Shown here one piece after another: positions 1 through 45,658 of a stretch of DNA of 45,658 bases (positions within the stretch are counted from its first letter, which is position 1; the number at the start of each line of letters is the position of its first letter). The notes under the pieces are model-generated. The model did not search any database, was not told the origin of the DNA, and saw nothing but the letters and a program-made list of their open reading frames with translations. A program made the translations under genes and the position numbers. Source of the stretch: Escherichia phage vB_VIPECOMC04; sequence record PQ423993.1; one strand, given 5' to 3'.

Positions 1-546
1 TCATTCCTCTACCTCACCCATATTCGTTGTTACAATTTTACCTACAGGCTCTGCAACACTGAAAACAATCTCGGTAGGCGCTGTTTCTTCGGTGGATTCA
101 ACCGGTTTCTCTTTGCCGAGGCCCAGTTTCGCGGCAGCAAACGTAGCGGAGATACCGGCAGCGCCTGTCTCAGTGAAATACGCCTCTTCCAGCGCCTGTG
201 CTGTTTCATAAGCTTCTGCAAATGCAGGAATCTCGCGCAGCCACAGCTTAATAATCGGGATAGTGACGCCGATATGTAATGCGAAGCGGGCCAGTGACGG
301 GGGTTTATCCTGAATCAGCGGGCGTTCGTCACCCTTGGACGTGGGCACAAGTTCCCATGACGTGCGGTCGAAGAACTCGATTAACGCGTCGCAATAGTCC
401 GGGTCCCACAACGCGGCGGAATTACGGGACGATTGATAAAGGCTCTGTTTACCGCGCGGTCGTTTACGGCGACGGTTTGCGCTAACAGCTTCTTCATGTG
501 CAGCTTGCACCACCTCTGGCGATGGCTGCTTGAGTTTCAGCTTCAT
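1..546 (-). CDS. terS: terminase small subunit (C-terminal end runs off the window start)
   Basis: Minus-strand frame open from ATG at 544-546 (RBS-like AAGGGG upstream) to position 1 with no stop; basic N-terminus (RRRKRPRGK) and helical core typical of small terminases; in circular order it sits directly upstream of the terL fragment at the other edge. Confidence 0.55.
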   Translation of the reverse strand: MKLKLKQPSPEVVQAAHEEAVSANRRRKRPRGKQSLYQSSRNSAALWDPDYCDALIEFFDRTSWELVPTSKGDERPLIQDKPPSLARFALHIGVTIPIIKLWLREIPAFAEAYETAQALEEAYFTETGAAGISATFAAAKLGLGKEKPVESTEETAPTEIVFSVAEPVGKIVTTNMGEVEE

Positions 547-640
547 AGAATCCCCTTGCGTATGCGTCTGACCATCAGAGCGCATCAGACGCGCCCTACG
601 CGTCTAAAGGGATTATATAAGGGGAATGGGTGGGATGTAC

Positions 641-662
641 AGAAAAGCCCTCCGTAGAGGGC
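641..662 (-). terminator. putative intrinsic terminator
   Basis: GCCCTC-cgta-GAGGGC hairpin; the A-run at 641-646 gives a U-tract after the hairpin on the minus strand; lies downstream of the 670..810 ORF. Confidence 0.4.
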
Positions 663-669
663 TTGTTGG

Positions 670-810
670 TCAGGAGATAGCCTTAAATACGAAGGCTACT
701 GTAACACACGCGGCAAAGAACGTAACGCAGTTCAGCAACCATTGAATGACCCAATATCGATATGGTTTAGCCGTAATCCAGTCGCCTAGTTTATCCAGAA
801 TATTTTTCAT
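670..810 (-). CDS. small hydrophobic protein (46 aa)
   Basis: ATG at 808-810 preceded by GGAGAG; translation MKNILDKLGDWITAKPYRYWVIQWLLNCVTFFAACVTVAFVFKAIS; below the ORF-track size cut-off. Confidence 0.35.
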   Translation of the reverse strand: MKNILDKLGDWITAKPYRYWVIQWLLNCVTFFAACVTVAFVFKAIS

Positions 811-925
811 CTCTCGCTCTCCAATCAGTTATACGGGCCGTGTCGTGGCGCTCTTTTACCATCGCCGCCGTAATGGTCGTTAGCTACGGCGATAGCCCAG
901 GCGTTTTGCAGGATTAGTAGTCTCA

Positions 926-1126
926 TCAGCAAATATCTTCCAGTACGTCGTAATTATCACTTAGATACTGGAATGCAGCCCCTCTTTCTACAAACTCGTC
1001 GCCAATAGCAAATGTCCCACCATAGACGTCGATTAGGAGGTCATCGCGCCCGGTAAACTGGAATACCACCTGCCCGTTGTCATCAAGAAGCGTATGCAGC
1101 ATAAGTAACAATAGTTTTTCGCTCAT
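926..1126 (-). CDS. hypothetical protein
   Basis: ORF track; start overlaps the stop of the upstream gene (translational coupling). Confidence 0.4.
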   Translation of the reverse strand: MSEKLLLLMLHTLLDDNGQVVFQFTGRDDLLIDVYGGTFAIGDEFVERGAAFQYLSDNYDVLEDIC

Positions 1127-1383
1127 TCCCCACTCTCCTCTTTAGCAATGCGTTGCTCAGTTTTAGTGATACCACGGCGCGTGAATAGCACCGGGCTTGT
1201 CTTAACGTGCGTCATAAGACGGTTGTTATAAATTACATGGCGCTCGCAATCAACATCTTTGCTGTACTTCGCAATAGTCATTTCGTTGATGCCGGTTTGT
1301 CGGCATGTCTCCGCCATCGTACCAAATTCTTTAATCAGGTTCGGAATGCTGGTAATCATCCTAAGAAATTCCTCGTTGTCCAC
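1123..1383 (-). CDS. hypothetical protein, possible HTH
   Basis: ORF track; segment GTMAETCRQTGINEMTIAKYS is HTH-like. Confidence 0.4.
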   Translation of the reverse strand: MDNEEFLRMITSIPNLIKEFGTMAETCRQTGINEMTIAKYSKDVDCERHVIYNNRLMTHVKTSPVLFTRRGITKTEQRIAKEESGE

Positions 1384-1528
1384 ATCGCATTCGGATATTT
1401 GTTATCACGGTCCTGCACTACGGCGACCATATTACCGCGTTGCACCAGGCAGAAGTGCCGCTGTTGCTCGCCGTTGTAGCGACGCCAGATTGCTTCTTCG
1501 ATTGCTGCGTTGATGTCACTGAACATAA

Positions 1529-1711
1529 CTACCCCACTATCTCATCACCCAGCCACGCCGTTTCTCGTATATCATCGACCACACAAGCGGCGTGCTCACG
1601 GCTAATTGCAAAAATGTAGAAGCTGAACTTCTTCCCGTCGGCGTCGATGTGGTTAACCGAGTAGGGTTTCCACAGGACGCCATCAATAACTACCGGTTCA
1701 GGCTCTTTCAC
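1529..1711 (-). CDS. hypothetical protein
   Basis: ORF track; one of a tightly packed minus-strand small-gene array. Confidence 0.35.
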   Translation of the reverse strand: MKEPEPVVIDGVLWKPYSVNHIDADGKKFSFYIFAISREHAACVVDDIRETAWLGDEIVG

Positions 1712-1908
1712 AACCTTGACCCTTCATACTGTTCGCGCAGTTCTTCCTCGTAAGCCTTATTACGCAGTTCTTCCAAAAACAACTTAAACGCCGCCAGTTG
1801 AAATTCACCGTTAATTGACAGTTGCCCGCCTAACGTCTGTTTCTCTGACTCAAGCACCAGAATACGGCGCTCGAGTGATGCGATTGTGATTTTAGGCATT
1901 GGTATCAC
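1708..1908 (-). CDS. hypothetical protein
   Basis: ORF track; overlaps its neighbours by 4 nt. Confidence 0.35.
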   Translation of the reverse strand: MIPMPKITIASLERRILVLESEKQTLGGQLSINGEFQLAAFKLFLEELRNKAYEEELREQYEGSRL

Positions 1909-2077
1909 CTTTGTTCAGGTTGAAGCGGTTAATCAGTTCACGGCGAGTCTCGTAAAGCGACTCTACCATTTGCTCCGCTACTGCGATTTTAGTATTCAGG
2001 ACGTGCATCACGTGGCTGATGTCTACGCCGCTGTTAACGGCCTCTACCATCATCTTTTCGTATTCACGGTCAGTCAT
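1892..2077 (-). CDS. hypothetical protein
   Basis: ORF track; ATG at 2075-2077 overlaps the stop of the 2074..2232 ORF. Confidence 0.4.
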   Translation of the reverse strand: MTDREYEKMMVEAVNSGVDISHVMHVLNTKIAVAEQMVESLYETRRELINRFNLNKGDTNA

Positions 2078-2232
2078 TCTTTACGCTCTCCCCACATGCG
2101 ATTGAGATACTTGTTCTTGTCCGGGCCAGGGAAACTATTACGTTTCATCAGTTCCTCGCGTGTCGGGAACGGGGTGTGATTGACCTTACGGCCTACTCGT
2201 AATGGTTGGCTTACTTCACCTTGTTCGCTCAT
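2074..2232 (-). CDS. small hypothetical protein (52 aa)
   Basis: ATG at 2230-2232 with AGGAGA upstream; ATGA overlap with both neighbours; below track cut-off. Confidence 0.3.
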   Translation of the reverse strand: MSEQGEVSQPLRVGRKVNHTPFPTREELMKRNSFPGPDKNKYLNRMWGERKE

Positions 2233-2378
2233 TTCTTCTCTCCTGCATAAGCTGCTTTAAGTGTCTGCATCGCGGCGAACCAGAACGCGTCCGCCGGGAT
2301 GCTGTTGCTCAGGTTACTAACGGCGATACGCGCCATCAGTTGTGCGTCTTTGAATGCTTCGGTATCTGTGATTTTCAT
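2229..2378 (-). CDS. small hypothetical protein (49 aa)
   Basis: ATG at 2376-2378 with GGAGTAGAG upstream; translation MKITDTEAFKDAQLMARIAVSNLSNSIPADAFWFAAMQTLKAAYAGEKK. Confidence 0.3.
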   Translation of the reverse strand: MKITDTEAFKDAQLMARIAVSNLSNSIPADAFWFAAMQTLKAAYAGEKK

Positions 2379-2461
2379 CTTCTCTACTCCGTTCTCGTTG
2401 TCGATGAAGTAAATATAATAAGGTCGTAGTTAATAGTCAACTAGTCATTACAGAAAATAGA

Positions 2462-2493
2462 TAAAAAAAATCCCGGCTGGGTCAGGGCCGGGA
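2462..2493 (-). terminator. intrinsic terminator
   Basis: CCCGGC-N9-GCCGGG hairpin; the A8 run at 2462-2470 gives a U8 tract on the minus strand. Confidence 0.6.
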
Positions 2494-2566
2494 TAAAACT
2501 GGAGAGCTGAGGTATGGAGCAGAAGGTGATTTAAGTATCGTCGAATTAGTCTCAGGTGTCAATTGG

Positions 2567-2597
2567 TAAAATAAAACCCGGATTCGCGGTCCGGGTT
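2567..2597 (-). terminator. intrinsic terminator (second of a tandem pair)
   Basis: AACCCGGA-ttcgcgg-TCCGGGTT hairpin with an A-rich run upstream on plus, giving a U-tract on minus. Confidence 0.55.
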
Positions 2598-2725
2598 TCG
2601 GCCATAAGCCCCTGAACCCTACGCAGTCTCCACCGCTTGGGCTGCTGCTTCAGGTTTACCGGGGCTTAGTATGCAGGCACAAGCAGCGTAGGGATAAGTT
2701 TACTAAACGCCTTCATATTCGTCCA

Positions 2726-3211
2726 TCATTTAACAGCCCTCCCAATAGCCTCAGCCTCTTGCCACGGTTTACCGTCGAACAGCGCCAGACGACCCGCAGT
2801 ACGGCGACGCAGACCAAGTAACGGTTTGCCGTTCTGGTTGATGAACAGCGCCAGCTTAGCCCGCAGCGTCGCGATATTACCAGAACGCAGCGCCTTACCC
2901 GTGCCGGTAGTAGCTGCAATCACGCCAGCACCTGCGTTATACACCAGGTCACACACGGCATCGAACTGTGCCTGTGTCAGTGAATGGTGTGCTGCGGCAT
3001 CAACTGCGGCTACGGCTTTAGCCATATCGCGATTCAGTAACAGGAGGCCTTGTCCTGGAGTGATAGTCTTACCTGGGGTTACGTCAGGCCCATAGTGCCC
3101 GTAGCCTATAGTCAGGTACTTCTCGTTCGGTGTCGCGCGGTAGGCGGTCCCGCGGAAATCCTCCCACGCGGCGGTGAAATGCAGTCCATTATCTGAAATA
3201 TTTCGAGACAC
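2726..3211 (-). CDS. endolysin, GH24 (T4/P22-type) lysozyme
   Basis: Motifs AAWEDFRGTAY and TIGYGHYG match the lysozyme family; start placed at GTG 3209-3211, which has GGAGGG 7 nt upstream (the track start at 3262 is TTG). Confidence 0.75.
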   Translation of the reverse strand: MSRNISDNGLHFTAAWEDFRGTAYRATPNEKYLTIGYGHYGPDVTPGKTITPGQGLLLLNRDMAKAVAAVDAAAHHSLTQAQFDAVCDLVYNAGAGVIAATTGTGKALRSGNIATLRAKLALFINQNGKPLLGLRRRTAGRLALFDGKPWQEAEAIGRAVK

Positions 3212-3461
3212 GCTTATGCCCTCCGTATGACAGCCACGCCTGGCGAATCTGGCGCAGCGCAACTAATGTGATTAATGCCTCAGGCAACGTCGGTGACATG
3301 CTGCCCTGTAACAGGTGGATACATCCGGCGGCGCAGACAATAGCAGTCAGGATATATAGCACCCTGCCAAATAACCCGTCGTCAACGCTGGGGTGATACA
3401 CATTAAACAGCGATGTGCCTCCGATTGCCAGCATACCGCCGAACCAGAATAACTCATTCAT
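3189..3461 (-). CDS. putative holin or antiholin (90 aa, two predicted TM segments)
   Basis: ATG at 3459-3461 with GAGGAGG upstream; two hydrophobic helices and a charged C-terminus; directly upstream of the endolysin. Confidence 0.5.
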   Translation of the reverse strand: MNELFWFGGMLAIGGTSLFNVYHPSVDDGLFGRVLYILTAIVCAAGCIHLLQGSMSPTLPEALITLVALRQIRQAWLSYGGHKRVSKYFR

Positions 3462-3762
3462 CTGTGCCTCCTCGACGCGCGATGTATTCTCCGGCGACGA
3501 TACCGGAGAGGCGGGAATAGATAGGCATCCAGAGAATTGCGATGATGAATCCCAGGCCAGCGATTTCACGCTCGCCGGTAATACCGAACCATTGAGCGGC
3601 AAGAGGTGCACCAAATACGGCGCAGGTGAAGCCAGTTGCGATAAAGCAGAAGCCGTCGATATGGCCGGAAATAGCGGACTTATGCTGTCGTAGTCCGATT
3701 ACCCCACCGGCTAGTGCGGCAGCCAGAAGCCAGCCTGTCACTGTTTCAGTAAATTTATCCAA
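3454..3762 (-). CDS. putative holin (membrane protein)
   Basis: ORF track; several hydrophobic segments; first gene of the lysis cassette. Confidence 0.45.
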   Translation of the reverse strand: MDKFTETVTGWLLAAALAGGVIGLRQHKSAISGHIDGFCFIATGFTCAVFGAPLAAQWFGITGEREIAGLGFIIAILWMPIYSRLSGIVAGEYIARRGGTDE

Positions 3763-3821
3763 GATGAATCCTCCAGGTGCGTATTAAGTATGCAGTAACT
3801 GGAGGATAGCACGGTTAGGAA

Positions 3822-4262
3822 TTATCCTAATAGTTGTTTGGTAATAATCTTGCCGCCGGTGTTGGTGTCGAACTTCGATGCAACGGCTACGCCACCATGC
3901 GCCGAATACCCACATTCCATAGCCGCCAGTGCATAAGGAGAGCCGGACCCAACGGCGGCAAAGCCGTCTGCAATTGGAATAACCGAACTAAGGGCACAAT
4001 CCCATGATTTGTAGAACTCCACCTTACACAACGTTTCTATGTCTTTAACCCACACCAGGGCAGAGAAATCAAAATCATAATGCTTAGGCACTAAAATACC
4101 GTCGTCCTTCACTAAAAGGATTCCAACCCCGGCATCACCAACCACCCCGATAACAACAAATTCGTTCTCATATATCTTTGTGTCTGTGTTGTAATAGTTA
4201 CTTCCACTCACAACACGCGTGTCACAAGCCATTGTCTTTCCGTCGAATGCGATAGTAGTCAT
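3822..4262 (-). CDS. HslV-like / proteasome-beta-like Ntn-hydrolase peptidase
   Basis: N-terminal MTTIA (Thr directly after Met) and GSGSPYALAA match the E. coli HslV MTTIV and GSGGPYAQAA signatures as recalled; about 30 aa shorter than HslV. Confidence 0.6.
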   Translation of the reverse strand: MTTIAFDGKTMACDTRVVSGSNYYNTDTKIYENEFVVIGVVGDAGVGILLVKDDGILVPKHYDFDFSALVWVKDIETLCKVEFYKSWDCALSSVIPIADGFAAVGSGSPYALAAMECGYSAHGGVAVASKFDTNTGGKIITKQLLG

Positions 4263-4597
4263 TTATGTCTCCAGATGTATTGTCGTCTCTGCGGTTTCGT
4301 CGGAATATCATCGTATCCCAGCGATTTCCAGTAATTAAATAACCGATTAGCGATTGCTGCGCGTTCCGGTGTTTTGAACTCACCAAGATTCACGGCCTTC
4401 CCGTTCTGGAATCCGCAGGCGCGGACTGCTTTGCGTCTGGCTTGAATCTCAGGGTACAGCGCGTTACGGCGGCGCTTGTATATTCGGGTGTTCGTTCTCG
4501 GTGACAGCGGCGCAAGGCCGCTTCGTTTCAGGATGTCAGTTGCAAGGCTCATATTCCGAGAATCTCGCGGGCCATTTCTTCTGTAACTTTCGAACAA
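4259..4597 (-). CDS. AP2-like DNA-binding domain protein
   Basis: Segment RRKAVRACGFQNGKAVNLGEFKTPERAAIANRLFNYW resembles the AP2 domain found at the C-terminus of the HNH endonucleases in this genome; no HNH motif present. Confidence 0.4.
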   Translation of the reverse strand: MFESYRRNGPRDSRNMSLATDILKRSGLAPLSPRTNTRIYKRRRNALYPEIQARRKAVRACGFQNGKAVNLGEFKTPERAAIANRLFNYWKSLGYDDIPTKPQRRQYIWRHK

Positions 4598-4743
4598 GGT
4601 TCGTATATTACCTGTTCAGCGAATTCACGTAACTTTGCTTCCAGTTTAAGATAAGCGTCGTATTCTACATAATCGCCGTATGCGTACTCAGCCATCTCAG
4701 GCTCTGGCAGGCCCCATTTTTCCACCTCATACCTCTGTACCAT
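4549..4743 (-). CDS. hypothetical protein (tandem paralog A)
   Basis: Likely ATG at 4741-4743, giving N-terminus MVQRY; paralogous to the adjacent gene. Confidence 0.4.
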   Translation of the reverse strand: MVQRYEVEKWGLPEPEMAEYAYGDYVEYDAYLKLEAKLREFAEQVIYEPCSKVTEEMAREILGI

Positions 4744-4946
4744 CACTCCACCCCTTCCAAATGTGTAACTGACCCACAGTTCGCGCACTCTACGTAATCA
4801 GGGAACTGGTCTTTGTATTTCTGTAACTCGGCTTCAACTTCCAACAGCTTGTGGTCAAGATTCTGGTAGTCCTCAAACTTAACCCACGCCCCGTGACGGT
4901 CCCCGAAATGGTTGTCAGACCCATACTTAGAGTATCTCTGTACCAT
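4743..4946 (-). CDS. hypothetical protein (tandem paralog B)
   Basis: Likely ATG at 4944-4946, also giving MVQRY; shares an acidic helical segment with paralog A. Confidence 0.4.
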   Translation of the reverse strand: MVQRYSKYGSDNHFGDRHGAWVKFEDYQNLDHKLLEVEAELQKYKDQFPDYVECANCGSVTHLEGVE

Positions 4947-4948
4947 AA

Positions 4949-5206
4949 TCACTTCTCCTGTTTACCAAGTCGCTTAGGTGAGCAGATAGCGCGTACCTCT
5001 GAATCGTTGGGCTTGTCGCCCTGGAACAGGAAGTGCGCGTTCTCTGCGGCGCGTGCCGCTGACTGGCACGCCTCCATCGAGTAAAACGTTTCTGATGCCG
5101 CCAGTTGCATCTGGCCTGCGGACAATACCCAGATAAACAAGATGCTGGTCATTTGATTGCCCCGCATTTTAGAGCACTGCTGTAAGTCGCTACACCACGG
5201 AACCAA
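4949..5206 (-). CDS. hypothetical protein with possible signal peptide
   Basis: ORF track; internal MTSILFIWVLSAGQMQLAAS looks like a secretion signal; start codon uncertain. Confidence 0.3.
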   Translation of the reverse strand: MVPWCSDLQQCSKMRGNQMTSILFIWVLSAGQMQLAASETFYSMEACQSAARAAENAHFLFQGDKPNDSEVRAICSPKRLGKQEK

Positions 5207-5221
5207 ACGATAGTCATGTTC

Positions 5222-5629
5222 TCACTCCTGTGTGTCAATCTTGTATTCCACTATGTCTGCGTATGTTCTATCCCAAATCCATGACCGCTTTTCTGCTGCT
5301 ACACTGTGTTTCGGCTCCTCCCCGTTGCGATACCGGATAAATACCATAGTCCCATCCGGCACAGGTTGTCGTGCACCATAATGCGGCCTCCAGGCGTTGT
5401 ACTGAGTATCTTCCTTACGGCAACCAGATTGCTCTGCTGCTATATAAGCGCCTACGTCACCTGTAGCTGTAGCCAACGCCTTACGCAACTCCTTAATATG
5501 TTCTGACGCATCACGTAACTGATTCTTGAGTGACAACACCTCGTGCGCCAGGTCTTCGCACTGGTTGCCATTTACCTGCTGCCGTAACTGGCCAATCAGG
5601 TACTCGAATACCTCGTTTTTGTTACTCAT
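5222..5629 (-). CDS. hypothetical protein
   Basis: ORF track, start moved to ATG 5627-5629 (MSNKNEVFEY); coiled-coil-like N-terminus. Confidence 0.4.
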   Translation of the reverse strand: MSNKNEVFEYLIGQLRQQVNGNQCEDLAHEVLSLKNQLRDASEHIKELRKALATATGDVGAYIAAEQSGCRKEDTQYNAWRPHYGARQPVPDGTMVFIRYRNGEEPKHSVAAEKRSWIWDRTYADIVEYKIDTQE

Positions 5630-5754
5630 CCTCAACCCCCATTTTTATCGCTTTAGTGTCACCGTCGCGCACCGAAGTGCTACCCATTATTTCGTAAGCA
5701 TCTACCAGTTCGCCTAAAGTAAATTCACTGTACATCTTCTGTCTCTCCTCTCGT

Positions 5755-6027
5755 TTACTCAACAGCGCCGGTTATCGCTATAAGCCCGGTATTACCACGG
5801 CGGCGATACTTACGAATCACAGTTTTAAGTTCGTCGTTACTACTCTGATGCCCGAAAGTGATCGGCAACTCGTCTCCGCCTGACATCCCGAACTCAGTGT
5901 CTGTCGGTTTGTTCCGCCACCCCTGAATAAATCCGTTGCGGTCGCGTGTAACATATCGGTAGTTATTCGGGAGGGGTAACTCAAGCCCCTCAAAATCAAC
6001 GGTCACGGTGTAACTGTTAAAATTCAT
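5755..6027 (-). CDS. hypothetical protein
   Basis: ORF track, start moved to ATG 6025-6027 (MNFNSY). Confidence 0.4.
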   Translation of the reverse strand: MNFNSYTVTVDFEGLELPLPNNYRYVTRDRNGFIQGWRNKPTDTEFGMSGGDELPITFGHQSSNDELKTVIRKYRRRGNTGLIAITGAVE

Positions 6028-6197
6028 AGTCAATTACCCCGAACTCATTTATGATTTGGGCCTTGTAGAAGTTGCCGTTTGATGCCAGGTGATACGCCTG
6101 CGCCATAGTCATCTCGCGATAAGTTGCTGCGCTGTTTTCGAATTCCATAACCATCAAAGTAACCATCTTCCGTCTCTCCTCTCGTTTGCGTAAATGA

Positions 6198-6226
6198 ATA
6201 GTAGCCTATTCTATCTTACTATGCAA
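6198..6226 (-). promoter_or_regulatory. sigma70-like promoter (class B) with operator palindrome
   Basis: Minus-strand reading TTGCAT-17-TACTAT; the palindrome GAATAGT-ag-CCTATTC (6196-6211) overlaps the -10; lies upstream of the gene starting at 6166. Confidence 0.45.
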
Positions 6227-6300
6227 GTAAATTTTATTGGTGCTTGTATTGTTGCATCTCCTGCAATAGTCGCTTCTATTGTTGCGTTTGGTGAAATAGA

Positions 6301-6340
6301 ACAAAAATGAGAAAAATGATACGCTGCTGTGTAGCAGCGT
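6301..6340 (-). terminator. intrinsic terminator
   Basis: ACGCTGCT-gtgt-AGCAGCGT hairpin; A-rich 6301-6320 gives a U-rich tract on minus. Confidence 0.5.
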
Positions 6341-6676
6341 AAGTCACTAAGCCAAATAGTAACCTATTGACCTGTTACACCACCTGTTACACCAGCACGA
6401 GCCAGCACACCAGCTTTCCACGCCCGCCACGCGAGACGCGTCTTAACGTTCAGGTACTCTTTCTTCGAACCCTTGTTAACCGGCAGACCCTCTACGACAG
6501 CCCACCGTTCGAATGCCTGTCTCATACCAGAACCTCGCATTCATCCCGATACACGAACAATAACGACCCTTTGTACTCAATCATAAAACCATAATGGTTG
6601 CTGCTGAACGCCAGGAAAACATCACCTACCGAGATACCGAAATCTATAAGCCTGCGGTCAGTTATTCGTATTCTCA

Positions 6677-6970
6677 TTAACGGCAACCTCCCTCAGAGTC
6701 GTCAGCACGAGCATCATGATTCGATGCCGTTCTCATAAACAATTTGCCCTTGCGCTGTAATAAGTCCATCGTTACCGCACCTGCGCCTGACTTATTAGGG
6801 CGACGCAGTATGCTAAAGTTCCATACCCTGGCCTTTGTTACGTCTCTGGCGTTACACACCCACAGAGCACCATTTTCTCTTAGTTCCAGTAAATCAGAAA
6901 TGCTGAAATTATTTACCGGGATAAACCCGCTAATGAACTGGAGTTCGCATTGATGTAATTCTTCCATCAC
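6677..6970 (-). CDS. hypothetical protein
   Basis: ORF track. Confidence 0.35.
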   Translation of the reverse strand: MMEELHQCELQFISGFIPVNNFSISDLLELRENGALWVCNARDVTKARVWNFSILRRPNKSGAGAVTMDLLQRKGKLFMRTASNHDARADDSEGGCR

Positions 6971-7158
6971 TTCGCCCCTTTGAATTTAAAATTGTTGCCG
7001 ATGAGTTTTATTTCGTACTCTCGGTAATACGCCGCGTAATCTAACCCGTGCCCCCTGAGTAAGCTAACGACATAAGAACTTCGGTACACTGTCGATTTCT
7101 TTTCAATAATACCTAAGCTACCGTACATCGTTTTCACCAACTGACCCTTCTTAAACAT
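6967..7158 (-). CDS. hypothetical protein (first gene of the leftward transcription unit)
   Basis: ATG at 7156-7158 with GGAGTGAAGG upstream; product MFKKGQLVKT... Confidence 0.45.
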   Translation of the reverse strand: MFKKGQLVKTMYGSLGIIEKKSTVYRSSYVVSLLRGHGLDYAAYYREYEIKLIGNNFKFKGAK

Positions 7159-7192
7159 AACCTTCACTCCTCAGTCTCGTTTCGATAAGTGA

Positions 7193-7221
7193 ATAGTATC
7201 CTATTATGTTGGGGTGTGCAA
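7193..7221 (-). promoter_or_regulatory. sigma70-like promoter (class B) with operator palindrome
   Basis: Minus-strand reading TTGCAC-17-TACTAT; spacer accccaacataatagga is identical to the plus-strand copy at 29936-29952; palindrome GAATAGT-at-CCTATTA at 7191-7206. Confidence 0.55.
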
Positions 7222-7276
7222 GAGAATAGTTACGTTGCCGTTGTTGTGCCTTTATTCTTATTACTTGGTAACTAAA

Positions 7277-7315
7277 GGGCAGGCTTAAGGCCTGCCCGGT
7301 AAGGGTTACATTTTT
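7277..7315. terminator. strong hairpin with T-run, candidate insulating terminator
   Basis: GGGCAGGC-ttaag-GCCTGCCC stem at 7277-7297 flanked by GTAAC/GTTAC, then TTTTT at 7311-7315; lies in the ORF-free divergent control region. Confidence 0.4.
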
Positions 7316-7579
7316 ACGGTTGCGAATCATTCGGCACTTTAAGAAAATCAGATACTTAAGAGATATGCTGTCGATGTGAATAGAGCTTGCCCAGGGCAAC
7401 CGGAGATACTAAGGAAAGTAAAGTTACGATAATTCTTGTGTTCAGTAAACTGCCGCCTAACACTTCGCGTTGGGCGCTCGTTTTCGGCGGGTTTTACAAG
7501 GTGAACAGGAATCAAAGTAACTAAGATATAGAAGCACCTTAAACGAAGATTTTCATAATGTCAATAGGTGTGATTATGT

Positions 7580-7608
7580 TTGATTTCCCATTATTCGCAA
7601 TGTATACT
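7580..7608 (+). promoter_or_regulatory. candidate early promoter
   Basis: TTGATT-17-TATACT about 30 nt upstream of the first plus-strand gene (ATG 7641). Confidence 0.35.
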
Positions 7609-7640
7609 TGATTTCGTTAACTGATAATGAGGGTTTGAGA

Positions 7641-7811
7641 ATGACACAGAATGAGGTAGCTGAGCGTATCGGGGTTACTCGTCGCACACTGAATAACTGG
7701 TTAAAGAGCGGGAAGTTCCCGGATTGTTGTATTCGCATTATGGGTCGCCGTCAGCCTGGTACGTTTGACCCGGAGAAAGTGGAAGCGTGGATTAAGGAGA
7801 ACGTGAAATGA
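7641..7811 (+). CDS. small HTH DNA-binding protein (AlpA/Xis-like)
   Basis: ATG 7641 with GAGGG upstream; VAERIGVTRRTLNNWLKSGKFP is an HTH signature. Confidence 0.5.
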   Translation: MTQNEVAERIGVTRRTLNNWLKSGKFPDCCIRIMGRRQPGTFDPEKVEAWIKENVK

Positions 7812-8041
7812 CCGAGTTCCAGTCACGCGTATTTACGGCAGTCGTTTCGTTAACACGCAAAAAAGGTTCGTGCAGCGTTATCGACTTGCGCCGTAGCTAT
7901 TTTAAGTACTATAGTTCCGCCATTATTGAAGGGTCGTTGAAGGTGCTGGTTAAATCTGGTGTCGTGAAAAATGTTGGCGGGAGATATAGTGCCGTTGCAG
8001 AAGTTCGCGGAATGACCGCTACTTTAGAAGACCTGGAATAA
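7808..8041 (+). CDS. hypothetical protein with C-terminal EDLE tail
   Basis: ORF track; ends ...TATLEDLE, the same tail as the primase/helicase and exonuclease. Confidence 0.45.
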   Translation: MTEFQSRVFTAVVSLTRKKGSCSVIDLRRSYFKYYSSAIIEGSLKVLVKSGVVKNVGGRYSAVAEVRGMTATLEDLE

Positions 8042-8099
8042 AAGAAAGCCCCGACGCGGTGAACGCCGAGGCAAAATTACTTGCTGAAGGAAATACAAC

Positions 8100-10340
8100 A
8101 TGACCGATGTAATTTTATCCTACTCGTGGTCTCGTCGCAACGCGCGGGCAGAGAAAAAGGATATAAACGTCAGAACCACACACACGGCAACACTGGACGA
8201 CCTGAAAGAGTTAATACAGCCGCTTGATGCCGTTCGTGGCGGAATTAACCCTAAGACCGCACCAGGCTACATCACCGCCGCGTGTGACTCAACGCACAGC
8301 ACCGTAAAAGACCCGGAAACAGGTGACTTTAAGCAAGCGCGCAAAGGTTTCTTTTATCGCTGTGACGCGTCTGTAATCAAATCGTCACTTGCGTATCTGG
8401 ACTTCGACAGTGCAACGCCGGAAGAGTATCGGGAAGCGGTGCGCCTGGTTAAGCGCAGCCGCCCAGCGATGTGCCTCTACACTACGGCATCACATACCGA
8501 TGAGTCGCCGCGCTTTCGCGTCGTCATGCCGCTGGCCCACCCGGTTGAAGGGGGTGACATCATCCGTGTTCGGCATGGATTGCTGGAGCACTTCTTCAAA
8601 GGCATGGGTGCGGACCGTAGCGGGTTCACTCTGTCTCAGCCGATGTACCTGCCGCCGGTTGGCTCTACTGTTATCTGGTCGCGCCGTAACGACCTGATTG
8701 ACCCCGACGAGTTACTGGAAGGTATCCCCGCCGTTGATGTTAGCAGCGCATCGGATTACCAGATACCAGAAGAACTGCGCACCGCGTTTACAGCTGCGTT
8801 CGAAGCCCTGGCGTTCGAATACGGCGGCATCATGACCCCACGCGGCCTTAAGATGCCAGCTACACCAGAACACGCAGAGAACTACAGCGACCCGACGCCG
8901 CGCCCAGACGACTTCCTGTTGTGCTTCCCGCGCGCCGGGTACGAAGCACCGAACGTAACCATGATTCACGACACCGACATTACTGCAACAGAAGGCATGT
9001 CACCGAAAGAGGTGTGGAAGTATGCGTGTGACGCTACCGGGCTGCCGTTCAGTGAAGTGGCTGAGGCCATCGGATGGGGTGCGCGGGAGTCCGTTTCATG
9101 CAGCCTGGACGACCTGGAAGATGACGAGGACTCAGAGGGTGACGAGTTACCAGAACCGGTAAAGGCTGATTTCGTCGTAGAAGGGTACATGCCGTCGGAT
9201 TGCATATGGGATATTGTTGGGGAATCCGGTACGTATAAATCATTCTATACGCTTGGGATGATGTACCTGAGCGCCGCCGGATACCGGTTTGCGGGAGCCG
9301 ATACCCAGCGTTGCCACCATTTCTATATTGACGGTGAGGGTGGCGCGACCACACGCACACGTATCGATGCGCTCGCGGCTAAATATGGTGAGGAAGGTAA
9401 AGATTATGTACATGTCATCGACATGGGTGAAGTAGGCAAACTGAAAAGCCTGATCAAGCTAATGCGCGAAACTGCTGGTGACGAGCCAATTGGCATGGTT
9501 GCGTTCGACACACTCAACCAGACACTGGCACTGACGATTGATAAGTTCGACGAGAACAGTTCATCAACGGCAATCGGCATGGGTAAAGTTATCGCCATCC
9601 TGAAAGAAGTGCGTGACGCTACTAAAGCCGCGGTAGGCGTTGTTCACCACACACCGAAGGGTGGAAAGAAAGCCCGTGGTAGCGGGGCGCTGTATGCCGG
9701 TGTTGATGTGGAGCTTACAATTGAGCGCGCAACCGACCGTCAGATAAACGTATACCACTCGAAATTTAAGCACGGGCCCCAACAGAAAACGGTTGGCATG
9801 GTGCTGGAGTCTGTACAGTTCCGTGAAGCCCCGCCGCCGAAAGAGTACCGTGCAGTTGAGTTCCTGGGTAACACAGAGGAATACGGCGCAATCGTAAACC
9901 TGGACTTGCCGGAACCACACAAAGCGCTTGTGCTGATGCCGTGGGGCTTCGAGCCGTTCAAAACTGACGAGGAGAAAGAGCGGGAAGAAGGGCTGACAAA
10001 GGAAGGTAAAGAAAACGTAAAGAATGCTGTAAAACGTGGGAAGGATGAAGGGCGTAAGGAATCAATACTCGCCGCGCTGGAAGACCTGCAACAGTCCGAC
10101 GACACAGGCCGCGGTTTTACCCAACGGCAGATAGTGGCGAACTCAGGCGACCACGCTATCACAAACCACCATCTTGAGAAGATGCTGAAAGAAGGTGAGT
10201 TGATGCTTGGGTGTGATGCCAACGGTGAAGTTATACCGGGCACATACCGGATACCTGAAAAGATGGGTGACAGATTAAGACCGAAGACAATATACGAACC
10301 GAATGGAATGCTGGTGGTGACAGAAGAGGATTTGGAATAG
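8100..10340 (+). CDS. primase-polymerase (AEP-like) fused to a RepA/DnaB-like AAA ATPase
   Basis: N-terminal AEP-like motifs (LDFD, ASHTDES); central Walker A GESGTYKS and Walker-B-like MVAFD; ends ...VVTEEDLE. Confidence 0.7.
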   Translation: MTDVILSYSWSRRNARAEKKDINVRTTHTATLDDLKELIQPLDAVRGGINPKTAPGYITAACDSTHSTVKDPETGDFKQARKGFFYRCDASVIKSSLAYLDFDSATPEEYREAVRLVKRSRPAMCLYTTASHTDESPRFRVVMPLAHPVEGGDIIRVRHGLLEHFFKGMGADRSGFTLSQPMYLPPVGSTVIWSRRNDLIDPDELLEGIPAVDVSSASDYQIPEELRTAFTAAFEALAFEYGGIMTPRGLKMPATPEHAENYSDPTPRPDDFLLCFPRAGYEAPNVTMIHDTDITATEGMSPKEVWKYACDATGLPFSEVAEAIGWGARESVSCSLDDLEDDEDSEGDELPEPVKADFVVEGYMPSDCIWDIVGESGTYKSFYTLGMMYLSAAGYRFAGADTQRCHHFYIDGEGGATTRTRIDALAAKYGEEGKDYVHVIDMGEVGKLKSLIKLMRETAGDEPIGMVAFDTLNQTLALTIDKFDENSSSTAIGMGKVIAILKEVRDATKAAVGVVHHTPKGGKKARGSGALYAGVDVELTIERATDRQINVYHSKFKHGPQQKTVGMVLESVQFREAPPPKEYRAVEFLGNTEEYGAIVNLDLPEPHKALVLMPWGFEPFKTDEEKEREEGLTKEGKENVKNAVKRGKDEGRKESILAALEDLQQSDDTGRGFTQRQIVANSGDHAITNHHLEKMLKEGELMLGCDANGEVIPGTYRIPEKMGDRLRPKTIYEPNGMLVVTEEDLE

Positions 10341-10357
10341 GTAAAAAGAAAGGGGCG

Positions 10358-10573
10358 TTAAGCCCCTTCACCGAACGCCAGCCACTTGGCGTCTACTTCC
10401 AGTACTTCCGCCAGTTTAAACAGCGTTGCCGGGCGGACGTCCTGAGTTACCCCAAGTGCCAGCTGGTTAATTGCGCCCTGGGACACCCCAGTCAGGACAG
10501 CCAGACGGCGCTGGGAGATGCCAAGTTCTTTACGGCGTTGTTCTACACGAATGCCTAGTTCAGATGGTTGCAT
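10358..10573 (-). CDS. XRE/Cro-CI family HTH transcriptional regulator
   Basis: 71 aa; ISQRRLAVLTGVSQGAINQLALG is a classic XRE helix-turn-helix; AAGGAG RBS; divergent from the class A promoters. Confidence 0.75.
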   Translation of the reverse strand: MQPSELGIRVEQRRKELGISQRRLAVLTGVSQGAINQLALGVTQDVRPATLFKLAEVLEVDAKWLAFGEGA

Positions 10574-10593
10574 TTCAATTACTCCTTAGTTAG

Positions 10594-10622
10594 TTGACAT
10601 GTGAATAGTACCATATTAATTA
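10594..10622 (+). promoter_or_regulatory. promoter-like element, class A (degenerate -10) with operator
   Basis: TTGACA-17-TAATTA; contains GAATAGT-ac-CATATTA; sits 44 bp upstream of a better copy. Confidence 0.35.
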
Positions 10623-10637
10623 TTTTAGAAAAGCCCA

Positions 10638-10666
10638 TTGACATGTGAATAGTTCGCTATTATAGT
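10638..10666 (+). promoter_or_regulatory. sigma70-like promoter, class A, with operator
   Basis: TTGACA-17-TATAGT; spacer holds the palindrome GAATAGT-tc-GCTATTA (10647-10662); 32 nt upstream of ATG 10698. Confidence 0.6.
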
Positions 10667-10697
10667 TAACCCATACCAAACGAGAGGAGAGAAACAA

Positions 10698-11198
10698 ATG
10701 TTAGAGAAATTCTTAGTATTACTGGAACGTTTCGTAGTTGCGCATGAACTGATTGCTGCGAATAGTGCGAAACAGTTCGCGCCAACTACTGCCAAAGAGG
10801 CTGCCGCAGTAGCCGCTCATAAAATTGAGCAGTTCTCTGAAAGTATTAAAGAAGAAACAAAAGAAATCTCGGTCGAAGGTGAAGACGTCGTTGACACTAA
10901 ACCAGCAGAAGAAGAGAAGCCTAAACGCAAGCCGCGTAAAGCTAAAGTAGAGGAACCAACGCCAGAACCGGAAGAAGAGAAAGAAGAAGTCGATTACCAG
11001 TCTCTGCGTGACCAGATTCAGGCTATCGACGATGCGATTAACGAAGGTCCGAGCGACGCCGCGTGTGATGATTCCGATGAACTGCTTGAAGAGTTCACCG
11101 GTAAGAAGATGAAGATTGCCGCGATTAAAGACGAAGACCTGGCTGAATACCTGGAACGACTGACAGCAATCAAGAACAAGTATTTCGAAGAAGAATAA
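10698..11198 (+). CDS. acidic low-complexity protein
   Basis: ORF track; E/K/P-rich, ends ...KYFEEE; GAGGAGAGA RBS. Confidence 0.45.
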   Translation: MLEKFLVLLERFVVAHELIAANSAKQFAPTTAKEAAAVAAHKIEQFSESIKEETKEISVEGEDVVDTKPAEEEKPKRKPRKAKVEEPTPEPEEEKEEVDYQSLRDQIQAIDDAINEGPSDAACDDSDELLEEFTGKKMKIAAIKDEDLAEYLERLTAIKNKYFEEE

Positions 11199-11241
11199 CT
11201 ATCCTGCGGCCCTCGGGCCGCTTTAACTGAGGGTCGGAATT

Positions 11242-11514
11242 ATGATTTACCAACTCTACCGTGCCGTTGACAGGCGGGATAACACAGAGGCGCTATGGTT
11301 ATTGCGTGCGCCGTCCGGTGCTCACCAGATGGAAGAGATGGCGTACTTAGGCAAAGTACCGCGGGCTAAAGATATAAGCCGTCATGTGTCGCAGATTAAG
11401 CGCACGACTTTTGCCAAGCCTGACTTTTATGTCTTCGAGTCGATGTATGGATGGGCCATGCATTGCCAGCACCCGACCAGACATTTAATTGACCAGTGGG
11501 AGAGCAGGGTATGA
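11242..11514 (+). CDS. hypothetical protein
   Basis: ORF track. Confidence 0.4.
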   Translation: MIYQLYRAVDRRDNTEALWLLRAPSGAHQMEEMAYLGKVPRAKDISRHVSQIKRTTFAKPDFYVFESMYGWAMHCQHPTRHLIDQWESRV

Positions 11515-11858
11515 CGGATAAATGGTGGCTTAATTTGCGCAGCGGTGACAAGGTTTACACCGTCGGTGACCGCAGAAAGAACAGCGGCGTAGCTACTGTG
11601 TTACAAAACGGCAAAAAGTACATCCACATTGCGCATGAAGCCCGGGCGCTCCGCGTGAATAAATCTTCTGGTAGGCTTGAGGATTACCCGAAAACATTAA
11701 TATACAAAAGTGAAAAGCATCACATGGCCGCTGTTGACGCAAGACGTCAGTTCGCAGGAATGTTGCGACAGTTAAGCGACTTACATCGCGATGATTCTTT
11801 CACACCCTCAGAAGAACAGCTACAGGCATTAAACTTGTATTTGGAGAGTTTACGATGA
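11511..11858 (+). CDS. hypothetical protein
   Basis: ATG 11511 overlaps the upstream stop (ATGA); ORF track frame. Confidence 0.4.
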   Translation: MTDKWWLNLRSGDKVYTVGDRRKNSGVATVLQNGKKYIHIAHEARALRVNKSSGRLEDYPKTLIYKSEKHHMAAVDARRQFAGMLRQLSDLHRDDSFTPSEEQLQALNLYLESLR

Positions 11859-13096
11859 TTCTAAAAGAACGCGGCGGCAATAACGATGTTCACGCCTTAC
11901 TTTCGCCGTCAGGTGCTAAAAAATGGCTGTCATGCGCTGCATCACTGGCCTGTGAAAAAGATATTCCTAACACGTCGGGTAAATCCGCCGTTACGGGGAC
12001 AGCGTGCCACACCATAGCTGAAGTCCATCTCAACGCCTATATCCGCGGCACTGCGTTGCCGTTAGAGCGTGAAGTTGGCGCTTACGTGCTGGATGAGGGT
12101 AAAGGCCAGATTAAGGCGCTAATCAGCCCGATGAAAGGCGCGGTACTGATTACGGCGGACATGATTGAGCAGGTGCGCAAGTACACCGACTACTGCAAAG
12201 CGATTATCGACGTTGCAACTTACGCAAAGCTGGAGATGCGGGTAAATCTTACTGAGGTGCTGCATCCTGGTTACGAAGGCGTTGAGACATTCGGAACTGC
12301 TGACCTTGTTGCCGTTCAGGAACTGGCGAACACAGACGAGCACATGCTCATTATCGGAGACCTTAAAACAGGACGGCATCGTGTTGAAGCGAAAGAAAAC
12401 AAGCAGCTTATGCTCTACGCTCTCGGTGTTTATCGCCGACTCAAGAGACGTTATAACATCACCGCGGTTCGTCTGGCCATCTTTCAGCCATACGCTGGCG
12501 GCGCGTCGGAGTGGGACATCTCGGTTGAAGGTCTGGAACTGTTCGCTAAGTTTGCGCAGAAACGGGCGCTGTTAGCTCTTGATGCGTATTTCCGTGGTAA
12601 AAAGAACCTGAAAGCGTCGGACTTCAGGCCGTCTGTCGACGGTTGCCAATGGTGCCGTTTCTCAGAGCAGTGCGCCGCGCGTACAAAAACCGTCAACGCG
12701 GTGCTGGCGGAAGAACTGGAGGACGACTTTGCGCTGGAACTGACGCCGGAGCAACTCGTCGCTGAGTATGAGAAGCTGCCGCTGTTGCGCCAGCACATCG
12801 ATAAGGTTGAGAAAGCTATGGCTGCTGCGTTGCATTCCGGTAAGAAAGTTCCTGGGTACAAGCTGGTTGAAGGTAAGATGGGCAATCGTGCGTGGAAAGA
12901 CGCGGAGAAAGTAACAGAACTCTACGGCGACAAGCTGACTAAAGAAGTGCTCATGACGCCAACCGAAGCTGTTAAAGTGATACCGGAAGAAGAACTGAAA
13001 GACTTCATCACACGTAAGCCAGGTGCCCCATGCATCACAACGGCAGACGACAAACGGCCTGAGTGGAATCAGGTTAGTGAAGAAGATTTGGAATAA
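11855..13096 (+). CDS. PD-(D/E)XK exonuclease, Cas4/RecB-like with Fe-S cysteines
   Basis: Motifs IIGDLKTG and QLMLYALG plus Cys pattern C...CQWCRFSEQC; ends ...VSEEDLE. Confidence 0.7.
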   Translation: MILKERGGNNDVHALLSPSGAKKWLSCAASLACEKDIPNTSGKSAVTGTACHTIAEVHLNAYIRGTALPLEREVGAYVLDEGKGQIKALISPMKGAVLITADMIEQVRKYTDYCKAIIDVATYAKLEMRVNLTEVLHPGYEGVETFGTADLVAVQELANTDEHMLIIGDLKTGRHRVEAKENKQLMLYALGVYRRLKRRYNITAVRLAIFQPYAGGASEWDISVEGLELFAKFAQKRALLALDAYFRGKKNLKASDFRPSVDGCQWCRFSEQCAARTKTVNAVLAEELEDDFALELTPEQLVAEYEKLPLLRQHIDKVEKAMAAALHSGKKVPGYKLVEGKMGNRAWKDAEKVTELYGDKLTKEVLMTPTEAVKVIPEEELKDFITRKPGAPCITTADDKRPEWNQVSEEDLE

Positions 13097-13101
13097 AGTG
13101 T

Positions 13102-13130
13102 TGACACCTGAATAGTTAGCTATTATAGTT
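13102..13130 (+). promoter_or_regulatory. sigma70-like promoter, class A, with operator
   Basis: TTGACA-17-TATAGT; palindrome GAATAGT-ta-GCTATTA at 13111-13126; upstream of the SSB gene. Confidence 0.6.
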
Positions 13131-13184
13131 CTAATCACTGGCCGGGCAGCTCCCGGAGTAAACTGAAAACTGAGGAATCGAGAA

Positions 13185-13811
13185 ATGGGGCTGAAATTAA
13201 ATCTGCGTAAAGTAAACACTGCCTGGGTTAACGTATTCGAACGCGAAAAAGACCGTGAAAATGATGATGGTTCAATCACTAAAGGTCAGTACAGCGCGAC
13301 TATTATCCTGCCGTCCGACCACGCGCAAATCGACGCGCTCTACGACACCGTTTACGCTGTAGTTGAAGAAGCGTTAGGTGCAGCCGCCGCTGAGAAGTGG
13401 ATGAAGTCTAACTACGGCGAAGGTAAGCACATGGATAAATGTGCGATTAAAGACATTGCTGAGCGTGACAATCCGTTTGAAGACTTCCCGGAGGGCTTCT
13501 ACTTCAAAGCGAAGGCACAGAAACAGCCGCTGATTGTTACCTCTAAAAAAGGTGAGACTCAGGTAGAGCAGGACTTCAATGTAGACGGCGAACAGATTGA
13601 AGGTGAACAAGTTTACAGCGGCTGCGTCGCTAACGTAAGCGTCGAAATCTGGTTCAGCCAGAAATACAAAGTCCTCGGCGTTAACCTGCTGGCTATTAAA
13701 TACGTAGGCGAAGGTAAAGCGTTCGGCGGTTCTAAAGTCGCCGCAAGCGTCAATGACCTGGAAGATGACGAAGAAGAAGAAGCACCGCGCCGCGAACGTC
13801 GCCGCCGCTAA
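13185..13811 (+). CDS. ssDNA-binding protein, T7 gp2.5-like
   Basis: Beta-rich core resembling gp2.5-type SSBs; tail DLEDDEEEEAPRRERRRR (acidic then basic). Confidence 0.55.
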   Translation: MGLKLNLRKVNTAWVNVFEREKDRENDDGSITKGQYSATIILPSDHAQIDALYDTVYAVVEEALGAAAAEKWMKSNYGEGKHMDKCAIKDIAERDNPFEDFPEGFYFKAKAQKQPLIVTSKKGETQVEQDFNVDGEQIEGEQVYSGCVANVSVEIWFSQKYKVLGVNLLAIKYVGEGKAFGGSKVAASVNDLEDDEEEEAPRRERRRR

Positions 13812-13830
13812 TATCTGAATGAATTTAACT

Positions 13831-13856
13831 AAGGCCCTTCATTGGGCCTTTTTACC
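13831..13856 (+). terminator. intrinsic terminator
   Basis: AAGGCCC-ttcatt-GGGCCTT followed by TTTACC. Confidence 0.5.
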
Positions 13857-13865
13857 GGAGTCAGA

Positions 13866-14339
13866 ATGGAACATATAAAAGATTTTCTTAGCTATAACCG
13901 AGAAACCGGAATATTCATATGGATACAACCTACATACAGACGAGGGAAACCTGGAGACATCGCAGGATGCATCAATAGTAGTGGATACTGGCGAATACCT
14001 TATATGGGTAGATATTACATGGCCCACAGGCTCGCTTGGTTTTTCGAGTACGGTGAATGGCCCGAGGGTCCTCTTGACCACATAAACCGTGACAGGTTAG
14101 ACAATAGGATTTCTAACCTAAGGAAAGCAACCACCGCAGATAATGTGCGAAACGCTAAAAATAAGGGGGCTAGAACGGGAGTTAAGGGAGTAGTTAAAAC
14201 CGACAACCGATTTTATGGGCGGGTACATTTTAACTACAAAAGTTATAATGCGGGTAGCTACGGAACTCTTGAAGAAGCAGAAAGCGCTGTAAAGAAATTA
14301 AGAGAAAAATTGCATAAGGAATTTTATTGCCATGACTAG
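13866..14339 (+). CDS. HNH homing endonuclease with AP2 domain
   Basis: HRLAWFFEYGEWPEGPLDHINRDRLDNRISNLR (HNH) followed by an AP2-like segment; abuts the DNA polymerase start. Confidence 0.8.
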   Translation: MEHIKDFLSYNRETGIFIWIQPTYRRGKPGDIAGCINSSGYWRIPYMGRYYMAHRLAWFFEYGEWPEGPLDHINRDRLDNRISNLRKATTADNVRNAKNKGARTGVKGVVKTDNRFYGRVHFNYKSYNAGSYGTLEEAESAVKKLREKLHKEFYCHD

Positions 14340-16530
14340 TTTATTATACCTGGATACCGAGACATTCTCCGAAGCAGACTTAAAGAAAGTCGGGTCGTAT
14401 GCGTATGCGGAGCACCCAACGACAGAGGTTATAATTTGTACATATGCCGTTGATGATGGCCCTGTAGAAATATGGGATTGCACTTCCGAACCTGTAATGC
14501 CGATAAGCCTCTGTGTGGCTCTCCGTAATGTTATGCGTGGGCGTATGAAAATCGTGGGCCATAACTTTTTAATGTTCGACAGGCTCGTCATGAAACACTG
14601 CTGGGACTTTGATATTCCTGTAGGCAACACCATTGATACGATGATTTGGGCGTTTCGTCACGCGCTGCCGGGTTCCCTCGATGCGTTGTGCGAAGTGCTG
14701 GGCGTGTCAGCAGACAACGCGAAAGACAAACGAGGCAAGGCGCTGATTCAGCGTTTCTCTAAACCGACGCCGAAGAACTACAAAATCCGTCGCTACACCG
14801 CTGAAACACACCCGGACGAGTGGGCACTGTTCATCAAATACGCCGTGAGTGACATCACCGCAATGCGTGAAGTCTTCCATAAGCTGCCGCGGTGGGGTAA
14901 CTCCGAGTTAGAAGACCGTGTACTGGAACTGGACCAGTTAATCAACGACCGCGGGTTTAAGGTTGACGTTGCTCTGGCAGAAGCCGCGATTGAAGCTGTG
15001 GAGAAGCACAAGGCACAGTTACAGGAAGAAGCCCAACGCAAATACGGCGGCTCGCTTACCGGAAAGGACTTCCTTCCTATTCTGCGTGAACTTGCCCCAG
15101 CGCACCGCATACACAACGCACAGAAGTCGACGCTTAACGACCTGTTGGCGGACGATGATTTACCGGACGATGCTCGCACGATTATCGAAATGCGCCTCGG
15201 GGCCGCATCCACCGCGTCAACGAAATATAACCCATTGCTGTTGGGCCGCTCATCGGACGACCGCCGCCGGGGTTGTTTACAGTACGGTGGGGCAAAACGC
15301 ACTTTGCGGTGGGCGGGTAAAGGCTTCCAACCACAGAACCTGGCGCGCGGGTACTATCACGATGATGAACTGGATAAAGGCATTTCAGCGTTACTTAAAG
15401 GCCGGGCACACCGCCGTTTTGATGTAGCCAAGCTAACGGCATCGACGGTACGTAGCTGCATCATACCGGAAGTGGGGCATAAGTTTGTTGTTGCCGATTA
15501 CTCTAACGTTGAGGGTCGTGGGCTTGTGTGGTTGGCAGGCGAAGAAACCGCGCTTGATACTTTCCGCGCCGGGTTGGATATTTATTGCGTAACTGCAGGT
15601 AAGATGTTTGGCATGGACCCCGACGATATTAAGAAAAACTTTAAGGAAATCAGACAGATAGGCAAGGCTTGCGAACTGGGCCTCGGTTACGAGGGAGGCG
15701 TCGGAGCATTCGTTACGTTCGCCAAAAACTTAGGCCTCGACCTTATTGAGATGGCTAAAACAATGGACGGTACGTTCCCCGACCACATCTGGGCCGCTAC
15801 CGCACGCGGGTATGAGTGGGCGCGCATCCAGGAAGCCAAGCGCCCCCCGCATCCAGGTGAGAAGGATGACCGACCATCGTATATTCTGGACAAGAAAGTG
15901 TGGCGCACCTGCGACGCAATCAAGCGTATGTGGCGCGAGTCACACCCGGAAACAGTAGCGTTCTGGCGCGACCTCAAAGACGGTATTTTAGCCGCTGTAA
16001 GAAATCCGGGTCGTGAATTTTGGGCGGGGGCGCATCTGCGCAAGAATGGCGAGCGCGCTATCCGAATCTGGAGAACAGTAGAAACCGATTCATCCGGTAG
16101 GAAGGTTCCCGGTTGGTGGTTGTGTATGGAGTTGCCGTCGGGCCGTATCCTCTCGTATCCAGGAATCGGCGTTAGCGTGACAAAAGAAACAGACGAAGAC
16201 GGACGGGTAAACACGAATGTGCGAATCAAGTACCAAGGTGAAAACCAGTTAACCCGCCAATGGACTACCCTGTACACCCACGGCGGCAAAGCCTGCGAAA
16301 ACATTGTTCAGGCGCTGTGCCGTGATTTACTCGCATATGCGATGGTTAATGTTGAGGGTGGCGGGTATCCAATCGTGCTTTCGGTACACGATGAACTGGT
16401 ATGTGAAACTCCAGATACGCCGGATTACACGGTGCCTGAGCTGGAAAAATTAATGTGCACGTTGCCTGAGTGGGCAGAAGGCTTCCCTCTTGTCGCGGAA
16501 GGTAGCGAAATGTACAGATATGCTAAATGA
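14332..16530 (+). CDS. family A DNA polymerase with 3'-5' exonuclease
   Basis: Exo I YLDTETFS; motif A DYSNVEGR; motif B RQIGKACELGLGYEGG; motif C VHDELVCE. Confidence 0.9.
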   Translation: MTSLLYLDTETFSEADLKKVGSYAYAEHPTTEVIICTYAVDDGPVEIWDCTSEPVMPISLCVALRNVMRGRMKIVGHNFLMFDRLVMKHCWDFDIPVGNTIDTMIWAFRHALPGSLDALCEVLGVSADNAKDKRGKALIQRFSKPTPKNYKIRRYTAETHPDEWALFIKYAVSDITAMREVFHKLPRWGNSELEDRVLELDQLINDRGFKVDVALAEAAIEAVEKHKAQLQEEAQRKYGGSLTGKDFLPILRELAPAHRIHNAQKSTLNDLLADDDLPDDARTIIEMRLGAASTASTKYNPLLLGRSSDDRRRGCLQYGGAKRTLRWAGKGFQPQNLARGYYHDDELDKGISALLKGRAHRRFDVAKLTASTVRSCIIPEVGHKFVVADYSNVEGRGLVWLAGEETALDTFRAGLDIYCVTAGKMFGMDPDDIKKNFKEIRQIGKACELGLGYEGGVGAFVTFAKNLGLDLIEMAKTMDGTFPDHIWAATARGYEWARIQEAKRPPHPGEKDDRPSYILDKKVWRTCDAIKRMWRESHPETVAFWRDLKDGILAAVRNPGREFWAGAHLRKNGERAIRIWRTVETDSSGRKVPGWWLCMELPSGRILSYPGIGVSVTKETDEDGRVNTNVRIKYQGENQLTRQWTTLYTHGGKACENIVQALCRDLLAYAMVNVEGGGYPIVLSVHDELVCETPDTPDYTVPELEKLMCTLPEWAEGFPLVAEGSEMYRYAK

Positions 16531-17042
16531 TGATGGGGTGGTTTATGAGAGATTTAATTAATTGGCATGACCATTTCTACTACGAACCTGACACGGGGAA
16601 GATACGATGGAAGTATTCCCCGAGACACAGTATAAACGCCGGAGACGAAGCCGGTAGTCCAAGTAAGAGAGGATACATCTGTATCGTCGTCAGAGGGGTT
16701 AGTTACAGGGCTAATCGTATCGCATGGGGGATGTATAACAATGACCGTTTAGGGCCTGATGATGAAGTAGACCATATAAATCATATCCTGGATGATAATC
16801 GTGCATGCAACCTTCGGAAAGTATCCCGTACTGATAATAACCGAAACGCATCTCGCAGAAAAGATAACAAGTCAGGTATCACTGGTGTGCACTGGAACGC
16901 ACGGGCGGCTAAATGGAAAGCAGGTATATTCGTTGACGGTAAACTTATATTCCCGGGCCACCATGACAATATATTTGACGCGGCTTGTGTACGGAAATCC
17001 GCGATTGTTCGCTACGGCTTTCATGAGAATCACGGAGGTTAG
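16527..17042 (+). CDS. HNH homing endonuclease with AP2 domain
   Basis: HNH core EVDHINHILDDNRACNLR plus AP2-like C-terminus; overlaps the DNA polymerase stop. Confidence 0.8.
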   Translation: MMMGWFMRDLINWHDHFYYEPDTGKIRWKYSPRHSINAGDEAGSPSKRGYICIVVRGVSYRANRIAWGMYNNDRLGPDDEVDHINHILDDNRACNLRKVSRTDNNRNASRRKDNKSGITGVHWNARAAKWKAGIFVDGKLIFPGHHDNIFDAACVRKSAIVRYGFHENHGG

Positions 17043-17043
17043 A

Positions 17044-17175
17044 ATGCTAAGTAAACTGATTATCGCGATACTGGCGGGATTCGCCGCCGGTGTCTATTGT
17101 CACGAGGGCCAATACGGCATGATGGTCGCCGTATTGGGTATGTTCATCGCAATTTATCTGTGGGTGCTGGAATGA
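17044..17175 (+). CDS. small membrane peptide (43 aa)
   Basis: ATG 17044 with GGAGG upstream; hydrophobic throughout. Confidence 0.3.
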   Translation: MLSKLIIAILAGFAAGVYCHEGQYGMMVAVLGMFIAIYLWVLE

Positions 17176-17257
17176 AAATCTACTGGTTCTACGAAGAAGA
17201 CTGCCGAATCTGTCCGCGCTGCGGTATTGCGCATACGAAACGGGAGGGGTGCGTATT

Positions 17258-17410
17258 ATGAGAATGTTCGTATTCGGGTCGATAGTAACCATGCTCGCAC
17301 TGTCACTCGGTGCGGGAATAGCTGCTATGTTCTGTTACGGCCTGTTCTTTCAGTTTGCCGGTGTTGCCATTCTAGGCGGGGCTTTCCTTACCTGGATGCT
17401 GCGGTCATGA
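17258..17410 (+). CDS. small membrane peptide (50 aa)
   Basis: ATG 17258; two hydrophobic segments; its stop overlaps the VRR-NUC start (ATGA). Confidence 0.3.
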   Translation: MRMFVFGSIVTMLALSLGAGIAAMFCYGLFFQFAGVAILGGAFLTWMLRS

Positions 17411-17739
17411 CTAAAGAGGGGCGCATCCAGAAATACGCAAAAGAGCGATTCGAGGCCATTGGTGGCCTCGTTCGTAAATTGTCGTACGAAAACAGAGTGG
17501 GAGCCCCTGACCTGCTGGTAATTCTACCCGGCGGCATCGTCTGGTTCGTCGAGGTTAAGAAAGACGAAAACACGAAGCCAGACCCGCACCAGCTACGGGA
17601 ACATGAGAGATTCCGAAAACGTGGAGTTAATGTTTTTGTCGTTGGTTCGTTTAAACAGGTTGACGCCCTAATAGCATACTATTATAGTTATCACATACCC
17701 CAACAATATAAGGAATTGAGAAATGAAATACGAATATGA
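17407..17739 (+). CDS. VRR-NUC domain nuclease
   Basis: GAPDLLVILPGGIVWFVEVK fits the PD-(D/E)XK VRR-NUC signature; start taken at ATG 17407 within the track ORF. Confidence 0.6.
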   Translation: MTKEGRIQKYAKERFEAIGGLVRKLSYENRVGAPDLLVILPGGIVWFVEVKKDENTKPDPHQLREHERFRKRGVNVFVVGSFKQVDALIAYYYSYHIPQQYKELRNEIRI

Positions 17740-17914
17740 CCGCAAGCCCGCACGTGACATCGTACCGGGCGACATGATTTTCAACGTTAAGACACGTCGT
17801 CCTGTTGCCGTTGATACGGTGTTCGTCGAGTCGAATGGTAAACTGGTTATCGAAGATGCGACCGGTAACGTTACGGCGTTCGGGCGTAAAGAGCTGGTGC
17901 TGGTGGTGAAATGA
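17723..17914 (+). CDS. hypothetical protein
   Basis: ORF track. Confidence 0.4.
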   Translation: MKYEYDRKPARDIVPGDMIFNVKTRRPVAVDTVFVESNGKLVIEDATGNVTAFGRKELVLVVK

Positions 17915-18855
17915 ACTATTACAATGAGTGGGATAAAGGCGCAGCCGCGTGGCTGCGTGAATTAATAAAACAGGGTCACATACCTTTTGGAGTTGTAGAT
18001 GAAAGAAGCATTACAGAAGTTAAGCCAGAAGACCTCGACGGGTTCACCCAGTGTCATTTTTTCGCTGGTATCGGCGGCTGGCCTCTCGCGCTCAGACTTG
18101 CGGGAGTTTCGGAAAATACGCCTCTCTGGACGGGAAGCCCGCCTTGCCAACCGTTTAGCGCGGCAGGAAAGCAACTCGGACATTTCGACCCGAGACACCT
18201 CGCGCCGGTATTCCTTGACCTCATCAGCGAGTGCCGCCCTCCAGTCCTCTTTGGGGAACAGGTTGCGCCAGCAATTGCAAAATCGTGGATGTGCGATTTA
18301 CAAACTCATCTGGAAGGAGAAGACTACTCCGTCGGGTTTGCCGTACTCCCAGCTTGTAGCGTCGGTGCCCCGCACAAACGCGACAGACTGTTCTTCGGCG
18401 CGTACAACCTGGCTGAGTCCTTGTGCGCAGAACGGGACCGTGAACGGCTACACGGATTGGGAAAAAGTAATCAAACGCAAGGAAGCAGGACGGCAGCAGA
18501 ACCTACGGGACGTGGTTATTCTGGCGGCTTGGTCTACCCCGACAGCGAACGACTTCAAAGGGAGCGGAGAGACAGTGATTCGCAAGGACGGAAAGGACAG
18601 AACATTCGACAGGCTGGACTACTCAACGGAACAGGGACTGAAAATAACACAACCAATTCGGATAACAGTTTCTGGTCCGACGCTGACTGGCTCGGATGCA
18701 GGGACGGAAAGTTCAGGCCAGTTGAATCCGGCACATTCCCGCTGGCTAATGGGATACCCGCCAGAGTGGGACGATTGCGCGGTTACGGCAATGCCATCGT
18801 CCCGCAAGTAGCCGCTGAGTTTATAAAGGCATTTATGGGGGGTATTCATGTCTAA
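17911..18855 (+). CDS. DNA C5-cytosine methyltransferase (frame integrity questionable)
   Basis: FAGIGG (motif I), SPPCQPFSAAGK (IV), GEQV (VI), GAPHKRDRLFF (VIII) and C-terminal GYGNAIVPQVAAEF (X); the motif IX-like segment is in the overlapping +1 frame (see findings). Confidence 0.7.
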   Translation: MNYYNEWDKGAAAWLRELIKQGHIPFGVVDERSITEVKPEDLDGFTQCHFFAGIGGWPLALRLAGVSENTPLWTGSPPCQPFSAAGKQLGHFDPRHLAPVFLDLISECRPPVLFGEQVAPAIAKSWMCDLQTHLEGEDYSVGFAVLPACSVGAPHKRDRLFFGAYNLAESLCAERDRERLHGLGKSNQTQGSRTAAEPTGRGYSGGLVYPDSERLQRERRDSDSQGRKGQNIRQAGLLNGTGTENNTTNSDNSFWSDADWLGCRDGKFRPVESGTFPLANGIPARVGRLRGYGNAIVPQVAAEFIKAFMGGIHV

Positions 18856-20272
18856 GTTTCAAAGGCGCGAGTACCAGAAACTCATGACTTCGTTCATGTT
18901 GAGGCACAATCGCTGTAATATTTGGGCGAGCATGGGTGCCGGGAAGACTGGCAGCGTATTGTGGGCGTTAAACCGATTGTTCCGCAACGGCCAACTTAAT
19001 GATGACGACCGCGTGTTAATCCTCGCCCCACTACGTGTTGCGTCAGGTACATGGCCGGCAGAACAAGAGAAATGGAACTTCCCGTGTCTGAGTGTCGTAG
19101 ATGCGACCGGTTCAGAGAAGCGCCGCATCGCGGTGCTGGAGTCAGATGCTAACGTGGTGTGCACTAACTACGAAGTTATCGAGTGGCTGATTGACTACTA
19201 CGGCGAAGACGACTGGCCTTTTACAGTTATTGTCGCCGATGAAAGCACGAAGCTGAAATCGTTTCGCAGCCGTTCAGGTGGTAGCAAGCGTGCAAAGGCG
19301 CTCAGCAAAGTGGCGTTTGGTAAGGTTAAGCGTTTTATCAACCTGACCGGTACGCCGTCACCAAACGGCCTCAAAGACTTGTGGGGGCAGAACTGGTTTA
19401 TAGACGCAGGCGAGCGACTTGGTTCTTCGTACACGGCATTCACTGACCGCTGGTTTAACTCGGTGCAGAAAGGGAAGTCCGCGATGGCGCGCGAGTATCA
19501 CACACGACCGGGTGCAGATAATGAAATTCATCAGAAGATGAAGGATATCAGTCTCACTATCGATGCCGCAGAGTGGTTCGGTTGCGAAGCGCCGATTATT
19601 GTTCCGGTTGAAATTGACCTGCCGAAGAAAGCACGTCAGGCGTACATCGATATGGAGGAGAAGTTATTCGCGGAACTGGAGAGCGGAGAAGTTGAAGCTG
19701 CTAACGCCGCGGCGAAGACGTCGAAGTGTTTGCAGATTGCATCTGGTGCCGTGTATGTATCGGGACCGGACGGAGAAGCAACGAAAGACTGGGAGAAAGT
19801 GCACGACACGAAACTGGATGCGCTGGAGTCTATTGTCGAGGAGTTACAGGGCGCGCCGTTGCTGGTGGCTTATCAGTTCAAGCACGAACTGGAGCGCATC
19901 CTTAAGCGATTCCCGCAGGCCCAGGCATTTGCCAAAGGTGCGAAGGGTAATAAGCAGATGGAAGCGTGGAACCGAGGTGAAATACCTATGCTCCTGATAC
20001 ATCCAGCCTCCGCGGGCCACGGGCTGTCGCTACAACACGGCGGACATCACATAGCCTTTATGAGTCAGGGGTGGAACCTGGAACACTATTTGCAGGTTAT
20101 CGAGCGCATAGGTCCGGTGAGGCAGATGCAGTCTGGGTACAAACGGTCTGTATTCATTTATCAAATAATAGCCCGAGATACTCTAGATGAAGTTGTCGCA
20201 GCGCGTACGGACGAGAAAAGGTCTGTACAGGACGAACTACTTAATTATATGAAGAGACGAGGTAAGAAATGA
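18848..20272 (+). CDS. SNF2/DEAD-like helicase
   Basis: Walker A GAGKTG, DExx box VIVADEST, motif III LTGTP. Confidence 0.75.
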   Translation: MSKFQRREYQKLMTSFMLRHNRCNIWASMGAGKTGSVLWALNRLFRNGQLNDDDRVLILAPLRVASGTWPAEQEKWNFPCLSVVDATGSEKRRIAVLESDANVVCTNYEVIEWLIDYYGEDDWPFTVIVADESTKLKSFRSRSGGSKRAKALSKVAFGKVKRFINLTGTPSPNGLKDLWGQNWFIDAGERLGSSYTAFTDRWFNSVQKGKSAMAREYHTRPGADNEIHQKMKDISLTIDAAEWFGCEAPIIVPVEIDLPKKARQAYIDMEEKLFAELESGEVEAANAAAKTSKCLQIASGAVYVSGPDGEATKDWEKVHDTKLDALESIVEELQGAPLLVAYQFKHELERILKRFPQAQAFAKGAKGNKQMEAWNRGEIPMLLIHPASAGHGLSLQHGGHHIAFMSQGWNLEHYLQVIERIGPVRQMQSGYKRSVFIYQIIARDTLDEVVAARTDEKRSVQDELLNYMKRRGKK

Positions 20273-20408
20273 ACGTCATAGCCCCGATTCCGGCATTGCA
20301 AAAACGTATCAAGGAACTCGAGGAGGAGGTTCTACGCCTACGGCAGCAGAGAGATGCCGCTAATGCGCAACTGGCGTTTGTACTGGAGAAGCTATCGGAA
20401 GAGTAGAG

Positions 20409-20436
20409 AAAGGCCCCAAACGGGGCCTTGTTTATT
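20409..20436 (+). terminator. intrinsic terminator closing the plus-strand replication block
   Basis: AAGGCCCC-aaac-GGGGCCTT followed by GTTTATTT; overlaps the tail fiber stop on the other strand. Confidence 0.6.
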
Positions 20437-22784
20437 TAACTGTTTGTCAGGGTAGCCACTAATGTCTCAAGCGCTATAATCCTTTTCTCTAACTGAGCTG
20501 CTTTACGTCGCTGTAACGCAGCCTCTAATATCAATACCTCATCATAACGAATACCATACCGCTCCCCTGCCGCCGTAGCTTTTGTTAATACTTCCCCAGA
20601 TTCCTCATCAATAATTTCCGGAGACGCTTCCCACTTATCGTAGCACAGGAAACCGTACTTAGTCGCGTCCAACCCGTGCCGGGTAAACGCCTCAATTGCT
20701 CGTTGGGCTACTACTCCAAAGTGCCACCTAGCTGCATCCTCCCCCTTCTCTGCAACCCTATCCAGGTACTTATATTGAACTAAATTAACTTCAGCCCAAG
20801 CGTCTAACATAGCGTCAGTTAATTCCAGGGGTAGTGTCTTGGCTCTCTCGTCAGACGTAACCGTAAACGCTGTTTGAGTGAATCCGCCGGACAAAGCGAG
20901 ACTTGCCGACCCGATAGTGACGGTGTTTGCACTGGATGGTGTAATAGCCGTCGGGGCTATTTGAATATACGCCGATTCGTCAGAGGCTAAGCGTAAATTA
21001 CCATTAACCAGAGAAATAGTTCGAGAAGTAGTTCGAGAAGTACCATCAGATGTGAGTAATTTTATCTGAGAGGTCGTACCTCCACCAATAGCCAAAGATG
21101 TAGCCCCATCGGAAATTAGTCTGAATTTATCAGCTGTCACAAAAGGCAATGCAGAAGTATCTATATACTTAGTGAACCACTCAAACCTACCGGACATGGA
21201 CCCTATGTATTGTCCTATAGCGGGGGCGTGTACCACGTTACTGGTGGTAGTACCATCAATGCTAGAGACCCCGGTTATAGTAGATAGTGAACTAAGAAGA
21301 CTGTTCTTGGGTCCAGGGTGCTTTACTTCCACAAAGTTACGGGTAGTCCCTGTCGCTAGCGTAACAACCCCGGAAGCACTATACATAGGGAAAACCGATG
21401 CGTAGTTATTACTAGCTCCGTCTAAAAACCTAATAGAAGTCGCGGTTTGCGTTTGCCCTAAACTATTAGTTCCGCTGCACCCAACCATTAGAATATTATC
21501 AGCGGCATTATAGTTGCCTTGTAATGTAACGCCGTGTGCTTGCGTGGCCTCGGAGGAGGAGTAATCAGCTACAACATTTGCCACCAGATTACCTGAACCC
21601 TTGCCGGCGATCACAGCGGCATACTTAGCGTTATTAGCAACAACATTACTGATAATATTACTGCTAGGGGCATTGGTCGTCTCGGTGCCATTATAAACAA
21701 CGTGCTGACAGCTTTGCCCAATGACGCCACTAACAACATTACATTTAGCATCTGTTTTCAACTCAACCGCCCCAAATTGGGGGTAGTTTCGGGCGATAAC
21801 ATCGTTGATTATAGTATTACTTGCGGACTCAAACAGCACGCACCCCGCTGTTTTATTTGTAGCATACCCGGAGTAGTCGCCCCGTATGCCGCTTACAATG
21901 TATCCAGACGGACCCCCATCACTAGGGTATGCTATTAAACTAAATCCAGTTCCCTTTGCATTTTTAAAATCAATACCTTTAATAGTAACGTCCTGCCCAC
22001 CGGCGAAGGAAACCTGCTGACCCTGTGTGAAGTCCGTTGCCTTATTTCCTACAATACTCAGGGTGCTAAGTAGCCCTCCTGCAGGTTTATCAAAGATTAA
22101 GTGGTTTCCAGAATCGTTTGATTGTTTTAAAACCCCACCCCCTGTTCCGAATAGAGAGCATGTCGGGTGGGAGAGTAGCGACGTACTATACTCCCCTTGC
22201 GGTACAAGCACCCCGTTACTAGCTGTAAGCGCTCGGTTAAGGGCGTTTGTGTAATCAGGGTCAGTACCTAAATAGAAGTCCAGAACGGAAACTACTTCTC
22301 TATTTTTATCGTGTTGCGTCCTGCCGACAGCGTCGGTAAATGGTTGTCGGACGCCGACCATGGCATCACCTAATGTCGCATTGTCTGTGCTGGATAAATC
22401 ATTGCGCAAATCCGGGTCAGTACGCGGCTCCCAGTTAGCGTTTCCTACCGGGTTAAACCCAGCCGGGACAACAACTGGTAAGGTACCTGCATACGAGTAC
22501 CACGTCTTGCTTACAGGGTCATACACCACTTTGTCGCGGTCATTAGCGGTTAACGTACCACCAGTGGAAAAGTCCCATGACACCGGAGAAAAACCAGCGC
22601 CACGCAACACGGCTGGTAACGTCTTTTGGGTCTGCCCTGTAACGGCATTTGTCGCGTAATCAATATCGGCGCCACCTGCAACACCGCCGGATTTGCCGGT
22701 GATAACCTCGGCTTCGAAAATCTGGTGTTTCTTGGCGGTCTGTAAATCCGCCAGGCTTAAAACGTCACCGCATCCGCTTGACAT
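20436..22784 (-). CDS. tail fiber / tailspike with beta-helix region and C-terminal S74 intramolecular chaperone
   Basis: C-terminal SDERAKT...WHFGVVAQRAIEAFTRHGLDATKYGF matches the auto-cleaving chaperone domain of endosialidase/L-shaped fibers; central G/N/S/T-rich repeats. Confidence 0.85.
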   Translation of the reverse strand: MSSGCGDVLSLADLQTAKKHQIFEAEVITGKSGGVAGGADIDYATNAVTGQTQKTLPAVLRGAGFSPVSWDFSTGGTLTANDRDKVVYDPVSKTWYSYAGTLPVVVPAGFNPVGNANWEPRTDPDLRNDLSSTDNATLGDAMVGVRQPFTDAVGRTQHDKNREVVSVLDFYLGTDPDYTNALNRALTASNGVLVPQGEYSTSLLSHPTCSLFGTGGGVLKQSNDSGNHLIFDKPAGGLLSTLSIVGNKATDFTQGQQVSFAGGQDVTIKGIDFKNAKGTGFSLIAYPSDGGPSGYIVSGIRGDYSGYATNKTAGCVLFESASNTIINDVIARNYPQFGAVELKTDAKCNVVSGVIGQSCQHVVYNGTETTNAPSSNIISNVVANNAKYAAVIAGKGSGNLVANVVADYSSSEATQAHGVTLQGNYNAADNILMVGCSGTNSLGQTQTATSIRFLDGASNNYASVFPMYSASGVVTLATGTTRNFVEVKHPGPKNSLLSSLSTITGVSSIDGTTTSNVVHAPAIGQYIGSMSGRFEWFTKYIDTSALPFVTADKFRLISDGATSLAIGGGTTSQIKLLTSDGTSRTTSRTISLVNGNLRLASDESAYIQIAPTAITPSSANTVTIGSASLALSGGFTQTAFTVTSDERAKTLPLELTDAMLDAWAEVNLVQYKYLDRVAEKGEDAARWHFGVVAQRAIEAFTRHGLDATKYGFLCYDKWEASPEIIDEESGEVLTKATAAGERYGIRYDEVLILEAALQRRKAAQLEKRIIALETLVATLTNS

Positions 22785-22796
22785 ATAGAGTCCTCT

Positions 22797-25343
22797 TTAA
22801 TTAAAACCATTGCTGAATCCGTCGGAGAAACCGCTACCGTATGGAGCGACGCCGTCGTATTTATAGAATCCGTCGTCATAGTTGTAGCCTGTAATCTTGA
22901 CCGTGCGGTCGTCGCCCGGGTCGATTGAAGAAACAACTATCTTCTGTGCATTATGCCTTGCTTCGTTGCCGAATGAAAACTCAGTTTTTAGTGCGCTATT
23001 CCCCGTGTATATTGCCTCCTGCGGTGCGGAGAGCATAATCACTTCACGGTCGTGGTTTCCTTTGATAACAGAAATACTCTGCACGGAGCCATCGCGCTTC
23101 TTGAGGATGATGGAGTGGTCATCGCCGGGGGTAAACGTAACCGGCTGTGACAGTGTCAGCGTAAGCCCATTAACGGCAACAACATAGCCATCCTGCGGCG
23201 CGATACGCGAGCCTTTAACGACACTGATTACGCCGCCCGGTGTAGCGAGTGCCCCCTCTTCGGTAGCTTCAAACTCTACGACAACTTTACTTAACGCATT
23301 GCGCTGATAGCGACGCCACGCCAGCCAGTACGCCTGCTGATAGTTGCGCACGCCTTTCGATTCGTATTCCTCAGTGTTTGCACCGAGTTCTTCCGGGATA
23401 TAAATAGTTTCCTGTACGTTTGTATCCGGGTCGATGTACGAGAACGACAGGCTATCGTAGGTAGTAGAATCGTTGAATGTGCGCGTCCATTTCTCTGTAC
23501 CGGTAGTTTTACTGCGGTGGGTAAACACCATTTCAGGACCAGCAACCGGACGGTCGAAGCGCAACATAATATCCGCGCCTTTACGGTACGCGGTACAAAA
23601 CACGGCTTCCGCTATGGTCTGAACAATGTCCTGCATCGTTGTATCATAATCATCAAACGTGTAGCAGAACTGCCCGGCTAACTCGCTGCCAAAATAGGAC
23701 TCAATCTCTTCCTGCACAGCAAGTAACTTGTCCATGTTTGCGGTTGTCAGTTCTAAGTTACCTACCGCCGGGTCGCGGGCCAGTCGAATTAGTGATTGCA
23801 CCGCCTGCGTATTAGGTGTCATTACCGTATCGAATACCCCATTTCCGAGGTATTTGTAACACATCTCAGTCGCAATCATGCGCAGTTCAGGGTTGTCAAT
23901 ACTAGCGGCCCGCGGTGTCTGTTTACGGGCGCAATGTACTGTTGTCCGGTTGCCGTAGTGCGGGGTTGTGTCCAGAGACTGCCCGTACAGGTTGATGAAT
24001 GTTATCTCATCGCTTACGGTACCGTCGTAGTCCTTATCAAAATTCGTTATACGACGCATACGGGCGCGGAAACGCGATGCAGTAGGCAATTGCCCGTAGA
24101 TAGACGTGCCAACGTAATCCGTGCTATTACCGGTAACGGTGCCTTGTACGGTGTAGATATCACCAATCGGGTTACGCTGAGAATCTATCATCTGGTACTG
24201 GAGTTCTACGGTTACATTGGCTCGGCTATAACCGCCGTCGTATTTGTAGAGGCCGTTCTGCCCGGCAACGTTAGCAAGCACCCGGTCAACTTCTCCGCGC
24301 ACCATGTAATACCAGTCGGTCAGGGATACGTCGTAGGTGTCTCTAGGACCAATGAAAGTATCAGAACGCTCTGTTAAGGTATACGTCTGCCCACTGGTTA
24401 ACGCGTCCCAATTAGAAGCACCATTCACCGCCAGTCTTACTTCGAAGTCATCGACATATAAAACCTCAAACGAGCCGTTGAGATTAGTGACGCCTGCAAC
24501 GTCAAAGTTGCTCAGCACCGCGACATCACCGACGCTAAGAAACTCAGAAAAAGCGGAGTTACCCGACGGGTCATAGATGTAGCCGGTGTTTGAAATACGT
24601 TTCGCGGTGCCATCGGCGCTTGGGTTAGCCCCGATGTCGTTTGGCGCTTTCAGTACAATACCGTCAACGTCGTCGTTGGAGTATGTCACATAGAGTTTCT
24701 GGTCAATGACGTCCCTGATTTGTAGCTGCGGAGATGTGGTGTTGTTCGGGGAGGTATATGGCGCATACACGGCAACAGAGGAGCCTGTGATGTCACTTAT
24801 CAGGGTATCGCCCTCTGTGACCCCATCAGCCTCAATATGTAGATGCCCCCGCCCGGCGTCATAGTACGAGTATTCTAGTAAATTCCCGATATTGTCGAAC
24901 GCCTTATACGTCTGCATCAGGTCATTAGGGATTGTCTGCACAGTCCCGCAGATGTCATAGGAGCGCTCGTAAGGACGCGGCTTGTTGGAGCGGTCAGTAA
25001 GGCTGTTATTAGCGGATTTTGCTTGGTTATTTGTCGCTGTTACCGCCAGATTCGGTTTCTTAGTTAGTAAAACCGTAGCCGCGACGACGACCAACGCAAC
25101 AAGCGCACCTACTACAAGCGCACCCCCACCAGCTCCTTCCACTATGTGATACACCGCGTCTTCGTCTTTAAGCGCTTCGAAGTCGTCCGTTACGTCTGTA
25201 TCATCACCAATTTCGCCGAGGTAGACGCGCACAGGCACGCCGTCAGGAATACGGTTAACGACAAACTCCATCGGCATCCCGACGTGTTTTGTGCGGTCGA
25301 AAACACCGTTAGCATTTCGCGTGTAGTGCAGGATTATCGCCAA
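22797..25343 (-). CDS. tail tip / host-specificity protein (gpI-like N-terminus fused to gpJ-like body)
   Basis: Position after the gpK-like gene; N-terminal 100 aa with a hydrophobic stretch, then a large beta-rich body. Confidence 0.5.
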   Translation of the reverse strand: MAIILHYTRNANGVFDRTKHVGMPMEFVVNRIPDGVPVRVYLGEIGDDTDVTDDFEALKDEDAVYHIVEGAGGGALVVGALVALVVVAATVLLTKKPNLAVTATNNQAKSANNSLTDRSNKPRPYERSYDICGTVQTIPNDLMQTYKAFDNIGNLLEYSYYDAGRGHLHIEADGVTEGDTLISDITGSSVAVYAPYTSPNNTTSPQLQIRDVIDQKLYVTYSNDDVDGIVLKAPNDIGANPSADGTAKRISNTGYIYDPSGNSAFSEFLSVGDVAVLSNFDVAGVTNLNGSFEVLYVDDFEVRLAVNGASNWDALTSGQTYTLTERSDTFIGPRDTYDVSLTDWYYMVRGEVDRVLANVAGQNGLYKYDGGYSRANVTVELQYQMIDSQRNPIGDIYTVQGTVTGNSTDYVGTSIYGQLPTASRFRARMRRITNFDKDYDGTVSDEITFINLYGQSLDTTPHYGNRTTVHCARKQTPRAASIDNPELRMIATEMCYKYLGNGVFDTVMTPNTQAVQSLIRLARDPAVGNLELTTANMDKLLAVQEEIESYFGSELAGQFCYTFDDYDTTMQDIVQTIAEAVFCTAYRKGADIMLRFDRPVAGPEMVFTHRSKTTGTEKWTRTFNDSTTYDSLSFSYIDPDTNVQETIYIPEELGANTEEYESKGVRNYQQAYWLAWRRYQRNALSKVVVEFEATEEGALATPGGVISVVKGSRIAPQDGYVVAVNGLTLTLSQPVTFTPGDDHSIILKKRDGSVQSISVIKGNHDREVIMLSAPQEAIYTGNSALKTEFSFGNEARHNAQKIVVSSIDPGDDRTVKITGYNYDDGFYKYDGVAPYGSGFSDGFSNGFN

Positions 25344-25699
25344 AATTCAATCTCCGTGTACAGGTCGCTCAGGTCAACAAGCCGGTCTAGCCGTACCTGA
25401 CGGGAGGCCATCTCGCAATGACTCACCATTCCGTCAAAGTAGACCCCGGCGTGCCACACGATTCTGCCGCCGCGGCGCCTACCCATAAGAACCGCGCACA
25501 AGTTCTCAGGCTTATCAATTTTCGTAAGCCCCTTCGTGTTGCGATGCCCTTCGTCAAACGCGTCGTTAATTGCCGTTGGGCTTGTAGCGTCGAACGCCGG
25601 TGTGGCTAACCCGGCATCCGCACGGACAATACGCACGTGATGCCAGCAATTGCGTTTGCGAAAGTCGTAAGGTATCCCCGTGTAGTCGTTAATGTTCAT
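25334..25699 (-). CDS. tail assembly protein gpK-like (NlpC/P60-type)
   Basis: Cys/His pattern NCWHH ... HAGVYFDGMVSHCE; position between the L-like and tip genes. Confidence 0.6.
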   Translation of the reverse strand: MNINDYTGIPYDFRKRNCWHHVRIVRADAGLATPAFDATSPTAINDAFDEGHRNTKGLTKIDKPENLCAVLMGRRRGGRIVWHAGVYFDGMVSHCEMASRQVRLDRLVDLSDLYTEIEFWR

Positions 25700-26211
25700 G
25701 TGATTAACAGGCCGCGTAATAAAGGTATCTCTTTAGGTGTCATGAGTATACCAGTGCTTCGTTGGTTAAGCATAGGTGTCCCTAAATTAGCGGAGAATCG
25801 CCCCTTGTCCTGAGCTATGGTCTGCGCCCCGTATGCCACAGGGCCGTCTGCCGGGTAAGACAGGTCGGTGCTGACATAACGGCGAAATATGAACTTCGGC
25901 AACTCAGTACTATCCATCGGAATATTATCCAGTTCATCGTCCAGTAAATTTCCGACGTCAGGAAGTGTAAACGTCGTCGTCTGGTCCATGTCGTTATTGT
26001 TAGCGGCTCCCGACGCTTCCATCGGTGTTGGCTCGAACGTGATTGTTTCGCCTGTCTCCAGTGTTGCCGTAAGTTCCTGTAGCCCTCGAACAAGATAGTA
26101 CGTCTTCGACAGCAACGGGTGGCTGATTTGCAACGTGATGTAGTCCATCTCGCCGTCGGGATTCGAGGCCAGCTTACGGCGATAGGCGGCTTCTACTGAT
26201 TCCTGGCTCAT
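25696..26211 (-). CDS. minor tail protein (gpL-like)
   Basis: Position; ATG 26209-26211 overlaps the upstream stop (ATGA). Confidence 0.45.
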   Translation of the reverse strand: MSQESVEAAYRRKLASNPDGEMDYITLQISHPLLSKTYYLVRGLQELTATLETGETITFEPTPMEASGAANNNDMDQTTTFTLPDVGNLLDDELDNIPMDSTELPKFIFRRYVSTDLSYPADGPVAYGAQTIAQDKGRFSANLGTPMLNQRSTGILMTPKEIPLLRGLLIT

Positions 26212-26708
26212 TGCATCGGGTCCCAAATTCGTGGAAACGTTGATTGCGCGGTTCCGTAGGCTTTAAGGAAGCAATTAAGCCCGTCGCCATAACAACCATA
26301 CAAATCCGGCAGATTGCTAACAAGGCACTGGTTATATTCATCCTGGAACGGCGATTTCTCGGCGGTTGCCGTGAATGTAATCGTCCAGTTAATGCCGTCT
26401 TCGGTGGACTCCGCGATGGTGGATGTAATTGTTACCTGGTAATCCTCAATGCCCATGCCGAAGTCGTGCGCCATCCAGAAACTTGAAGCACCACCATCGA
26501 CTTTCTCAATGAACGACAGAAACGCCTGTCGCCCTAGTGCTGAGGTAATCAGGGTTACGCTTATCGGGAACACGTCGTAATACGTGTCACGGCCCTGACG
26601 CACCCCGCCACCGGCTAAATCTACACTCCAGACGTTGTTACGTCTGGTCATTGAGTAGCCTTTTGATACCACCGGCTTAAGGCTACGTGGAAAGTATAAG
26701 TCGCTCAT
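26208..26708 (-). CDS. minor tail protein (gpM-like)
   Basis: Directly downstream of the tape measure gene; coupled start. Confidence 0.45.
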   Translation of the reverse strand: MSDLYFPRSLKPVVSKGYSMTRRNNVWSVDLAGGGVRQGRDTYYDVFPISVTLITSALGRQAFLSFIEKVDGGASSFWMAHDFGMGIEDYQVTITSTIAESTEDGINWTITFTATAEKSPFQDEYNQCLVSNLPDLYGCYGDGLNCFLKAYGTAQSTFPRIWDPMQ

Positions 26709-29047
26709 TATTTAAACCCCGGCGCATTTCTTGTGGCCTTGCGGGCCTTGCTAATCTTACTGTTGCTGTTCTGCAAAGAGGCAGCCACCTGCTCTTCTAT
26801 GATGATGCGCAAACGGCCTTCGTCATCCTGCTCGGTAGATACGTTGCCAATCTGACTCGATGTGTTATTTACAATGGTAACATTAGATGGGCCAGAAGAA
26901 GACCCATTTTGCCCCATAATTTCTTTCATCTGCTGCGCAGTTCGTACGCGCGATGCACCAGCAGGCATGATAACTTCTGGTTTACCGCGTTCGGCGATGG
27001 TGGAAGCCTGCCCCGCAGATAACTGACCGCCCTGTTCACGTGCGGACCTGATAGCGGAAACCTGCGCCATACCCGCCCCAACGGCAGTGGCAGCGGCTAC
27101 AGGGGCCAGGAACGGGCCAACTACAGGGATAGCCGCCGTGGACTTGTATGCCTCAATAGCTGCGGTGTACGTGGCTATAGTGGCCTGTACGATAGCGAAT
27201 GCCTTATACGCGCCAGAAGCCTCACCCAACGCAGACCCGATGTTTGAGGCCATGTTGCCAAAGGCCGTTGCCGTTGCGTCGGCGCGCTTCGTAGCATACT
27301 GCTCATTGATAGCGTTAAGCGCCGCCTGATACTGTTCCTCGTTAATAAGCCCCTGTTCACGGTATTTATCTGCGACCGCCAGTTTCTGCTGTTCCTGGAT
27401 GTCGAGAAGCTCAAGCTCAGCGGCGTTCTGACCCATAATCTGAGCCATGAAGTCGTCGCCTTTCTGCTGCTTTTCCTGCTGCTCTTTTCTTTTCTTATCC
27501 AGTTCTTCCTGTCTGGCCTGCTCGGCTGTGAGCATAATTTGAGTTTTGGCTTTCTCGTATTGCTGGTCGCTAAGAAGCTGATTGCCGTAAAACTCCTGTA
27601 GCTTGGTTAGCTGCTGTTCCTGGTTGGCTTCTATTTTCTGGAATACGTCATCATTGAGATGAATCGACTGGTAGTAGAAATCCTCAGCGGCTTTCTTCTG
27701 GCGCTCGAACGCATCTGCGGCTTTCTTAGCGGCTTTTGCACCTGCGCTATCATCTTCGGACCCGCCACCAGTACCAGTTACCTTAAATTTACTAAGACCT
27801 TCTTCCTTAGCGGCTTCTTTGTCGATGTCATATGCCGCGCGTTTAAGCGCGACAATATTTTGCTGAGCCTCCACCTGTTCGCGGAAACTTTTACGGGTCA
27901 GGTCCGCAACATCACGCTGAGTATCCAGTGCCATCCCTAGCTGGAAGTTAATGTTTTTTGCTACGTCTACGGATTCCCCTGGTGTGAAGGCAGCTTTCAC
28001 CAACCGGCCAGCGTCCTGTGCCCCTTTAACCATATCTTCAAAGAATCGCTCCATCGCGGTAAATTCTTCCGCGATGAAATCGAGCGCATCGGCGGCTGAT
28101 TCCGCGATGGTTGTCGCCGTTTGTTCACCGCTATCGGTGATACTTTTACTGCTAAAGTCCCAAAGTTCATTCAGCCCGTTTATTGCGTCGCCTACGAAAC
28201 CAAATGCCGCGTCGAACGACATCTCTATCGCGCTTCCCACTTCTGACGCGATGTCGCCCCACATACGCATCTCAGCAGCGAGTTCGCCGGATGCTACCTG
28301 TGCGTTAAGTTCCTGGATTAAATCATCGATGTACCGGATAGGCTCCGCAAGAGCACCAACATCAAGGCTGGTAGCCAGTGTCATTTTTAACTGCGACCAT
28401 GAGTCGCTGGCACTGGCGATGGCGCCGTTAAGTGTGTTGGCCTGGTCCGCCATAGCCCCCGCGAAGTTTACGTTACCAATGTTGAGCAGGTATTGCTCGA
28501 TGTCGGCAGCGCTCTTCTTAACTACCGTAGTGGTGCCCTGGAATGTAAATTCAACATCGTTTTTGTTCTGCTTGGCCTTGATACCAAATTCTTTAAGGCG
28601 CTCAAATTCAAATGTACTAGCGTCCGCAACGGCCTCAATCATCTGATTAAGGTCTTTACCCATAGCAGCGGCAGTGTTGCCATAGGAGCGCAACGCTTCT
28701 TCTGAGGGGGTAAGGCCGAGAGCCACCAGTTTACGGAATCCCTCTACCGCCTGTTCAAGGCCATACGGAGTGTCGCGCGCGAAGTCTTGCAGGATGCTTA
28801 ACGCCTGCCTTGCCCCCTGCGTGCTTCCGGTTAGCGTTTTCAGGCTGGCGGACATCTTGTCCAGTTGCCGTTGGGAGTCTACCAGTTCCTGTGCGGCCTT
28901 GTACGCTGTCGCGGCGACAATTGAAGCGAGTCCGGCTACGGCTGCCCCCGCTACTTTTGCCGACTTGGAGAGATTATCAAGACGGTCCGATGTAGCTTTC
29001 GCGCCTTGCTCTGATACCTTTACAACTAAACTAGCTACATCAGCCAT
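26708..29047 (-). CDS. tail tape measure protein
   Basis: 779 aa, Ala/Gln-rich coiled-coil, positioned after the G/GT chaperone pair. Confidence 0.85.
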   Translation of the reverse strand: MADVASLVVKVSEQGAKATSDRLDNLSKSAKVAGAAVAGLASIVAATAYKAAQELVDSQRQLDKMSASLKTLTGSTQGARQALSILQDFARDTPYGLEQAVEGFRKLVALGLTPSEEALRSYGNTAAAMGKDLNQMIEAVADASTFEFERLKEFGIKAKQNKNDVEFTFQGTTTVVKKSAADIEQYLLNIGNVNFAGAMADQANTLNGAIASASDSWSQLKMTLATSLDVGALAEPIRYIDDLIQELNAQVASGELAAEMRMWGDIASEVGSAIEMSFDAAFGFVGDAINGLNELWDFSSKSITDSGEQTATTIAESAADALDFIAEEFTAMERFFEDMVKGAQDAGRLVKAAFTPGESVDVAKNINFQLGMALDTQRDVADLTRKSFREQVEAQQNIVALKRAAYDIDKEAAKEEGLSKFKVTGTGGGSEDDSAGAKAAKKAADAFERQKKAAEDFYYQSIHLNDDVFQKIEANQEQQLTKLQEFYGNQLLSDQQYEKAKTQIMLTAEQARQEELDKKRKEQQEKQQKGDDFMAQIMGQNAAELELLDIQEQQKLAVADKYREQGLINEEQYQAALNAINEQYATKRADATATAFGNMASNIGSALGEASGAYKAFAIVQATIATYTAAIEAYKSTAAIPVVGPFLAPVAAATAVGAGMAQVSAIRSAREQGGQLSAGQASTIAERGKPEVIMPAGASRVRTAQQMKEIMGQNGSSSGPSNVTIVNNTSSQIGNVSTEQDDEGRLRIIIEEQVAASLQNSNSKISKARKATRNAPGFK

Positions 29048-29414
29048 CGTTTCTACCCTCGAAAATAGCGTCTAAGCTCATGATGATGTCAGATTCAAAC
29101 ATGCCTATATCCTGGCCTGAAACTGTGCTGTATGCCACTAAATCCGACCATCTTAACTGTTCGCGCGGGTACATCTTGATACCATCATCGTCCACTCGGC
29201 GGGTGAATTTGATTTCCCTGTACTTCTCGAAGGTGGTTAATAGCTCAGGGGGGCATTCCGGCCCTGTGTCCTGCGTTGCTTCCGGCGCGTCTTGCATAAC
29301 CCCCATAGCAATTAGCGCGGCTTTATGCCCGTCGGCGATACTGTCAAACTCCCGCCGTTTGTGGCGGGTTATGAAGTTCCAACGGGCAAACTGGAGCAAC
29401 GCGTCTACTTTTCC
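29040..29414 (-). CDS. tail assembly chaperone GT extension (-1 frame)
   Basis: Frame open in -1 relative to the G-like gene from the GGAAAAG site (29408-29414, minus strand) to the stop at 29040. Confidence 0.45.
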   Translation of the reverse strand, partial: GKVDALLQFARWNFITRHKRREFDSIADGHKAALIAMGVMQDAPEATQDTGPECPPELLTTFEKYREIKFTRRVDDDGIKMYPREQLRWSDLVAYSTVSGQDIGMFESDIIMSLDAIFEGRNDG

Positions 29415-29821
29415 TGCAATTGGTGGAGCTGTTCATTGTGGAAAACAACAACGTGTTCAGCGAGTCGTTTATATTGTGAGAAAAGAGTATTCAGGTTCTC
29501 TTTATTAAATTCATCGTCGAGACTCCAACCGTTAACCAGTTCAAGCGCTAACTGGCGGTTAAGGTCCGTTGCGGCGTCTTCCATCTTGATGTTGTATTCC
29601 GAGAAATCTTTCAGTTCCTCGCATTTATCGCGAAGCGGTTTCAATTTACCTAATGCCGCGCGGTACGCAAGTGTAAACGCCCTCATAGCTTTAACAGCAA
29701 CGTCTGCCTCCGGTGAAACAACGTTCAGCCACTCCCCTGAATCGGTGCCGTCTTTCAGTGGTATCGGCATACGGGCGCCTTTTTCTGCCTCAGCTTCGTA
29801 ATAAAAATCAGAAAGTTTCAT
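29405..29821 (-). CDS. tail assembly chaperone (gpG-like)
   Basis: ORF track; immediately upstream of the tape measure gene; slippery heptamer at its 3' end. Confidence 0.5.
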   Translation of the reverse strand: MKLSDFYYEAEAEKGARMPIPLKDGTDSGEWLNVVSPEADVAVKAMRAFTLAYRAALGKLKPLRDKCEELKDFSEYNIKMEDAATDLNRQLALELVNGWSLDDEFNKENLNTLFSQYKRLAEHVVVFHNEQLHQLQEK

Positions 29822-29929
29822 TCTTTAATCCTTTGGTTAAGAGGTTACAGGTTAATGGTAAATGCGCCAGACGGGAACCACCCGCTTTTCGTGTGCGACA
29901 CTAGGCGCAAAATTATTCTATCACATTAC

Positions 29930-29958
29930 TTGCGCACCCCAACATAATAGGATACTAT
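29930..29958 (+). promoter_or_regulatory. sigma70-like promoter (class B) with operator palindrome
   Basis: TTGCGC-17-TACTAT; palindrome TAATAGG-at-ACTATTC at 29945-29960; drives the plus-strand moron cassette. Confidence 0.55.
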
Positions 29959-29999
29959 TCACTTACACCAACAATGTTAACTCAAACAGGAGCTACACC

Positions 30000-30191
30000 A
30001 TGACAGGTATTACTATGTTCTTCTTAATCATTATCGTTTTAGTTTATTTTATCCCGTTTTTAGTGGCCCATATGCGGGGTCATAAAGCGAAATTAGCGAT
30101 ATTCATGGCCAATCTGTTTCTTGGCTGGGTTCTGCTGCCGTGGGTATTTATTTTAATCTGGGCTTGCAACTCGAATGTCAAAGAGAAGTGA
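30000..30191 (+). CDS. superinfection-immunity-like small membrane protein
   Basis: ATG 30000 with AGGAG upstream; YFIPFLVAHMRGHKAKLAIFMANLFLGWVLLPWVFILIWAC resembles the superinfection immunity family as recalled. Confidence 0.5.
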   Translation: MTGITMFFLIIIVLVYFIPFLVAHMRGHKAKLAIFMANLFLGWVLLPWVFILIWACNSNVKEK

Positions 30192-30230
30192 GCTAGTATA
30201 GGACAAATCCTAAACGCGAGGAAGTAAAGC

Positions 30231-31361
30231 ATGGCCCAGATTAAAATAACCGACGAACAGTTACAGGAAGAATTGAACGCCGGAACAAAGATTATCGACA
30301 TATCCCGTAAATACGGCATCTCAGACCGAGTTATTCGTATCCGTAAAGCGAAGCTGGCGAAGAAAGGCGTAGGTCACGGTCGTGACGTTAGCCATCTTGT
30401 CCCGGACGGCTACAAGATTAAAGGCACGTCGTCACTTGTTGACGAGTTCGGCAACACTAAACTGCAATGGGTTAAGACTGATACCGACGCCGAACGTCAG
30501 GTTGAATTGATGAAAGCCGTAATTGAAGGCATGAAGTCAGAGATTACGCCCGTTGCGCCTGTTAAAGCTGTTCGCGCCAAACGCGACGACAAGCTACTCA
30601 ATCTTTACACGGTATCTGATTTCCATCTCGGTATGCTGGCATGGGCTGATGAGAGCGGAGACGACTGGGACATGAAGATTGCAGAAGACCTGTTCTCCCG
30701 ATGGTTCGACGCGGCGTTCCAGAAAGCACCGGATGCAGGAACAGGAGTTATTAACCTTCTGGGCGACCTCGCTCACTTCGATAGTCTGGATGCGGTTACA
30801 CCTGCAAGTGGTCATGTTCTTGACGCGGACACGCGCTATCAGAAACTTGTACGCTACATGATTCGTATGGTCCGTCGTGTCGTTGATATGGCTCTGGTTA
30901 AACATAAAAATGTTCGCTTGCTTATCGTGCAAGGGAATCACGACGAAAGTGGCATGATTTGGTTGGCTGAGATGTTCAGCACGCTGTACGACAATGAGCC
31001 GCGTGTGTTCGTCGATACGTCGCCGGATGTTTACAAGATGGTGCAACACGGCAAAACGACGCTGTTCTTCCATCACGGACATAAAGCACGCTTCGACGCT
31101 ATCGAACCGATTATGATTGCCAAGTTCCGCAAAGCGTTCGGCGAGAGCGTTTACAGCTACGCCCACGTAGGCCACCTGCACCACCAGAAGATTGTAGAAA
31201 GCCGTAACATGGTTGTTGAGCAACACCGCACCCTGGCGGCTAAAGACGCCTACGCCTCTCGCGGCGGATGGATGTCAGGTCGTAGTGCAAATGTAATTAC
31301 TTATAGCGCCGAATATGGCGAGGTCGCACGTTTAACTATTTCACCGGAGATGCTGGGATGA
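30231..31361 (+). CDS. metallophosphoesterase (calcineurin-like) with N-terminal HTH
   Basis: Ordered motifs VSDFHLG, GDLAHFD, GNHDES, FFHHGH, GHLHH; N-terminal IIDISRKYGISDRVIRIRKAKL looks HTH-like. Confidence 0.7.
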   Translation: MAQIKITDEQLQEELNAGTKIIDISRKYGISDRVIRIRKAKLAKKGVGHGRDVSHLVPDGYKIKGTSSLVDEFGNTKLQWVKTDTDAERQVELMKAVIEGMKSEITPVAPVKAVRAKRDDKLLNLYTVSDFHLGMLAWADESGDDWDMKIAEDLFSRWFDAAFQKAPDAGTGVINLLGDLAHFDSLDAVTPASGHVLDADTRYQKLVRYMIRMVRRVVDMALVKHKNVRLLIVQGNHDESGMIWLAEMFSTLYDNEPRVFVDTSPDVYKMVQHGKTTLFFHHGHKARFDAIEPIMIAKFRKAFGESVYSYAHVGHLHHQKIVESRNMVVEQHRTLAAKDAYASRGGWMSGRSANVITYSAEYGEVARLTISPEMLG

Positions 31362-31558
31362 AAGACATGTATGAATGCACCGAGGTAAGTCCGTATGCAG
31401 AGAAAAATGGGTTCGAAGTAGGTGCGGTGTACGAAGGAGTCACCCTAGAGAATGGCGATGTAAGAATGTATTCGCCTAAATATCGCAGCTTCTTTGAAAT
31501 AGGCAACATTAACGAGTCAGGCATAGCCAGATTTAAGAGAGTTAACAGTGACAAATAA
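31358..31558 (+). CDS. hypothetical protein
   Basis: ORF track; start overlaps the upstream stop. Confidence 0.35.
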   Translation: MKDMYECTEVSPYAEKNGFEVGAVYEGVTLENGDVRMYSPKYRSFFEIGNINESGIARFKRVNSDK

Positions 31559-31778
31559 ATACAACCGCACAATGACAAACACCTACGGCAGCACTATGAC
31601 TGTAGACGTTTACGATGTACTACGCGCATTCGATATACGCGACCCGGCGTTACAGCACGCATTGAAGAAGTTATTGTGCATGGGTCTTCGCGGCCACAAA
31701 GATACCGGGACAGACTTAGCGGAAGCAATTGAAAGTCTGGAGAAGTTACGGGAGTACCGAAGCAATATTGATGAGTAA
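31548..31778 (+). CDS. hypothetical protein
   Basis: ORF track; last gene of the moron cassette. Confidence 0.35.
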   Translation: MTNKYNRTMTNTYGSTMTVDVYDVLRAFDIRDPALQHALKKLLCMGLRGHKDTGTDLAEAIESLEKLREYRSNIDE

Positions 31779-31810
31779 GAAAAAGGCCCCGAAAGGGGCC
31801 TTTTTCTTAC
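31776..31810. terminator. bidirectional intrinsic terminator
   Basis: AGGCCCC-gaaa-GGGGCCT flanked by an A-run upstream and TTTTCTT downstream. Confidence 0.65.
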
Positions 31811-32979
31811 GCGTAGCTAATACGCTGTATTACAATAGAAGATTGATATTGATTGCCTGTGGCCTGTCCTTCTATGCTCTGAGTGATTGACTCAGGCCCG
31901 CCAATCTCTGGTGTGACCGCCGTAAGTTCGGCACGTTTCAAACTGAAAGACATAGCCCCGTTTACCCCCGCCAGAATAGAGTTAATCTCTACCTGCTGCT
32001 CGTTGATAAACTTCTGAATCATCGCCATGTCGTACAGCTTACCGGAGATGGAGAAGGTGTTGGCCGCGCGGCTACGCTCAACAAATGCAACGTTAGTGTT
32101 GCCGAGTTCGAACTGCGCAGACGCGCTGTTATCGTTGGTGATGGTCAGGCTGTCGCAACGCAACGGCGTTGAGCCATCGAACACAGAAACGTCAACAGAG
32201 GAGAACGGCTCGTCACCAAACGTAACAGAAGAGAAATTAGAGCCGGACGGCGACGTAGCGAGAATCTCCTGGCTGCGCCCGATGAACGGGAAGCTGCCCG
32301 TTACCATCGCGTTAACTGCCTGCTCGACAGTGAAGCCAGAAACTTCCACGCCTTTGGTCAGTGTGTACGCGTCGGTCCCGCCGCACTGGCCTTTGTACCA
32401 GGTGAGAATAGAGAACGTCTTACACTGGCTACCGGTTTCCAGTTTGTCGCCGGTCTTAGCGTCGGTTGTTACGGTCTCGGTGGTCAGAGTATGTTGGATA
32501 CCCGCACCGGTGACAACAGTCGCACTTACCTCGGTTACAATAAACGGTTTTGCGTTGTCACCGGTTAAATCAGTGAACGCAATCAGGTCGCCTACTTCAA
32601 CGCCATCAGAAATAAAGCTGCCATCAGCACGGGTGAACGTCTTGCCCGCCGGTGCGACGGTAATTGACAGGTCAGTCAAGGATACACCTGATTGCCACGT
32701 AGAGCCTAAAGCCCCAGCTAACCAGTCGTCCTGGCTTTTCGAGCTAAGCTCGATCGCGTATTCACCGCTAACCTGTTTGTTACCGGTGCGGATGGATGTA
32801 GTTTCACGGCTGCCGTCCAGTTCGTTGGAGGTCAGCGTGTCGCGGGTAATAGCAGGAACACCGCCCGTGTTACGCAACGGCGACCATACCGGGTTAGTTG
32901 GTGTTACGCCAGGGGTGACTTCCGCCACATAGAATTGCGCGGTAGTCGCGCCCTTAAAAGGAGTTGTAGCCATATTCAC
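31807..32979 (-). CDS. major tail protein
   Basis: 390 aa, beta-rich; position between the tail completion genes and the chaperone/tape-measure genes. Confidence 0.5.
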   Translation of the reverse strand: MNMATTPFKGATTAQFYVAEVTPGVTPTNPVWSPLRNTGGVPAITRDTLTSNELDGSRETTSIRTGNKQVSGEYAIELSSKSQDDWLAGALGSTWQSGVSLTDLSITVAPAGKTFTRADGSFISDGVEVGDLIAFTDLTGDNAKPFIVTEVSATVVTGAGIQHTLTTETVTTDAKTGDKLETGSQCKTFSILTWYKGQCGGTDAYTLTKGVEVSGFTVEQAVNAMVTGSFPFIGRSQEILATSPSGSNFSSVTFGDEPFSSVDVSVFDGSTPLRCDSLTITNDNSASAQFELGNTNVAFVERSRAANTFSISGKLYDMAMIQKFINEQQVEINSILAGVNGAMSFSLKRAELTAVTPEIGGPESITQSIEGQATGNQYQSSIVIQRISYA

Positions 32980-33392
32980 AGCCTCTTGGTGAATGCTATA
33001 AAGTTAATTGACAATGGCCGTTTGGCCCATCCGTTTTCTACAATCAGCGGCCCCAGGCTAACCGATTGAACCTCGGCGCAGATGTCGTTACGTGAAAATG
33101 ACTTACCTGCTTTAAATGCCGTGTTAAGTAAGTCTGCCATTTTATTGATTGGCGCGCTACCTTTCACCGATGCGTAGTTAATGTCGACCTGATAAACACC
33201 TGAGCGTTGTTCTGTGAAGAACAAATCTGCCTGTTCTGTATCCGCAAGTAACATGTAACTTGCCAGATACGGCGTATCGGTTGACGTCGGAGCGTCGATG
33301 TTCTCAAGCGCTATCTTGATGCCGTTGGTGTTTCCGAAGGCTACCAGCGGCACGTCGAACGCTTTGGTTAAGTCTTCAAAGTAGCCCATCAT
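32976..33392 (-). CDS. tail completion / tail terminator-like protein
   Basis: Position and size; coupled to its neighbours. Confidence 0.4.
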   Translation of the reverse strand: MMGYFEDLTKAFDVPLVAFGNTNGIKIALENIDAPTSTDTPYLASYMLLADTEQADLFFTEQRSGVYQVDINYASVKGSAPINKMADLLNTAFKAGKSFSRNDICAEVQSVSLGPLIVENGWAKRPLSINFIAFTKRL

Positions 33393-33784
33393 TTTACCTT
33401 ATTGGCTTCTTCATTAATTAGTTGCTGGAAACGTGACACGTTAGTCCTGACCATACCTTGCGGGGCCTGTTGCGACCAACCGTACTCCAGCCGTTGCGCA
33501 TACGGCAGGTTATTAGTCAGCGTAAACTCGCGCCAGTCTGCGGCTTTCAGCACAAAACTAGTGGCGTTTCCTATTGCGATGTTACCAGACTTGTCGGTAG
33601 CGTCTGTAGTTCCGGAAGCGGGGGTTCCTCCCGACGCCATCCAGTTCATACGAAAACGCCCTTTGTCTACCGGACTCGCCTTTATAATAGCGGAAAACAG
33701 CTTGATAGACACCTGACGCATAACCGTTTCAGGGTTCTTCTTCGCCTTCTCAACGAACTTAGAGACATCAAGCGCGAAACTCAT
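33389..33784 (-). CDS. HK97 gp10-like tail component
   Basis: C-terminal LPYAQRLEYGWSQQAP resembles the gp10 family motif as recalled. Confidence 0.45.
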   Translation of the reverse strand: MSFALDVSKFVEKAKKNPETVMRQVSIKLFSAIIKASPVDKGRFRMNWMASGGTPASGTTDATDKSGNIAIGNATSFVLKAADWREFTLTNNLPYAQRLEYGWSQQAPQGMVRTNVSRFQQLINEEANKVK

Positions 33785-34221
33785 TTTCTCACCTGAATAA
33801 AGTAGGCCACGACATCATTGTTAACCATCTTCTTCTCGATAGCTACGACAGACCATTGCTCGCCGCCGAATTGCACCTTATCTTCCATTTTCGGGACGAC
33901 GCTGTAATCGGCTTTAACAATCATGTCTCCCGCCTGAATGGTTATGCCGTTAACCAAGCCCGCGTTAACCGGAACAGGTACGGCTTTCAGCGGCAGCACT
34001 TCATCCGCAGACCAGATGTACTCTCCGAGAACCTCATCCCACACTTTCGAGCCAGCGCGAACAAGAGATACCGTGCTACCGAATTTGGTTAGCAGGCGTG
34101 TACCGACGCCTTGCATACGTTTACTGAAAGCGGTGCTCATTTTAGCACCTCTTGCAGCGTCAAAAGAACACCGTAACTGTGCAAGGCTACCGCGGTAAGA
34201 AAACCAAAAACTACACCACAT
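33781..34221 (-). CDS. head-tail joining protein
   Basis: Position in the head-tail connector block. Confidence 0.4.
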   Translation of the reverse strand: MWCSFWFSYRGSLAQLRCSFDAARGAKMSTAFSKRMQGVGTRLLTKFGSTVSLVRAGSKVWDEVLGEYIWSADEVLPLKAVPVPVNAGLVNGITIQAGDMIVKADYSVVPKMEDKVQFGGEQWSVVAIEKKMVNNDVVAYFIQVRK

Positions 34222-34234
34222 GTGAACTTATTCA

Positions 34235-34849
34235 TCAGGCGGCCTCCAGTCTCGAAATAACCAGTAATGTGGATGGTGCTGTACCCCATGCGGTTACGGT
34301 AGCAACTTGCGGATATACGCCGCCGAAGTTACTCCCGGCACTATCCCGCATAATCTGAACGGCAAACGTCTGGCCTGCGGTGGGGTTAATAACGACGCGA
34401 GATTCAATCGGGATTGTAGTATCCGTGCTAACCAGTTTCGTGGCGGCGGGTGAGCCGTACTGAGCACCGTTTACAAGGATGCGAGATAACAGAATAGACG
34501 TCCCGCTAGCACCGGAGCGCCCTGCCTGTAACTTGATGCGAACGGCGTAGTTACCCGCAATGTTAAACGTAACCAGTCCCGCAGCATTAATCATTACCGG
34601 GTCAGATGCACTACCCTGAGCAGAGCCGAACGATACCTGCAACGCCGTATCTACTGCGGTAGGCGCTTGCGCTACTGTCGACGCAGCGCGGAGAACTTCA
34701 ACCTCTTTAACACCCGGAGTGGCGTAAATAGGTGAGTCAGCCATCTGGGTTAATACCCCGCGCAACTTCGCAGGCGTAATAAGTCCGGTCGTGTTGTCCG
34801 GTAGCTCGGAACCGATTAGCGTGAATATCTCTGATTTAGTCTTCGCCAT
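34235..34849 (-). CDS. structural protein, unassigned
   Basis: ORF track; Ala/Thr-rich; in the structural operon. Confidence 0.35.
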   Translation of the reverse strand: MAKTKSEIFTLIGSELPDNTTGLITPAKLRGVLTQMADSPIYATPGVKEVEVLRAASTVAQAPTAVDTALQVSFGSAQGSASDPVMINAAGLVTFNIAGNYAVRIKLQAGRSGASGTSILLSRILVNGAQYGSPAATKLVSTDTTIPIESRVVINPTAGQTFAVQIMRDSAGSNFGGVYPQVATVTAWGTAPSTLLVISRLEAA

Positions 34850-34851
34850 TT

Positions 34852-35364
34852 TTAACCCCGGTACACGTTAAACGAGAAACCATTGTTAAGACCACCACAC
34901 AATAACGGGCGCAAAGCGTCGTCAGCAGCGGTAATCGCGGTCGTAGCGCCACTGTTGCCATTGTTGAAGTAGGTCACTGTTACCGCACCCTCGACACGCT
35001 CAGTCTGCACGGCGCGGCCGTCTGAGTTAGCCCGGACTTCGGTGCCCTCGCCATATGTAGCGGCAGCGATTACCTGCGCAAGAATCACCTGTTTCGGAAT
35101 GGCGTTGTTGGCCACCGGGAACCCGTTTAACGTAACGCCGGTGCGGGGGTACGCCAGCGACTGTTCGGCGGATACACGACGACCGCACATCTGAGGTTCT
35201 GCAAGCCCGACATAAGTAGCGCCGTTGCGCAAGGCTACCTCGGCAGCGGTATCGTCAGCAGGTAGCTCAAGACCATAATTAGCCGCTAACGCGCGGGCGT
35301 CAGCCAGACTAATGTAACTGTCAGCATTAGGGACGATTTCACCCGTTTCCACGATTAGCGGCAT
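34852..35364 (-). CDS. head-tail connector / head completion protein
   Basis: Position downstream of the capsid and decoration genes. Confidence 0.35.
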   Translation of the reverse strand: MPLIVETGEIVPNADSYISLADARALAANYGLELPADDTAAEVALRNGATYVGLAEPQMCGRRVSAEQSLAYPRTGVTLNGFPVANNAIPKQVILAQVIAAATYGEGTEVRANSDGRAVQTERVEGAVTVTYFNNGNSGATTAITAADDALRPLLCGGLNNGFSFNVYRG

Positions 35365-35583
35365 AAATTATTCCTCTGACTTACGGCGGCGACGCTTAGT
35401 ACCACCGCCATTGTTGTGTGCTTCTTCGTTGTCCGGTTGAGTCGCAACCAGTTCATCCGCTTCTTCCACACCGCGAACAGGCATCACCTGACCGTCAACA
35501 ATATCGACATGGGTGTACTTTTCGCGGATTACATAATTATCTGCCATGACCTTTCCTTATTACGGCCCCGAAGGGCCGCTGTA

Positions 35584-35925
35584 TTAAGACACAGTTGCTA
35601 CAGTGCTGCTGGAGATAATATTACCATACGCATCGTGAACAACCACTTTATACGTACCGGAATCAGCGGTAGTGGTTGACGCTTTAGTATAGGTAGCCTC
35701 GGTAGCCCCGGAGATGGCGTTGTTATTCTTATACCACTGGTGAGAATACGGCTCCAGACCGCCAGTTACGGTTACGGTCAGTGTCATGGTTTCGCCCGCG
35801 GTAACGGAGGTAGTAGCCGCCAGCGCGGGTGAGAAAGACGCAGGAGAAATAGTCGCCATGTCAATCTTAGCACCAGGGGCGTCAGCGGAGACGACGGTGA
35901 TGCGTCGCTTCAATACGTCTGCCAT
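35584..35925 (-). CDS. Ig-like domain protein (likely head decoration)
   Basis: YSHQWYKNNNAISGATEATYT...SGTYKVVV is an Ig-like pattern; directly downstream of the capsid gene. Confidence 0.5.
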   Translation of the reverse strand: MADVLKRRITVVSADAPGAKIDMATISPASFSPALAATTSVTAGETMTLTVTVTGGLEPYSHQWYKNNNAISGATEATYTKASTTTADSGTYKVVVHDAYGNIISSSTVATVS

Positions 35926-35986
35926 TTAGGAATCCTCTTAGTAAATGAAAAGAGGGACCGAAGTCCCTCTCGATTATAGCTTAACC

Positions 35987-37036
35987 TTAAGCACCGACAC
36001 CAGTTACCAGGAAGGCAATCGGTACATGCTTACGTTCAACCACACGGTTCCAGTTGGAGGCATTCGCCAGGTCCTGCCAGGAAGCGGAGCGTGCTACCGT
36101 CTCGGTGCCGTTGCCGGTGATTACTGCGCTGGTGAAGCTGTATCCCAATGGGTGCAGCAACCAGGTCTTACGGGTCCACAGGGTTTCAACGCCGCCACCG
36201 TTGCCGCGGGACTCTTCACGTTCATATGCCAGCGGATTGGTCGGGTTACCTTCGCCGTAACCGATAGCGCCGTTGCCGAAGATGATGGAGATGAACTTAC
36301 GGCTCGGGCCGGTGCCAACTACGGTCATGCTGTCATCAACAATCACGCGGTAACCCTGGTAGGTGGCGAACAGGGTGTCGTTGTCAGCGTTTTTGATGAA
36401 GTCGATAAGCTGCTGCTTACGTGCCTGCGCATAAACGAAGCTGTGCATCGCGATAGCACCCAGCACTTCTCCGCCGTTGCCTATCAGCGCATCACCCATA
36501 GTCTGGGTGGCGTCGATGAACGCACCTGCGTCGAAGCCCAGAGTAGCAGACACGTCTACAACCATGTCATTCCGCTCGTGGTATGCGTCGGTAGCGGCTA
36601 CGTTGTCATTGTACAGACCGAGCGCGGTAGCGATCAGACGGCGTTGCGCCTGGCGCTGCCAGAAGTTATCCAGACGGGACGCTACTGATTGCAGCGGGTT
36701 CTGGCTGGTCAGTTCGACAGTCAGGTCCGCCTGACCAAAACCTTCGTTCAGGTACGCAACGCGCGCCATCATCTCACCGGTCTGCACGTTACGCGGGGTA
36801 GCGATGTCCTGGTATACGTCGTTCGAGTAGTTCGGCTCGATGGAAGTGTCAATCGCTTTCCAGAAAGGAATATTAGCGACGTTGGACGGGCCGCGGGCAA
36901 TCTCGGCAGCGTATGGGGTCGGGGTCAGAATACCAGACTGGAAGAACGCGGTTTTTTCTACCGGGTCCTCGGTCATATAAGACGCCAGGACCGGGATGTT
37001 GCCAGTTACGATATCGCCGATAGTGGTAATTGCCAT
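35987..37036 (-). CDS. major capsid protein
   Basis: 349 aa; immediately after the scaffold gene; RBS-coupled. Confidence 0.7.
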   Translation of the reverse strand: MAITTIGDIVTGNIPVLASYMTEDPVEKTAFFQSGILTPTPYAAEIARGPSNVANIPFWKAIDTSIEPNYSNDVYQDIATPRNVQTGEMMARVAYLNEGFGQADLTVELTSQNPLQSVASRLDNFWQRQAQRRLIATALGLYNDNVAATDAYHERNDMVVDVSATLGFDAGAFIDATQTMGDALIGNGGEVLGAIAMHSFVYAQARKQQLIDFIKNADNDTLFATYQGYRVIVDDSMTVVGTGPSRKFISIIFGNGAIGYGEGNPTNPLAYEREESRGNGGGVETLWTRKTWLLHPLGYSFTSAVITGNGTETVARSASWQDLANASNWNRVVERKHVPIAFLVTGVGA

Positions 37037-37038
37037 TA

Positions 37039-37740
37039 TTATTTCCTCAGGGCTTTAAGTTGCCGTTCAAATTCGGCAGGGTTCGATTTATACAGGGCTA
37101 AACGCTCTGCTTCACTCATGTCTTTAAACGCTGGTGCGGCCCCGCCGCCTTTGCTACCGGAAGCCCCGCCGCCGGAAGCTGCATTTGCTTTAATCAAATG
37201 CGAAAACGCTTTGTGTTCACGCAGGTATTTGCGGAACTGTTCCGGGTCAGTTGTGATTACGTTACCGTCTGCGCCGACAAACTTAGTAACCACGTCATCG
37301 CCTTCGAACTCAGTCTTAACGAACGGAGCGAGAATGTCTACCGCTTCCGGGGTAATAAAGTCGCCCGCGAAAGAGCCTAACACCGCTTTACGTTCGCTGC
37401 CGAGGATGCGCTCTGCCATTCTGGAGATGCGACCATCTTTCTCGGCTAACACCGGGTCATACTGGCTACGAATCGTCTTTTCGAACTCATCCATCTTACC
37501 AGCGGCTTTTAACGCCTCCTGGTGTGCGCGCTGCCGTTCTTCTTCAGCCTCTTTTGCTTTACGAGCGGCTTCTTTCTTCTCCGCCAGCAATGCTTCCTGA
37601 TTAGCCTTAAGCCCGGCGACTTCTTTTTCAATCAGCGCCTGAACTTCTTCAGCAGTGAACATTTTCGGCGCGTCACCGCCGCCAGATTTATCTTCTGCCC
37701 CAGCTTCTTCCTGGAACGGATAGCGTAAAAAACGATTCAT
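37039..37740 (-). CDS. scaffolding protein
   Basis: Start moved to ATG 37738-37740; Ala/Glu/Lys-rich coiled coil; directly upstream of the capsid gene. Confidence 0.55.
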   Translation of the reverse strand: MNRFLRYPFQEEAGAEDKSGGGDAPKMFTAEEVQALIEKEVAGLKANQEALLAEKKEAARKAKEAEEERQRAHQEALKAAGKMDEFEKTIRSQYDPVLAEKDGRISRMAERILGSERKAVLGSFAGDFITPEAVDILAPFVKTEFEGDDVVTKFVGADGNVITTDPEQFRKYLREHKAFSHLIKANAASGGGASGSKGGGAAPAFKDMSEAERLALYKSNPAEFERQLKALRK

Positions 37741-37822
37741 AGTCAGTATGTCCCCTGGACGTTGGAACCCGGGCCACCCGGATTTACATGTCAAGAATAA
37801 ATTATTCCAACATGCAAGGCAA

Positions 37823-38062
37823 CTATTCCAGAATATTCCTCACGTAATCCTGCAACATGAACACTTTCAGTCTCAGTTGCCGTGCGCATTCGGCGTTCTG
37901 AACGTCGATAGCTAAATCCTCGTCCGCGTCGCTACTTGGCGGTGCCAGTTTGCACGGTGGTTGCATCATCGTCGTATCCGGGGATGGAATTGGCGTTTGC
38001 AACGGCGCGGGACTTGAGCACCCGTAGCACCCTATAACTAAGAGCAATATTGGCAGTCGCAT
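37823..38062 (-). CDS. Rz1-like outer-membrane lipoprotein (o-spanin candidate)
   Basis: Signal peptide with lipobox-like LLVIGC, then proline-rich SPAPLQTPIPSP. Confidence 0.45.
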   Translation of the reverse strand: MRLPILLLVIGCYGCSSPAPLQTPIPSPDTTMMQPPCKLAPPSSDADEDLAIDVQNAECARQLRLKVFMLQDYVRNILE

Positions 38063-38607
38063 TTGAAAAAATCTCCATGTAGCTTCTTGGCAGCTTGCAC
38101 GTAGGCCATGTGTGCGTCGACGGGGGAGTCGAACTGACCGAGATATTTGGTCTTGTTGCGGATTCTTATGTCCGCACGGAATCTGCCGTTCGGGAACCTA
38201 GAAACCCCCTTGAACCCTGTACTATTAGCGGACGTGAGACCAACGTTACGGCTGTTCTCTTGGCTAGTAGCAAGCCTGAGATTTTCTATACGATTGTTGA
38301 GTGGGTTCCCGTCAATGTGGTCTATCTCATATGGTGTCGGAATCGGCCCATTGAAAAGTTCCCATATAAGCCGGTGCGCTTGAAACGCCTTACCCATCCA
38401 TCTAACCTCTATCGTCTGTCGCCGTTTTGCGCCTTTCGGCGTGGTCAGGCACCCTGCCGGGGTTCCTGTTTTATTAGCGAGCTTACTGCTACGCCAGTAA
38501 AGAACCCCATCGTCGTAGTAGAAAGTATCATTCAGTATAGTCATATCCTGGTATCCCGTTTGCATTGCTGATAGCGTCGTATTTGACTCTAACTCTATCA
38601 GCGTCAA
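38038..38607 (-). CDS. HNH homing endonuclease with AP2 domain
   Basis: HRLIWELFNGPIPTPYEIDHIDGNPLNNRIENLR plus AP2-like segment; overlaps both spanin candidates; true start probably internal. Confidence 0.75.
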   Translation of the reverse strand: MTLIELESNTTLSAMQTGYQDMTILNDTFYYDDGVLYWRSSKLANKTGTPAGCLTTPKGAKRRQTIEVRWMGKAFQAHRLIWELFNGPIPTPYEIDHIDGNPLNNRIENLRLATSQENSRNVGLTSANSTGFKGVSRFPNGRFRADIRIRNKTKYLGQFDSPVDAHMAYVQAAKKLHGDFFKCDCQYCS

Positions 38608-38887
38608 ACTTGCAAGATACTTTATTGGGCCTACTTATGTACTTAACGACTTCACGGGTAATCACCTCTGATTTCGTCTTGCCTTCGTTGTCGGCGGCTG
38701 CGGCCTTTGATTCATCCTGCTGCTGCCGTTGTGTTTTCTTCGCTAACTCAGCCTGCGCTTTCTGCTGTTGCTGCGAAACGAGATTCGCCCGGCCTTCATT
38801 CCAGCCGCTGCGGTACTGATAGATGCCGTGTGCGTAAGCCAGGATGATGAAACATGCTCCTGCTACGACAGTTGCTTTAAGATTCAT
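38528..38887 (-). CDS. Rz-like inner-membrane spanin candidate
   Basis: N-terminal TM anchor MNLKATVVAGACFIILAYAHGIY, then a Q/A/K-rich coiled coil. Confidence 0.45.
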   Translation of the reverse strand: MNLKATVVAGACFIILAYAHGIYQYRSGWNEGRANLVSQQQQKAQAELAKKTQRQQQDESKAAAADNEGKTKSEVITREVVKYISRPNKVSCKFDADRVRVKYDAISNANGIPGYDYTE

Positions 38888-39138
38888 GTTTCCCCTTTCT
38901 CGATAAGTAAAGCCCCGCCTTAAAGCGGGGCGCTAGTCCTTATCATTTAAACATAGAAACGGCGTAATCTCAGTAAACCAGTTACTTTTTACACAAGCAA
39001 TAGAGTATGGCCCTTCCGAACGCGTCAGCGTAACTACACTCAGGACTTACGTCCCGCTCCGTTACCTGCCCGCGCCGCGGTCGCTTGTTCATACTTCACA
39101 AGCTCAGGTGGAGCTTAGCACATTTTTAGTGAAAAGTC

Positions 39139-39154
39139 AACTATTCGAATAGTT
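39139..39154. promoter_or_regulatory. perfect 16-bp palindrome built from the operator half-site
   Basis: AACTATTCGAATAGTT; same GAATAGT/ACTATTC half-sites as the promoter operators but in everted order; abuts a TTGACT hexamer on the minus strand. Confidence 0.4.
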
Positions 39155-39206
39155 TATTCCAACGTTTACAATTGAGTGGAATAACTGGAATACGTAAATA
39201 AATAGT

Positions 39207-39235
39207 TTGCGCGCACCAACATAATAGGGTACTAT
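39207..39235 (+). promoter_or_regulatory. sigma70-like promoter (class B) with operator palindrome
   Basis: TTGCGC-17-TACTAT; palindrome TAATAGG-gt-ACTATTC at 39222-39237; 28 nt upstream of the mini-clamp ATG. Confidence 0.55.
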
Positions 39236-39262
39236 TCGGTTAACTTAAACAGGAGATGAGAA

Positions 39263-39784
39263 ATGGTTACTACAGTAATTACTTTCCCTGCGTATGTAGG
39301 GGCGAAAATATGCAGGGCTAAAAATGATGTTCGCTACTATTTGAACGCTTTTTACATAGACCCTGAAGGATTGATAGTGTCTACGGACGGTCATAGATTG
39401 TTCTGCGACAATGTGAAGACCAACGTTGAGAAAGGGACTCTCATAGACATCAAAGGGAGAGAGCCTTCTAAATTTAACTACGCGGAGGTAAACCACGACA
39501 ACGGCAGTGTATCTTTCTATGACGATAATCGTGCGCTTATATGTACACTTCCGGTAGATGTTGTAGAAGGAAACTTTCCTGACTGGAGACGCGTGGTGCA
39601 CATCACACCGGGTGTTGTCGATAGTATAGGGTTCACCCTGCGCTATTTGGCAGACGCGTACAAGATTTCTAAGGCATACAAAAATGAAATTGCTCGTTTC
39701 GATTTCCAGGACCAAACCAGAGGATGTAAAATACTATTTTCAAACACGGCCTTTATGGTGTTAATGCCTGCGCGATTTAAATAA
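39263..39784 (+). CDS. truncated beta sliding clamp homolog (DnaN domain II plus C-terminal segment)
   Basis: DVRYYLN, TDGHRL, GNFPDWRRV, IGFTLRYLAD and VLMPARF align with E. coli DnaN DVRYYLN, TDGHRL, GRFPDYRRV, IGFNVSYVLD and VVMPMRL as recalled; AGGAG RBS; own promoter and terminator. Confidence 0.8.
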   Translation: MVTTVITFPAYVGAKICRAKNDVRYYLNAFYIDPEGLIVSTDGHRLFCDNVKTNVEKGTLIDIKGREPSKFNYAEVNHDNGSVSFYDDNRALICTLPVDVVEGNFPDWRRVVHITPGVVDSIGFTLRYLADAYKISKAYKNEIARFDFQDQTRGCKILFSNTAFMVLMPARFK

Positions 39785-39788
39785 AACT

Positions 39789-39816
39789 AAGGCCCCTTAC
39801 GGGGCCTTTTATCATT
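39789..39816. terminator. bidirectional intrinsic terminator
   Basis: AAGGCCCC-ttac-GGGGCCTT with TTTTATCATT downstream and an A-run upstream. Confidence 0.65.
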
Positions 39817-40273
39817 CTGGCTTAGTGACCTTCGCCGCTTTGCTTACGGCCTCTGCACCATCGGCATCGGTAACTTTAATGAAGTATTCGCCCGCCGCAT
39901 TAACCGTCAGAGACAGCGCCTCTTCAGGGGCATTTACCACTTCCTTCCCGTCTTTGTACCAGGTCAGTACATACGGCGCTTTACCCGCCTTAACTTCGAC
40001 GGTGATGGTGGCGCTACCGTCGACCAGCTCGGTGTCTTTCGGCTGCACAGAGAAATACACATCACCAGCGTCCGCCAGATACGGAATCTCATAAAGCATA
40101 CCCGCCGCGGGCAGCGCAATACCGGTTTTATCTGCAAACGGCATATCGTCTACCGGCGTACCTAGTACACTTTCATCTTCAATAAATACCACATTCTCAC
40201 CAGAACCGGATACACGGGCGTACTGGACTACACGACGCGACGGCACATCAGTTACTTTGAAAAAGCCCATCAT
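39812..40273 (-). CDS. Ig-like domain protein
   Basis: YVLTWYKDGKEVVNAPEEALSLTVNAAGEYFIKVTDADG is an Ig-like pattern; follows the head morphogenesis gene. Confidence 0.4.
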   Translation of the reverse strand: MMGFFKVTDVPSRRVVQYARVSGSGENVVFIEDESVLGTPVDDMPFADKTGIALPAAGMLYEIPYLADAGDVYFSVQPKDTELVDGSATITVEVKAGKAPYVLTWYKDGKEVVNAPEEALSLTVNAAGEYFIKVTDADGAEAVSKAAKVTKPE

Positions 40274-41349
40274 TATTCCCCTTTCAGATAATCAGCAACA
40301 CGTTTATCGAGTTCCGCCATCTGCTTAAGCGTGAGCGGATTCCCGAAACCATCTACAGATATTACGCGAAACTCTTCCGGCGATATACCGCTGTTACGGA
40401 AAATCTTACCGCGGGTCGGCCCGAGTGCTTCATCCACGAACCATGCCGGTTGTTGTTTAAGGAACTCGTAATAGGTGGTGTCTGCGCTTACCTGAGTACC
40501 TCCGTCCGCACCCTTAGCTGCTCGTTTCGCGCCTTTATCGAGGAAGTCGAACTCGGAACTGATTACCGGAGCCGTGGTACTTCTGCACCCAAAATGTGCT
40601 GGCGGCATCGGCCCTTTACCAATTTCCCACGTCATTCCGTCTCTGGCCCTGCAAATCGTACTGGTGCGGCTGTCCAGCGTCGACACCCACTCGTATTTCT
40701 CGATGATGTCGTCGTTCCGGCGGTACGTCTCGTTACGGGCCTCGTTGGATACATGAGACAGCGCGGTGCGGATTACAGTAGCCGCATTACGTTCTGAAAT
40801 GTCCGCCAAACCACCAGCACCAACAACATTCTTAACAATCTGCCGTGTTGTCTTACCCTGAACAAAGCCCATCTTAACGCCTGTTACAAGGCGCGATACT
40901 TCTGTTCCACCCCAGCCAGACATCAGCTTGGTGAAATCAACAGGCTTGTCGCTCAATGATAATGGCTGAAACTCAGCCGCAGCCCATACCTGCTCGGCGG
41001 TAGGCGTGACAAATTCCGCGTCTATGTTGGCGGTCAGTGTCTTTACGTTCCACTCAGCCTCATACGCCGCCAGTTCCTTAATGTCTTCTGTCAGCTTTGT
41101 TTGCCAGTCGCCGGTAAGTCCGGTTAGTGCTTCTTCTAGGTCACGTAACAGTTTATTCAGTCGGGCGGTGCTGCGACCGTCGTCGCCGAATAACAGCACC
41201 TGCCGTTTGATTTCGTCTCGCATTTCCTGAAGAAACGGCGCGAGGTCTTTCACTTCGCCGGATGCGGTACGTTGCAACCATATCTGGTGACTGATTAGGG
41301 ATGTAAGTAAGCTCATAGATAAACCCTGTGGCGCTAAAGTTAATAGCAT
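40273..41349 (-). CDS. head morphogenesis protein (Mu gpF / SPP1 gp7-like)
   Basis: WVSTLDSRTSTICRARDGMTW...PPAHFGCRSTT matches the Mu-F signature; directly downstream of the portal gene. Confidence 0.7.
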   Translation of the reverse strand: MLLTLAPQGLSMSLLTSLISHQIWLQRTASGEVKDLAPFLQEMRDEIKRQVLLFGDDGRSTARLNKLLRDLEEALTGLTGDWQTKLTEDIKELAAYEAEWNVKTLTANIDAEFVTPTAEQVWAAAEFQPLSLSDKPVDFTKLMSGWGGTEVSRLVTGVKMGFVQGKTTRQIVKNVVGAGGLADISERNAATVIRTALSHVSNEARNETYRRNDDIIEKYEWVSTLDSRTSTICRARDGMTWEIGKGPMPPAHFGCRSTTAPVISSEFDFLDKGAKRAAKGADGGTQVSADTTYYEFLKQQPAWFVDEALGPTRGKIFRNSGISPEEFRVISVDGFGNPLTLKQMAELDKRVADYLKGE

Positions 41350-41382
41350 ATAAGAAAGCCCCTTTCGGGGCTATATGTGAAC

Positions 41383-42864
41383 TTACTGCTGAGTGACATC
41401 TTGTTGCTGCGCCGACTGCGGAATCTCTCCTGCCACCTGAGTAACAGCACCTAACGGCAGAGGTGCGTCCTCAATAGCGTTCTGAATATCCTCGTCGGTC
41501 CAGTCAGTCACCCCTGCTTTACGCAACGCGGCGTAGTAAGCGGTCGCTGGCAGCAGACCGGTATTAATGTCCGCCATCCACTGAGCGCGGTCCTGAGCGG
41601 TCATCGGTTGCAGGAAGAACTCCATGTTAAGTTTGAACTCAATTTCAGTACCGTCACTAAGCCCAAGCATACCCGCAACCCATTTCAGCGCATCGGTATA
41701 CGCCATGCTTACATTACGCGCGATTGTCGCCATAACGGACGTGTCAGCGCCGCGTTGCAGGCGGGCGGATTCAGCGGTAATTTGCTGCGTCGGGGTAATA
41801 AGCTGCGCACCAATCTGGATAGCCTGATTCTCTTTATCCAGCATATTCTGTTTGGCGAGGTTGTTCTCTCCGGCCTGAACAAGAAACGCATTGCCGCCGG
41901 AGCCGATGTTATGGCCTGAACGCGACCCCATGCGCACGCCGTGTGGGTTGGCTTCTTTCCACTGTTCCATGCTCATGTTCTCACCGGGGGCGATGAACAG
42001 AGTGGGCTGGCCTACAACGAAGCTGGATTCCTCATTGTCTGCGCTGTTGCGGAAATGTCCGATATTAAGCTCAGCTAACGGTAGCAAAGGTGCATCGTCA
42101 ATGGTGGCATCGTTGTTGCTCGCCCCAATGAACGTGAACGGGATTTTGCCGCGTAACTGTTCGCCGAGTTCCGGGAAGATTTCGATTACTTCGCCCTGAG
42201 CGCCACCCTCGGCGTCGAAACGGTAAATGCGCTGGCGGTAGCGACCATCAATCAGGTCAAGGACGCGGTACTGTTCACCGAACTTAGTTTCGAACTCTGC
42301 TCCAGGTTCTGAGTATTCCCACACTTCACGCAACACGACCATCGTCACACGGTTAACAGAACCGACGCGGGTCAGTCGCCAGTTGATGATGTTCTCTGCG
42401 GTGTAGAATGCGATGACTGGGTTTAATAACCCTGCGTTCTGTTCAGCTGCCGTTGCGGCAGCAGTCTCCGGGGCGTCAACCAGCAACCCACCACGTCCTA
42501 TCGAGTTAATCTCCATTAACGTATCCTGCGCGTGCTGCCACAGCCCGACGCCTGAACCGTCAGCGTTGTGCAACAGGTATTCCAGTTCATGCGGGATAAT
42601 TTGCTCAGGGTCTTTACGCATCACCGACCCCGTCATCCCCGCCAGGGTACGTTTTGTGAAATTGTAGCAGATAGCGCCTTTCTCGTATTCTTCCTGTCGC
42701 TGTGCTGCGTAGGTCGGGTCAGGCTCGTTCTTCCCGACGTTGCGCAGGTAGCGAATAAGGTCGCCCTCCAGCGCGTGGCGTACCTTCTGCCATTTATCGA
42801 AGTGGTGCAGCCATTCCCGGTGTTTTGTCTTAACACCCTGATTCTGACCGTTCATAGTTAACAT
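41383..42864 (-). CDS. portal protein
   Basis: 493 aa; position between terL and the morphogenesis gene. Confidence 0.65.
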   Translation of the reverse strand: MLTMNGQNQGVKTKHREWLHHFDKWQKVRHALEGDLIRYLRNVGKNEPDPTYAAQRQEEYEKGAICYNFTKRTLAGMTGSVMRKDPEQIIPHELEYLLHNADGSGVGLWQHAQDTLMEINSIGRGGLLVDAPETAAATAAEQNAGLLNPVIAFYTAENIINWRLTRVGSVNRVTMVVLREVWEYSEPGAEFETKFGEQYRVLDLIDGRYRQRIYRFDAEGGAQGEVIEIFPELGEQLRGKIPFTFIGASNNDATIDDAPLLPLAELNIGHFRNSADNEESSFVVGQPTLFIAPGENMSMEQWKEANPHGVRMGSRSGHNIGSGGNAFLVQAGENNLAKQNMLDKENQAIQIGAQLITPTQQITAESARLQRGADTSVMATIARNVSMAYTDALKWVAGMLGLSDGTEIEFKLNMEFFLQPMTAQDRAQWMADINTGLLPATAYYAALRKAGVTDWTDEDIQNAIEDAPLPLGAVTQVAGEIPQSAQQQDVTQQ

Positions 42865-43019
42865 AGATATAGACCCTCGGGTATGGGTGTCAAAAGCCTA
42901 ATAAAAATTAGGTTGCAAGTCACCAGAAACTCGCTACTGCGAGTTTTACTTGCACCGGGCTGGCGGTCAATATATCTTATCATTAAGCAGATAAAAATGA
43001 ATTGTTGGAGGGGGTACGC

Positions 43020-44399
43020 ATGGGCAGAAGAATAACTGAAGAAGAAATCAAAAACCGGTTAGCTATGTTTGGGTTTAAATTGGTTAAATATGGCGGGTCG
43101 CAAGTAGCAAAATCCGTTATAAAATGCCCCAATGGACACGAGGAATTGAAGTCGCTTAACACCTTCACAGCTAATGGTGTGCGCTGTAAATCTTGCGCTG
43201 CTGCTGAAAGGAGTCTGGCGTACAGCACCGACGAGACCGAAGCGAGAAGGATAGTCGAGGACATGGGGTATTCGCTGATAAAATACGGCGGCGATTTGTA
43301 CCGCAAAAAATCTACCGTCCAATGTGCAAACGGTCATGTGCGCGAAGTTCGCATAGGAAATATGGTTAAGGGTCATCGCTGCAAAAAGTGCGTGGCGGAA
43401 GCAATGTGTTTGGCGGAAGACGGGGTTAACACCAGACTACCAGATGGGGTCAAGATGGATTTTTACTGCGGCAACACGCGGGGGCTTAGTCTATTTTCTT
43501 GCGAAAAAGGGCACTCGTGGTCCGCATCCGTGAATAACGTAGTGTCTCAACAAACGAAATGTCCTAAATGCTCTAATAACGTAAGTGGTATGGAAAAAGA
43601 AGTTCTGTCGTTTATCCGCGGAGTATACCCAGGTGTTGTCAATACGTCCGTACGGTCGCTTATCTCGCCGTTTGAGCTGGACATAGTATTGCCGGAGATT
43701 AAGGTGGTCATAGAATTTAACGGCATCTATTGGCATTCCGAGGCGAATGGTAAACACCGTAACTACCACATAAATAAGAGATTAGCGTGTGAGAAACTTG
43801 GGTACAGGCTGATAAGCGTACGAAGCGACCTTTGGTTAGAGAAGCGAGAGCATATTGAGCGCATTTTGAAGAACGCGGTAGGGGTACGTACTGTGTCTAT
43901 TTTTGCCAGAAAATGTCGTGTGGTAGAAATAGCCAACAAAGACGCATTCCGGTTCTGTGAGGACAATCACATCCAGGGTGGGACAAAGGCTACAAAAGCG
44001 TATGCATTACTTCACGCTGGTGAGGTGGTTGCGGTAATGACTTTGGTACATTGGCGCAGCAAGGACTCATGGGAGCTGGTGCGATATTGCACCAGTACGT
44101 CCGTGCCCGGTGGCCTAAGTAAGCTGTGGAAACATGTGACGCAAGAAAACAACATTAAGCAAGCGTTCACTTATACCGACCGTGACCTTTTCACCGGTGC
44201 ATCTTACGCAGAAGCTGGGTTTATATTTGATAGCTGCTCCGTAGGGTTTCGCGTTGTCGTAGGAACTCGTACAGAATCCCGCCAGAAATGGGGCAAAGCT
44301 CCTGATGGTCTTACCCAAACAGAGTGGTACGAACGAGAAAAAGTGACGCGCATATGGGATAGCGGTCAGGATAAGTGGGAATGGGTTAAAGGGGCATAA
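43020..44399 (+). CDS. homing-endonuclease-like protein (three Cys4 zinc-ribbon repeats plus nuclease-like domain)
   Basis: ATG 43020 with GGAGGGGG upstream; repeats CPNGHE...CKSC, CANGH...CKKC, CEKGH...CPKC; ELDIVLPEIKVVIEFNGIYWHSE resembles Vsr/DUF559-type nuclease cores; opposite strand to its neighbours. Confidence 0.45.
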   Translation: MGRRITEEEIKNRLAMFGFKLVKYGGSQVAKSVIKCPNGHEELKSLNTFTANGVRCKSCAAAERSLAYSTDETEARRIVEDMGYSLIKYGGDLYRKKSTVQCANGHVREVRIGNMVKGHRCKKCVAEAMCLAEDGVNTRLPDGVKMDFYCGNTRGLSLFSCEKGHSWSASVNNVVSQQTKCPKCSNNVSGMEKEVLSFIRGVYPGVVNTSVRSLISPFELDIVLPEIKVVIEFNGIYWHSEANGKHRNYHINKRLACEKLGYRLISVRSDLWLEKREHIERILKNAVGVRTVSIFARKCRVVEIANKDAFRFCEDNHIQGGTKATKAYALLHAGEVVAVMTLVHWRSKDSWELVRYCTSTSVPGGLSKLWKHVTQENNIKQAFTYTDRDLFTGASYAEAGFIFDSCSVGFRVVVGTRTESRQKWGKAPDGLTQTEWYEREKVTRIWDSGQDKWEWVKGA

Positions 44400-44411
44400 G
44401 CCCCTTTTTAC

Positions 44412-45658
44412 TTAAAGTGCGAAAGTCACCGGGATGTTGATTACTGGTTTAACCACCGGCATCTCGTAAACTACCGGATAGCCGAGAGCATCCGCCATAT
44501 GGTCAATGACGCCGTCTTTAGCCGGCTCTCCGTTATCGTCGTATGCCTGCTGCTCCAGCGTCTTGGCTATCTCGGGGCATAAGTGGTCGTTAACCCACAG
44601 CTTACCTTTTTCCAGCGCGGTATTCACGGCTAAAACACGGTCTTTAACCGGGGGGTTGGCAGATTTAGCGCGAACATCAAAACCGGCCTGCTGTAGTAAC
44701 GCGATATCTGAGATTGATGCCGAGTTGGTCTTGCGGTTCTTGCCGCTGGCGTCGGGGTAAACGACTATGCGGTGGCCTTGTGACTTCCACTTCTCAGTAA
44801 TCACTCTCACCGTGTCCGGCGTATCAAACATGCCTTTCAGTTCTGCTACTGCGTGCCACCCGTTCGGGCGTTGCACATACACGGCGCTGGCGTTCTTCGT
44901 AACGTTGAAGTCCTGCCCGATGTACAGCGTGTCGCCTGGCTGTATTGTCTCTTTGCTGCGGTGTTTACGGCGGTCGTATGCGTAATACACGCTGCCGGAT
45001 GTCAGGTTAACGAACTCACCATTCAGGTAGGCGTTAATCAGTTGCGCCGGGTAAGTCTCGGTTAGTGAGCTAATGTAATCCGGGGGGAGGAACCGCGCAT
45101 TCTCGTGTGTGGAAGCCTGCACCATTGAGTAACTAGGTGTCGGGTTCTCTTTGAACTTGGCATAGACGAACTTGAATCCCTCCGGTGTCGTGGTAACGGA
45201 GATGTGGTTTACCACTCCAGGGATAACCAGACGCATACGGGCTACGATTTTGTTCCACGCCAGTTCCGCTTTCTCGCGGCTCAGAACGTCCAGTTCATCC
45301 ACGACCGCCGCGGCGATTTTGAAGCCGACTATCGAGCCAGGATTATCCATCGAGCGGCAGATAACGGTCCCGAGCACCGTCTTTCCGCGAGTAACCACGA
45401 CTTCTTTGTCGCCAGATTTAACCAGTACATCAAGGCCGAGCAGGTTAGCTGCTTCCTCGAATGTCGGATAGAAGATGTCACGGATAGCGGGGTATGTTGG
45501 GCCGAAGTAGCCCAGGCGGGTACCGGGATGCTTGAGCATGAACGTAAGCAGGTCCAGACAGCCGACAAATGTCTTGCCGCTGCCGAAGCCCCCGACATAG
45601 GCCTTGTATTTATTGTCGCAATTCAGGAACAGTGCCTGTGGTGCGGATAGTTGAATAC
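44412..45658 (-). CDS. terL: terminase large subunit (N-terminal end runs off the window end)
   Basis: Frame stays open upstream of the track start to the window edge and encodes Walker A GGFGSGKT; Walker B AAVVDELD; C-terminal nuclease-like region. Confidence 0.85.
   Translation of the reverse strand, partial: IQLSAPQALFLNCDNKYKAYVGGFGSGKTFVGCLDLLTFMLKHPGTRLGYFGPTYPAIRDIFYPTFEEAANLLGLDVLVKSGDKEVVVTRGKTVLGTVICRSMDNPGSIVGFKIAAAVVDELDVLSREKAELAWNKIVARMRLVIPGVVNHISVTTTPEGFKFVYAKFKENPTPSYSMVQASTHENARFLPPDYISSLTETYPAQLINAYLNGEFVNLTSGSVYYAYDRRKHRSKETIQPGDTLYIGQDFNVTKNASAVYVQRPNGWHAVAELKGMFDTPDTVRVITEKWKSQGHRIVVYPDASGKNRKTNSASISDIALLQQAGFDVRAKSANPPVKDRVLAVNTALEKGKLWVNDHLCPEIAKTLEQQAYDDNGEPAKDGVIDHMADALGYPVVYEMPVVKPVINIPVTFAL

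Follow-up and report, generated by a model that had tools for sequence, protein, structure and literature searches.

The locus described here raises the question of whether a phage carries its own threonine peptidase of the HslV type without an HslU partner and, if so, whether such a protein would borrow the HslU of its host or act alone. The gene lies in a stretch of 45,658 nucleotides (PQ423993.1, Escherichia phage vB_VIPECOMC04), called the window below, which is the genome of a Kagunavirus-like siphophage of the subfamily Guernseyvirinae. The closest relative of the window is Escherichia phage vB_VIPECOTPH05A, with about 90% nucleotide identity. UniRef contains the identical protein under the name "Peptidase HslV family protein" (vB_VIPECOMC04). 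Its relatives are labeled "peptidase HslV family", "ATP-dependent protease", "nucleophile aminohydrolase" or "hypothetical protein", and these labels derive from PHROG 1040, not from experiments.

The protein belongs to a group that has been named before. From sequence analysis, Fuchs, Alva and Lupas (Bioinformatics 2021, PMC8665760) distinguished 22 previously undescribed proteasome-homolog groups, one of which, PPH, comprised 219 nr70 sequences and has WP_042125023.1 (KEGG OC.1434257) as its published reference sequence. According to that study, PPH proteins are encoded by tailed phages and prophages, keep equivalents of Thr1, Asp17, Lys33 and Gly47 and lack a propeptide, helix H2 is missing only in PPH and its relative RPC, and the proteins of group I, PPH among them, are all devoid of the S12/H5 elements. 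Neither a co-occurring AAA+ interactor nor an informative gene context was found for PPH at that time (PMC8665760). The finding is therefore already known, since the name PPH dates from 2021 and a pipeline label is attached to the deposited identical protein, and the window adds little to the 2021 description. What is added here is that the deletion of H2 would take away a part of the HslU docking pocket, that PPH is quantified as an accessory gene with a deletion scar, and that the family seems to be several-fold larger than reported. No experimental study of any PPH, phage proteasome or HslV homolog was found in the openly searchable literature, which was queried for phrog_1040, for citations of the 2021 paper, and for Guernseyvirinae together with protease. 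Protein JSS1_004 of phage JSS1, from a 2025 paper that mentions HslV, is unrelated; it is a kinase/shutoff protein, and only transcription of the host hslVU genes is meant there.

The reading frame 3822-4262, its length of 146 amino acids and its MTTIA start, from which the sequence-only reading had set out, were confirmed exactly on the minus strand (Table 1). The frame has 146 codons, opens with ATG and encodes the product MTTIAFDGKTMACDTRVV...AVGSGSPYALAAMECG...FDTNTGGKIITKQLLG. In the tetranucleotide ATGA, this start codon shares bases with the TGA stop of the ORF upstream (4259..4597), which suggests translational coupling of PPH with that ORF. That this is a genuine gene rather than a chance ORF is shown by its match to PHROG 1040 (E 5.5e-35), by orthologs that number in the hundreds in database searches, and by purifying selection, with a median Nei-Gojobori dN/dS of 0.14 (range 0.03-0.27) in 75 pairs drawn from 18 Guernseyvirinae orthologs. 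A scan for promoters and terminators between positions 2400 and 8100 yielded sites at a level not above that of shuffled sequence (7 versus 8.1 expected, and 8 versus 5.8).

Table 1. Positions of the PPH gene and its associated features in the window.
Feature	Position	Strand	Basis
PPH coding sequence, 146 aa, predicted proteasome-type N-terminal-nucleophile hydrolase	3822..4262	-	
GGAG ribosome-binding site (Shine-Dalgarno), 6 nt 5' of the PPH ATG	4269..4272	-	read from the sequence
Thr2 codon, predicted catalytic nucleophile (Thr1 once the initiator Met is gone)	4257..4259	-	at least 90% conserved in 133 sequences; aligns to HslV Thr1
Asp14 codon, equivalent to Asp17 of the proteasome/HslV triad	4221..4223	-	invariant in alignment A2, at least 90% in A1; aligns to HslV Asp17
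Lys29 codon, equivalent to Lys33 of the proteasome/HslV triad	4176..4178	-	invariant in A1 and A2; aligns to HslV Lys33
Gly105-Ser106-Gly107 codons, GSG equivalent to HslV Gly-Ser124-Gly and proteasome Ser129	3942..3950	-	no variation at G105 and G107; S106 conserved to at least 90%
Asp132 codon in F-D-x-x-T-G-G, equivalent to the proteasome beta Asp166/Ser169/Gly170 region	3867..3869	-	at least 90% conserved
428-bp presence/absence segment of Kagunaviruses; covers the PPH ORF except for the last ~11 nt	3833..4260	-	blastn against Bas74

The upstream ORF 4259-4597, also on the minus strand, is 112 residues long by the longest-ORF rule and corresponds to phrog_9632 in relatives. The C-terminal half of its product (GFQNGKAVNLGEFKTPERAAIANRLF) resembles, as judged by eye, an AP2/HNH-associated DNA-binding motif. 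The product has no match in NCBIfam or PADLOC, and PPH has none in PADLOC. The upstream ORF stays in phage Bas74, which is without PPH, and is therefore no obligate partner of PPH.

Homologs of the protein are numerous and uniform in size. An exhaustive search of 1.84 billion representatives returned up to 1,236 clusters (50% identity, E <=1e-3), a count that includes a weak tail unchecked for family membership. The best 150 representatives have a median length of 147 amino acids, and 136 of them start with Met-Thr. In an alignment of 133 representatives (A1), whose identity to the window protein is only about 35%, residues K29, G105, G107 and A111 are invariant, and conservation reaches at least 90% at M1, T2, T3, D14, G42, D132 and G136; a second alignment (A2, 127 sequences) shows no variation at D14. 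The AlphaFold2 monomer model of PPH, built on the second alignment, has a pLDDT of 94.1 and a pTM of 0.89. Its top Foldseek matches in the PDB are proteasome-family chains only (BPH with E 8.6e-8, several HslV chains and 20S beta5), with TM scores of 0.7-0.75 at no more than 23% sequence identity. The predicted fold, a beta-sandwich core flanked by helices, is thus superimposable on solved structures of Ntn hydrolases of the proteasome type. The sequence-only reading had staked its case on such a fold and on the conservation of the N-terminal Thr in homologs, and both expectations are borne out, the fold being assigned with confidence by AlphaFold2 and Foldseek.

The active site can be traced residue by residue. 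When the family profile is aligned to E. coli HslV with hhalign (97% probability), T2, D14, K29, G42 and S106 fall on T1, D17, K33, G48 and S124. The GSG motif of PPH aligns with the GSG of both HslV and 20S beta5, and the C-terminal F-D-x-x-T-G-G aligns with "RDSYSGG" and "RDAYSGG" of 20S beta8 and beta5. Among the 18 Guernseyvirinae orthologs, 54 of the 146 residues are invariant, and these include all the catalytic positions. As Thr1, Asp14, Lys29, the oxyanion Gly42, the GSG motif and Asp132/Thr135 complete an active site of the proteasome type, PPH is most likely a catalytically active threonine hydrolase, and the pattern of substitution indicates that it is maintained as an enzyme.

The resemblance to HslV that drew attention to this gene is genuine as far as it goes. 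HslV of E. coli K-12, fetched for comparison, starts with (fMet)-TTIVS and carries the signature GSGGPYAQAA, to which GSGSPYALAA of the window protein is identical in 8 of 10 positions; it has 176 amino acids against 146, so that the reported shortfall of about 30 residues is correct. The description of the protein as an HslV-like threonine peptidase therefore stands with respect to its proteasome/HslV-type Ntn fold and the Thr that follows Met, but does not stand with respect to the HslV family in the strict sense. Against the NCBIfam HslV equivalogs TIGR03692 and NF003964 the window protein scores 11.6 and 10.5 bits, where the cut-offs are 157.75 and 137. It likewise scores 18.5 against the bacterial 20S beta model (cut-off 191.9) and 16.2 bits against Pfam PF00227 (Proteasome; gathering score 22.4), which 61 of the 133 family representatives match at E <=0.01. 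By these profile scores, the protein is placed in the proteasome superfamily and outside the PF00227 family proper. The PPH family profile matches 20S beta5/beta8 (1.2e-12), HslV (1.4e-11) and BPH (6e-11) about equally, and in the chains of HslV from Gram-negative bacteria the best-scoring stretch stops at the GSG motif. Judged by profile and model, PPH is about equally far from HslV, BPH and the 20S beta subunits, and it is not HslV proper.

Several structural differences set PPH apart from each of these relatives. HslV (ClpQ) shares with PPH the active site built of an N-terminal Thr and Asp17/Lys33/Ser124, but in PPH, which is 30 residues shorter and has no hslU alongside, H1 is truncated and H2 is absent. 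The missing residues are not evenly spread; they belong mainly to the apical helices H1 and H2. Where HslV and the 20S beta subunits have these two long helices, the PPH model has only a 6-residue helix, 46-51. HslV forms a dodecamer of two hexameric rings. BPH, the Betaproteobacteria proteasome homolog (PDB 5ovs, 5ovt), is a bacterial chromosomal protein of about 185-200 amino acids that keeps H2, has a long acidic pore loop and assembles into two heptameric rings. Compared with the 20S proteasome beta subunits, PPH has no propeptide, no alpha-subunit partner, no H2 and no H5.

The window gene belongs to the PPH family. This assignment was made by matching the published features rather than by alignment to WP_042125023.1, an accession that did not turn up among the homolog cluster members looked up, and nothing in the published description contradicts it. 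The protein has the compact size of about 140 residues that separates PPH from RPC: its last strand spans residues 139-143, and no C-terminal extension follows. According to DSSP, the model contains a single 6-residue helix between strands 36-42 and 66-72, where H2 would be expected, and S12/H5 is absent. The MTT start leaves no room for a propeptide, and conservation at T2, D14, K29 and G42 ranges from at least 90% to complete. The protein falls into group I, nearest BPH and HslV. It is encoded by a Kagunavirus-like phage without an AAA+ partner, and 442 PPH loci were confirmed in viral contigs. The Guernseyvirinae clade departs from the rest of the family in two respects: Lys replaces the family consensus Trp at position 52, and the gene stands ahead of the lysis genes, unlike PPH elsewhere.

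The pairing of PPH with the HslU of the host, which the sequence-only reading had proposed as one option, was examined at the docking surface for HslU. HslU's C-terminal tails enter pockets between HslV subunits (PMC6429459 and work cited there), which are lined by Phe54 and Phe57 of H1, Ala79 and Lys80 of H2, and Gln114 (PMC6429459). F54 and F57 of HslV align to I48 and V51 in the 6-residue H1 of PPH, and the stretch of about 69-85 in HslV, with A79 and K80, corresponds to a gap in the hhalign alignment. One wall of the pocket for the HslU tail thus appears to be missing from PPH, with the loss of H2 being read from the predicted monomer and the profile alignment. That the window encodes no HslU-like ATPase was noted correctly: the best tblastn match to E. 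coli HslU has an E value of 4.8, and phmmer with the same query found no match among ORFs of at least 80 amino acids. No AAA+ unfoldase is present in the complete annotation of the closest relative, and no AAA+ gene is among the recurrent neighbors of PPH in 39 phage lineages, in agreement with Fuchs et al.

The gene neighborhood was surveyed at 78 full-length PPH loci from IMG/VR, which form 39 lineages when grouped at 60% identity. Genes were taken simply as the longest ORFs, with no gene model, a crude procedure that could miss small partners. A portal gene is found near PPH in 8 of the 39 lineages, about 2.1 kb downstream, and a large terminase gene in 7, at 0-1 kb downstream in most loci. 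Genes for an SPP1 gp7-like head protein occur in 5 lineages, and those for a small terminase, a helicase and an endolysin in 4 each. No candidate substrate or dedicated partner gene recurs in the 39 lineages, the recurrent neighbors being packaging and structural genes only, and at single loci PPH lies among small accessory genes, including a lambdoid nin-like region. PPH thus tends to be placed where the early block of genes meets the late one, with no partner of its own, in line with the 2021 paper. In the window, two holin genes and an endolysin gene follow PPH, 59 nt downstream on the same (minus) strand, and the same arrangement is seen throughout Guernseyvirinae, down to a protein identity of 65%.

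Some further features of these regions may be mentioned. In two unrelated contigs PPH shares accessory regions with Sequestin-, Rap1a- and Tad2-like genes, which belong to families linked to counter-defence (L006 3073-3288 and 11119-11454; L008 9793-10259); this co-occurrence is anecdotal. The close relatives NTEC3 and SCS92 carry a homing endonuclease gene inside the 2.2-kb region of PPH and the lysis genes, which suggests that the PPH neighborhood is a hotspot for the insertion of mobile elements. In the closest relative (PQ429079.1 11000-45476; window ~35900-42900) head scaffolding and SPP1 gp7-like morphogenesis proteins are annotated and a prohead protease is not. The same genome has a gene for an Rz-like spanin inside the head-gene region, far from the holin/endolysin block.

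PPH is an accessory gene, present in about 65% of Guernseyvirinae. The capsid protein of the window phage is found in 461 phage records at an identity of at least 80%, and PPH in about 298 at an identity of at least 60%. Approximate shares, counted by the first word of organism names, are about 71% for Salmonella phages and about a third for Escherichia/Kagunavirus phages. At an identity of at least 80%, the adjacent holin occurs in about 111 records and PPH in about 28, and the region 3300-4900 is covered to at least 80% in only 24 of 133 records. The BASEL phage Bas74 illustrates the apparent loss of the gene. Its blastn homology to the window ends at 4261 and restarts at 3832, and its holin gene comes directly after the upstream gene. 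The terminal ~11 nt of the PPH ORF, stop codon included, are preserved in Bas74 as TTATTAGGATAA (L091 2424-2430), and this 3' remnant points to deletion of an ancestral PPH gene. Many other Kagunaviruses are also without PPH and have kept holin and endolysin; the 3' remnants in such phages suggest repeated deletion rather than insertion. As Bas74 and the other phages without PPH demonstrate, neither lysis, nor virion assembly, nor growth on laboratory E. coli needs PPH.

These observations can be used to weigh the roles that have to be considered for PPH. A phage protein that replaces host HslV or mixes with it, and is driven by host HslU (ClpY) so as to redirect ATP-dependent proteolysis, would account for the likeness of MTTIA to (M)TTIV of E. 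coli HslV and of GSGSPYALAA to GSGGPYAQAA, for the presence of HslV among the best structural matches of the PPH model, and for the fact that the E. coli host carries hslVU. I48 and V51 are still hydrophobic, so that part of the pocket could survive, and a different surface might in principle serve HslU or another unfoldase for docking. However, H2 with Ala79 and Lys80 is absent and H1 is cut to 6 residues, the scores of about 11 bits are far from the curated HslV cut-offs of 137-158, PPH is no nearer to HslV than to BPH or 20S beta by profile and structure, and the best aligned stretch of Gram-negative HslV stops at GSG. AAA+ linkage was found in no lineage, and a close relative of PPH comes from a Microbacterium phage, whose host is one of the actinobacteria, listed as a phylum without HslV in Table 1 of Fuchs et al. 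(PMC8665760). Because of the pocket loss, the missing AAA+ linkage, the sub-threshold HslV scores and this actinobacterial-phage homolog, dependence of PPH on host HslU is considered unlikely, and redirected HslUV proteolysis would have a correspondingly small chance of being its role. Action of PPH alone, which the sequence-only reading had put forward as the other option, is better supported than pairing with HslU. A different proposal is that PPH is a monomer or small oligomer that acts as a sequence-specific processing enzyme or transpeptidase, cutting or ligating one phage or host protein, such as a defence or stress factor of the host. The superfamily does contain a monomeric and highly specific ligase, connectase, and the loss of the H1/H2 layer could alter PPH assembly; the patchy accessory distribution is typical of host-interaction and counter-defence genes, and some PPH genes lie in accessory regions with genes of the Sequestin, Tad2-like and Rap1a types. 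This proposal remains doubtful, with a rather limited chance of being correct.

The position of PPH immediately ahead of the holins and the endolysin, 59 nt away on the same strand and in an order kept in Guernseyvirinae, invites the suggestion that it belongs to the lysis cassette and times lysis by processing holin, antiholin, endolysin or spanin. Precisely this gene is gone, with a near-identical holin-holin-endolysin block retained, from about a third of the subfamily, Bas74 and K1G-type phages among them, and outside Guernseyvirinae PPH adjoins terminase, portal, helicase or small accessory genes, not lysis genes, which makes such a role very improbable. A missing prohead maturation protease might be sought in PPH, given that the closest relative has a scaffolding protein and no annotated head protease. 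Head assembly that depends on scaffold only, as in the textbook case of P22, requires no protease, and this counts against such a function; moreover, phages without PPH still make virions, and one Microbacterium phage encodes a PPH homolog together with a separate capsid maturation protease. That PPH is a scaffold or decoy devoid of catalysis is at odds with a full catalytic set that is invariant and under purifying selection. Neither the prohead protease nor the dead protein is a credible candidate. The prohead-protease and lysis-component readings were rejected, as phages devoid of PPH assemble virions and keep their lysis genes; the dispensability of PPH fits a conditionally useful accessory function.

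By combining the available information, it is possible to propose that PPH is an HslU-independent threonine hydrolase that is non-essential and of conditional benefit to the phage, a reading that, on the evidence of sequence and model, can be given a probability of about 70%. Thr is a permitted second residue for the removal of the initiator Met, and E. coli HslV provides a precedent. Host methionine aminopeptidase would thus remove Met1 from PPH, exposing Thr2 as the N-terminal nucleophile, and no propeptide cleavage would be required, as in E. coli HslV. The resulting Thr1 would act as the nucleophile together with Lys29 and Asp14, as in proteasomes. The enzyme would work without HslU and probably without any dedicated ATPase. 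Assembly into rings is probable, given that the monomer model retains helices H3 and H4, which mediate the contacts between the two beta rings in 20S proteasomes (PMC8665760). If rings were not formed, PPH could not act in the manner of a proteasome, with its active sites sequestered. The substrates may be peptides, unfolded proteins, or one specific phage or host protein, and the benefit of PPH to the phage would be tied to certain conditions or certain hosts.

Since PPH is small and well conserved, with an invariant active site and a dN/dS of about 0.14, and yet dispensable, it likely has a role in the conflict between phage and host or in the remodeling of host physiology. More specifically, PPH might be a self-sufficient, ATP-independent mini-proteasome, or a connectase-like protease or ligase, that destroys or modifies one host protein, such as a defence or stress factor. 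This extension is tentative and rather improbable as it stands. A specific host target would explain why PPH is kept under strong purifying selection in most Salmonella Jerseyviruses and has been repeatedly deleted in most E. coli Kagunaviruses. If this were true, PPH would become the first enzyme of the proteasome family in a virus for which a target is defined, and its quaternary structure would possibly be unprecedented, the H1/H2 layer being absent. PPH is the sole primarily viral branch of the proteasome superfamily. The Kagunaviruses and Jerseyviruses can be regarded as a natural experiment, in which near-isogenic phages with and without PPH infect tractable hosts, E. coli and Salmonella, and some of these phages are in the BASEL collection.

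The viral relatives of PPH extend beyond its compact form. In BFVD, 42 viral structure clusters share the PPH fold at E <=0.001, and nearly all of them are unnamed; A0A1W6DWU9 and A0A5B9NBU4 with related Aeromonas phage proteins are among the matches to the PPH model. A viral protein of 263 amino acids is 60% identical to PPH over 131 columns and may be a fusion or a mis-called join with a neighboring gene. Several viral proteins of 275-279 amino acids, one of them from Aeromonas phage 4L372XY, combine a PPH-like core with a long extension and may be RPC-like. The 2021 paper stated that no Actinobacteria-specific phages were known to encode AAH, a group related to PPH (PMC8665760). Gp16 of the Microbacterium phage LeeroyJenkins (MN096358.1, L003 4635-5165) is a protein of 176 amino acids that starts with MTTIA and matches the PPH profile with an hhalign probability of 99.4% (E 4.5e-21). 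It has an insertion of about 30 residues exactly at the site where H2 is missing from PPH, and gp16 may thus be an H2-retaining intermediate between PPH and AAH.

Follow-up and report, generated by a model that had tools for sequence, protein, structure and literature searches.

A 14-bp dyad in the promoters of a virulent Escherichia phage as the candidate operator of a phage-encoded Cro-like protein

A 14-bp dyad, AATAG-N4-CTATT, was found in almost every recognisable promoter of the window, which is the complete 45,658-nt genome of Escherichia phage vB_VIPECOMC04 (PQ423993.1), a virulent siphovirus of the genus Kagunavirus (Guernseyvirinae). Judged from sequence comparison, the dyad is probably an operator at which two copies of a phage-encoded protein bind symmetrically and repress early and middle transcription, and the most likely binder is a 71-aa Cro/C1-type helix-turn-helix (XRE) protein encoded at 10358..10573 on the minus strand, a gene with its own terminator (10369-10349).

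The dyad and its placement in promoters

The perfect core AATAG-N4-CTATT occurred eight times in the window against approximately 0.03 expected in Markov simulations, and 11 matches were obtained with at most one mismatch (0.96 expected). The longer pattern GAATAGTNNACTATTC gave eight matches at up to two mismatches, compared with 0.11 expected, and none of 100 shuffled sequences reached this number; the motif is thus far more frequent than in simulated or shuffled sequence. Furthermore, when 5-mer inverted repeats of every kind were counted without bias in this genome and in relatives, AATAG-N4-CTATT ranked top. A preliminary description of the genome had listed eight copies of a 7-2-7 inverted repeat. 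The repeat is real and all eight copies are present, at the listed positions except for one that lies a base to the left (13110-13125 rather than 13111-13126), but none has perfect 7-2-7 symmetry; what is conserved is a 5-4-5 core. Six of the eight GAATAGTNNACTATTC matches were on that list, two (2431 and 39131) were not, and the listed copies at 6354 and 10603 differ from GAATAGTNNACTATTC at three positions; a perfect promoter site at 17670-17683 had been missed. The isolated half-sites proposed near 7224 and 7378 did not stand out as a signal, since GAATAGT heptamers outside the dyads numbered four (7224, 10760, 37822, and 39147) against approximately 5.6 by chance, although the GAATAG at 7378 is kept in relatives.

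Of the 11 sites, ten share bases with predicted promoter hexamers. Nine of these are located 25-61 bp upstream of a start codon, and the tenth, at 39132, is in a promoter approximately 245 bp upstream of its first gene. The two promoter classes described previously, in which the dyad fills the spacer (A) or covers the -10 (B), were both recovered, and a third class (C), in which it lies over a -35 TTGACT, has to be added, together with one orphan site. In class A, the perfect operator O1 (AATAGTTCGCTATT, 10648..10661) is predicted to fill the spacer of the rightward promoter TTGACA(10638)-17-TATAGT(10661-10666), with the dyad centre at about -18.5, and its half-sites are invariant in 37 Kagunavirus genomes. 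Perfect operators of the same class occupy the spacers of TTGACA(13101)-17-TATAGT (13111..13124, plus strand), upstream of the ssDNA-annealing and DNA polymerase genes, and of TTGACG(17660)-17-TATAGT (17670..17683, plus strand), which lies within the 3' end of the preceding ORF, upstream of the gene starting at 17723 and helicase genes.

Class B comprises perfect operators over the -10 hexamer. On the minus strand, the operator at 7192..7205 (dyad centre at about -12.5) covers the -10 of TTGCAC(7221-7216)-17-TACTAT(7198-7193), predicted to drive the small genes 7167..6364, and the operator at 6197..6210 covers that of TTGCAT(6226-6221)-17-TACTAT(6203-6198), predicted to drive the leftward small genes from 6166. 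On the plus strand, both operators belong to moron units: the one at 29946..29959 over TTGCGC(29930)-17-TACTAT(29953) precedes a superinfection-immunity protein and a phosphoesterase, divergent from the tail operon, and the one at 39223..39236 over TTGCGC(39207)-17-TACTAT(39230) precedes a unit annotated as a RusA-like protein. The class B -35 given earlier, TTGC[A/G]C, holds at 7193, 29930, and 39207 but reads TTGCAT at 6198. A -10 TACTAT is also covered by operator O2 (AATAGTACCATATT, 10604..10617), which has one mismatch, in the putative minus-strand promoter of the XRE gene, whose ATG lies 31 bp downstream of the operator. O2 is kept as AATATGGTACTATT in the 37 Kagunavirus genomes and is likely an autoregulatory site of the XRE gene.

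Two imperfect sites overlap a -35. The site at 39132..39145 (reverse complement AATAGTTGACTTTT) overlaps TTGACT(39140-39135) of a leftward promoter with a -10 TAAGCT(39117-39112), followed by a conserved leader of approximately 200 nt ending in a terminator and then by the spanin/head operon; an extra half-site beside it forms the everted 16-bp palindrome at 39139-39154, as described earlier. The site at 2432..2445 (reverse complement ACTAGTTGACTATT) overlaps the -35 of TTGACT(2440)-17-TATATT(2412) on the minus strand, with the dyad centre at about -33.5, and precedes the small genes and the terminase operon; Kagunavirus genomes retain this site, and Jerseyvirus has it as AATAGTTGACTAGT. The perfect orphan site (6355..6368), which had been placed at the start of a transcription unit, lacks promoter hexamers and overlaps the stop codon of 6364..6540(-), with a terminator (6341-6320) 14 bp further on, and its orthologue is present in only 12 of the 37 Kagunavirus genomes. 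No dyad was found in the promoter (7580) of the operon that encodes an HTH_17 protein and the primase.

Evolution of the dyad in Guernseyvirinae and alternative readings

We compared 37 Kagunavirus and 14 Jerseyvirus genomes (51 in total) and, in addition, Cornellvirus genomes. In the 51 genomes, the half-sites are invariant, with free variation in the central N4 and in the linker that joins the -35 to the dyad. The dyad centre lies in different registers, about -18.5, -12.5, and -33.5 as above, -15.5 at the Jerseyvirus moron promoter, and -3.5 in Cornellvirus, so that its distance from the hexamers differs by 3-21 bp among promoters and genera and the dyad is, therefore, separable from them. 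AATAG-N4-CTATT has no copy in the Cornellvirus genomes, which instead hold five to six copies of AWTAS-N4-STAWT (mostly ATTAG-N4-GTAWT) against approximately 0.5 expected, several of them at orthologous promoters in which the -35, the -10, and the downstream sequence are unchanged. For instance, in the promoter orthologous to that at 13111, AATAG..CTATT is kept in Jerseyvirus and reads ATTAG..GTATT in Cornellvirus. Such a concerted change of the word is what an altered specificity of a trans-acting factor would predict. Taken together, the fixed half-sites, the variable centre, the shifting register, and the change in Cornellvirus indicate that the dyad is likely to be the operator of a phage factor and not a promoter element. 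The earlier proposal that one dimeric regulator controls both divergent units and both morons fits this comparative pattern, except that the HTH_17-primase promoter is free of the dyad.

The motif itself has already been reported in genome papers that used PHIRE analysis, in which TAATAGTACCCTATTATGTT is the same element. A Kagunavirus paper listed seven "phage RNA polymerase promoters" with the consensus tgAATAGTa-ccTATTat-T (PMC9825357), and similar PHIRE elements were given elsewhere (PMC8790156, PMC7203180); these papers either give no mechanism or invoke a phage RNA polymerase, for which the genome has no gene. The phage-specific promoter proposed there, a consensus read by a phage-encoded RNA polymerase or by the host enzyme redirected through a phage factor, with no repressor involved, would agree with the right half-site overlapping or abutting the -10 in classes A and B. 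This reading is nevertheless improbable, because the 73 genes annotated in a genome of 94% identity include neither an RNA polymerase nor a sigma gene, the sites lie inside near-consensus sigma-70 promoters (for example, TTGACA-17-TATAGT, which scores 11/12), and the motif is two-fold symmetric with a variable centre, moves relative to the hexamers, and has a perfect copy at 6355 with no promoter around it. We consider it still less credible that the copies arose from promoter cassettes duplicated and scattered by recombination, with a functionless dyad. Phage genomes are mosaic, and the 17-nt class B spacer is, as described earlier, identical at 7199-7215(-) and 29936-29952(+); however, classes A, B, and C share only the half-sites and differ in their flanks, the bases next to the invariant half-sites drift among the 51 genomes, and every site changed jointly in Cornellvirus. 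Equally implausible is a site for an E. coli or Salmonella transcription factor exploited by the phage. Short AT-rich 5-4-5 dyads do serve host regulators, such as FNR, but AATAG-N4-CTATT is not known as the consensus of any host regulator, and a host factor is disfavoured because Jerseyvirus and Cornellvirus share Salmonella as host and yet differ in the word at orthologous promoters.

Candidate binding proteins

Both proteins suggested earlier as the binder, XRE and HTH_17, were considered, and XRE is favoured by its homology to phage 434 Cro and by the geometry of the sites. It matches Pfam HTH_3 (E 2e-12), and its best PDB sequence match is 434 Cro over the full length (E 2e-6); its AF2 model (pLDDT 81.5) has 2cro as the best fold match (TM 0.73-0.79), so that 434 Cro and the N-terminal domain of 434 cI are nearest by both sequence and fold. 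The 434 operators are 14 bp long with conserved outer bases and a variable centre, a geometry like that of AATAG-N4-CTATT. XRE is also 44% identical to Cro of the lambdoid Klebsiella phage RothD, which is encoded in a cI-cro-cII context; RothD shows ACAA-N6-TTGT, and TGTAG-N4-CTACA dyads adjoin related XRE genes in other viral contigs. The 125-bp gap beside the XRE gene holds two sites, the weaker of which covers its own -10, and XRE was the sole one of three candidates tested that is present in all three genera. Its recognition helix is essentially invariant within Kagunavirus. Between Kagunavirus and Jerseyvirus, however, which share the same core operator, XRE identity is only 49%, below that of every other conserved protein in the comparison bar a holin match (others 55-94%), and four of seven helix positions differ (SQGAINQ versus SQSLITH); the Jerseyvirus helix is nearer to that of Cornellvirus, although the Cornellvirus word differs.

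The operator may instead be bound by the 56-aa HTH_17 protein (7641..7811, plus strand), an excisionase/MerR-like winged helix encoded by the first gene of the helicase-primase operon, or by another small phage protein, two copies of which would occupy the inverted half-sites while XRE acts only locally. This alternative is unlikely but deserves to be taken seriously, as the distribution of HTH_17 is that of the strict motif (present in Kagunavirus and Jerseyvirus and absent from Cornellvirus; 442 phage records, all of the Kagunavirus/Jerseyvirus type), it is 87.5% identical between the two genera with the same operator in comparison with 49% for XRE, and it is predicted to be expressed from a conserved dyad-free promoter. 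RacA, which binds a 14-bp inverted repeat via two separate winged-helix domains, is among its weak fold matches. On the other hand, these matches (E > 0.02) are mostly excisionases and BldC, which bind direct repeats, and no dyad adjoins the HTH_17 gene. Within Kagunavirus, the operator is constant but the putative recognition helix of HTH_17 takes several forms (VTRRTLNNWL, VTRQTINNWL, VSPMTLNRWL), and K1H, with the most divergent helix, still has seven perfect sites. Moreover, a second binder would be required for Cornellvirus, which has no HTH_17 but in which a related dyad is enriched at the same promoters.

Relation to known systems and proposed role

XRE and the dyads resemble the lambdoid immunity switch of phage 434 (Cro/cI; OR1-3 and OL1-3) in that both Cro and XRE are 71 aa, the operators are 14-bp pseudo-palindromes with conserved outer bases and a variable centre that overlap promoters, and a pair of sites separates the regulator gene from a divergent operon. 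Unlike 434, this phage has no cI partner, integrase, or lysogeny, the word is AATAG rather than ACAAG, and approximately 11 sites, predicted at four registers including the -35, are spread genome-wide compared with six at two loci. Dispersed operator networks are known from temperate phages, namely the gp71 stoperators of mycobacteriophage L5, the C1 operators of P1, and the conserved inverted repeats of phiC31, and are similar in that a single phage regulator, putative here, serves many scattered sites, many of them at promoters; the orphan site at 6355 resembles a stoperator in its position at a gene end. In L5 and P1, repressors that maintain the prophage bind asymmetric sites, which in L5 act within transcription units, whereas the present sites are symmetric and nearly all in promoters of a virulent phage. 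Controller (C) proteins of restriction-modification systems are likewise dimers of a small XRE-fold protein, and the fold matches of XRE include C.AhdI and C.BclI. Their tandem dyads (C-boxes) precede the C gene itself and are graded in affinity, which lets the protein regulate its own synthesis, and it activates and then represses one operon; here, by contrast, there are no linked restriction-modification genes and the sites span the genome. Beyond the PHIRE papers, the present analysis adds the dyad symmetry, the variable register, the evolution across genera, and the link to a Cro-like protein. No binding, transcription-start, or expression results for any Guernseyvirinae phage were found in the literature searched.

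From the motif, its enrichment, placement, and conservation, and from the family of the protein, we infer the following binding, its binder, repression, and temporal order. An XRE dimer would bind the 14-bp sites over the -10, the spacer, or the -35 of host sigma-70-type promoters and thereby block RNA polymerase. The eight perfect sites, seven of which are in promoters of early small-gene units, three replication/recombination units, and two morons (the eighth is the orphan), would be filled first, and the imperfect sites, at XRE's own promoter and at the two promoters leading into the packaging and head operons, later or less fully. If all strong promoters were repressed, the route of late expression would lack an explanation, which counts against this model. 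The leader and terminator before the head operon hint at a separate antitermination step. Through such binding, XRE would control its own gene and shut off the transcription of early and middle units relative to that of late ones, in a phage with neither a cI-type partner nor lysogeny. The candidate gene switch is of an ordinary kind but spread genome-wide.

Distribution and promoter context of the dyad

Judging from the gene order, which agrees with that of complete Kagunavirus genomes (Guernseyvirinae, 41–45 kb), the window is the entire genome of a virulent, tailspike-bearing siphovirus. A megablast search with positions 6000–14000 as the query matched 449 phage records, among which Escherichia phage vB_VIPECOTPH05A (TPH05A) was the top match with 94% identity over 91% of the query, and the 73 genes annotated in a 94%-identical relative (PQ429079) include no integrase, cI-type repressor, RNA polymerase, or sigma factor.

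The preliminary description had drawn attention to a 16-bp inverted repeat with half-sites of 7 bp separated by 2 bp, and this observation was confirmed and extended. The site coordinates were correct to within one base, and the pattern (GAATAGTNNACTATTC) gave 8 matches at up to two mismatches, compared with 0.11 expected. Reading the sites, however, indicated that the invariant part is shorter than the proposed unit, being the 14-bp dyad AATAG-N4-CTATT. The perfect core was found at 6197, 6355, 7192, 10648, 13111, 17670, 29946, and 39223, that is, 8 copies compared with 0.03 expected in Markov simulations of the window, and one-mismatch copies at 2432, 10604, and 39132 brought the number to 11, compared with 0.96 expected in shuffles (maximum, 5). 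When all inverted repeats of 5-mers spaced 0–10 bases apart were counted without bias in the window, TPH05A, and K1H (a Kagunavirus relative), the dyad ranked first in each. A 16-bp everted palindrome and a 17-nt spacer identical in two promoters were also present as described, whereas the isolated half-sites do not stand out as functional elements, because four GAATAGT heptamers lie outside the dyads and chance alone gives about 5.6.

Predicted sigma-70-like hexamers are overlapped by 10 of the 11 sites. The two promoter classes previously proposed, A and B, were both found, and a third, class C, had gone unseen. In class A (TTGAC(A/G)-17-TATAGT at 10638, 13101, and 17660 on the plus strand), the dyad fills the spacer with its centre at about −18.5, and in class B (TTGC(A/G)(C/T)-17-TACTAT at 7193 and 6198 on the minus strand and at 29930 and 39207 on the plus strand), the −10 hexamer lies inside the right half-site with the centre at about −12.5. 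Class B also takes in the putative promoter of the gene for XRE, a 71-amino-acid Cro/C1-type helix-turn-helix protein (10358–10573, minus strand), without a good −35 hexamer. The −35 hexamer of class C is covered by an imperfect dyad with its centre at about −33.5, as seen in TTGACT-17-TATATT at 2440 (minus strand, site 2432) and TTGACT-17-TAAGCT at 39140 (minus strand, site 39132). The divergent promoter previously proposed with TTGACA at 10594 was rejected, most relatives having TTGATA there. The perfect sites belong to early small-gene units, three replication/recombination units, and the two moron units, and the imperfect sites to the promoter of the candidate regulator itself and to the promoters leading into the terminase and head operons. 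The promoter at 7580 (TTGATT-17-TATACT), which serves the operon of the primase and HTH_17, a 56-amino-acid protein (7641–7811, plus strand), is conserved without a dyad. The site at 6355–6368 is perfect with no surrounding promoter, overlaps a stop codon, and is followed 14 bp further on by a terminator; an orthologue could be located in 12 of the 37 Kagunavirus genomes only, and the site might act as a roadblock or represent a relic.

The conserved class B spacer ACCCCAACAT carries on its opposite strand TTGGGG, with TACGTT or TAGAAT after a gap of 16 bp, which yields candidate reverse promoters at 7209–7236 (plus strand) and 29942–29915 (minus strand). TTGGGG-16-TAGAAT points to the tail operon and TTGGGG-16-TACGTT to the replication operon, and the class B promoter at 6198 has neither a divergent partner nor this spacer. 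By their hexamers, the class B spacers could represent back-to-back divergent promoters with a shared dyad near −44.5.

Several other elements were observed in the window. The second most frequent dyad is a 20-bp hairpin, AAGGCCCC-N4-GGGGCCTT, with four copies (13831–13850, 20410–20429, 31783–31802, and 39789–39808), three of which lie between convergent units, so that they look like a common bidirectional terminator; K1H has the identical four copies, and the outermost dyad (AAGGC-N10-GCCTT) occurs five times in TPH05A. At 29822–29925, 5' of the tail-assembly-chaperone gene, a non-coding stretch of about 100 nt is conserved in Kagunavirus, Jerseyvirus, and Cornellvirus and includes the hairpin GCGGGAACCACCCGC; Rfam gave no matches anywhere in the window, this stretch included. 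Between the endolysin terminator and a class C promoter, 2562–2462 (minus strand) holds a TTGACA-17-GATACT promoter followed about 60 nt on by a terminator (CCCGGC...GCCGGG with a T run), an arrangement that could be a small-RNA unit. The 430-bp non-coding stretch from the class B promoter to the HTH_17 gene (7210–7640) is mostly variable in relatives with conserved islands within it, of which one (7348–7400) has a GAATAG half-site adjoining the palindrome TTGCCCAGGGCAA and another has a single AATAG located 12 bp 5' of the −35 hexamer of the dyad-free promoter at 7580. Terminator-like hairpins are present there on both strands (7297–7277 and 7454–7476).

Comparative evidence and known systems

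For comparison, we used 75 viral contigs encoding an XRE relative and seven GenBank phage records, and extracted orthologous sites by the best Hamming match, anchor-string extraction having been dropped as too noisy. The half-sites were almost never altered across 37 Kagunavirus and 14 Jerseyvirus genomes, whereas the central four bases showed more than 12 variants and the linker between the −35 hexamer and the dyad also varied, 1-bp indels included. The centre of the dyad at the orthologous moron promoter was at about −12.5 in Kagunavirus, −15.5 in Jerseyvirus, and −3.5 in Cornellvirus. The Cornellvirus genomes examined had no copies of AATAG-N4-CTATT and instead carried a related dyad (ATTAG-N4-GTATT or ATTAS-N4-STAAT) in 5–6 copies, compared with about 0.5 expected, several of them at orthologous promoters where the −35 and −10 hexamers and the downstream sequence were otherwise conserved (for example, TTGACAcctgAATAGTTAGCTATTATAGTtctaatcactggcc in Kagunavirus vs TTGACAtagcATTAGTACAGTATTATAGTtcaatcactggcc in Cornellvirus). 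The identical substitutions at independent Cornellvirus sites suggest that a trans-acting reader of the dyad has changed, and, as Jerseyvirus and Cornellvirus both grow on Salmonella, that reader would be phage-encoded. We consider it probable that the dyad is an operator. The earlier reading of the palindrome as the target of one regulator is largely borne out but was incomplete, and its proposed binder is a candidate.

The element itself has been listed previously. In a Kagunavirus paper, the PHIRE output tgAATAGTa-ccTATTat-T was named a phage-RNA-polymerase promoter (PMC9825357), and a Salmonella phage paper gave TAATAGTACCCTATTATGTT as a regulatory element (PMC8790156). In the literature on Guernseyvirinae transcriptomes, operators, and promoter mapping, PHIRE listings alone were found, and no paper in the literature searched read the element as an operator or tied it to a Cro-like gene. 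A promoter of this kind would be expected to come with a phage-encoded polymerase or sigma factor and to have a fixed position relative to the transcription start. Neither gene is among those annotated in PQ429079, and the sites here sit in sigma-70-type hexamers and range in predicted register, relative to predicted starts, from about −3.5 to about −33.5.

The features of the 434 and lambdoid systems are found here in part: XRE is predicted to be a five-helix HTH_3 protein of about 70 amino acids, and the sites are pseudo-palindromes of fixed length, with conserved outer half-sites and a variable centre, that overlap promoters, but no cI-like repressor that could be the divergent partner in a bistable lysis–lysogeny switch, and no integrase, was found among the 73 CDS of the closest annotated relative. 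By gene content and site architecture, the system would work like a Cro–operator pair and is not an immunity region. The stoperators of L5 gp71 are asymmetric, orientation-biased, and located inside transcription units, where they block elongation, whereas the sites here are symmetric, with 10 of 11 in promoters and only that at 6355 at a gene end. The dispersed-operator networks of L5 and P1 also differ from the present one in site symmetry and phage lifestyle.

Candidate binding proteins

On balance, we favor XRE as the protein that binds the dyad, at somewhat better than even odds. XRE matched Pfam HTH_3 (E = 2e-12), and the top phmmer match among solved structures was phage 434 Cro (E = 2e-6, residues 6–68), which is likewise 71 amino acids long. 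Five helices are present in the AF2 model (pLDDT 81.5), for which 2cro was the top Foldseek match (TM 0.73/0.79). XRE is also 44% identical to Cro of the lambdoid Klebsiella phage RothD, the gene of which lies between cI and cII and adjoins ACAA-N6-TTGT operators. The 434 operators are 14 bp long; their outer bases are conserved and their centre makes no protein contacts, and the operator geometry here (14 bp, conserved outer bases, and variable centre) is the same. Positions 1 and 4 are A both in 434 (ACAA) and here (AATA), and Q32 and Q37 of XRE may correspond to the glutamines that read these positions in 434, which offers a lead. Two candidate operators adjoin the XRE gene, the perfect site at 10648–10661 and the one-mismatch site at 10604–10617, of which the latter, weaker one covers the −10 hexamer of the gene; the gene stands alone, convergent with the helicase–primase gene. 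Among the distant XRE loci fetched, which were mostly uninformative, three unrelated viral contigs (L069–L071) showed TGTAG-N4-CTACA-type 14-bp dyads beside longer cI-like XRE relatives; in L070, counted from the XRE gene, they lie around −123 and +279/+308. These dyads have the 5-4-5 geometry and the inner TAG/CTA bases in common with that of the window.

The dyad might instead be bound by HTH_17, an excisionase/MerR-like winged-helix protein, which is confined to Kagunavirus and Jerseyvirus, a distribution that matches the strict motif exactly, and shows 87.5% identity from one genus to the other. The identity of XRE between them is only 49%, a lower value than for any other conserved protein compared (55–94%) except for a holin match, and 4 of 7 positions of its recognition helix differ while the core AATAG is common to both; this divergence despite one core operator would count against XRE. 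XRE is nearly invariant within Kagunavirus, however. The putative recognition helix of HTH_17 varies inside that genus with the operator constant, and Cornellvirus has kept a dyad in the absence of HTH_17. XRE is the only one of three candidates tested that is common to all three genera. On covariation of recognition residues with the operator, the observations are mixed: the Cornellvirus XRE (40% identity, S31T) accompanies the altered word ATTAG, the Kagunavirus and Jerseyvirus helices differ with the core word shared, and the base flanking the half-site is T or G in Kagunavirus and always T in Jerseyvirus. The structural relatives of HTH_17 are, for the most part, direct-repeat binders. The remaining candidate, the phrog_5169 protein (7808–8041), was excluded because it is absent from K1H, which has 7 perfect sites.

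Proposed regulation and significance

With XRE as the candidate binder, it would bind the operators as a dimer and repress transcription. It would be expressed from a weak promoter under an imperfect operator and hence limit its own level. As XRE rises, it would fill the perfect operators, and, because these cover the −10 hexamer or the spacer, with which RNA polymerase has to make contact, the early, replication, and moron units would be shut down. The imperfect sites over the −35 hexamers of the packaging and head promoters would be less occupied, which could move the balance to late genes.

Late expression probably needs a further factor or step. The TTGACT-17-TAAGCT promoter and the first spanin/head gene are separated by a leader of about 200 nt (39106–38905, minus strand), which a strong intrinsic terminator (38931–38912) closes directly before the ribosome-binding site. 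Two other Kagunavirus genomes match this leader at 99% identity, where the genome-wide figure is about 90%, and in Jerseyvirus the stem of the terminator carries compensatory changes. The arrangement is reminiscent of lambda PR'-tR' and suggests that late genes may depend on antitermination.

It could be imagined that a single Cro-like protein with graded operators runs the whole temporal programme of a virulent phage. The early, replication, and moron promoters would be silenced through their perfect sites, the packaging and head promoters would be spared because their sites are imperfect and cover the −35 hexamer, and the class B module TTGCRC-ACCCCAACAT-dyad may be a back-to-back switch, in which a dimer bound near −44.5 of the opposite promoter could activate that one and repress the first. 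We regard this full scheme, class B switch included, as unlikely.

Mechanistically, a Cro-type regulator with its operators is an expected sort of switch, and its reading as such would correct a published account that ascribes the motif to an RNA polymerase of the phage. It would also offer a concrete and inexpensive test, in which a single 71-amino-acid protein and a single 14-bp site come with natural variants of specificity from three genera, and, for engineering, compact repressible promoters of three architectures for these small phages. More broadly, phages of the Guernseyvirinae (Kagunavirus and Jerseyvirus) are widely isolated as agents for therapy and for biocontrol in food, where a "repressor" annotation can wrongly flag a temperate lifestyle. 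To read XRE as a Cro-type regulator of lytic growth, acting on a defined set of operators, would clear this ambiguity.

Follow-up and report, generated by a model that had tools for sequence, protein, structure and literature searches.

The gap at positions 7159-7640 of the genome of Escherichia phage vB_VIPECOMC04 (record PQ423993.1) is, in a reading to which we give an even chance, a transcription-control region with a cis-acting leader cassette that sets read-through of a terminator. The window, i.e., the whole stretch of DNA that was analyzed (45,658 nucleotides), is the genome of a Kagunavirus-like (Guernseyvirinae) siphophage. An earlier, sequence-only reading had described the gap as an ORF-free divergent control hub that might hold an origin, a small RNA or insulating terminators. 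Most of the features it named were real and several had been misread. It had also missed a distal leftward promoter (minus strand, 7564 to 7536), a 101-nt hairpin (7422-7522) and a sister cassette at 39 kb, the last of which gives the gap its likely meaning. Its interpretation held in part: a ~260-nt minus-strand unit running from promoter to terminator and containing a covarying hairpin agrees with the suggested small RNA and terminator, and the suggested origin gained no support.

The gap is noncoding and conserved

As claimed before, positions 7159-7640 were without an ORF, the longest plus-strand ORFs in the gap being 28 and 45 aa. No open frame was constant in position or length across 44 distinct related sequences, frames were disrupted among relatives by 17-nt and 1-nt indels, and the ORFs annotated in the gap by NTEC3 (71 aa) and Bas73 (106 aa) were unconserved. 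Given the frame-breaking indels and the lack of a conserved ORF, a coding reading of the gap was rejected.

The first leftward gene starts at 7156-7173 (minus strand), with an ATG at 7158 and the ribosome-binding site (RBS) GAGGAG at 7173 to 7168. The ORF list places this start at an upstream GTG (7167), and the relatives' first leftward gene begins at an identical ATGTTTAAGAAGGG. On the other side, an RBS (GAGGG) and ATG at 7630-7643 (plus strand) begin the gene for a 56-aa protein belonging to Pfam HTH_17 (E = 2e-7). The helicase of this rightward operon is of the AAA_25 type and not P4 alpha-like.

Rather than being dispensable in related phages, which the sequence-only reading had named as a refuting outcome, noncoding sequence was kept here in all 44 IMG/VR loci and in 446 gap-matching phage records, with its sequence type being exchangeable among them. 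Nucleotide identity of the gap between Kagunavirus and Jerseyvirus was 70-75%, compared to 32-53% protein identity in most relatives for the adjacent leftward protein and ~64% for the helicase-primase. Conservation of the gap next to these more diverged proteins suggests that the gap itself may be under selection. A search of 5,426 complete genomes of E. coli gave no match to the region, and host mimicry or a prophage origin was therefore rejected. Generic repeats and k-mer enrichment gave only weak signals within the gap.

Predicted promoters and a palindromic operator

The description of a divergent control hub was borne out, as one rightward and two leftward promoters (all predicted), an operator and a terminator were conserved across Kagunavirus and Jerseyvirus. 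The rightward early promoter at 7580-7608 (plus strand; TTGATT, 17 nt, TATACT), which precedes the HTH_17/77-aa/helicase-primase operon and had been proposed earlier, scored 9/12 matches in the promoter scan, and both of its hexamers were invariant in 27 relatives. Its group C counterpart was TTGCTT-17-TATACT. This promoter and the distal leftward one stand back-to-back, with 15 bp between their -35 boxes.

The distal leftward promoter (minus strand, 7564 to 7536; TTGACA, 17 nt, TAAGGT), found by pattern search, has a predicted start at ~7529. Its hexamers and spacer (within 16-18 nt) are of the sigma-70 kind, with a -35 box identical to the consensus (6/6). The -10 box retains T-12, A-11 and T-7 but matches the consensus at only 3/6 positions, and the promoter fell below the scan threshold of 4/6 per hexamer. 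Among the 27 group A and B sequences, the -35 TTGACA was identical in all, the -10 was either TAAGGT or TAAGTT (TAAGKT), and the spacer was 17 nt in 26. Leader types without homology to this one also have a promoter at the corresponding position (TTGACT-17-TAAGCT, TTGACA-16-TAAAAT and TTGAAA-18-TATAAT), and the GenBank record of phage Jersey has a promoter annotated at this position.

The second predicted leftward promoter (minus strand, 7221 to 7193; TTGCAC, 17 nt, TACTAT), here called class-I, had also been seen before, and it turned out to be a member of a promoter family, a near-identical repeat of 29-31 nt. Other copies are located at 29930-29958 (plus strand), 39207-39235 (plus strand) and near 6226 to 6198 (minus strand), and each copy is followed, ~40 nt further on, by an RBS and ATG. 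Conservation of the class-I promoter extended to groups A and C, and that of its hexamers also to group B.

Overlapping the class-I -10 box is a palindromic operator, AATAGTATCCTATT (7192-7205), which includes the GAATAG at 7191. In the window, AATAG-N4-CTATT occurs in 8 exact and 3 one-mismatch copies, i.e., 11 compared to 0.96 expected, and none of 100 shuffles reached this number. The copies are mostly found at predicted promoters, and the element is thus an inverted repeat recurring at promoters above chance, as operators do. It was visible only genome-wide and not from k-mers inside the gap. The three GAATAG copies had been taken as equivalent half-sites; the one at 7191 is indeed half of the operator, and those at 7224 and 7378 stand alone, without a palindromic partner.

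A 14-bp palindrome over the class-I -10 box that recurs at many promoters resembles the operators of Cro/CI-type systems. A further likeness is that the gene of an XRE/HTH_3 protein (minus strand, 10573 to 10367) lies next to two operator sites, which makes this protein a candidate for binding the operator. Unlike in those systems, the phages here are virulent, with no lysogeny known to us, and the protein acting on the operator is a candidate only.

The predicted leftward leader contains a covarying hairpin, a conserved core and a terminator

From the distal promoter to the terminator, we predict a noncoding leader RNA of ~260 nt (minus strand, 7270-7529), the ends of which are placed by these two elements. 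The fold of the whole leader had a z-score of -3.15. At gathering thresholds, no Rfam family matched anywhere in the window, and the best sub-threshold hits (E <= 10) had E-values of 1 and 5.3, far below gathering and at chance level.

The 5' part of the leader folds into an irregular 101-nt hairpin (minus strand, 7522 to 7422; -32.9 kcal/mol, z = -4.95), with ~8 nt between the predicted start of the RNA and the hairpin. Its base is conserved (AGUUAC/GUAACU, UUCA/UGAA and GUAAR/YUUAC) and its apex is hypervariable, and an identical fold shape was nevertheless seen in all 27 distinct variants, which carry at least five unrelated apex sequences. Pairing was found in 91.1% of cells compared to 29-48% with slid partners, with 7 double-change pairs, and the covariation score of 0.189 (0.109 in shuffles) was reached in 0 of 500 shuffles. 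The minus-strand folds hold 41 G·U cells, at ~5 independent sites, and no A·C 1x1 mismatches, pointing to the minus strand as the sense of the RNA; for the A-type apex alone, the G·U strand asymmetry (13 versus 15) was not decisive. Apex type showed no linkage with the identity of neighboring blocks within 3 kb on either side, and a protein partner for the variable apex was rejected on this ground.

Downstream of the hairpin lies a conserved single-stranded core (minus strand, 7384 to 7330; CTCTATTCAC...CTTAAGTATCTGAT...GTGCCG), which contains the GAATAG at 7378. The core hardly varied in group A and was ~85% conserved in group B, and the motif order TCTATT ... AAGTNACTGA ... GCCG was common to every leader type and to the 39-kb cassette.

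The small palindrome reported earlier as TTGCCC-a-GGGCAA (UUGCCC-U-GGGCAA on the minus strand, 7388-7400) was present and conserved in close relatives and degenerate in Jerseyviruses. As a hairpin (-6.0 kcal/mol) it was no better than shuffles, 71 of 200 of which were as good. Its 5' arm was the best upstream partner of the 5' arm of the terminator (-10 to -12.9 kcal/mol), and this was so in 8 of 10 tested variants with a GGGCAGG-type terminator. An alternative pairing between the two arms is thus a possible, weak lead.

The predicted intrinsic terminator of the leader, found in the terminator scan (minus strand, 7268-7297), consists of a stem at 7297 to 7277 and the tail TTTAGTTAC at 7276 to 7268. 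With G-C at 7 of its 8 base pairs and a loop of 5 nt (-17.6 kcal/mol, z = -4.1), the stem forms the GC-rich stem-loop expected of such a terminator. The feature had been described as a hairpin with a T-run spanning 7277-7315; the hairpin (7277-7284/7290-7297) was confirmed, and the joining of the T-run to it, as well as the strand, had to be corrected. The plus-strand T-run (7311-7315) begins 14 nt past the stem and is not a terminator tail, and the sequence following the stem on the plus strand (GGTAAGGG) is not a U-tract. On the minus strand, TTTAGTTAC forms an imperfect tract with 5 T in 8. The stem covaries in relatives (GGGCAGGC/GCCTGCCC, GGGCAGGT/ACCTGCCC and GGGTGGGC/GCCCACCC), and the stem of variant L025 contains a G·U on the minus strand that would be A·C on the plus strand. 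The terminator is deleted in Jersey/SETP13-type phages, and in the group C and K1H leaders at the gap locus, the terminal GC hairpin is not followed by a U-tract; the terminator is, therefore, not universal in the cassette at this locus. Given that the U-tracts are imperfect (UUUAGUUAC, UUUACUUAU), the terminators may also simply be leaky.

A sister cassette heads the structural operon

A second cassette, at 38903-39140 (minus strand), heads the spanin/scaffold/capsid/tail operon. It comprises a predicted promoter (39140 to 39112; TTGACT-17-TAAGCT), a 21-nt stem-loop (hairpin 1, 39103 to 39083), a 65-nt stem-loop (hairpin 2, 39080 to 39016), a TCTATTG core between hairpin 2 and the terminator, and a predicted terminator (stem at 38931 to 38912, then the tail). 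The RBS of the first gene of this operon, encoding an Rz-like spanin with its ATG at 38887, follows within 25 nt. Since this leaves no room for a promoter between the terminator and the RBS, read-through would have to happen there. Further predicted terminators inside both leftward units (6341 to 6320 and 35971 to 35950, minus strand) would also need to be passed by leftward transcription.

In 40 loci, the sister leader had a median identity of 98.3% over 236 nt, compared to 62-86% for their spanins. Of the 16 pairs in hairpin 2, 7 are compensatory, and 96.7% of cells pair (23-46% when slid); two tandem G·U pairs were present in 19 of 21 sequences, a further sign of the minus-strand sense. A 37-codon ORF in this second leader (Bas73_0007) was rejected as coding, as its ATG is lost in other leader types. 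Furthermore, 15 relatives carry the sister version of the cassette in the gap upstream of the HTH gene (77-89% identical over 145 nt), showing that the two cassettes are exchangeable. The position of the sister leader before the late structural genes suggests a form of read-through control of late transcription that has not been described before.

A proposed read-through leader and its alternatives

The elements described above could act together as follows. The rightward early promoter (7580-7608) would drive the HTH_17/helicase-primase operon, and the strong leftward sigma-70-type promoter (7564 to 7536) would start a noncoding RNA near 7529. The nascent RNA would fold at once, first into the 101-nt hairpin (7522 to 7422) and then presenting the core (7384 to 7330), after which it would meet the intrinsic terminator (7297 to 7277) and its U-tract. 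Beyond the terminator, the operator-controlled class-I promoter (7221 to 7193) would start the first leftward gene. The leader cassette would then decide the share of distal-promoter transcription that passes the terminator and enters the long leftward unit with its small genes, holins, endolysin, terminase and portal. One point against such a model is that the predicted class-I promoter could be sufficient for expression of the first leftward genes, with no need of the leader.

The closest analogue would be an RNA element that makes RNA polymerase resistant to termination, such as HK022 put, EAR or canT. The put element consists of two stem-loops, ~70 nt in total, gives read-through in cis without a phage protein, and is sensitive to the zinc domain of the RNA polymerase beta' subunit. 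Like the RNA-only processive antiterminators cited in PMC11658703 (HK022 put, Bacillus EAR and Tn916 canT), the leaders place a structured RNA just after a promoter, with terminators and long operons downstream and no identifiable phage antiterminator protein. The hairpin ~8 nt past the predicted start, with terminators at 7297, 6341 and elsewhere, corresponds to the placement of put, and the two adjacent stem-loops directly after the start of the sister cassette are a further likeness. In contrast to put, leader 1 is a single 101-nt hairpin and the stem-loops of leader 2 are 21 and 65 nt, the terminator lies inside the leader itself, and the host of the element is a virulent siphophage rather than the lambdoid HK022. 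The two-stem-loop form of put was not found, nor was any put homology (Rfam seemingly has no put model), and neither sequence nor Rfam similarity linked the leaders to put, EAR or other families. We only tentatively propose, as a rather unlikely special case, that an RNA-only put-like antiterminator cassette times or secures late-gene transcription in the Guernseyvirinae. The structured leader would then make the E. coli or Salmonella polymerase resist the leader terminator and those downstream, and each of the two leftward late units in a genome would be headed by one of two cassettes that can replace one another.

The read-through leader could alternatively take the form of a factor-dependent attenuator. 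As in terminator/antiterminator attenuators, the segment at 7400 to 7395 can pair either with its neighbor or with the 5' arm of the terminator. Unlike in these, the alternative pairing is only 6-8 bp, amounts to one independent observation, and is lost where the terminator sequence differs (L005 and L015). To our knowledge, there is no ligand, leader peptide or binding protein for the leader.

The unit, which runs from a promoter to a terminator of its own, begins with a stable 5' hairpin and has a conserved core, mostly unpaired, with CU-rich stretches such as CUUUCCUUAGUAUCUCC; it could also be a stand-alone gene for a trans-acting small RNA. The 260-nt RNA would be the product, acting on targets in the host or the phage by base-pairing or protein binding, and read-through would be incidental; the class-I promoter owned by the downstream gene fits with this. 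We consider it unlikely. The sister cassette directly precedes an RBS and essential genes, the terminator is missing in Jersey-type phages and without a U-tract in group C, and exact 11-mer matches to complementary sequence elsewhere in the genome, with promoter repeats removed, were at chance level (~10 expected), in addition to the lack of a match in the E. coli genomes.

It is established that a long hairpin at the 5' end can protect an mRNA, and this one might be a 5' stabilizer or RNase III site of the leftward mRNA, exerting no control over polymerase, within a passive architecture of promoters, operator and a leaky insulating terminator. The hypervariable apex would mean that the sequence there is unimportant, and the imperfect U-tracts and the missing linkage between apex type and neighbor genes are consistent with this. 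We still find it distinctly unlikely, since a stabilizer would not explain why all leader types have a sequence-conserved core in common, why the sister leader is 98% conserved over 236 nt next to far more divergent proteins, or why a terminator separates the essential late genes from the one promoter that can be seen ahead of them.

More doubtful still is protein-dependent (Q/AlpA/N-like) antitermination, in which a phage protein would load onto polymerase at the two leaders or their promoters and take it past the terminators. The layout of a constitutive-looking promoter, a leader of ~200-260 nt and an intrinsic terminator before lysis or structural genes is shared with lambda PR'-6S RNA-tR' (Q) and Pseudomonas PalpB-tB (AlpA; PMC9371919), and the obvious candidate would be the 56-aa HTH_17 protein, which is encoded by the first of the early genes, pointing away from the leader promoter. 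This protein has an N-terminal HTH and no extra segment for an exit-channel ring, whereas the HTH of AlpA is C-terminal (PMC9371919), and no AlpA or Q chain was among its PDB matches; an AlpA-like role was rejected given the wrong domain order and the lack of a structural-database match. Pfam and PHROGs searches of 10 candidate early proteins gave no Q-, N- or AlpA-family protein or other known protein antiterminator, and the Bas73 annotation listed none. A -10-like TATCTT is located at ~+2 to +7 of leader 1 (TAACTT in group B), but leader 2 has none past its start, and a -10-like pause element is thus not conserved in both leaders. The leader RNA is also conserved and covarying here, a structure that Q-type systems do not need.

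Finally, a promoter-primed or hairpin-containing replication origin beside the helicase-primase operon is very improbable: replication genes adjoin, 7505-7620 is AT-rich, the gap holds a large inverted repeat and the GC-skew minimum is near 7 kb, but the skew changes where the genes switch strand, the gap has no iterons (only chance-level 2-copy repeats of 8-17 nt) and no DnaA-box-like cluster upon reading the sequence, the conserved G·U pairs point to RNA rather than DNA pairing, and a homologous cassette lies 31 kb away before the capsid genes. A P4-like ori was rejected as well, with the P4-type box TGTTCACC present only once in the gap (7500-7507) and a helicase of the AAA_25 type.

Implications for Guernseyvirinae

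Phage therapy and biocontrol make wide use of Kagunaviruses and Jerseyviruses. In the literature, we found no description of the gap or of how these phages schedule transcription with the host polymerase only, and the only Kagunavirus transcriptome paper found reported genes and nothing beyond. In the predicted wiring diagram, a single palindromic operator is common to two promoter families, the gene of a Cro-like regulator adjoins two operator sites, and two structured leaders that end in terminators head the lysis, packaging and structural units. At minimum, spurious ORF annotations in many deposited genomes are corrected and two RNA families absent from Rfam are defined. If the leaders control read-through, they would be a new processive-antitermination or attenuation RNA and would offer a compact, portable promoter-leader-terminator part for synthetic control. 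Should the put-like version be true, the cassette would represent a new class of antiterminator RNA in virulent siphophages, unrelated in sequence to put, EAR and canT.

Genome setting and conservation of the gap

The window is a Kagunavirus-like siphophage genome (Guernseyvirinae), complete or nearly so, and its strand layout is that of Bas73, a well-annotated relative used here for the gene content of the leftward unit. Positions 6900-7900 are 90 to 92% identical to Escherichia phages NTEC3, Bas73, and K1ind1. The ORF-free gap (7159-7640) lies between the first gene of the leftward unit (minus strand; ATG at 7158, upstream GTG at 7167 in the ORF list) and the rightward early operon, which starts at 7641 on the plus strand and encodes a 56-aa HTH_17 protein, a 77-aa protein, and an AAA_25 helicase-primase. 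In Bas73, the leftward unit comprises, in order, ~13 small genes, two holins, an endolysin, more small genes, terminase, portal, and head-morphogenesis genes.

The gap was matched by 446 phage records, and in 301 of these the match covered 80% or more of the gap. Nucleotide identity to Salmonella Jerseyviruses is 70 to 75%, while the adjacent leftward protein is 32 to 53% identical in most relatives, or undetectable, and the helicase-primase is ~64% identical between the two genera. On sequence comparison, the gap is under selection. The sequence-only reading had seen no convincing ORF in it, and none is conserved: open frames shift in position and size across 44 distinct related sequences, excluding a coding role. 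The closest relatives differ from the window here by indels (17 nt and 1 nt). Given these indels and the unconserved frames, the ORFs deposited in the gap for NTEC3 and Bas73 are probably spurious. More generally, the ORFs that these two phages have annotated within the two noncoding leaders (related loci L001, 1862-2077, 71 aa; L002, 1734-2054, 106 aa; L049, 5304-5414, 36 aa) lack conservation among relatives and are probably mis-annotations.

Some further features of these genomes were noted. In two relatives (L004 and L013), an extra ~70-aa gene separates the HTH gene from the rightward promoter, and the window has three HNH endonuclease genes (13842-14339, 16527-17042, and 38038-38607), one of which separates the two spanin genes in the late operon. 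In the space between the 77-aa gene and the start of the helicase-primase, a strong hairpin (8048-8072; -17.2 kcal/mol) with its T-tract on the minus strand is conserved in all examined relatives; combined with a minus-strand promoter-like site in the first part of the helicase-primase gene (8112-8140), it could yield an antisense RNA of ~60 to 70 nt across the helicase-primase RBS.

A distal leftward promoter and its predicted leader RNA

The sequence-only reading, which took the gap for a divergent control hub, omitted the predicted transcription unit that occupies most of it. This unit runs from an overlooked minus-strand promoter at 7564->7536 (TTGACA-17 nt-TAAGGT, a perfect -35) to a terminator. 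The -35 was identical in all 27 distinct sequences of groups A and B (two gap-sequence types), the -10 being TAAGGT or TAAGTT. The Jersey GenBank record also annotates a promoter at this place, and relatives with unrelated gap sequence still have a leftward promoter there.

About 8 nt past the predicted start lies a 101-nt minus-strand hairpin (7522->7422; -32.9 kcal/mol, z -4.95 against shuffled sequence). The base of the hairpin is conserved. At the apex, phages that are otherwise ~90% identical show at least five sequence versions unrelated to one another, and the stem is kept in each. In a covariance-model alignment, 91.1% of cells were paired, compared to 29 to 48% with slid partners; seven pairs showed two-sided changes, and the covariation score exceeded that of 500/500 shuffles. 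The minus-strand folds contain G.U at ~5 independent positions and no A.C mismatches. A core that is conserved in sequence and mostly unpaired (7384->7330) follows 3' of the hairpin, and then the terminator. This leader (leader 1) is predicted to be a noncoding RNA of ~260 nt, and it matched no Rfam family.

The terminator hairpin at 7277-7297 had been recognized before and is real (-17.6 kcal/mol, z -4.1), with compensating substitutions among relatives, but it had been assigned to the wrong strand: its T-rich tail is on the minus strand, and the plus-strand T-run taken for the tail begins 14 nt away. The palindrome noted at 7388-7400 is present but folds no better than shuffled sequence. The rightward promoter proposed at 7580-7608 has hexamers that are invariant. 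The U-tracts of leader 1 and of its sister at 39 kb (leader 2) are imperfect, and at the gap locus the leaders of group C (a third gap-sequence type) and K1H finish with a GC hairpin that no U-tract follows. Jersey/SETP13-type phages (L016, L017, L033, and L040) have lost the terminator module; GCCG(A/T)AGATTC repeats bound the loss, and L020, another related locus, has the modules on both sides, pointing to recombination between the repeats.

A sister cassette upstream of the capsid operon

The window has one further promoter of the distal type, at 39140->39112. It opens a minus-strand cassette (38903-39140) of promoter, short hairpin, 65-nt hairpin, TCTATTG motif, and terminator, directly upstream of the spanin/scaffold/capsid/tail operon. 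The terminator (38931->38912) is clean (-17.2 kcal/mol), and within the next 25 nt come the RBS and ATG of the first gene of the operon, which encodes an Rz-like spanin. Across 40 IMG/VR loci, the sister leader had a median identity of 98.3%, whereas the spanins were 62 to 86% identical; in the diverged Jersey-type version, the hairpins and terminator are kept by compensating changes. The 65-nt hairpin has 16 pairs, seven of them compensatory, and 96.7% of cells were paired, compared to 23 to 46% when slid. Two tandem G.U pairs occur in 19 of 21 sequences; the opposite strand, or DNA, would have A.C mismatches in their place, so the structure is interpreted as leftward-sense RNA. This leader family is likewise absent from Rfam. 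Just upstream of the sister -35 are a palindrome, ACTATTCGAATAGT (39140-39153), and an inverted repeat, TTATTCC-N17-GGAATAA (39154-39184), a possible activator site that even the diverged Jersey-type version retains.

In 15 relatives, the gap upstream of the HTH gene holds a leader 77 to 89% identical over 145 nt to the sister cassette, and some genomes have the sister type at both loci, which argues that the cassettes are interchangeable units of one functional class. A further leader type occupies the gap locus in K1H. All cassette matches were in ~41 to 45 kb contigs of this phage group, with none in E. coli genomes.

Proximal promoter and a palindromic operator

The proximal (class-I) leftward promoter noted at 7221->7193 (TTGCAC-17-TACTAT) has near base-for-base repeats at 29930-29958, ahead of a superinfection-immunity-like gene and a metallophosphatase, and at 39207-39235, ahead of a 173-aa gene, with one more copy near 6226->6198. 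Between this promoter and the terminator, a 17-nt segment (GTGATTCTTCAGGTAGG-like) of most relatives is absent from the window (between 7244 and 7245). GAATAG motifs had been read as operator half-sites; the one at 7191 is indeed half of AATAGTATCCTATT, but those at 7224 and 7378 stand alone, the latter inside a motif kept in every leader type. The window contains eight exact and three one-mismatch AATAG-N4-CTATT sites (2432, 6197, 6355, 7192, 10604, 10648, 13111, 17670, 29946, 39132, and 39223), compared to ~1 expected. Most overlap or adjoin predicted promoters, suggesting that one regulator acts on many promoters through this palindrome. A second, plus-strand promoter family, TTGACAnnTGAATAGTTnGCTATTATAGT (10638-10666, 13101-13129, and 17660-17688), carries the operator in its spacer and precedes recombination/replication gene blocks; Bas73 and K1H have it too. 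Adjoining two operator sites is a minus-strand XRE/HTH_3 (Cro/CI-like) gene of 69 aa (10573->10367), missing from the 100-aa ORF list, with its own terminator (10369->10349) and divergent from tandem TTGACATGTGAATAGT promoters at 10594 and 10638. Its product is a candidate operator binder.

Possible roles of the leaders

The sister terminator and the first gene lie too close together to fit a promoter, so transcription of the sister operon from the visible promoter must pass the terminator. From the exchangeability of the cassettes, we infer the same role at the gap, where leader 1 would govern distal-promoter polymerases passing the terminator (7297->7277) into the leftward unit, which contains further terminators, e.g., 6341->6320.

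An attenuator, simpler than antitermination, is also possible: the 5' arm of the palindrome was the best upstream partner of the terminator 5' arm in 8 of 10 tested variants with this terminator type, although this is one independent observation and a weak one. A trans-acting sRNA would account for the promoter-to-terminator unit but is at odds with the sister locus, and a passive stabilizer and insulator would explain the variable hairpin apex but neither the conserved core nor the 98% conservation. The replication origin offered in the sequence-only reading is unsupported, with no iterons found in the gap, pairing of RNA type, and a homologous cassette adjoining capsid genes.

A conserved, covarying leader RNA just past its promoter resembles the RNA-only processive antiterminators HK022 put, EAR, and canT. 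No Q, N, or AlpA-type protein was recognizable in the proteins examined, and AlpA differs in architecture from the neighboring HTH_17 protein. The conserved control region is real, several of its parts having been correctly named from the outset, and its anatomy is well supported; its inferred function would be cis control of termination, possibly through RNA-mediated antitermination by the leader.

Follow-up and report, generated by a model that had tools for sequence, protein, structure and literature searches.

Why should three early proteins of one phage, built on unrelated folds, end in almost the same short acidic peptide? The question is raised by the 45,658 nt of Escherichia phage vB_VIPECOMC04 (PQ423993.1) that were analysed here in full and are termed the window; they come from a Kagunavirus-like phage (Guernseyvirinae). 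A sequence-only reading of the window had noted an EEDLE-like tail on a small protein, a primase-helicase and an exonuclease, and had suggested, by analogy with bacteriophage T7, that the tail is a common docking motif for one partner, perhaps the DNA polymerase or the single-strand DNA-binding protein (SSB).

Copies of the motif in the window

The three tails are as described: the 77-aa protein ends in TATLEDLE, the primase-helicase in VVTEEDLE and the exonuclease in VSEEDLE (Table 1). 'DLE' followed by a stop codon occurs exactly three times in the six frames of the window, each time at the end of a real gene. The probability of EDLE at a given C-terminus is ~1.2e-5, and in simulations any four-residue tail was common to at least three of 70 proteins with P ~3e-5. 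The C-terminus of the SSB reads ...SVNDLEDDEEEEAPRRERRRR and thus does contain the DLEDDEEEE string pointed out earlier, while a further copy, overlooked in the sequence-only reading, is found in the linker of the primase-helicase (SLDDLEDDEDSE). The motif is broader than 'EEDLE', being best described as [ST]-x-[DE]-[DE]-hydrophobic-[DE], and is internal as well as C-terminal.

Table 1. Positions of the motif copies and of the genes that carry or accompany them in the window
Feature	Position	Strand	Details
77-aa winged-helix protein	7808..8041	+	phrog_5169 (no assigned function)
Motif copy 1, L-E-D-L-E	8024..8038	+	C-terminus of winged-helix protein; stop codon 8039-8041
Replicative primase-helicase, 746 aa	8100..10340	+	Pfam AAA_25; phrog_3228 'replicative helicase-primase'
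Motif copy 2, internal, S-L-D-D-L-E-D-D-E-D-S-E	9102..9137	+	Primase-helicase aa 335-346
Primase-helicase C-terminal tail motif	10320..10337	+	Ends ...VVTEEDLE
DUF2800 PD-(D/E)XK (Cas4/RecB-like) exonuclease, 413 aa	11855..13096	+	Pfam DUF2800 9e-68, PDDEXK_1
Motif copy 4, S-E-E-D-L-E	13076..13093	+	C-terminus of exonuclease; stop codon 13094-13096
T7 gp2.5-type SSB/annealing protein (DUF2815, Enc34_ssDNA-bd)	13185..13811	+	Pfam 8e-16; PDB 4JG2 match
Motif copy 5 (prototype), S-V-N-D-L-E-D-D-E-E-E-E	13746..13781	+	SSB aa 188-199
Arg-rich SSB end, APRRERRRR	13782..13808	+	Replaces acidic DDDD[LIV] tip of most DUF2815 SSBs
A-family DNA polymerase	14332..16530	+	Pfam DNA_pol_A and 3'-5' exonuclease (DNA_pol_A_exo1) domains

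The smallest carrier is predicted by AF2 (mean pLDDT 88.6, pTM 0.79) to fold as helix-helix-helix-strand-strand over residues ~1-66, followed by a lower-confidence tail (blocks of 73 and 64) that ends in the motif. A fold search returned no match at E <= 0.001, only generic winged-helix matches (LexA N-terminal domain, MotA N-terminal domain and RPA32C). The protein is restricted to Kaguna/Jersey-like phages, where it terminates in LEDLE or PEDLE in 25/25 carrying loci, and E74, D75 and L76 are invariant among 20 homologues. The idea that it might be a stand-alone paralogue of the C-terminal domain of the helicase was rejected, as BLASTP aligned the two in the tail region only (E = 0.17) and hhalign gave a probability of 1%.

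The primase-helicase comprises an N-terminal primase region, an AAA_25 RecA-type helicase core, a C-terminal domain, a variable linker and the tail. Its internal copy sits immediately N-terminal of the match to the helicase core (aa 352-522) and has equivalents in Jerseyvirus (CDEEDLDDEE), in the clade labelled L052 (CTDEDLDDD) and in the Phe-type clade L082 (VDEFEDL). Within its C-terminal tail only D and L are invariant over five clades, and the preceding linker varies by 8-24 residues.

In the exonuclease, which has invariant cysteines at positions 27, 264, 267 and 273, the Pfam model stops at residue 402, upstream of the tail. [ST]EEDLE is found in 118/120 clusters of close homologues. A word-indexed search says little about more distant conservation, the relatives among the best 120 matches listed all being at least 95% identical; in a library clustered at 50%, a DL tail is present in all representatives at 43-60% identity.

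In the AF2 model of the full-length SSB, based on a 119-sequence alignment, the OB core is predicted with confidence and the tail is disordered, with pLDDT below ~50 over residues 181-208 and tail block means of 43-51. The OB fold ends at AFGG, and the prototype copy begins a few residues later. D191 is nearly invariant in the SSB alignment, and the next residue is L in all five sequences of the enteric clade, the other seven having F or W. The terminus of the window SSB is the Arg-rich block listed in Table 1, in place of an acidic-hydrophobic tip of the bacterial type.

The genes for the exonuclease, the DUF2815 SSB and the PolA polymerase are clustered in the window, with an HNH insert separating the latter two. 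All the members of the duf2800-gp2.5-polA module, a recognised pairing of nuclease and annealing protein (PMC8093625), are therefore present. Thousands of phages carry this module, and they come from Proteobacteria, Firmicutes and Bacteroidetes.

Conservation of the peptide in related phages

Related loci were found from a 19-sequence exonuclease alignment sharing NxQLMLYA. Whether homologues keep the tail had been proposed as a check on the docking idea, and the outcome was positive beyond expectation, with the same proteins bearing it throughout the relatives: Kagunavirus, Jerseyvirus, Cornellvirus, Dhillonvirus and a ~40-kb clade with exonuclease identities of 46-57%. In 88 related loci, the winged-helix protein, the primase-helicase and the exonuclease carry the tail, and of the 1,845 other ORFs only one does. 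A C-terminal [DE]DL.{0,3} is present, in enteric siphophage loci, on 25/25 of the small proteins, 66/71 exonucleases and 55/67 primase-helicases, the Jersey-type forms of which (EGDLE or ERDLE) escape this regex. The same pattern is absent from the polymerases (0/66), SNF2 helicases (0/60) and SSB termini (0/63) of these loci.

The anatomy is that of a short linear motif, with few fixed residues (D and L), flanks of variable sequence and length and low-confidence AF2 tails; in relatives, zero to three extra residues follow the motif, as in EEDL, EDDLEA and EDDLEALTS. It recurs across unrelated folds, namely those of the small winged-helix protein, the primase-helicase, the PD-(D/E)XK nuclease and the SSB with its OB fold. 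Among 145 DUF2800 representatives, an acid-aromatic or DDL element lies in the last 22 aa of 69%, compared with 21% of internal windows, and the mean charge is -3.1 in the tail versus -0.4 internally. These looser measures were adopted because the motif is more degenerate than the strict regex [DE][DE][FLWY][DE], which finds only 18% of DUF2800 tails. Judged by sequence, an acidic-hydrophobic motif runs through both the DUF2800 and the DUF2815 family.

The likeness does not extend to the DNA. The 3' ends of the primase-helicase and exonuclease genes had been said to share 17 of 18 nt; GAAGAGGATTTGGAATAG and GAAGAAGATTTGGAATAA are identical at 16/18 positions, or 16/17 without the last stop base. 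Near-identical gene ends do not hold up as a feature either, since relatives lack the DNA likeness and keep only the peptide. The tail is written with 16 codon variants in the primase-helicase and nine in the exonuclease, and with each of the three stop codons, yet D-L-E does not change. As the codons vary freely among relatives, selection acts on the peptide, and the similarity of the 3' ends is a by-product of two genes encoding the same residues.

Parallel change between proteins of one genome

The hydrophobic residue of the motif co-varies in the exonuclease, SSB and primase-helicase, being Leu in enteric siphophages, Phe in most others and Trp or Tyr in Chi/Enc34-like phages. Finer details also change together. 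For example, Kagunavirus has [ST]EEDLE on exonuclease and primase-helicase alike, the L052 clade has ASDEDLNS on the primase-helicase and SDEDLS on the exonuclease, and Dhillonvirus has ATDDDLKD and ATDEDLS, respectively. In Cornellvirus, the exonuclease tail ATDSDLDD recurs unchanged inside the SSB, where other codons spell it (19/24 nt, with Ser as TCA versus AGC). Similarly, exonuclease and SSB read SAEDDFDKL and SAAEDDFDEL in a Staphylococcus phage, NDFDDIS..DIFA and DDFDDIS..DIFS in L075, DDFEDLGAEDLV and DDFDDLSVEDEGDLV in L088, and EGAWDD and DDAWDD in L090. Chi-like phages carry FDDEDDDEV on the primase, AYDDEDDDDEV on the exonuclease and DAWDDD..DEDDDV on the SSB. Sano-like phages are different: their exonuclease tail, LSLLDD, does not match their own SSB, and the primase has no tail.

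Exonuclease and SSB tails were more similar in cognate than in non-cognate pairs by a permutation test (p ~1e-5 with 18 clade representatives, 1.6e-4 with 13), values that overstate independence, as the clades are related and the Leu/Phe switch may amount to only two or three events. Acidic tails also resemble one another by composition, and in several clades the cognate SSB was not top-ranked (W, rank 9 of 18). Parallel change of the tails within genomes would be expected of a common docking peptide.

A proposed docking model and its alternatives

On balance, the tails probably constitute a short linear docking motif that imitates the tail of the SSB and has a common receptor in the SSB groove, the A-family polymerase or both. 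The sequences themselves show the motif, its specificity, its conservation as a peptide and its parallel change; binding by the tails, and the identity of the partner, are what we infer from sequence and from analogy. The earlier proposal of a common docking motif is supported in part, by the conservation and the parallel change, and its T7 analogy is apt, given a gp2.5-like SSB and an A-family polymerase; its unit, 'EEDLE at the C-terminus', gives way to a looser motif that is also internal.

The motif would lie at the end of a disordered linker, with the prototype just past the OB fold of the gp2.5-type SSB. The exonuclease, the primase-helicase (with two copies) and the winged-helix protein would bear imitations of it, and could therefore all take up one receptor site in the machinery of replication and recombination. 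The likeliest candidates for the receptor are the polymerase and the concave groove in the OB domain of the SSB, singly or together. If the tails dock in the groove, the nuclease and the helicase could travel with bound SSB and pass it to the ssDNA that they produce, provided that ssDNA displaces the acidic tail, as has been reported for T7 gp2.5, whose tail competes with ssDNA according to work cited in PMC5686142. A polymerase receptor would operate as when T7 gp4 and gp2.5 dock on gp5. More tentatively, and with the odds rather against it, such mimicry of the SSB tail may drive the duf2800-gp2.5-polA module as a whole, with the OB groove as the hub, copies of the SSB's own tail peptide on the nuclease, the primase-helicase and small DNA-binding adaptors, ssDNA as the competitor, and enzymes that make ssDNA arriving pre-loaded with SSB and passing it straight to the newly exposed strand. 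In the enteric siphophages, the Arg-rich block that replaces the SSB tip might then pair up with the acidic tails. The SSB tip in the window is basic, unlike that of T7 gp2.5, and this counts against the docking reading.

A stricter transfer from T7 would confine the docking of every tail, and of the SSB motif with them, to basic patches on the polymerase, which would tether helicase, SSB and nuclease without involvement of the SSB groove. The composition of the module is suited to this, combining a gp2.5-type SSB, a primase-helicase and an A-family polymerase, and the polymerase is present in most loci (81/89, those without it being incomplete) and never tailed; in T7, the gp4 tails bind basic patches of gp5 (PMC12593628) and the gp2.5 tail binds gp5 (PMC5686142). 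However, T7 tails require a C-terminal Phe, where the tails here have Leu at -2 and the motif has internal copies, and crystals of the Enc34 family already appear to place the homologous segment in a site on the SSB. Variant polymerase alleles (of the ...EEVYRYAK type) moreover co-occur with unaltered tails, a constancy among mosaic genomes that does not by itself separate an SSB from a polymerase receptor. Exclusive docking on the polymerase is therefore rather unlikely.

Alternatively, each tail might act in cis, folding onto the DNA-binding surface of its own protein as a DNA mimic or autoinhibitor, or aiding solubility, with no common partner; the likeness of the tails would then reflect similar electrostatic requirements. 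All four carriers are DNA-binding proteins, and tails are strongly acidic family-wide. Removal of the acidic tail raises the DNA affinity of T7 gp2.5 and T4 gp32, and the tail of Enc34 ORF6 confers discrimination between ssDNA and dsDNA (PMC5686142). Mere acidity would not, however, hold D-L invariant, nor does it account for exonuclease and SSB of a given genome sharing identical peptides of six to eight residues that different codons encode, or for the parallel switch between Leu, Phe and Trp/Tyr in unrelated folds, making a purely cis-acting role improbable.

It is more improbable still that the tail is an address for host factors or proteases, whether a degron or adaptor site for ClpXP, Lon or a phage HslV-like peptidase, or a dock for a host replication protein. 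Degrons are typically C-terminal, and the phage has an HslV-family peptidase (annotated in relatives; a weak Proteasome Pfam match at 3822-4262 in the window). Known degrons such as ssrA have non-polar C-terminal residues; the window tails end in Glu, and the motif is also internal, in the SSB and in the primase-helicase linker. No HslV-like gene is annotated in the examined region of Dhillonvirus Bas14, which retains the tail. Furthermore, several tail variants occur among phages that share hosts (E. coli, Salmonella and Klebsiella), with the variants matched within each phage, and this points to a phage-encoded receptor.

Finally, the notion that the 3' ends mark boundaries of recombination or gene conversion, or act as a regulatory element, with the peptide incidental, deserves next to no credence: the match of two gene ends in the window and a promoter beginning 5 nt past the exonuclease stop codon speak for it, but a DNA element or gene conversion is contradicted by the codon variation, relatives conserving the peptide instead, the winged-helix copy being coded with CTG and GAC, peptides common to exonuclease and SSB using different codons, and the contexts downstream of the three gene ends being unlike one another (hairpin, hairpin and promoter).

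Significance of a shared tail

Acidic tails that wire a replisome are textbook knowledge in T7, where, to our knowledge, only two proteins are known to have them. What looks like this device is now found in a different and much more widespread module, in which it reaches a recombination nuclease and a winged-helix protein, and this bears on how the poorly studied nuclease-SSB-polymerase module assembles. The lineage-specific matching of tailed proteins amounts to a set of ready-made natural 'swap' experiments. Matching tails could also help to pair gp2.5-like annealases with cognate nucleases for recombineering. The DUF2800 nuclease family has been reported as a trigger of retron type IX immunity (bioRxiv 10.64898/2026.07.14.737667), and the partner of its disordered C-terminus may matter for defence sensing.

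Comparison with known systems

A close functional precedent is the T7 replisome, with the gp5 polymerase/thioredoxin as the docking target; the gp4 tails form an electrostatic tether to one hub through basic patches on gp5 (PMC12593628; PMC5686142), and the gp2.5 tail is needed for stimulating the gp6 exonuclease and binds both gp5 and the helicase (PMC4124056). As in T7, the window encodes a gp2.5-fold SSB with a disordered acidic C-terminal segment, a helicase-primase whose tail, VVTEEDLE, resembles the SVNDLEDDE of the SSB and shares its hydrophobic anchor, and an A-family DNA polymerase alongside. Unlike in T7, no Phe stands at the extreme C-terminus in the window, where the tails end in D-L-E and the SSB in RRERRRR; Phe or Trp anchors do occur in other clades of the module. 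Further differences are that the nuclease itself is tailed, and is a PD-(D/E)XK DUF2800 enzyme unrelated to the FEN-type gp6, that a small winged-helix protein also bears the tail, that there are extra internal copies, that the SSB terminates in an Arg-rich block, and that the primase-helicase is of the AAA_25 type rather than gp4.

Enc34 ORF6 (PDB 5ODJ and 5ODK/5ODL; also 4JG2 and 4KLK) belongs to the same Pfam family as the window SSB, and SVNDLEDDE aligns by position with its ...TSDAYDEDE. In the Enc34 crystal, the last part of the tail that can be traced enters the groove of an adjacent SSB molecule, and comparable contacts made by the C-terminus were reported for 4JG2, 4KLK and T7 gp2.5 (PMC5686142). 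From its position, the ordered tail segment in 5ODJ appears to be GRVDTSDAYD, so that the Enc34 homologue of the SSB tail motif appears to be the part seated in the concave sheet of the neighbour. These contacts, cited here as precedent for a groove receptor, could be packing artefacts. The Enc34 paper treats them as possible SSB-SSB cooperativity, and the presence of the same peptide on the exonuclease and primase goes unremarked (PMC5686142). The window SSB differs from Enc34 ORF6 in using Leu instead of Tyr or Trp, and in its basic tip.

In lambda Exo-Red beta and RecE-RecT, physical coupling is thought to load the annealase on resected DNA (PMC6393309). The arrangement in the window is similar in that a 5'-3' nuclease gene adjoins the gene of a single-strand annealing protein. 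By contrast, it is a folded C-terminal domain of Red beta that binds the Exo trimer in lambda, where the module here has a short acidic tail that is found on the helicase as well.

The tip of bacterial SSB (DDDIPF), which is acidic and hydrophobic and is borne on a disordered linker, serves throughout DNA metabolism as a universal docking handle. One tip is read there by pockets on many enzymes, whereas here the enzymes carry copies of the SSB peptide, and the logic would therefore be mimicry, or competition for one receptor (the bacterial tip is also cited in PMC5686142). A last parallel, functional only, as the proteins are unrelated and belong to another domain of life, is offered by RPA70N. 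Its basic OB cleft binds acidic Phe- or Leu-anchored peptides (of ATRIP, RAD9, MRE11 and p53) as mimics of ssDNA, and such motifs recruit several different enzymes to one SSB.

Genomic context

A megablast search with 7600-14400 matched 447 phage-genome records, the closest being Escherichia phage vB_VIPECOTPH05A (95% identity), with numerous Kagunavirus and Jerseyvirus genomes next in rank; the window is thus a Guernseyvirinae siphophage of ~45 kb. The genes for the three proteins ending in a short acidic 'DLE' peptide (the tail) lie in its rightward replication operon.

Features of the window in and around the replication operon
Feature	Position	Direction	Remarks
HslV-family peptidase-like gene	3822-4262	-	among early genes; annotated in relatives; weak Proteasome Pfam match here
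HTH_17 regulator	7608-7811	rightward, operon	
77-aa protein	7808-8041	rightward, operon	tail
Primase-helicase	8100-10340	rightward, operon	tail; AAA_25, phrog_3228
XRE-type HTH gene	10358-10573	leftward	
Further sigma-70-like promoter	10594-10623		
Sigma-70-like promoter	10638-10667		30 bp; precedes p166 gene
p166 gene	10698-11198		phrog_3127
Three small genes			between XRE-type HTH and exonuclease genes
Phage_ProQ_C_like protein	11496-11858	+	among early genes; Pfam 3e-6
DUF2800 PD-(D/E)XK exonuclease	11855-13096	rightward, operon	tail
Sigma-70-like promoter	13101-13130		30 bp; begins 5 nt past exonuclease stop codon, upstream of SSB gene
DUF2815/Enc34-type (T7 gp2.5-like) SSB	13185-13811	rightward, operon	
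APRRERRRR block of SSB	13782-13808		Arg-rich
HNH/homing-endonuclease-like gene	13842-14339		between SSB and polymerase genes
A-family polymerase	14332-16530	rightward, operon	
HNH/homing-endonuclease-like gene	16527-17042		other side of polymerase gene
VRR-NUC, C5-methyltransferase, SNF2 helicase		operon	listed after polymerase
C5-cytosine methyltransferase	17911-18855		314 aa
Enclosed ORF	17999-18811	as methyltransferase	270 aa, other frame

The 30-bp promoters are near-identical (TTGACAyrTGAATAGTTnGCTATTATAGTT), with 11/12 consensus matches and a 17-bp spacer, and no such site would be expected by chance; conservation of the spacer suggests a common operator or a phage-specific promoter class. 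The HNH-like genes beside the polymerase gene, together with differences among relatives (Bas73 lacks an HNH gene between SSB and polymerase, in the Jerseyvirus AG11 the polymerase has 1,032 aa, and Cornellvirus has a Mom-like gene here), mark this region as a mobile-insertion hotspot. In the methyltransferase gene, the Pfam DNA_methylase match covers residues 74-165 of the annotated frame only; the alternative frame contains WLMGYPPEW, which we take to resemble methyltransferase motif IX, and the gene could be frameshifted or dual-coded.

A tail shared by three proteins

The C-termini given by the sequence-only reading, TATLEDLE (77-aa protein), VVTEEDLE (primase-helicase) and VSEEDLE (exonuclease), were all confirmed; the SSB ends SVNDLEDDEEEEAPRRERRRR. 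Across the six frames of the window, DLE precedes a stop codon three times, always at these gene ends, and no further gene with such an end was found among its ~70 genes. When simulated with the window's amino-acid composition, any 4-residue tail common to at least 3 of 70 proteins had P ~3e-5. The shared tail in the window is real and non-random.

The 77-aa protein was confidently modelled by AF2 as a winged-helix fold of three helices and two strands (pLDDT 88.6) with a lower-confidence tail; generic winged-helix domains were its only Foldseek matches, and homology to the helicase C-terminal domain was not detectable. It is limited, among the loci compared, to Kaguna/Jersey-like phages, and a reasonable candidate role would be that of a DNA-bound adaptor bringing a common receptor to a site.

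Conservation and specificity

Open reading frames of 88 related loci, drawn partly from annotated phages and partly from IMG/VR, were classed by iterated HMM searches seeded with the window's proteins. The same proteins keep the tail across five clades, the first five of the following table.

Tail peptides and SSB motifs by phage or clade (L-numbers, related loci; identities, exonuclease)
Phage or clade	Small protein	Primase(-helicase)	Exonuclease	SSB
Kagunavirus	TLEDLE	VTEEDLE	V[ST]EEDLE	
Jerseyvirus	TPEDLE	TTEGDLE	VTE[ED]DL(E)(A)	
L052-L059, ~40-kb clade (50-57%)		VASDEDLNS	[AV]SDEDLS	
Dhillonvirus (46%)		SATDDDLKD	ATDEDLS[ND]E	
Cornellvirus (tails, SP-031)		TSEEDDLEN	ATDSDLDD	ATDSDLDD
Staphylococcus phage Rih21		ESLEDLI (VirE primase)	SAEDDFDKL	SAAEDDFDEL
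L075			NDFDDIS..DIFA	DDFDDIS..DIFS
L077			NDFDDVS..ADLI	NDFDDLS..EALI
L088 (distant clade)			DDFEDLGAEDLV	DDFDDLSVEDEGDLV
L094			EEEFDAI	DDFDEI
L095			ADEEFQDL	AEEEFDEV
L090			EGAWDD	DDAWDD
Klebsiella Chi-like phage KPN N98	SEEDDV (a 130-aa protein)	FDDEDDDEV	AYDDEDDDDEV	DAWDDD..DEDDDV

Among the enteric loci, 25/25 small proteins end in [DE]DL.{0,3}, as do 55 of the 67 primase-helicases (the remainder ending EGDLE or ERDLE) and 66/71 exonucleases, against 1 of 1,845 other ORFs; this end is absent from all polymerases, SNF2 helicases, p166 proteins and SSB termini of these loci. The sole other ORF (L018, 11209-11421, 70 aa, ending KKEDLE) overlaps the exonuclease gene end. When the primase-helicase C-terminal region was aligned across five clades, D and L were the sole invariant residues, following a linker that varies in length by 8-24 residues; short linear motifs are built in this way. 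Tails acting in cis, as autoinhibitory segments, would account for the acidity but not for the invariant D-L, nor for identical peptides on different folds of one genome, and we consider this explanation improbable.

The motif extends beyond C-termini. The primase-helicase carries a second copy, SLDDLEDDEDSE (aa 335-346), directly N-terminal of the AAA_25 core, with counterparts reading CDEEDLDDEE in Jerseyvirus, CTDEDLDDD in the L052 clade and VDEFEDL in a distant Phe-type clade. In a 12-clade alignment, SVNDLEDDE of the window's SSB occupies position-homologous columns a few residues past the OB fold end AFGG; the Asp is nearly invariant, and the residue after it is Leu in all five enteric-clade sequences, mostly Phe elsewhere, and Trp in the Chi-like phage. 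A profile search found that most DUF2815 SSBs combine such a proximal element (DVTDDFDDL, DTSDAWDDD, ISEDDIDDTFD) with an acidic tip DDDD[LIV], replaced in the window's clade by the Arg-rich block.

DUF2800 nucleases, surveyed as 150 representatives at 50% clustering, have a family-wide acidic-hydrophobic tail past the conserved DKRPA box, beyond the end of the Pfam model; it reads, for example, DDFEDL, DEFEDL or DDFDDV, and frequently a further ..DL[ILV] closes the sequence. Representatives at 43-60% identity have [ST][DE][DE]DL. An acid-aromatic or DDL element is present in 69% of tails versus 21% of internal windows, with mean charges of -3.1 and -0.4.

Several other termini were observed. 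Arg-rich SSB ends recur in enteric siphophage clades, and Dhillonvirus and L052-clade SSBs (L004, L005, L052) show two or three repeats in which acidic blocks alternate with basic ones; the Arg-rich end could pair with acidic tails or bind DNA. The acidic, Lys-rich p166 has its own aromatic-acidic C-terminus conserved across clades (NKYFEEE in 45 loci, TYFELED in 15; also EEFYDAE and KYYEVEE), which may represent another class of docking tail. Small proteins directly upstream of the exonuclease in distant clades have SSB-tip-type ends (SEEDDV, TDDDI, GEDDTL, EDDDAL).

Matching within genomes and codon variation

In the clades tabulated with both proteins, the end of the exonuclease reproduces the motif of the cognate SSB. 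Permuted pairings gave p = 1.6e-4 for 13 clade representatives and ~1e-5 for 18, although clades are non-independent, acidic tails all resemble one another and the cognate SSB is not top-ranked in several clades, the window's included. Sano-like phages are exceptions, their exonuclease ending LSLLDD and their primase having no tail. Tails that address a host factor or serve as a degron are unlikely, as same-host phages differ in variants, yet variants match inside each phage, and the motif occurs at internal positions too.

The claim that the primase-helicase and exonuclease genes have near-identical 3' ends held as to similarity, albeit at 16/18 nt, slightly below the figure first given (GAAGAGGATTTGGAATAG versus GAAGAAGATTTGGAATAA); the third copy is coded by GAAGACCTGGAATAA. 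Related loci contain 16 codings of the primase-helicase tail and nine of the exonuclease tail, using GAA/GAG, GAT/GAC, TTG/TTA/CTG/CTT and all three stop codons with D-L-E unchanged, and 118 of 120 clusters of close exonuclease homologues end [ST]EEDLE-like. Selection acts on the peptide rather than the DNA, whose likeness is a consequence of coding one peptide; a DNA element as the cause of the shared ends is contradicted by this variation. Peptides common to exonuclease and SSB also differ in codons (ATDSDLDD 19/24 nt, with Ser TCA versus AGC; AEDDFD 15/18; DFDDIS 14/18), and are therefore kept at the protein level, with no recent copying.

Candidate receptors and relation to known systems

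Interpreting the tails as candidate docking motifs for a putative partner, as the sequence-only reading proposed from T7, is well supported by these comparisons. In the 1.5 A structure of Enc34 ORF6, the last 11 residues are disordered and the traceable tail end enters a neighbouring SSB at its concave seven-stranded sheet, burying 842 A2; 4JG2, 4KLK and T7 gp2.5 are reported to make like contacts via the C-terminus (PMC5686142). Judging from the 5ODJ chain sequence, the ordered segment is probably GRVDTSDAYD, which aligns with SVNDLEDD of the window's SSB, whose tail is disordered in the AF2 monomer model. Work cited in PMC5686142 has the gp2.5 tail and ssDNA competing for one surface. The gp2.5 tail also binds gp5 and the helicase and is required for gp6 exonuclease stimulation (PMC4124056), and two basic patches on gp5 bind gp4 tails (PMC12593628). 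By analogy, the SSB groove and the polymerase are candidate receptors with precedent; the tail-free polymerase matches the expectation for a hub, as does the SSB OB core.

We favour 'SSB-tail mimicry', in which the nuclease, helicase and winged-helix protein would bear copies of the SSB peptide that compete for, or share, one receptor. Were this the SSB groove, the tail would give way to ssDNA that the nuclease or helicase makes, and SSB would be loaded; were it the polymerase, the enzymes would be tethered as in T7. Both could be true.

In L005, which comes from Escherichia phage GeorgBuechner, presumably BASEL Bas14 by the naming of that collection, the exonuclease has a Dhillonvirus homologue, gp45 (8977-10410; tail ATDEDLSDE). 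This gp45 appears to be the protein reported in a 2026 preprint to trigger retron type IX (Sen3), for which escape mutants included truncations (bioRxiv 10.64898/2026.07.14.737667), suggesting that the nuclease is dispensable in that phage.

Both the duf2800-gp2.5-polA module (PMC8093625) and the acidic tail of DUF2815 SSBs (PMC5686142) have been described; full-text searches on DUF2800/DUF2815 and gp2.5-like tails, in which literature coverage was incomplete, found no description of a tail that nuclease, primase-helicase and SSB have in common, nor of any co-variation in it. The T7-type acidic-tail principle is known, whereas its carriage by a nuclease and a winged-helix protein is probably new, and this variant seems to hold generally for a very widespread phage module.

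Follow-up and report, generated by a model that had tools for sequence, protein, structure and literature searches.

The closest described counterpart of the regulator considered here is Cro of phage 434, which is likewise 71 aa long, lacks an oligomerisation domain and acts on a 14-bp palindromic operator with half-sites of 4–5 bp. The 434 operators read ACAAG..., three of them lie at the locus, and cro is the first gene of an early operon and part of a bistable switch with its CI partner. A different arrangement is known from P1 C1, the L5 gp71 stoperators and the phiC31 c repressor, where one small repressor acts through many operators on promoters across the genome. P1, L5 and phiC31 are temperate, their repressors maintain the prophage and their operators are mostly asymmetric. 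A homologue of the present regulator, the lambdoid Cro gp53 of Enterobacter phage CobraSix (36–38% identity), occupies the Cro slot opposite a CI-like gene, and three 14-bp ACAG-N6-CTGT sites can be read from the sequence between the two. In many Jerseyvirus and Kagunavirus GenBank records, the same gene as the one studied here is labelled transcriptional repressor, DicA or XRE family regulator, and this repressor is included in the core regulatory genes of Jerseyvirus (PMC8425127). No description of its operator, two promoter classes, regulon or mechanism was found in the searchable literature.

The window analysed here, the whole 45,658-nt stretch of Escherichia phage vB_VIPECOMC04 (PQ423993.1), represents a Kagunavirus (Guernseyvirinae) related to the E. 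coli siphophages K1G and K1ind. Its segment 9800–11400 matched 446 phage records at 80–99% identity, almost all of them Escherichia or Salmonella phages. Two HNH_3 endonuclease genes (13842–14339 and 16527–17042), located on either side of the DNA polymerase gene, were missing from the annotated relative Ivi, as was a 1.5-kb insert (42868–44410) between the large terminase and portal genes. ORF 43002–44399 (plus strand, 465 aa), antisense to the late genes, combined a treble-clef zinc finger (DUF4379) with a weak REase-like match and is probably a mobile nuclease. Integrase and partition genes were absent from the annotation of Ivi, and a domain scan of the window-specific inserts (tailspike, two HNH genes, nuclease-like ORF) revealed no integration or partition genes, in agreement with the initial annotation, which had stated that integrase and other lysogeny genes are absent.

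The regulator gene (10358–10573, minus strand, ATG start) lies between a primase-helicase gene (AAA_25, 8100–10340) and a gene for a 166-aa acidic protein (10698–11198), both on the plus strand, confirming its reported orientation opposite to the surrounding genes. Its identification from the sequence as a 71-aa Cro/CI-type HTH protein was likewise upheld by the ORF, profile, sequence and structure comparisons. The product is a Cro/CI-type HTH protein (HTH_3, XRE), combining a Pfam HTH_3 match (residues 11–65; 47.2 bits where the cut-off is 23, E = 2e-12) with a five-helix fold containing the helix 2-turn-helix 3 unit, and it also matched PHROG repressor families. Its best PDB sequence match was 434 Cro (E = 2e-6, residues 6–68, about 37–39% identity). 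The AF2 model (pLDDT 77.6) placed helices at residues 5–17, 21–28, 32–39, 48–57 and 62–66; the underlying alignment was shallow because the homologue search returned only relatives of at least 78% identity. The top Foldseek matches of this model were the 434 repressor N-domain and 434 Cro, then SinR and P22 C2 (TM 0.72–0.75), and HipB and the restriction–modification (R-M) controller proteins C.AhdI and C.BclI were also among its fold neighbours. The predicted recognition helix reads SQGAINQ; where 434 Cro has QQSIQL the present protein has QGAINQ, with the first Gln conserved between the two. The regulator was 95–100% identical across Kagunavirus and about 50% identical in Jerseyvirus.

The regulator consists of the HTH domain only and is devoid of the C-terminal dimerisation or S24 autocleavage domain, a make-up that does not match a temperate immunity repressor. 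No second repressor or divergent CI-type gene shared the operator region, the neighbours being the primase-helicase and acidic protein genes. Unlike cro of 434, the Kagunavirus gene is monocistronic with its own terminator rather than the first gene of an early operon, and it has neither a CI partner nor a bistable switch. A lambdoid Cro belonging to a CI/Cro switch was therefore rejected. CobraSix is temperate, encodes CI, CII, integrase and excisionase, and has operators confined to its immunity region. In phages vB_STM-ZS and Smarc3, the regulator gene heads the primase-helicase operon. Two further roles were considered and dismissed: an XRE antitoxin of the HigA/HipB type, since no co-oriented neighbouring ORF exists, a terminator follows immediately and HipB and HigA are fold neighbours only; and an R-M controller (C) protein, since no endonuclease gene is adjacent and the only methyltransferase lies 7 kb away.

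The gene possesses its own expression signals. A ribosome-binding site (AAGGAG, 10582–10587, minus strand), 8 nt upstream of the ATG, was kept in 37 relatives, and an intrinsic terminator (10349–10369, minus strand) comprises an 8-bp stem followed by CUUUUUA. The last codons of the regulator make up this stem, with the stop codon TAA in the loop. In plus-strand RNA the stem also forms and the U tract is absent; as the U tract occurs solely on minus-strand RNA, the hairpin terminates the regulator gene. The hairpin reported at the 3' end of the regulator gene was thus confirmed; for the primase-helicase gene, which it also follows, it is no convincing terminator. As no plus-strand terminator was present downstream of the primase-helicase gene (10341–10573), RNA started at 7580, a promoter-like site free of operators, would extend across the regulator gene in antisense. 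Such readthrough of primase-helicase transcripts is probable and could interfere with regulator transcription or delay regulator expression. Elsewhere in the window, a GC-rich hairpin, AGGCC(C)-N-GGGCCT, occurred in four copies at operon ends (13832, 20411, 31784 and 39790); these are probably a family of bidirectional terminators.

Upstream of the regulator gene, the 16-bp repeat TTGACATGTGAATAGT was present in exact copies at 10594–10609 and 10638–10653, 44 bp apart. Weaker relatives occurred at 13101 and 7182, and four matches were reached in 0/100 shuffles. The second copy belongs to P2 (TTGACA-17-TATAGT, 10638–10666, plus strand), a strong promoter by score (11/12) that is conserved in relatives and drives 10698–13096, encoding the acidic protein, a ProQ-C-like protein and a DUF2800 nuclease. 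The first forms a marginal promoter, P1 (TTGACA-18-AATTAT, 10594–10623, plus strand; 10/12), found in this phage only. Each element contains a 14-bp palindrome, AATAG-N4-CTATT, which the initial annotation had left unspecified. The candidate operator O1, AATAGTACCATATT (10604–10617), is imperfect with one mismatch and coincides in part with the region where transcription from the candidate regulator promoter would begin, whilst O2, AATAGTTCGCTATT (10648–10661), is a perfect palindrome in the P2 spacer. Compared with the three local operators of 434, two are present here, with AATAG rather than ACAAG half-sites. Positions 10610–10642, which begin in the right half of O1 and reach the beginning of the P2 -35, matched a CRISPR spacer over 33/33 nt. 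This spacer belongs to the type I-E array proximal to iap in E. coli strain 2017.09.02CC (NZ_AP025214.2); in the minus-strand reading, an ATG PAM (read from the sequence) precedes this protospacer.

To compare this region among relatives, 37 Kagunavirus loci from IMG/VR were extracted by position, not by motif. The first '-35' was mostly TTGATA, with some TCGATA, CCGATA or TTTATA, and its -10 was poor; the exact 16-bp repeat was peculiar to this phage. The first element kept AATAGTAcCATATT across the Kagunavirus loci, so the single O1 mismatch is itself conserved. In the second copy, the stretch from TTGACA to TGAATAG varied in sequence and by 1 nt in length, and the centre of O2 varied (TTCG, TTAG, TTCA, TTTG, CTCG, CTAG), whereas its AATAG and CTATT half-sites were invariant (37/37 loci). 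From this pattern, the functional units are the two 14-bp palindromes, and element 1 is better read as a putative operator, O1, that covers the promoter and 5' end of the regulator itself. The initial annotation had described two tandem promoter elements in a divergent, autoregulatory geometry. The repeats are indeed exact, both score as sigma70-like and the regulator gene does diverge from an operator-bearing promoter, P2; with its unconserved -35, the first element does not form an equivalent promoter, and the tandem pair falls away. The reading given there amounts to a local switch, in which P1 and P2 face the regulator gene and the regulator times downstream transcription, acting at this locus only. 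Both repeats scoring as promoters in this phage and the divergent geometry speak for such a local arrangement, which we nevertheless consider unlikely given the state of the P1 -35 and -10 in relatives and the occurrence of the same palindrome at seven or more other promoters, detailed below.

A candidate promoter of the regulator itself, TTCACA-16-TAAAAT (10622–10649, minus strand; 10/12), abuts the P2 -35 with its own -35. Across the 37 relatives its -10 was mostly kept, and of its -35 only TTCA was kept. With a putative start site and a partly conserved -35, the regulator promoter is uncertain in Kagunavirus. Relative to this candidate, the centre of O2 would fall near -40, with O1 extending from about +1 to +12. 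In Jerseyvirus, the regulator promoter read from the sequence is TTGCGT-17-TACTAT, and the O1 equivalent covers its -10.

The palindrome was not restricted to the regulator locus. An unbiased scan of the window for 5+5 palindromes (gaps of 0–8 nt) ranked AATAG-N4-CTATT first with 8 exact copies, the runners-up being terminator stems with 4 copies. With one mismatch allowed, 11 sites were found (8 exact, 3 near) versus 0.96 expected, a number that 0/100 shuffles reached. Seven of the eight exact sites were located on sigma70-like promoters of two architectures, and the palindrome was borne by 6/9 of the best sigma70-like sites of the window. Beyond the regulator locus, about 7–9 other promoters carried it; with at least seven further promoters marked genome-wide, the notion of a system confined to this locus is not supported. 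About ten candidate operators scattered over the genome set this phage apart from 434 and resemble the distributed promoter operators of P1 C1, L5 gp71 and phiC31 c, although those proteins are unrelated to the present regulator or larger.

In class A promoters, TTGAC[A/G]-N4-5-AATAGnnnnCTATTATAGT (sites 10648, 13111 and 17670), the operator lies within the spacer. Besides P2, this class comprises P3 (13101–13129, plus strand; operator 13111–13124), which drives a gp2.5-like SSB, an HNH gene and DNA polymerase, and a promoter at 17660–17688 (plus strand; operator 17670–17683), which drives a 63-aa gene together with genes for a DNA methyltransferase and a helicase. In class B promoters, TTGC[A/G]C...CAACATAATAGGnTACTATTC, the operator lies over the -10 (sites 7192 and 6197, leftward; 29946 and 39223, rightward). 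The first promoter of the leftward small-gene operon, TTGCAC-17-TACTAT (7193–7221, minus strand), has its -10 covered by operator 7192–7205, and TTGCAT-17-TACTAT (6198–6226, minus strand; operator 6197–6210) precedes small leftward genes. The two rightward members both serve islands: TTGCGC-17-TACTAT (29930–29959, plus strand; operator 29946–29959) drives an Imm-like gene and a DNA repair exonuclease among the tail genes, and the promoter at 39207–39236 (plus strand; operator 39223–39236) drives a clamp/RusA-like gene (39263–39784) among the head genes. The initial annotation had proposed that the regulator times early-to-middle or late transcription. Behind the palindrome-marked promoters lie genes of DNA metabolism and small genes of early type rather than structural genes. 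No operator accompanies the promoter-like site at 7580, which precedes both the HTH_17 gene and the primase-helicase gene.

The remaining sites were more heterogeneous. The exact palindrome AATAGTAACCTATT (6355–6368) is an orphan with no recognisable -35; it adjoins a minus-strand terminator where a small leftward ORF ends, lies 158 bp away from the operator at 6197, and could be an auxiliary or roadblock site. One-mismatch palindromes at 2432–2445 and 39132–39145 overlap the -35 (TTGACT) of leftward promoters and make up a third, weaker placement class. The former lies ahead of small genes that precede the terminase and the latter upstream of the head-gene block at 38887 and below (spanin and capsid, by position in Ivi). 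Shortly after P3, where the SSB mRNA is predicted to begin, a separate conserved element, CACTGGCCGGGCAGCTCCCGGAGTAAACT (13136–13164), was observed. Among the loci of Kagunavirus, Jerseyvirus and ZS its CCGGG/CCCGG stem was nearly invariant and its loop variable; this hairpin may stabilise the mRNA or serve as a translational operator. For the AATAG palindrome itself, a role as RNA structure was rejected, as its stem is AT-rich and of 5 bp only and it resides in promoter DNA upstream of the start sites.

Conservation of the palindrome was also apparent at P3, where the half-sites were kept and the centre was variable in 35 Kagunavirus and 13 Jerseyvirus loci. These loci were anchored on the downstream conserved element, so the comparison is free of ascertainment bias. 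Fixed half-sites around a variable central 4 nt, as in O2 and P3, are typical of an operator contacted by a dimer, and would fit such binding here. The P2 14-mer of Jerseyvirus wksl3, AATAGAGTACGATT, becomes identical to its P3 counterpart when reverse-complemented. The occurrence of two registers relative to the hexamers and of both orientations (Jerseyvirus, vB_STM-ZS) shows that the palindrome is an independent unit rather than a part of the promoter. This bears on the idea that it is merely a shared promoter or recombination-linker sequence spread by duplication and served by no dedicated binding protein. The flanks are indeed similar within each promoter class; given the two registers and both orientations, together with half-sites that stay fixed while the centre and upstream spacing vary, we regard that explanation as scarcely credible.

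The AATAG half-site was common to Kagunavirus (E. coli), Jerseyvirus (Salmonella) and Smarc3 (Serratia). Salmonella phage vB_STM-ZS has a divergent regulator (41% identical) and contained 0 AATAG-N4-CTATT sites even with one mismatch allowed. Instead, it carried three exact copies of ATTAG-N4-GTATT versus about 0.08 expected (estimated as genome size / 4^10), 2/3 of them on promoter-like sites homologous to those of the window, in both orientations relative to transcription. As ZS and the Jerseyviruses share Salmonella as their host, the motif follows phage lineage, not host. Covariation of the recognition helix with the operator across genera was weakly informative: Jerseyvirus has SQSLITH in place of the Kagunavirus SQGAINQ and largely keeps AATAG, whilst ZS changes both. 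The retention of AATAG in Jerseyvirus, with a regulator only about 50% identical, counts against the regulator as the protein that binds it.

The AATAG palindrome is a candidate (pseudo)palindromic operator, to which the regulator would bind as a dimer. That this protein is what binds AATAG-N4-CTATT is, on the sequence evidence, probable. Two candidate operators flank the regulator promoter in every Kagunavirus locus examined, and the regulator is the only recognisable transcription-factor fold common to all palindrome-bearing lineages. The 14-bp palindrome with its 5-4-5 geometry has the dimensions of the operators seen in 434 structures, and the homologue CobraSix gp53, beside its three 14-bp sites in the Cro slot, points the same way. 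The main competing possibility, that a different factor binds the palindromes and the XRE protein has its targets elsewhere, was judged rather unlikely, though it draws on two observations. The divergent region of the Smarc3 regulator contained no AATAG palindrome, whilst other Smarc3 promoters keep it, so protein and palindrome do not go together in every lineage. In addition, conservation of the 90-aa product of 11242–11514, a possible alternative binder, falls from 92% in Jerseyvirus to 59% in Smarc3 and 29% in ZS, in step with retention of the motif. This protein carries no DNA-binding signature, however, and the HTH_17 protein encoded at 7608 was ruled out because it is absent from Smarc3, which retains the palindromes. 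A host regulator was rejected because the motif variant tracks the phage lineage, and, to our knowledge, none of the consensus sites of CRP, FNR, OxyR (ATAG-N7-CTAT), MntR, Fur and TrpR fits the palindrome in spacing or sequence. The paired copies around the XRE promoter in all Kagunavirus loci, and a geometry that suits 434-type Cro proteins, also count against a different factor. Beside the Smarc3 regulator gene (36637–36830), five or six GATTGC/GCAATC repeats were observed, which may constitute a different operator set for that homologue. The Smarc3 regulator gave no match in IMG/VR when used as a query.

Taken as a 434-Cro-like repressor acting on palindromic operators, the regulator would probably exert a Cro-style turn-off of early and DNA-metabolism transcription that operates without CI, and this is the explanation we favour. 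Since nearly all other strong host-type promoters of the phage also carry the operator, either within the spacer or on the -10, we propose that these promoters fire and are then turned down jointly; the sign and timing of regulation and the start sites are what we infer here. Upon phage entry, host RNA polymerase would fire all near-consensus promoters. As the regulator, probably a dimer with AATAG-N4-CTATT as its likely operator, accumulated, it would occupy the perfect operators, and the DNA-metabolism and small-gene operons would be turned down together. Occupation of O2 would shut off P2 by occlusion, and binding to the weaker, imperfect O1 would limit the regulator's own transcription, amounting to negative autoregulation. 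RNA-seq of the Kagunavirus K1B4 showed that gene 004 (216 nt, flanked by gene 003 and the AAA-domain gene 005), which occupies the homologous position of the regulator gene, is expressed and belongs to the 'middle' class, and that the HTH_17 homologue, gene 008, belongs to the 'early' class (PMC12645636). These coarsely sampled expression classes are compatible with the turn-off model and not decisive.

The placement of operators on nearly all strong promoters, a feature shared with P1 C1 and L5 gp71, also raises the possibility of stronger repression. In one version, the regulator would be a global repressor of nearly every strong promoter, with O2, near -40, providing CI-like positive feedback at the regulator's own weak promoter and with a possible carrier state; we consider this distinctly improbable. 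A related reading, in which an immunity-type global repressor occasionally holds a supposedly strictly lytic phage in a quiescent, plasmid-like carrier state, appears very improbable. Apart from the operator distribution, it draws on the operator-free promoter at 7580 of the primase-helicase operon, and on PLSDB record CP088689.1 (pC16EC0033-2), a circular 'plasmid' of 44,086 bp deposited for an E. coli blood isolate, which is a Kagunavirus genome. Primase-helicase, XRE, DUF2800 nuclease, SSB and polymerase make up the same module in this record, which could represent either a carrier state or an assembly contaminant; possible contamination weakens its value as support. If a carrier state were real, only the operator-free primase-helicase operon would stay on, which is consistent with CP088689.1. 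The region was found as a prophage in 0/5,426 complete E. coli genomes, which counts against an immunity-type repressor, as do the lack of partition and integration genes in the Ivi annotation and the window-specific inserts, and a protein of only 71 aa with neither an oligomerisation nor a cleavage domain. Jerseyviruses also form clear plaques and show no mitomycin-inducible carriage (PMC8425127), which again argues against this reading. Serratia phage eta, described as forming 'unstable lysogens', was discarded as an informative relative, having the structural module alone in common.

A Cro-only regulon extending across the genome of a lytic phage would be a moderately unusual feature. Kagunaviruses and Jerseyviruses belong to the phages most frequently put forward for therapy and food biocontrol and are deemed safe partly because they lack lysogeny genes, and all these phages nonetheless carry this repressor gene. 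With a defined candidate operator and about ten target promoters, the role of this repressor becomes directly testable, and a compact repressor/operator pair together with strong sigma70 promoters in two operator placements would be reusable in engineering. If the regulator only lowers early transcription, its function would be that of an ordinary Cro; should it be able to silence the genome, this would matter for the view of these phages as strictly lytic.

Follow-up and report, generated by a model that had tools for sequence, protein, structure and literature searches.

Two HNH endonuclease genes, one at either end, flank the DNA polymerase gene of a Kagunavirus-like coliphage

INTRODUCTION

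When an essential phage gene lies between two endonuclease genes, are these neighbors independent homing elements, parts of a single mobile unit, or relics that now serve the gene they adjoin? The question is raised by the DNA polymerase gene of Escherichia phage vB_VIPECOMC04 (PQ423993.1), whose 45,658-nucleotide sequence (hereafter the window) is the complete genome of a Kagunavirus-like coliphage of the K1G group. HNH-AP2 homing endonucleases are found in phages, cyanobacteria and protists (Magnani et al. 2004), and "IPA-HNH" endonucleases and "HEG-islands" have been described by Barth, Dunham & Seed (2023; PMC10448857). Our literature search found no paper analysing the polA-flanking endonuclease arrangement in the genus Kagunavirus. 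A sequence-only reading of the window had proposed that the polymerase gene is bracketed by two paralogous HNH-AP2 homing endonuclease genes, and we have followed up that proposal computationally.

RESULTS

Arrangement of the polymerase locus

The analysis confirmed that polA lies between two intact genes with HNH and AP2 domains, HEG1 at its 5' end and HEG2 at its 3' end. In the list of open reading frames (ORFs), HEG1 occupies 13866..14339, polA 14332..16530 and HEG2 16527..17042, all on the plus strand. The polA product is a family A DNA polymerase of 732 aa with a 3'-5' exonuclease domain (Pfam DNA_pol_A; phrog_17, E 6e-136). An essential gene is thus flanked on both sides by endonuclease genes, as in a HEG-island. 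Both HNH genes adjoin polA as proposed, and the 8-nt overlap with HEG1 holds; the 4-nt overlap with HEG2, however, exists solely if HEG2 starts at the ATG at 16527 (171 aa). With the start at 16545, which is conserved in XY2 and in distant orthologs, HEG2 encodes 165 aa (16545..17042, plus strand) and a 14-nt spacer separates it from polA.

The final HEG1 codons overlap the polA start and hold an AAGGA Shine-Dalgarno-like motif, and both features are also present in distant HEG1 orthologs. Since its last codons contain this motif and overlap the start codon, HEG1 appears, as judged from the sequence, to be built into polymerase expression. A scan of 13000..18000 for promoters and terminators returned no more sites than shuffled sequence and missed the hairpin at 13831..13854 described below. 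We rejected an intron or intein origin of HEG1 and HEG2: polA is one unbroken ORF, the Rfam search (gathering threshold) was empty across the window, and both genes sit at gene boundaries and not within the polA reading frame.

Domains, catalytic residues and kinship

The two genes and a third HNH gene of the window, HEG3, all matched Pfam HNH_3 (E 2e-15, 6e-6 and 8e-23) and PHROG 99 "HNH endonuclease" (E about 1e-57 to 4e-59). A C-terminal AP2 DNA-binding domain, as expected of HNH-AP2 homing endonucleases, was recognized, with weak Pfam AP2 matches in HEG3 (E 2.5e-6, under the gathering score) and HEG2 (E 0.022) and no Pfam AP2 match in HEG1. The catalytic His, adjacent Asp and metal-binding Asn of I-HmuI or HNH_3-type enzymes are present, the putative catalytic His of HEG1 being H72. 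Loss of catalytic residues had been named beforehand as the point on which the homing reading could fall; an alignment of 44 sequences, including HEG1, HEG2 and HEG3, showed the D-H...N...N pattern, equivalent to I-HmuI D74, H75, N83 and N96, to be invariant. HEG1 gave dN/dS ratios of 0.03-0.06, with dS reaching 0.47, and HEG2 ratios of 0.07-0.11; both genes are under strong purifying selection.

Pairwise, the three proteins share 28-36% identity (BLASTP E 1e-13 to 1e-18), with 36% over 107 residues between HEG1 and HEG2. The term "paralogous" is therefore apt as a statement of kinship but not of recent duplication, the two genes belonging to separate lineages that are each tied to one polA end. 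In the distant phage contigs L027, L029 and L030, a HEG1 ortholog (63-71% amino acid identity) directly precedes polA and overlaps its start; in the contigs L030-L033, a HEG2 ortholog (58-62%) directly follows polA. The bracketed polymerase gene recurs in L030, with orthologs at the matching ends and a polymerase ~70% identical (amino acids) to that of the window; a similar bracket is found in L033. The 36% identity and the orthologs of each gene at its own polA end led us to reject a recent tandem duplication of one endonuclease. Because of this low identity and the presence of orthologs at matching polA ends in distant phages, HEG1 and HEG2 represent old site-specific lineages.

Insertion boundaries and distribution

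Aligned with K1G and XY2 by BLAST and MAFFT, the window shows a HEG1 insertion segment of 503 bp (13856..14358, plus strand), in place of which HEG1-free relatives carry 39 bp that include the polA ribosome-binding site and first codons. Its left boundary is marked by a terminator-like hairpin (13831..13854, plus strand) located 3' of the ssDNA-binding protein gene, with a 7-bp stem, -13 kcal/mol and a z-score of -2.3 when folded separately. In fBC-Eco01 the corresponding site carries a terminator annotation, and the match to HEG1-free genomes stops at 13855. The same segment boundaries are found in L026. Extra DNA at this site in fFiEco03 was considered as a HEG1 remnant and rejected, as it is an unrelated small Cys-rich ORF.

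The HEG2 insertion segment (517 bp, 16527..17043, plus strand) is missing, always with identical boundaries, from K1G, fBC-Eco01, KMB36, EM1, fFiEco03, P AB-2017 and L012-L014. It is flanked by a 7-bp direct repeat, ATGCTAA, with the left copy at 16520..16526 (plus strand) and the right one at 17044..17050. HEG2-free genomes have one copy, which forms an 11-nt overlap of the polA stop with the start of the next gene, a small hydrophobic ORF of 43 aa (17044..17175, plus strand).

HEG1 DNA was present in 5 and HEG2 DNA in 2 of the 439 related phage records, to which IMG/VR added three contigs with HEG1 and one with HEG2. Seven genomes have HEG1 only, two HEG2 only, and two, including VIPECOTPH05A, have both. 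The comparison with endonuclease-free relatives, suggested as a check by the sequence-only reading, thus defined the junctions of both genes, which are constant among near-identical relatives and identical in every carrier: each gene is sporadically present or absent at a fixed site. The presence of HEG1 does not correlate with flanking-sequence similarity. HEG1 copies are 90-96% identical to each other, about as core genes are, which is compatible with long vertical inheritance plus loss. Two copies are frameshifted, HEG2 in VIPECOTPH05A and HEG1 in the IMG/VR contig L014; they agree with the phase of a homing cycle in which the endonuclease gene degenerates, and the frameshifts could also be homopolymer sequencing errors.

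Recoded ends of polA

The allele of carriers differs from the endonuclease-free allele around both insertion points, which would provide a putative self-immunity. At the 5' end, a divergent stretch of ~250 bp, or ~83 codons (14332..14585, plus strand), is linked to HEG1 and begins MTSLLYLDTE... instead of MSYLFLDFE.... It is at least 91.7% identical across all eight other HEG1-carrying genomes and ~70-72% identical in the full-length matches listed from HEG1-free records. Among 50,697 phage records, matches to a 146-nt core (14440..14585) were confined to the five HEG1-carrying records, and no phage record apart from those of HEG1 carriers matched the stretch as a possible donor. The distant contigs with HEG1 orthologs were rejected as donor, being overall no closer than K1G. 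The DTET motif and the 2-aa deletion of this stretch are present in those contigs and also in the HEG1-free L031 and L032.

At the 3' end, ~25 bases covering the last eight codons (16503..16530, plus strand) are recoded, and this form was seen with HEG2 only. The polymerase ends in SEMYRYAK* with HEG2 and in AEMKRYAK*, AELKRYAK* or QELKRYAK* without it. The three HEG2-carrying genomes aligned (the window, XY2 and VIPECOTPH05A) have an identical end, from which all six HEG2-free genomes alignable over this region differ; the row of M01 in this alignment is frameshifted and unreadable.

Between these ends polA is a mosaic and is conserved no better than its flanks. Its 3' two-thirds is 97% identical to the endonuclease-free fFiEco03, but to VIPECOTPH05A, a carrier of both genes, the identity is only ~88%. 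Compared with its closest relative, the window has ~28 differences in 3,100 bases from ~11,480 to 14,605 (7 of them between 13,000 and 14,605) and ~10% difference beyond 14,606. The breakpoint coincides with the right edge of the HEG1 cassette. The common right end of the HEG1-linked stretch in all carriers may reflect one ancestral import and subsequent ordinary recombination rather than repeated homing.

Other endonuclease-related loci

A third HNH-AP2 gene had been placed at 38038..38607; HEG3 is indeed there, on the minus strand, with a likely start at 38544 according to the fEg-Eco19 annotation. Its 617-bp insertion (38020..38636, minus strand) lies between the scaffold and spanin genes, is missing with identical boundaries from VIPECOTPH05A and K1G, and occurs in one other phage only, fEg-Eco19.

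The distinct zinc-ribbon endonuclease reported at 43020..44399 was also borne out. This ORF, with zinc-finger and Vsr-like domains, starts at 43002 or 43020, ends at 44399 and runs on the strand opposite to the portal and large terminase genes, between which its 1543-bp insertion lies (42868..44410, plus strand). It matches Pfam DUF4379, CapR and MTES_1575 and phrog_559 (E 6e-105). A "Hef-like homing endonuclease" occupies the corresponding junction in the Salmonella phages Jersey and demigod; the insertion, missing from VIPECOTPH05A and K1G, is 92.5% identical to it.

The "orphan AP2" protein at 4259..4597 did not hold up: there was no Pfam AP2 match, and hhalign aligned 30 columns with 72% probability. 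We have rejected this minus-strand ORF as endonuclease-related, given the lack of Pfam or PDB sequence matches, the weak AP2 similarity and its conservation in K1G and VIPECOTPH05A, by which it does not count as a sporadic element. The endonuclease share of the genome, put at about 5%, is also larger than proposed: the four endonuclease ORFs make up 6.5%, and the four inserted segments (3180 bp) 7.0%.

DISCUSSION

HEG1 and HEG2 are most probably (roughly 80%) two independent, free-standing, site-specific homing endonuclease genes with an I-HmuI-type HNH core and an AP2 domain. The catalytic residues, purifying selection, fixed boundaries and recoded polA flanks all agree with the homing reading; that the enzymes cleave DNA, where they do so, that carriers are immune and that the genes spread by homing are our inferences. 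The mechanism we propose follows T4 SegF/SegG and I-HmuI: when two phages infect the same cell, each enzyme would cut or nick the allele that has no endonuclease, close to where its own gene is inserted, and the break would be repaired on the endonuclease-carrying genome as template, copying in the endonuclease gene together with adjoining polymerase sequence. Carriers probably escape cleavage of their own alleles because these differ in sequence at the target. With HEG1 the protection could come from the foreign ~250 bp at the polA 5' end, and with HEG2 from the ~25 recoded bases at the 3' end and from the site being interrupted by the inserted DNA.

Could the two endonucleases instead act as one unit, a composite HEG-island as modelled by Barth et al. 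(2023), carrying the entire polymerase gene from phage to phage? The flanking of polA on both sides, the recurrence of the bracket in L030 and, in similar form, in L033, and the presence of both genes in VIPECOTPH05A would suit such a unit. We consider it improbable, as the genes mostly occur separately (HEG1 alone in seven genomes, HEG2 alone in two), the polA interior is a mosaic that resembles an endonuclease-free phage more than the double carrier VIPECOTPH05A, and the island is not unusually conserved relative to the remaining genome. Still less probable is that the genes are inactive or domesticated remnants of purely vertical descent, with HEG1, for instance, supplying the translation start region of the polymerase. 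The Shine-Dalgarno-like motif in the HEG1 overlap, shared with distant orthologs, the frameshifted copies and the rarity of the genes in sequenced genomes are in line with this. However, a mere spacer or ribosome-binding role does not need invariant catalytic residues and a whole-protein dN/dS of 0.03-0.11, the presence of the genes in different genomic backgrounds is out of step with the similarity of the flanks, and the recombination breakpoint at the cassette edge is sharp.

Strong purifying selection and the deep, stable association with polA could also be expected if the HNH-AP2 proteins were not selfish homing elements but had chiefly an accessory role for the phage, whether as nucleases used in competition or defence or as AP2-type proteins that regulate expression of the polymerase. 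In other phage proteins, AP2 domains repress in a sequence-specific manner (bioRxiv 10.64898/2026.02.23.707548). We regard this as highly improbable: more than 98% of related genomes have neither gene, so HEG1 and HEG2 are dispensable, and an intact nuclease active site with recoded target flanks is what homing predicts.

A more speculative extension, which we hold to be unlikely, is that HEG1 and the first ~83 polA codons form a long-lived, co-evolving cassette, in which HEG1 supplies the translation start region of the polymerase, and, with HEG2, a two-ended HEG-island that swaps polymerase alleles. Such a cassette would persist at low frequency under strong purifying selection in lineages whose polymerases differ by ~30%, and whole or partial polymerase alleles would be exchanged between co-infecting phages. 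If so, the endonucleases would be drivers of replication-gene exchange and not simple parasites.

On the preferred reading of independent homing genes, HEG1 and HEG2 are by their sequences old, distantly related selfish nuclease genes, and the case is clear but ordinary, the pattern being already known from other phages. Its value is that of a test case rather than of new biology. All four states of HEG1 and HEG2 (+/+, +/-, -/+ and -/-) occur in natural isolates, with junctions defined to the base, and the putatively co-converted polymerase stretch is sharply delimited. In a pair of nearly identical genomes, the recombination breakpoint lies precisely at the edge of the cassette. Kagunavirus genomes are small (about 41-44 kb) and have been termed attractive for synthetic biology. 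Kagunaviruses could thus be a convenient system for measurements around an essential gene, be it of homing, of the length of co-conversion tracts or of "collaborative homing". In terms of annotation, about 7% of the genome would consist of four dispensable mobile endonuclease insertions.

T4 SegF, SegG and MobE are free-standing endonucleases for which intronless homing has been demonstrated experimentally; SegF and SegG belong to the GIY-YIG class, and MobE, of the HNH class, lacks AP2. As in T4, an intergenic endonuclease adjoins a conserved gene, and co-conversion of adjacent markers and resistance of the carrier allele through its polymorphisms are likely here too, homing itself being experimental for the T4 enzymes and predicted for HEG1 and HEG2. 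I-HmuI, the SPO1 DNA polymerase intron endonuclease (PDB 1u3e), is encoded within a group I intron and carries a helix-turn-helix domain at its C terminus, whereas HEG1 and HEG2 are free-standing at gene boundaries and have an AP2 domain in that position.

The closest parallel is with the systems of Barth et al. (2023; PMC10448857), who have already described HNH-AP2 endonucleases bracketing essential genes and found 29% of IPA-HNH endonucleases near DNA polymerase genes. In both cases, free-standing genes lie beside essential genes, which can be bracketed by them, and the endonuclease genes mark boundaries of genetic exchange. The HNH domain of HEG1 and HEG2 is, however, canonical Pfam HNH_3, whereas IPA-HNH is a divergent type. 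Unlike in HEG-islands, the flanking genes here are found independently of each other and the polymerase between them is conserved to no unusual degree, and therefore movement of the island as a unit is not seen.

Two HNH endonuclease genes flank polA

The complete genome (~45.7 kb) carries polA (14332..16530, + strand; 732 aa; Pfam DNA_pol_A; phrog_17, E 6e-136), encoding a family A DNA polymerase. ORF calls placed it between HEG1 (13866..14339, +) and HEG2 (16527..17042 as called, +), as the sequence-only reading had described. Together with HEG3 (38038..38607, −), both genes score above the Pfam HNH_3 gathering threshold, match PHROG 99 ("HNH endonuclease", E ~1e-57 to 4e-59) and are mutually homologous at 28–36% identity. 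Since polA is one continuous ORF and no Rfam family was found in the window, an intron- or intein-encoded endonuclease was ruled out for HEG1 and HEG2.

Pfam AP2 matched HEG3 (E 2.5e-6) and HEG2 (E 0.022) weakly and gave no match in HEG1. A 44-sequence family profile matched the I-HmuI HNH core (E 2.6e-7) and the AP2 domain of plant WRI1 (E 1.3e-9), and the latter match supports a predicted AP2 domain in the family despite the weak Pfam scores. We have also checked for missing catalytic residues, which would have marked the proteins as remnants: the equivalents of I-HmuI D74, H75, N83 and N96 are invariant family-wide, the three window proteins included. The HEG3 HNH core (38269–38353) shares 75% nucleotide identity over 85 nt with T7 gene 3.8, and likewise with its counterpart in Yersinia T7-like phages.

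Insertion boundaries and linked polA changes

The proposed comparison with endonuclease-free relatives fixed both insertions to the base. For HEG1, homology with HEG1-free genomes ends at 13855, directly after a terminator-like hairpin (13831..13854), and restarts at 14359, with 503 bp in place of 39 bp that contained the ribosome-binding site and opening codons of polA. In the window and the distant orthologs alike, an AAGGA/AAGGAG motif within the HEG1 C-terminal codons (...LHKEF.C..) lies ~10 nt upstream of the polA ATG, so that the HEG1 coding sequence likely supplies the polA Shine-Dalgarno. At the same site, a small, unrelated Cys-rich ORF (MFFCKHVYRYMKPLPWYADEYRAGYRHVWICRDCMKIRL...) stands in the relative vB_EcoS_fFiEco03 (L007 ~1176–1331, MT711524.1) and uses the ribosome-binding site and ATG that serve polA in K1G; differing insertions seem to make this intergenic position a hotspot.

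Over its first ~250 bp (14332 to ~14585), polA keeps at least 91.7% identity in each of the other eight HEG1 carriers, vs ~70–72% in HEG1-free records among the full-length matches listed. Within 50,697 phage records, the most divergent 146 nt (14440..14585) matched the five with HEG1 and no others, and past ~14585 all polA alleles converge (90–99% identity). The product of the HEG1-linked stretch begins MTSLLYLDTE... and has a 2-aa deletion, while K1G-type alleles begin MSYLFLDFE... without it. Polymerases of more distant phage contigs, with or without a HEG1 ortholog, have both the DTET motif and the deletion, which suggests that the stretch was imported from outside the K1G group along with HEG1.

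The HEG2 segment (16527..17043) is flanked on both sides by ATGCTAA (7 bp; 16520–16526 and 17044–17050). Every HEG2-free genome has one copy, within an 11-nt overlap (ATGCTAAGTAA) where polA ends and a small hydrophobic ORF begins; HEG2 insertion split the two genes through duplication of this overlap. The polA change linked to HEG2 is short: the final 8 codons are SEMYRYAK* in the three aligned HEG2 carriers and AEMKRYAK*, AELKRYAK* or QELKRYAK* in the aligned HEG2-free genomes. Both endonuclease genes had been said to overlap polA by a few nucleotides. The 8-nt HEG1 overlap is real, but the 4-nt HEG2 overlap is doubtful because the conserved HEG2 start is the ATG at 16545 (MRDLINW), shared with XY2, where ATGs farther upstream are in another frame, and with distant orthologs.

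Distribution, age and recombination

The polymerase region matched 439 phage records (top identity only 93%), from K1G-like coliphages (Kagunavirus, subfamily Guernseyvirinae) and Salmonella phages such as Jersey. All four presence/absence combinations were found among relatives: neither gene in K1G, fFiEco03 and M01; HEG1 alone in fBC-Eco01, KMB36, EM1, P AB-2017 and three IMG/VR contigs (L012–L014); HEG2 alone in XY2 and contig L026; and both in the window and vB_VIPECOTPH05A, which is colinear with it throughout (window 1–666 = record 1–666; 44411–45658 = 44229–45476).

HEG1 presence does not track flank similarity. The left flank is 98% identical to HEG1-free L026 vs 93–94% for most HEG1 carriers, and the 3' two-thirds of polA are 97% identical to endonuclease-free fFiEco03 and to L026 vs 88–89% for VIPECOTPH05A. 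Across ~11,480–14,605 the window and VIPECOTPH05A differ at ~28 of 3,100 positions (7 of these in 13,000–14,605), and from 14,606 on they diverge by ~10%; their recombination junction coincides with the right-hand end of the HEG1 cassette. Elsewhere, the cytosine DNA methyltransferase gene 17911..18855 (window 17902–18846) is missing in VIPECOTPH05A, the closest relative, and present in K1G. Two further segments are unmatched, the tailspike region (20442–22589) against K1G and a portion of the tape-measure region (27572–29799) against VIPECOTPH05A; both resemble routine exchanges of host-range and tail modules.

Outside kagunaviruses, the closest HEG1 relatives (distant contigs L027, L029, L030; 63–71% aa identity) all lie directly 5' of polA and overlap it, with exonuclease, ssDNA-binding protein, endonuclease and polA genes in the same order, and the HEG2 relatives (L030–L033; 58–62%) all lie directly 3' of polA and overlap it. 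L030 has both orthologs (63% upstream, 60% downstream) around a polymerase ~70% identical, and the L033 polA is likewise bracketed, its upstream gene being only 44% identical to HEG1. HEG1 and HEG2, which had been called paralogous, are thus homologous but not a recent duplication, because each has orthologs at its own polA end; each is an old lineage bound to one end.

Other endonuclease insertions

The further HNH copy and the separate zinc-finger endonuclease were both borne out, each in an insertion missing in K1G and VIPECOTPH05A. The HEG3 insertion (38020..38636, 617 bp) has fEg-Eco19 as its only other carrier. The zinc-finger endonuclease insertion (42868..44410, 1543 bp), on the strand opposite to the flanking genes, lies at the portal/large terminase junction, where Salmonella phages Jersey and demigod have a "Hef-like homing endonuclease" 92.5% identical. 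In the comparison with Jersey, identity is 92.5% across the insertion, 90% on the large terminase side and just 77% on the portal side, which again places an endonuclease at a between-genera similarity step.

The endonuclease share, put earlier at about 5%, is 6.5% of the genome for the four ORFs and 7.0% for the four inserted segments. The supposed orphan AP2 gene (4259..4597, −; phrog_9632) is not countable, as no AP2 match rose above noise and the gene is conserved among relatives; a 30-residue stretch (RKAVRACGFQNGKAVNLGEFKTPERAAIAN) resembles the last AP2 strands and helix start (hhalign probability 72%).

More PHROG 99-type HNH genes occur in relatives (L005, KMB36, 4932–5429; L006 4103–4600 and 5096 onward; L007 4385 onward; L033 4958–5449). 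They occupy other intergenic sites in the replication module, before the VRR-NUC gene and before, or replacing, the methylase or helicase gene; the entire module is a hotspot for such endonucleases. The polymerase of KMB36 (vB-Eco-KMB36, L005, OR525703.1; 1031 aa) has a 299-aa in-frame insert (2971–3867) between RQIGKA and CELGLGY, in the motif B region, with an intein signature (Cys first, His-Asn last, then Cys); the window polA lacks such an insert. The polA of L032 is likewise long, at 1049 aa, and L031, a distant contig with a HEG2 ortholog, has an SNF2 helicase gene (5115–7504) with a Hom_end_hint (intein) Pfam match.

Intronless homing and comparison with known systems

The bracketing reported by the sequence-only reading was confirmed, and its homing-endonuclease interpretation was supported. 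We consider it probable (roughly 0.8) that HEG1 and HEG2 are two independent free-standing homing endonucleases undergoing intronless homing. In a mixed infection, each enzyme would cut the endonuclease-free allele close to its own insertion site, repair from the carrier genome would copy in the endonuclease gene with adjoining polymerase sequence, and the recoded flank would shield the carrier allele. Movement of polA as a single unit by the HEG1/HEG2 pair is less likely, since each gene is found without the other and the interior of polA is mosaic.

That the genes are inactive remnants is also a weaker explanation, given the intact active site and purifying selection on both (dN/dS 0.03–0.06 for HEG1, with dS vs the window up to 0.47, and 0.07–0.11 for HEG2). 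HEG1 is frameshifted in L014 (3001–3472, IMGVR_UViG_3300015181_000003) by a 1-nt insertion just before the AP2 domain, and HEG2 in VIPECOTPH05A (L001 ~4044–4545, PQ429079.1 17800–18302) by one T added to the T-run that follows MRDLINWHDHF, the other 155 codons being intact at 92% identity and the region unannotated in the record. These frameshifts reflect either decay, recent in VIPECOTPH05A, or homopolymer sequencing errors. A beneficial accessory role is less probable than homing too, as >98% of relatives have neither gene.

HNH-AP2 homing endonucleases form a recognized class (Magnani et al. 2004). Barth, Dunham & Seed (2023, PMC10448857) report 29% of such enzymes close to DNA polymerase genes, essential genes often enclosed by endonuclease genes on both sides ("HEG-islands"), and nuclease genes positioned at the boundaries of genetic exchange. 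In the available texts from a literature search on Kagunavirus, no analysis of the polA-bracketing arrangement was found. The window's polA locus shares the bracketing of a HEG-island but differs from it in not being a conserved unit. It is a new Kagunavirus example of an already described HNH-AP2 pattern, of value mainly as a natural, ready-made system for homing around an essential gene.
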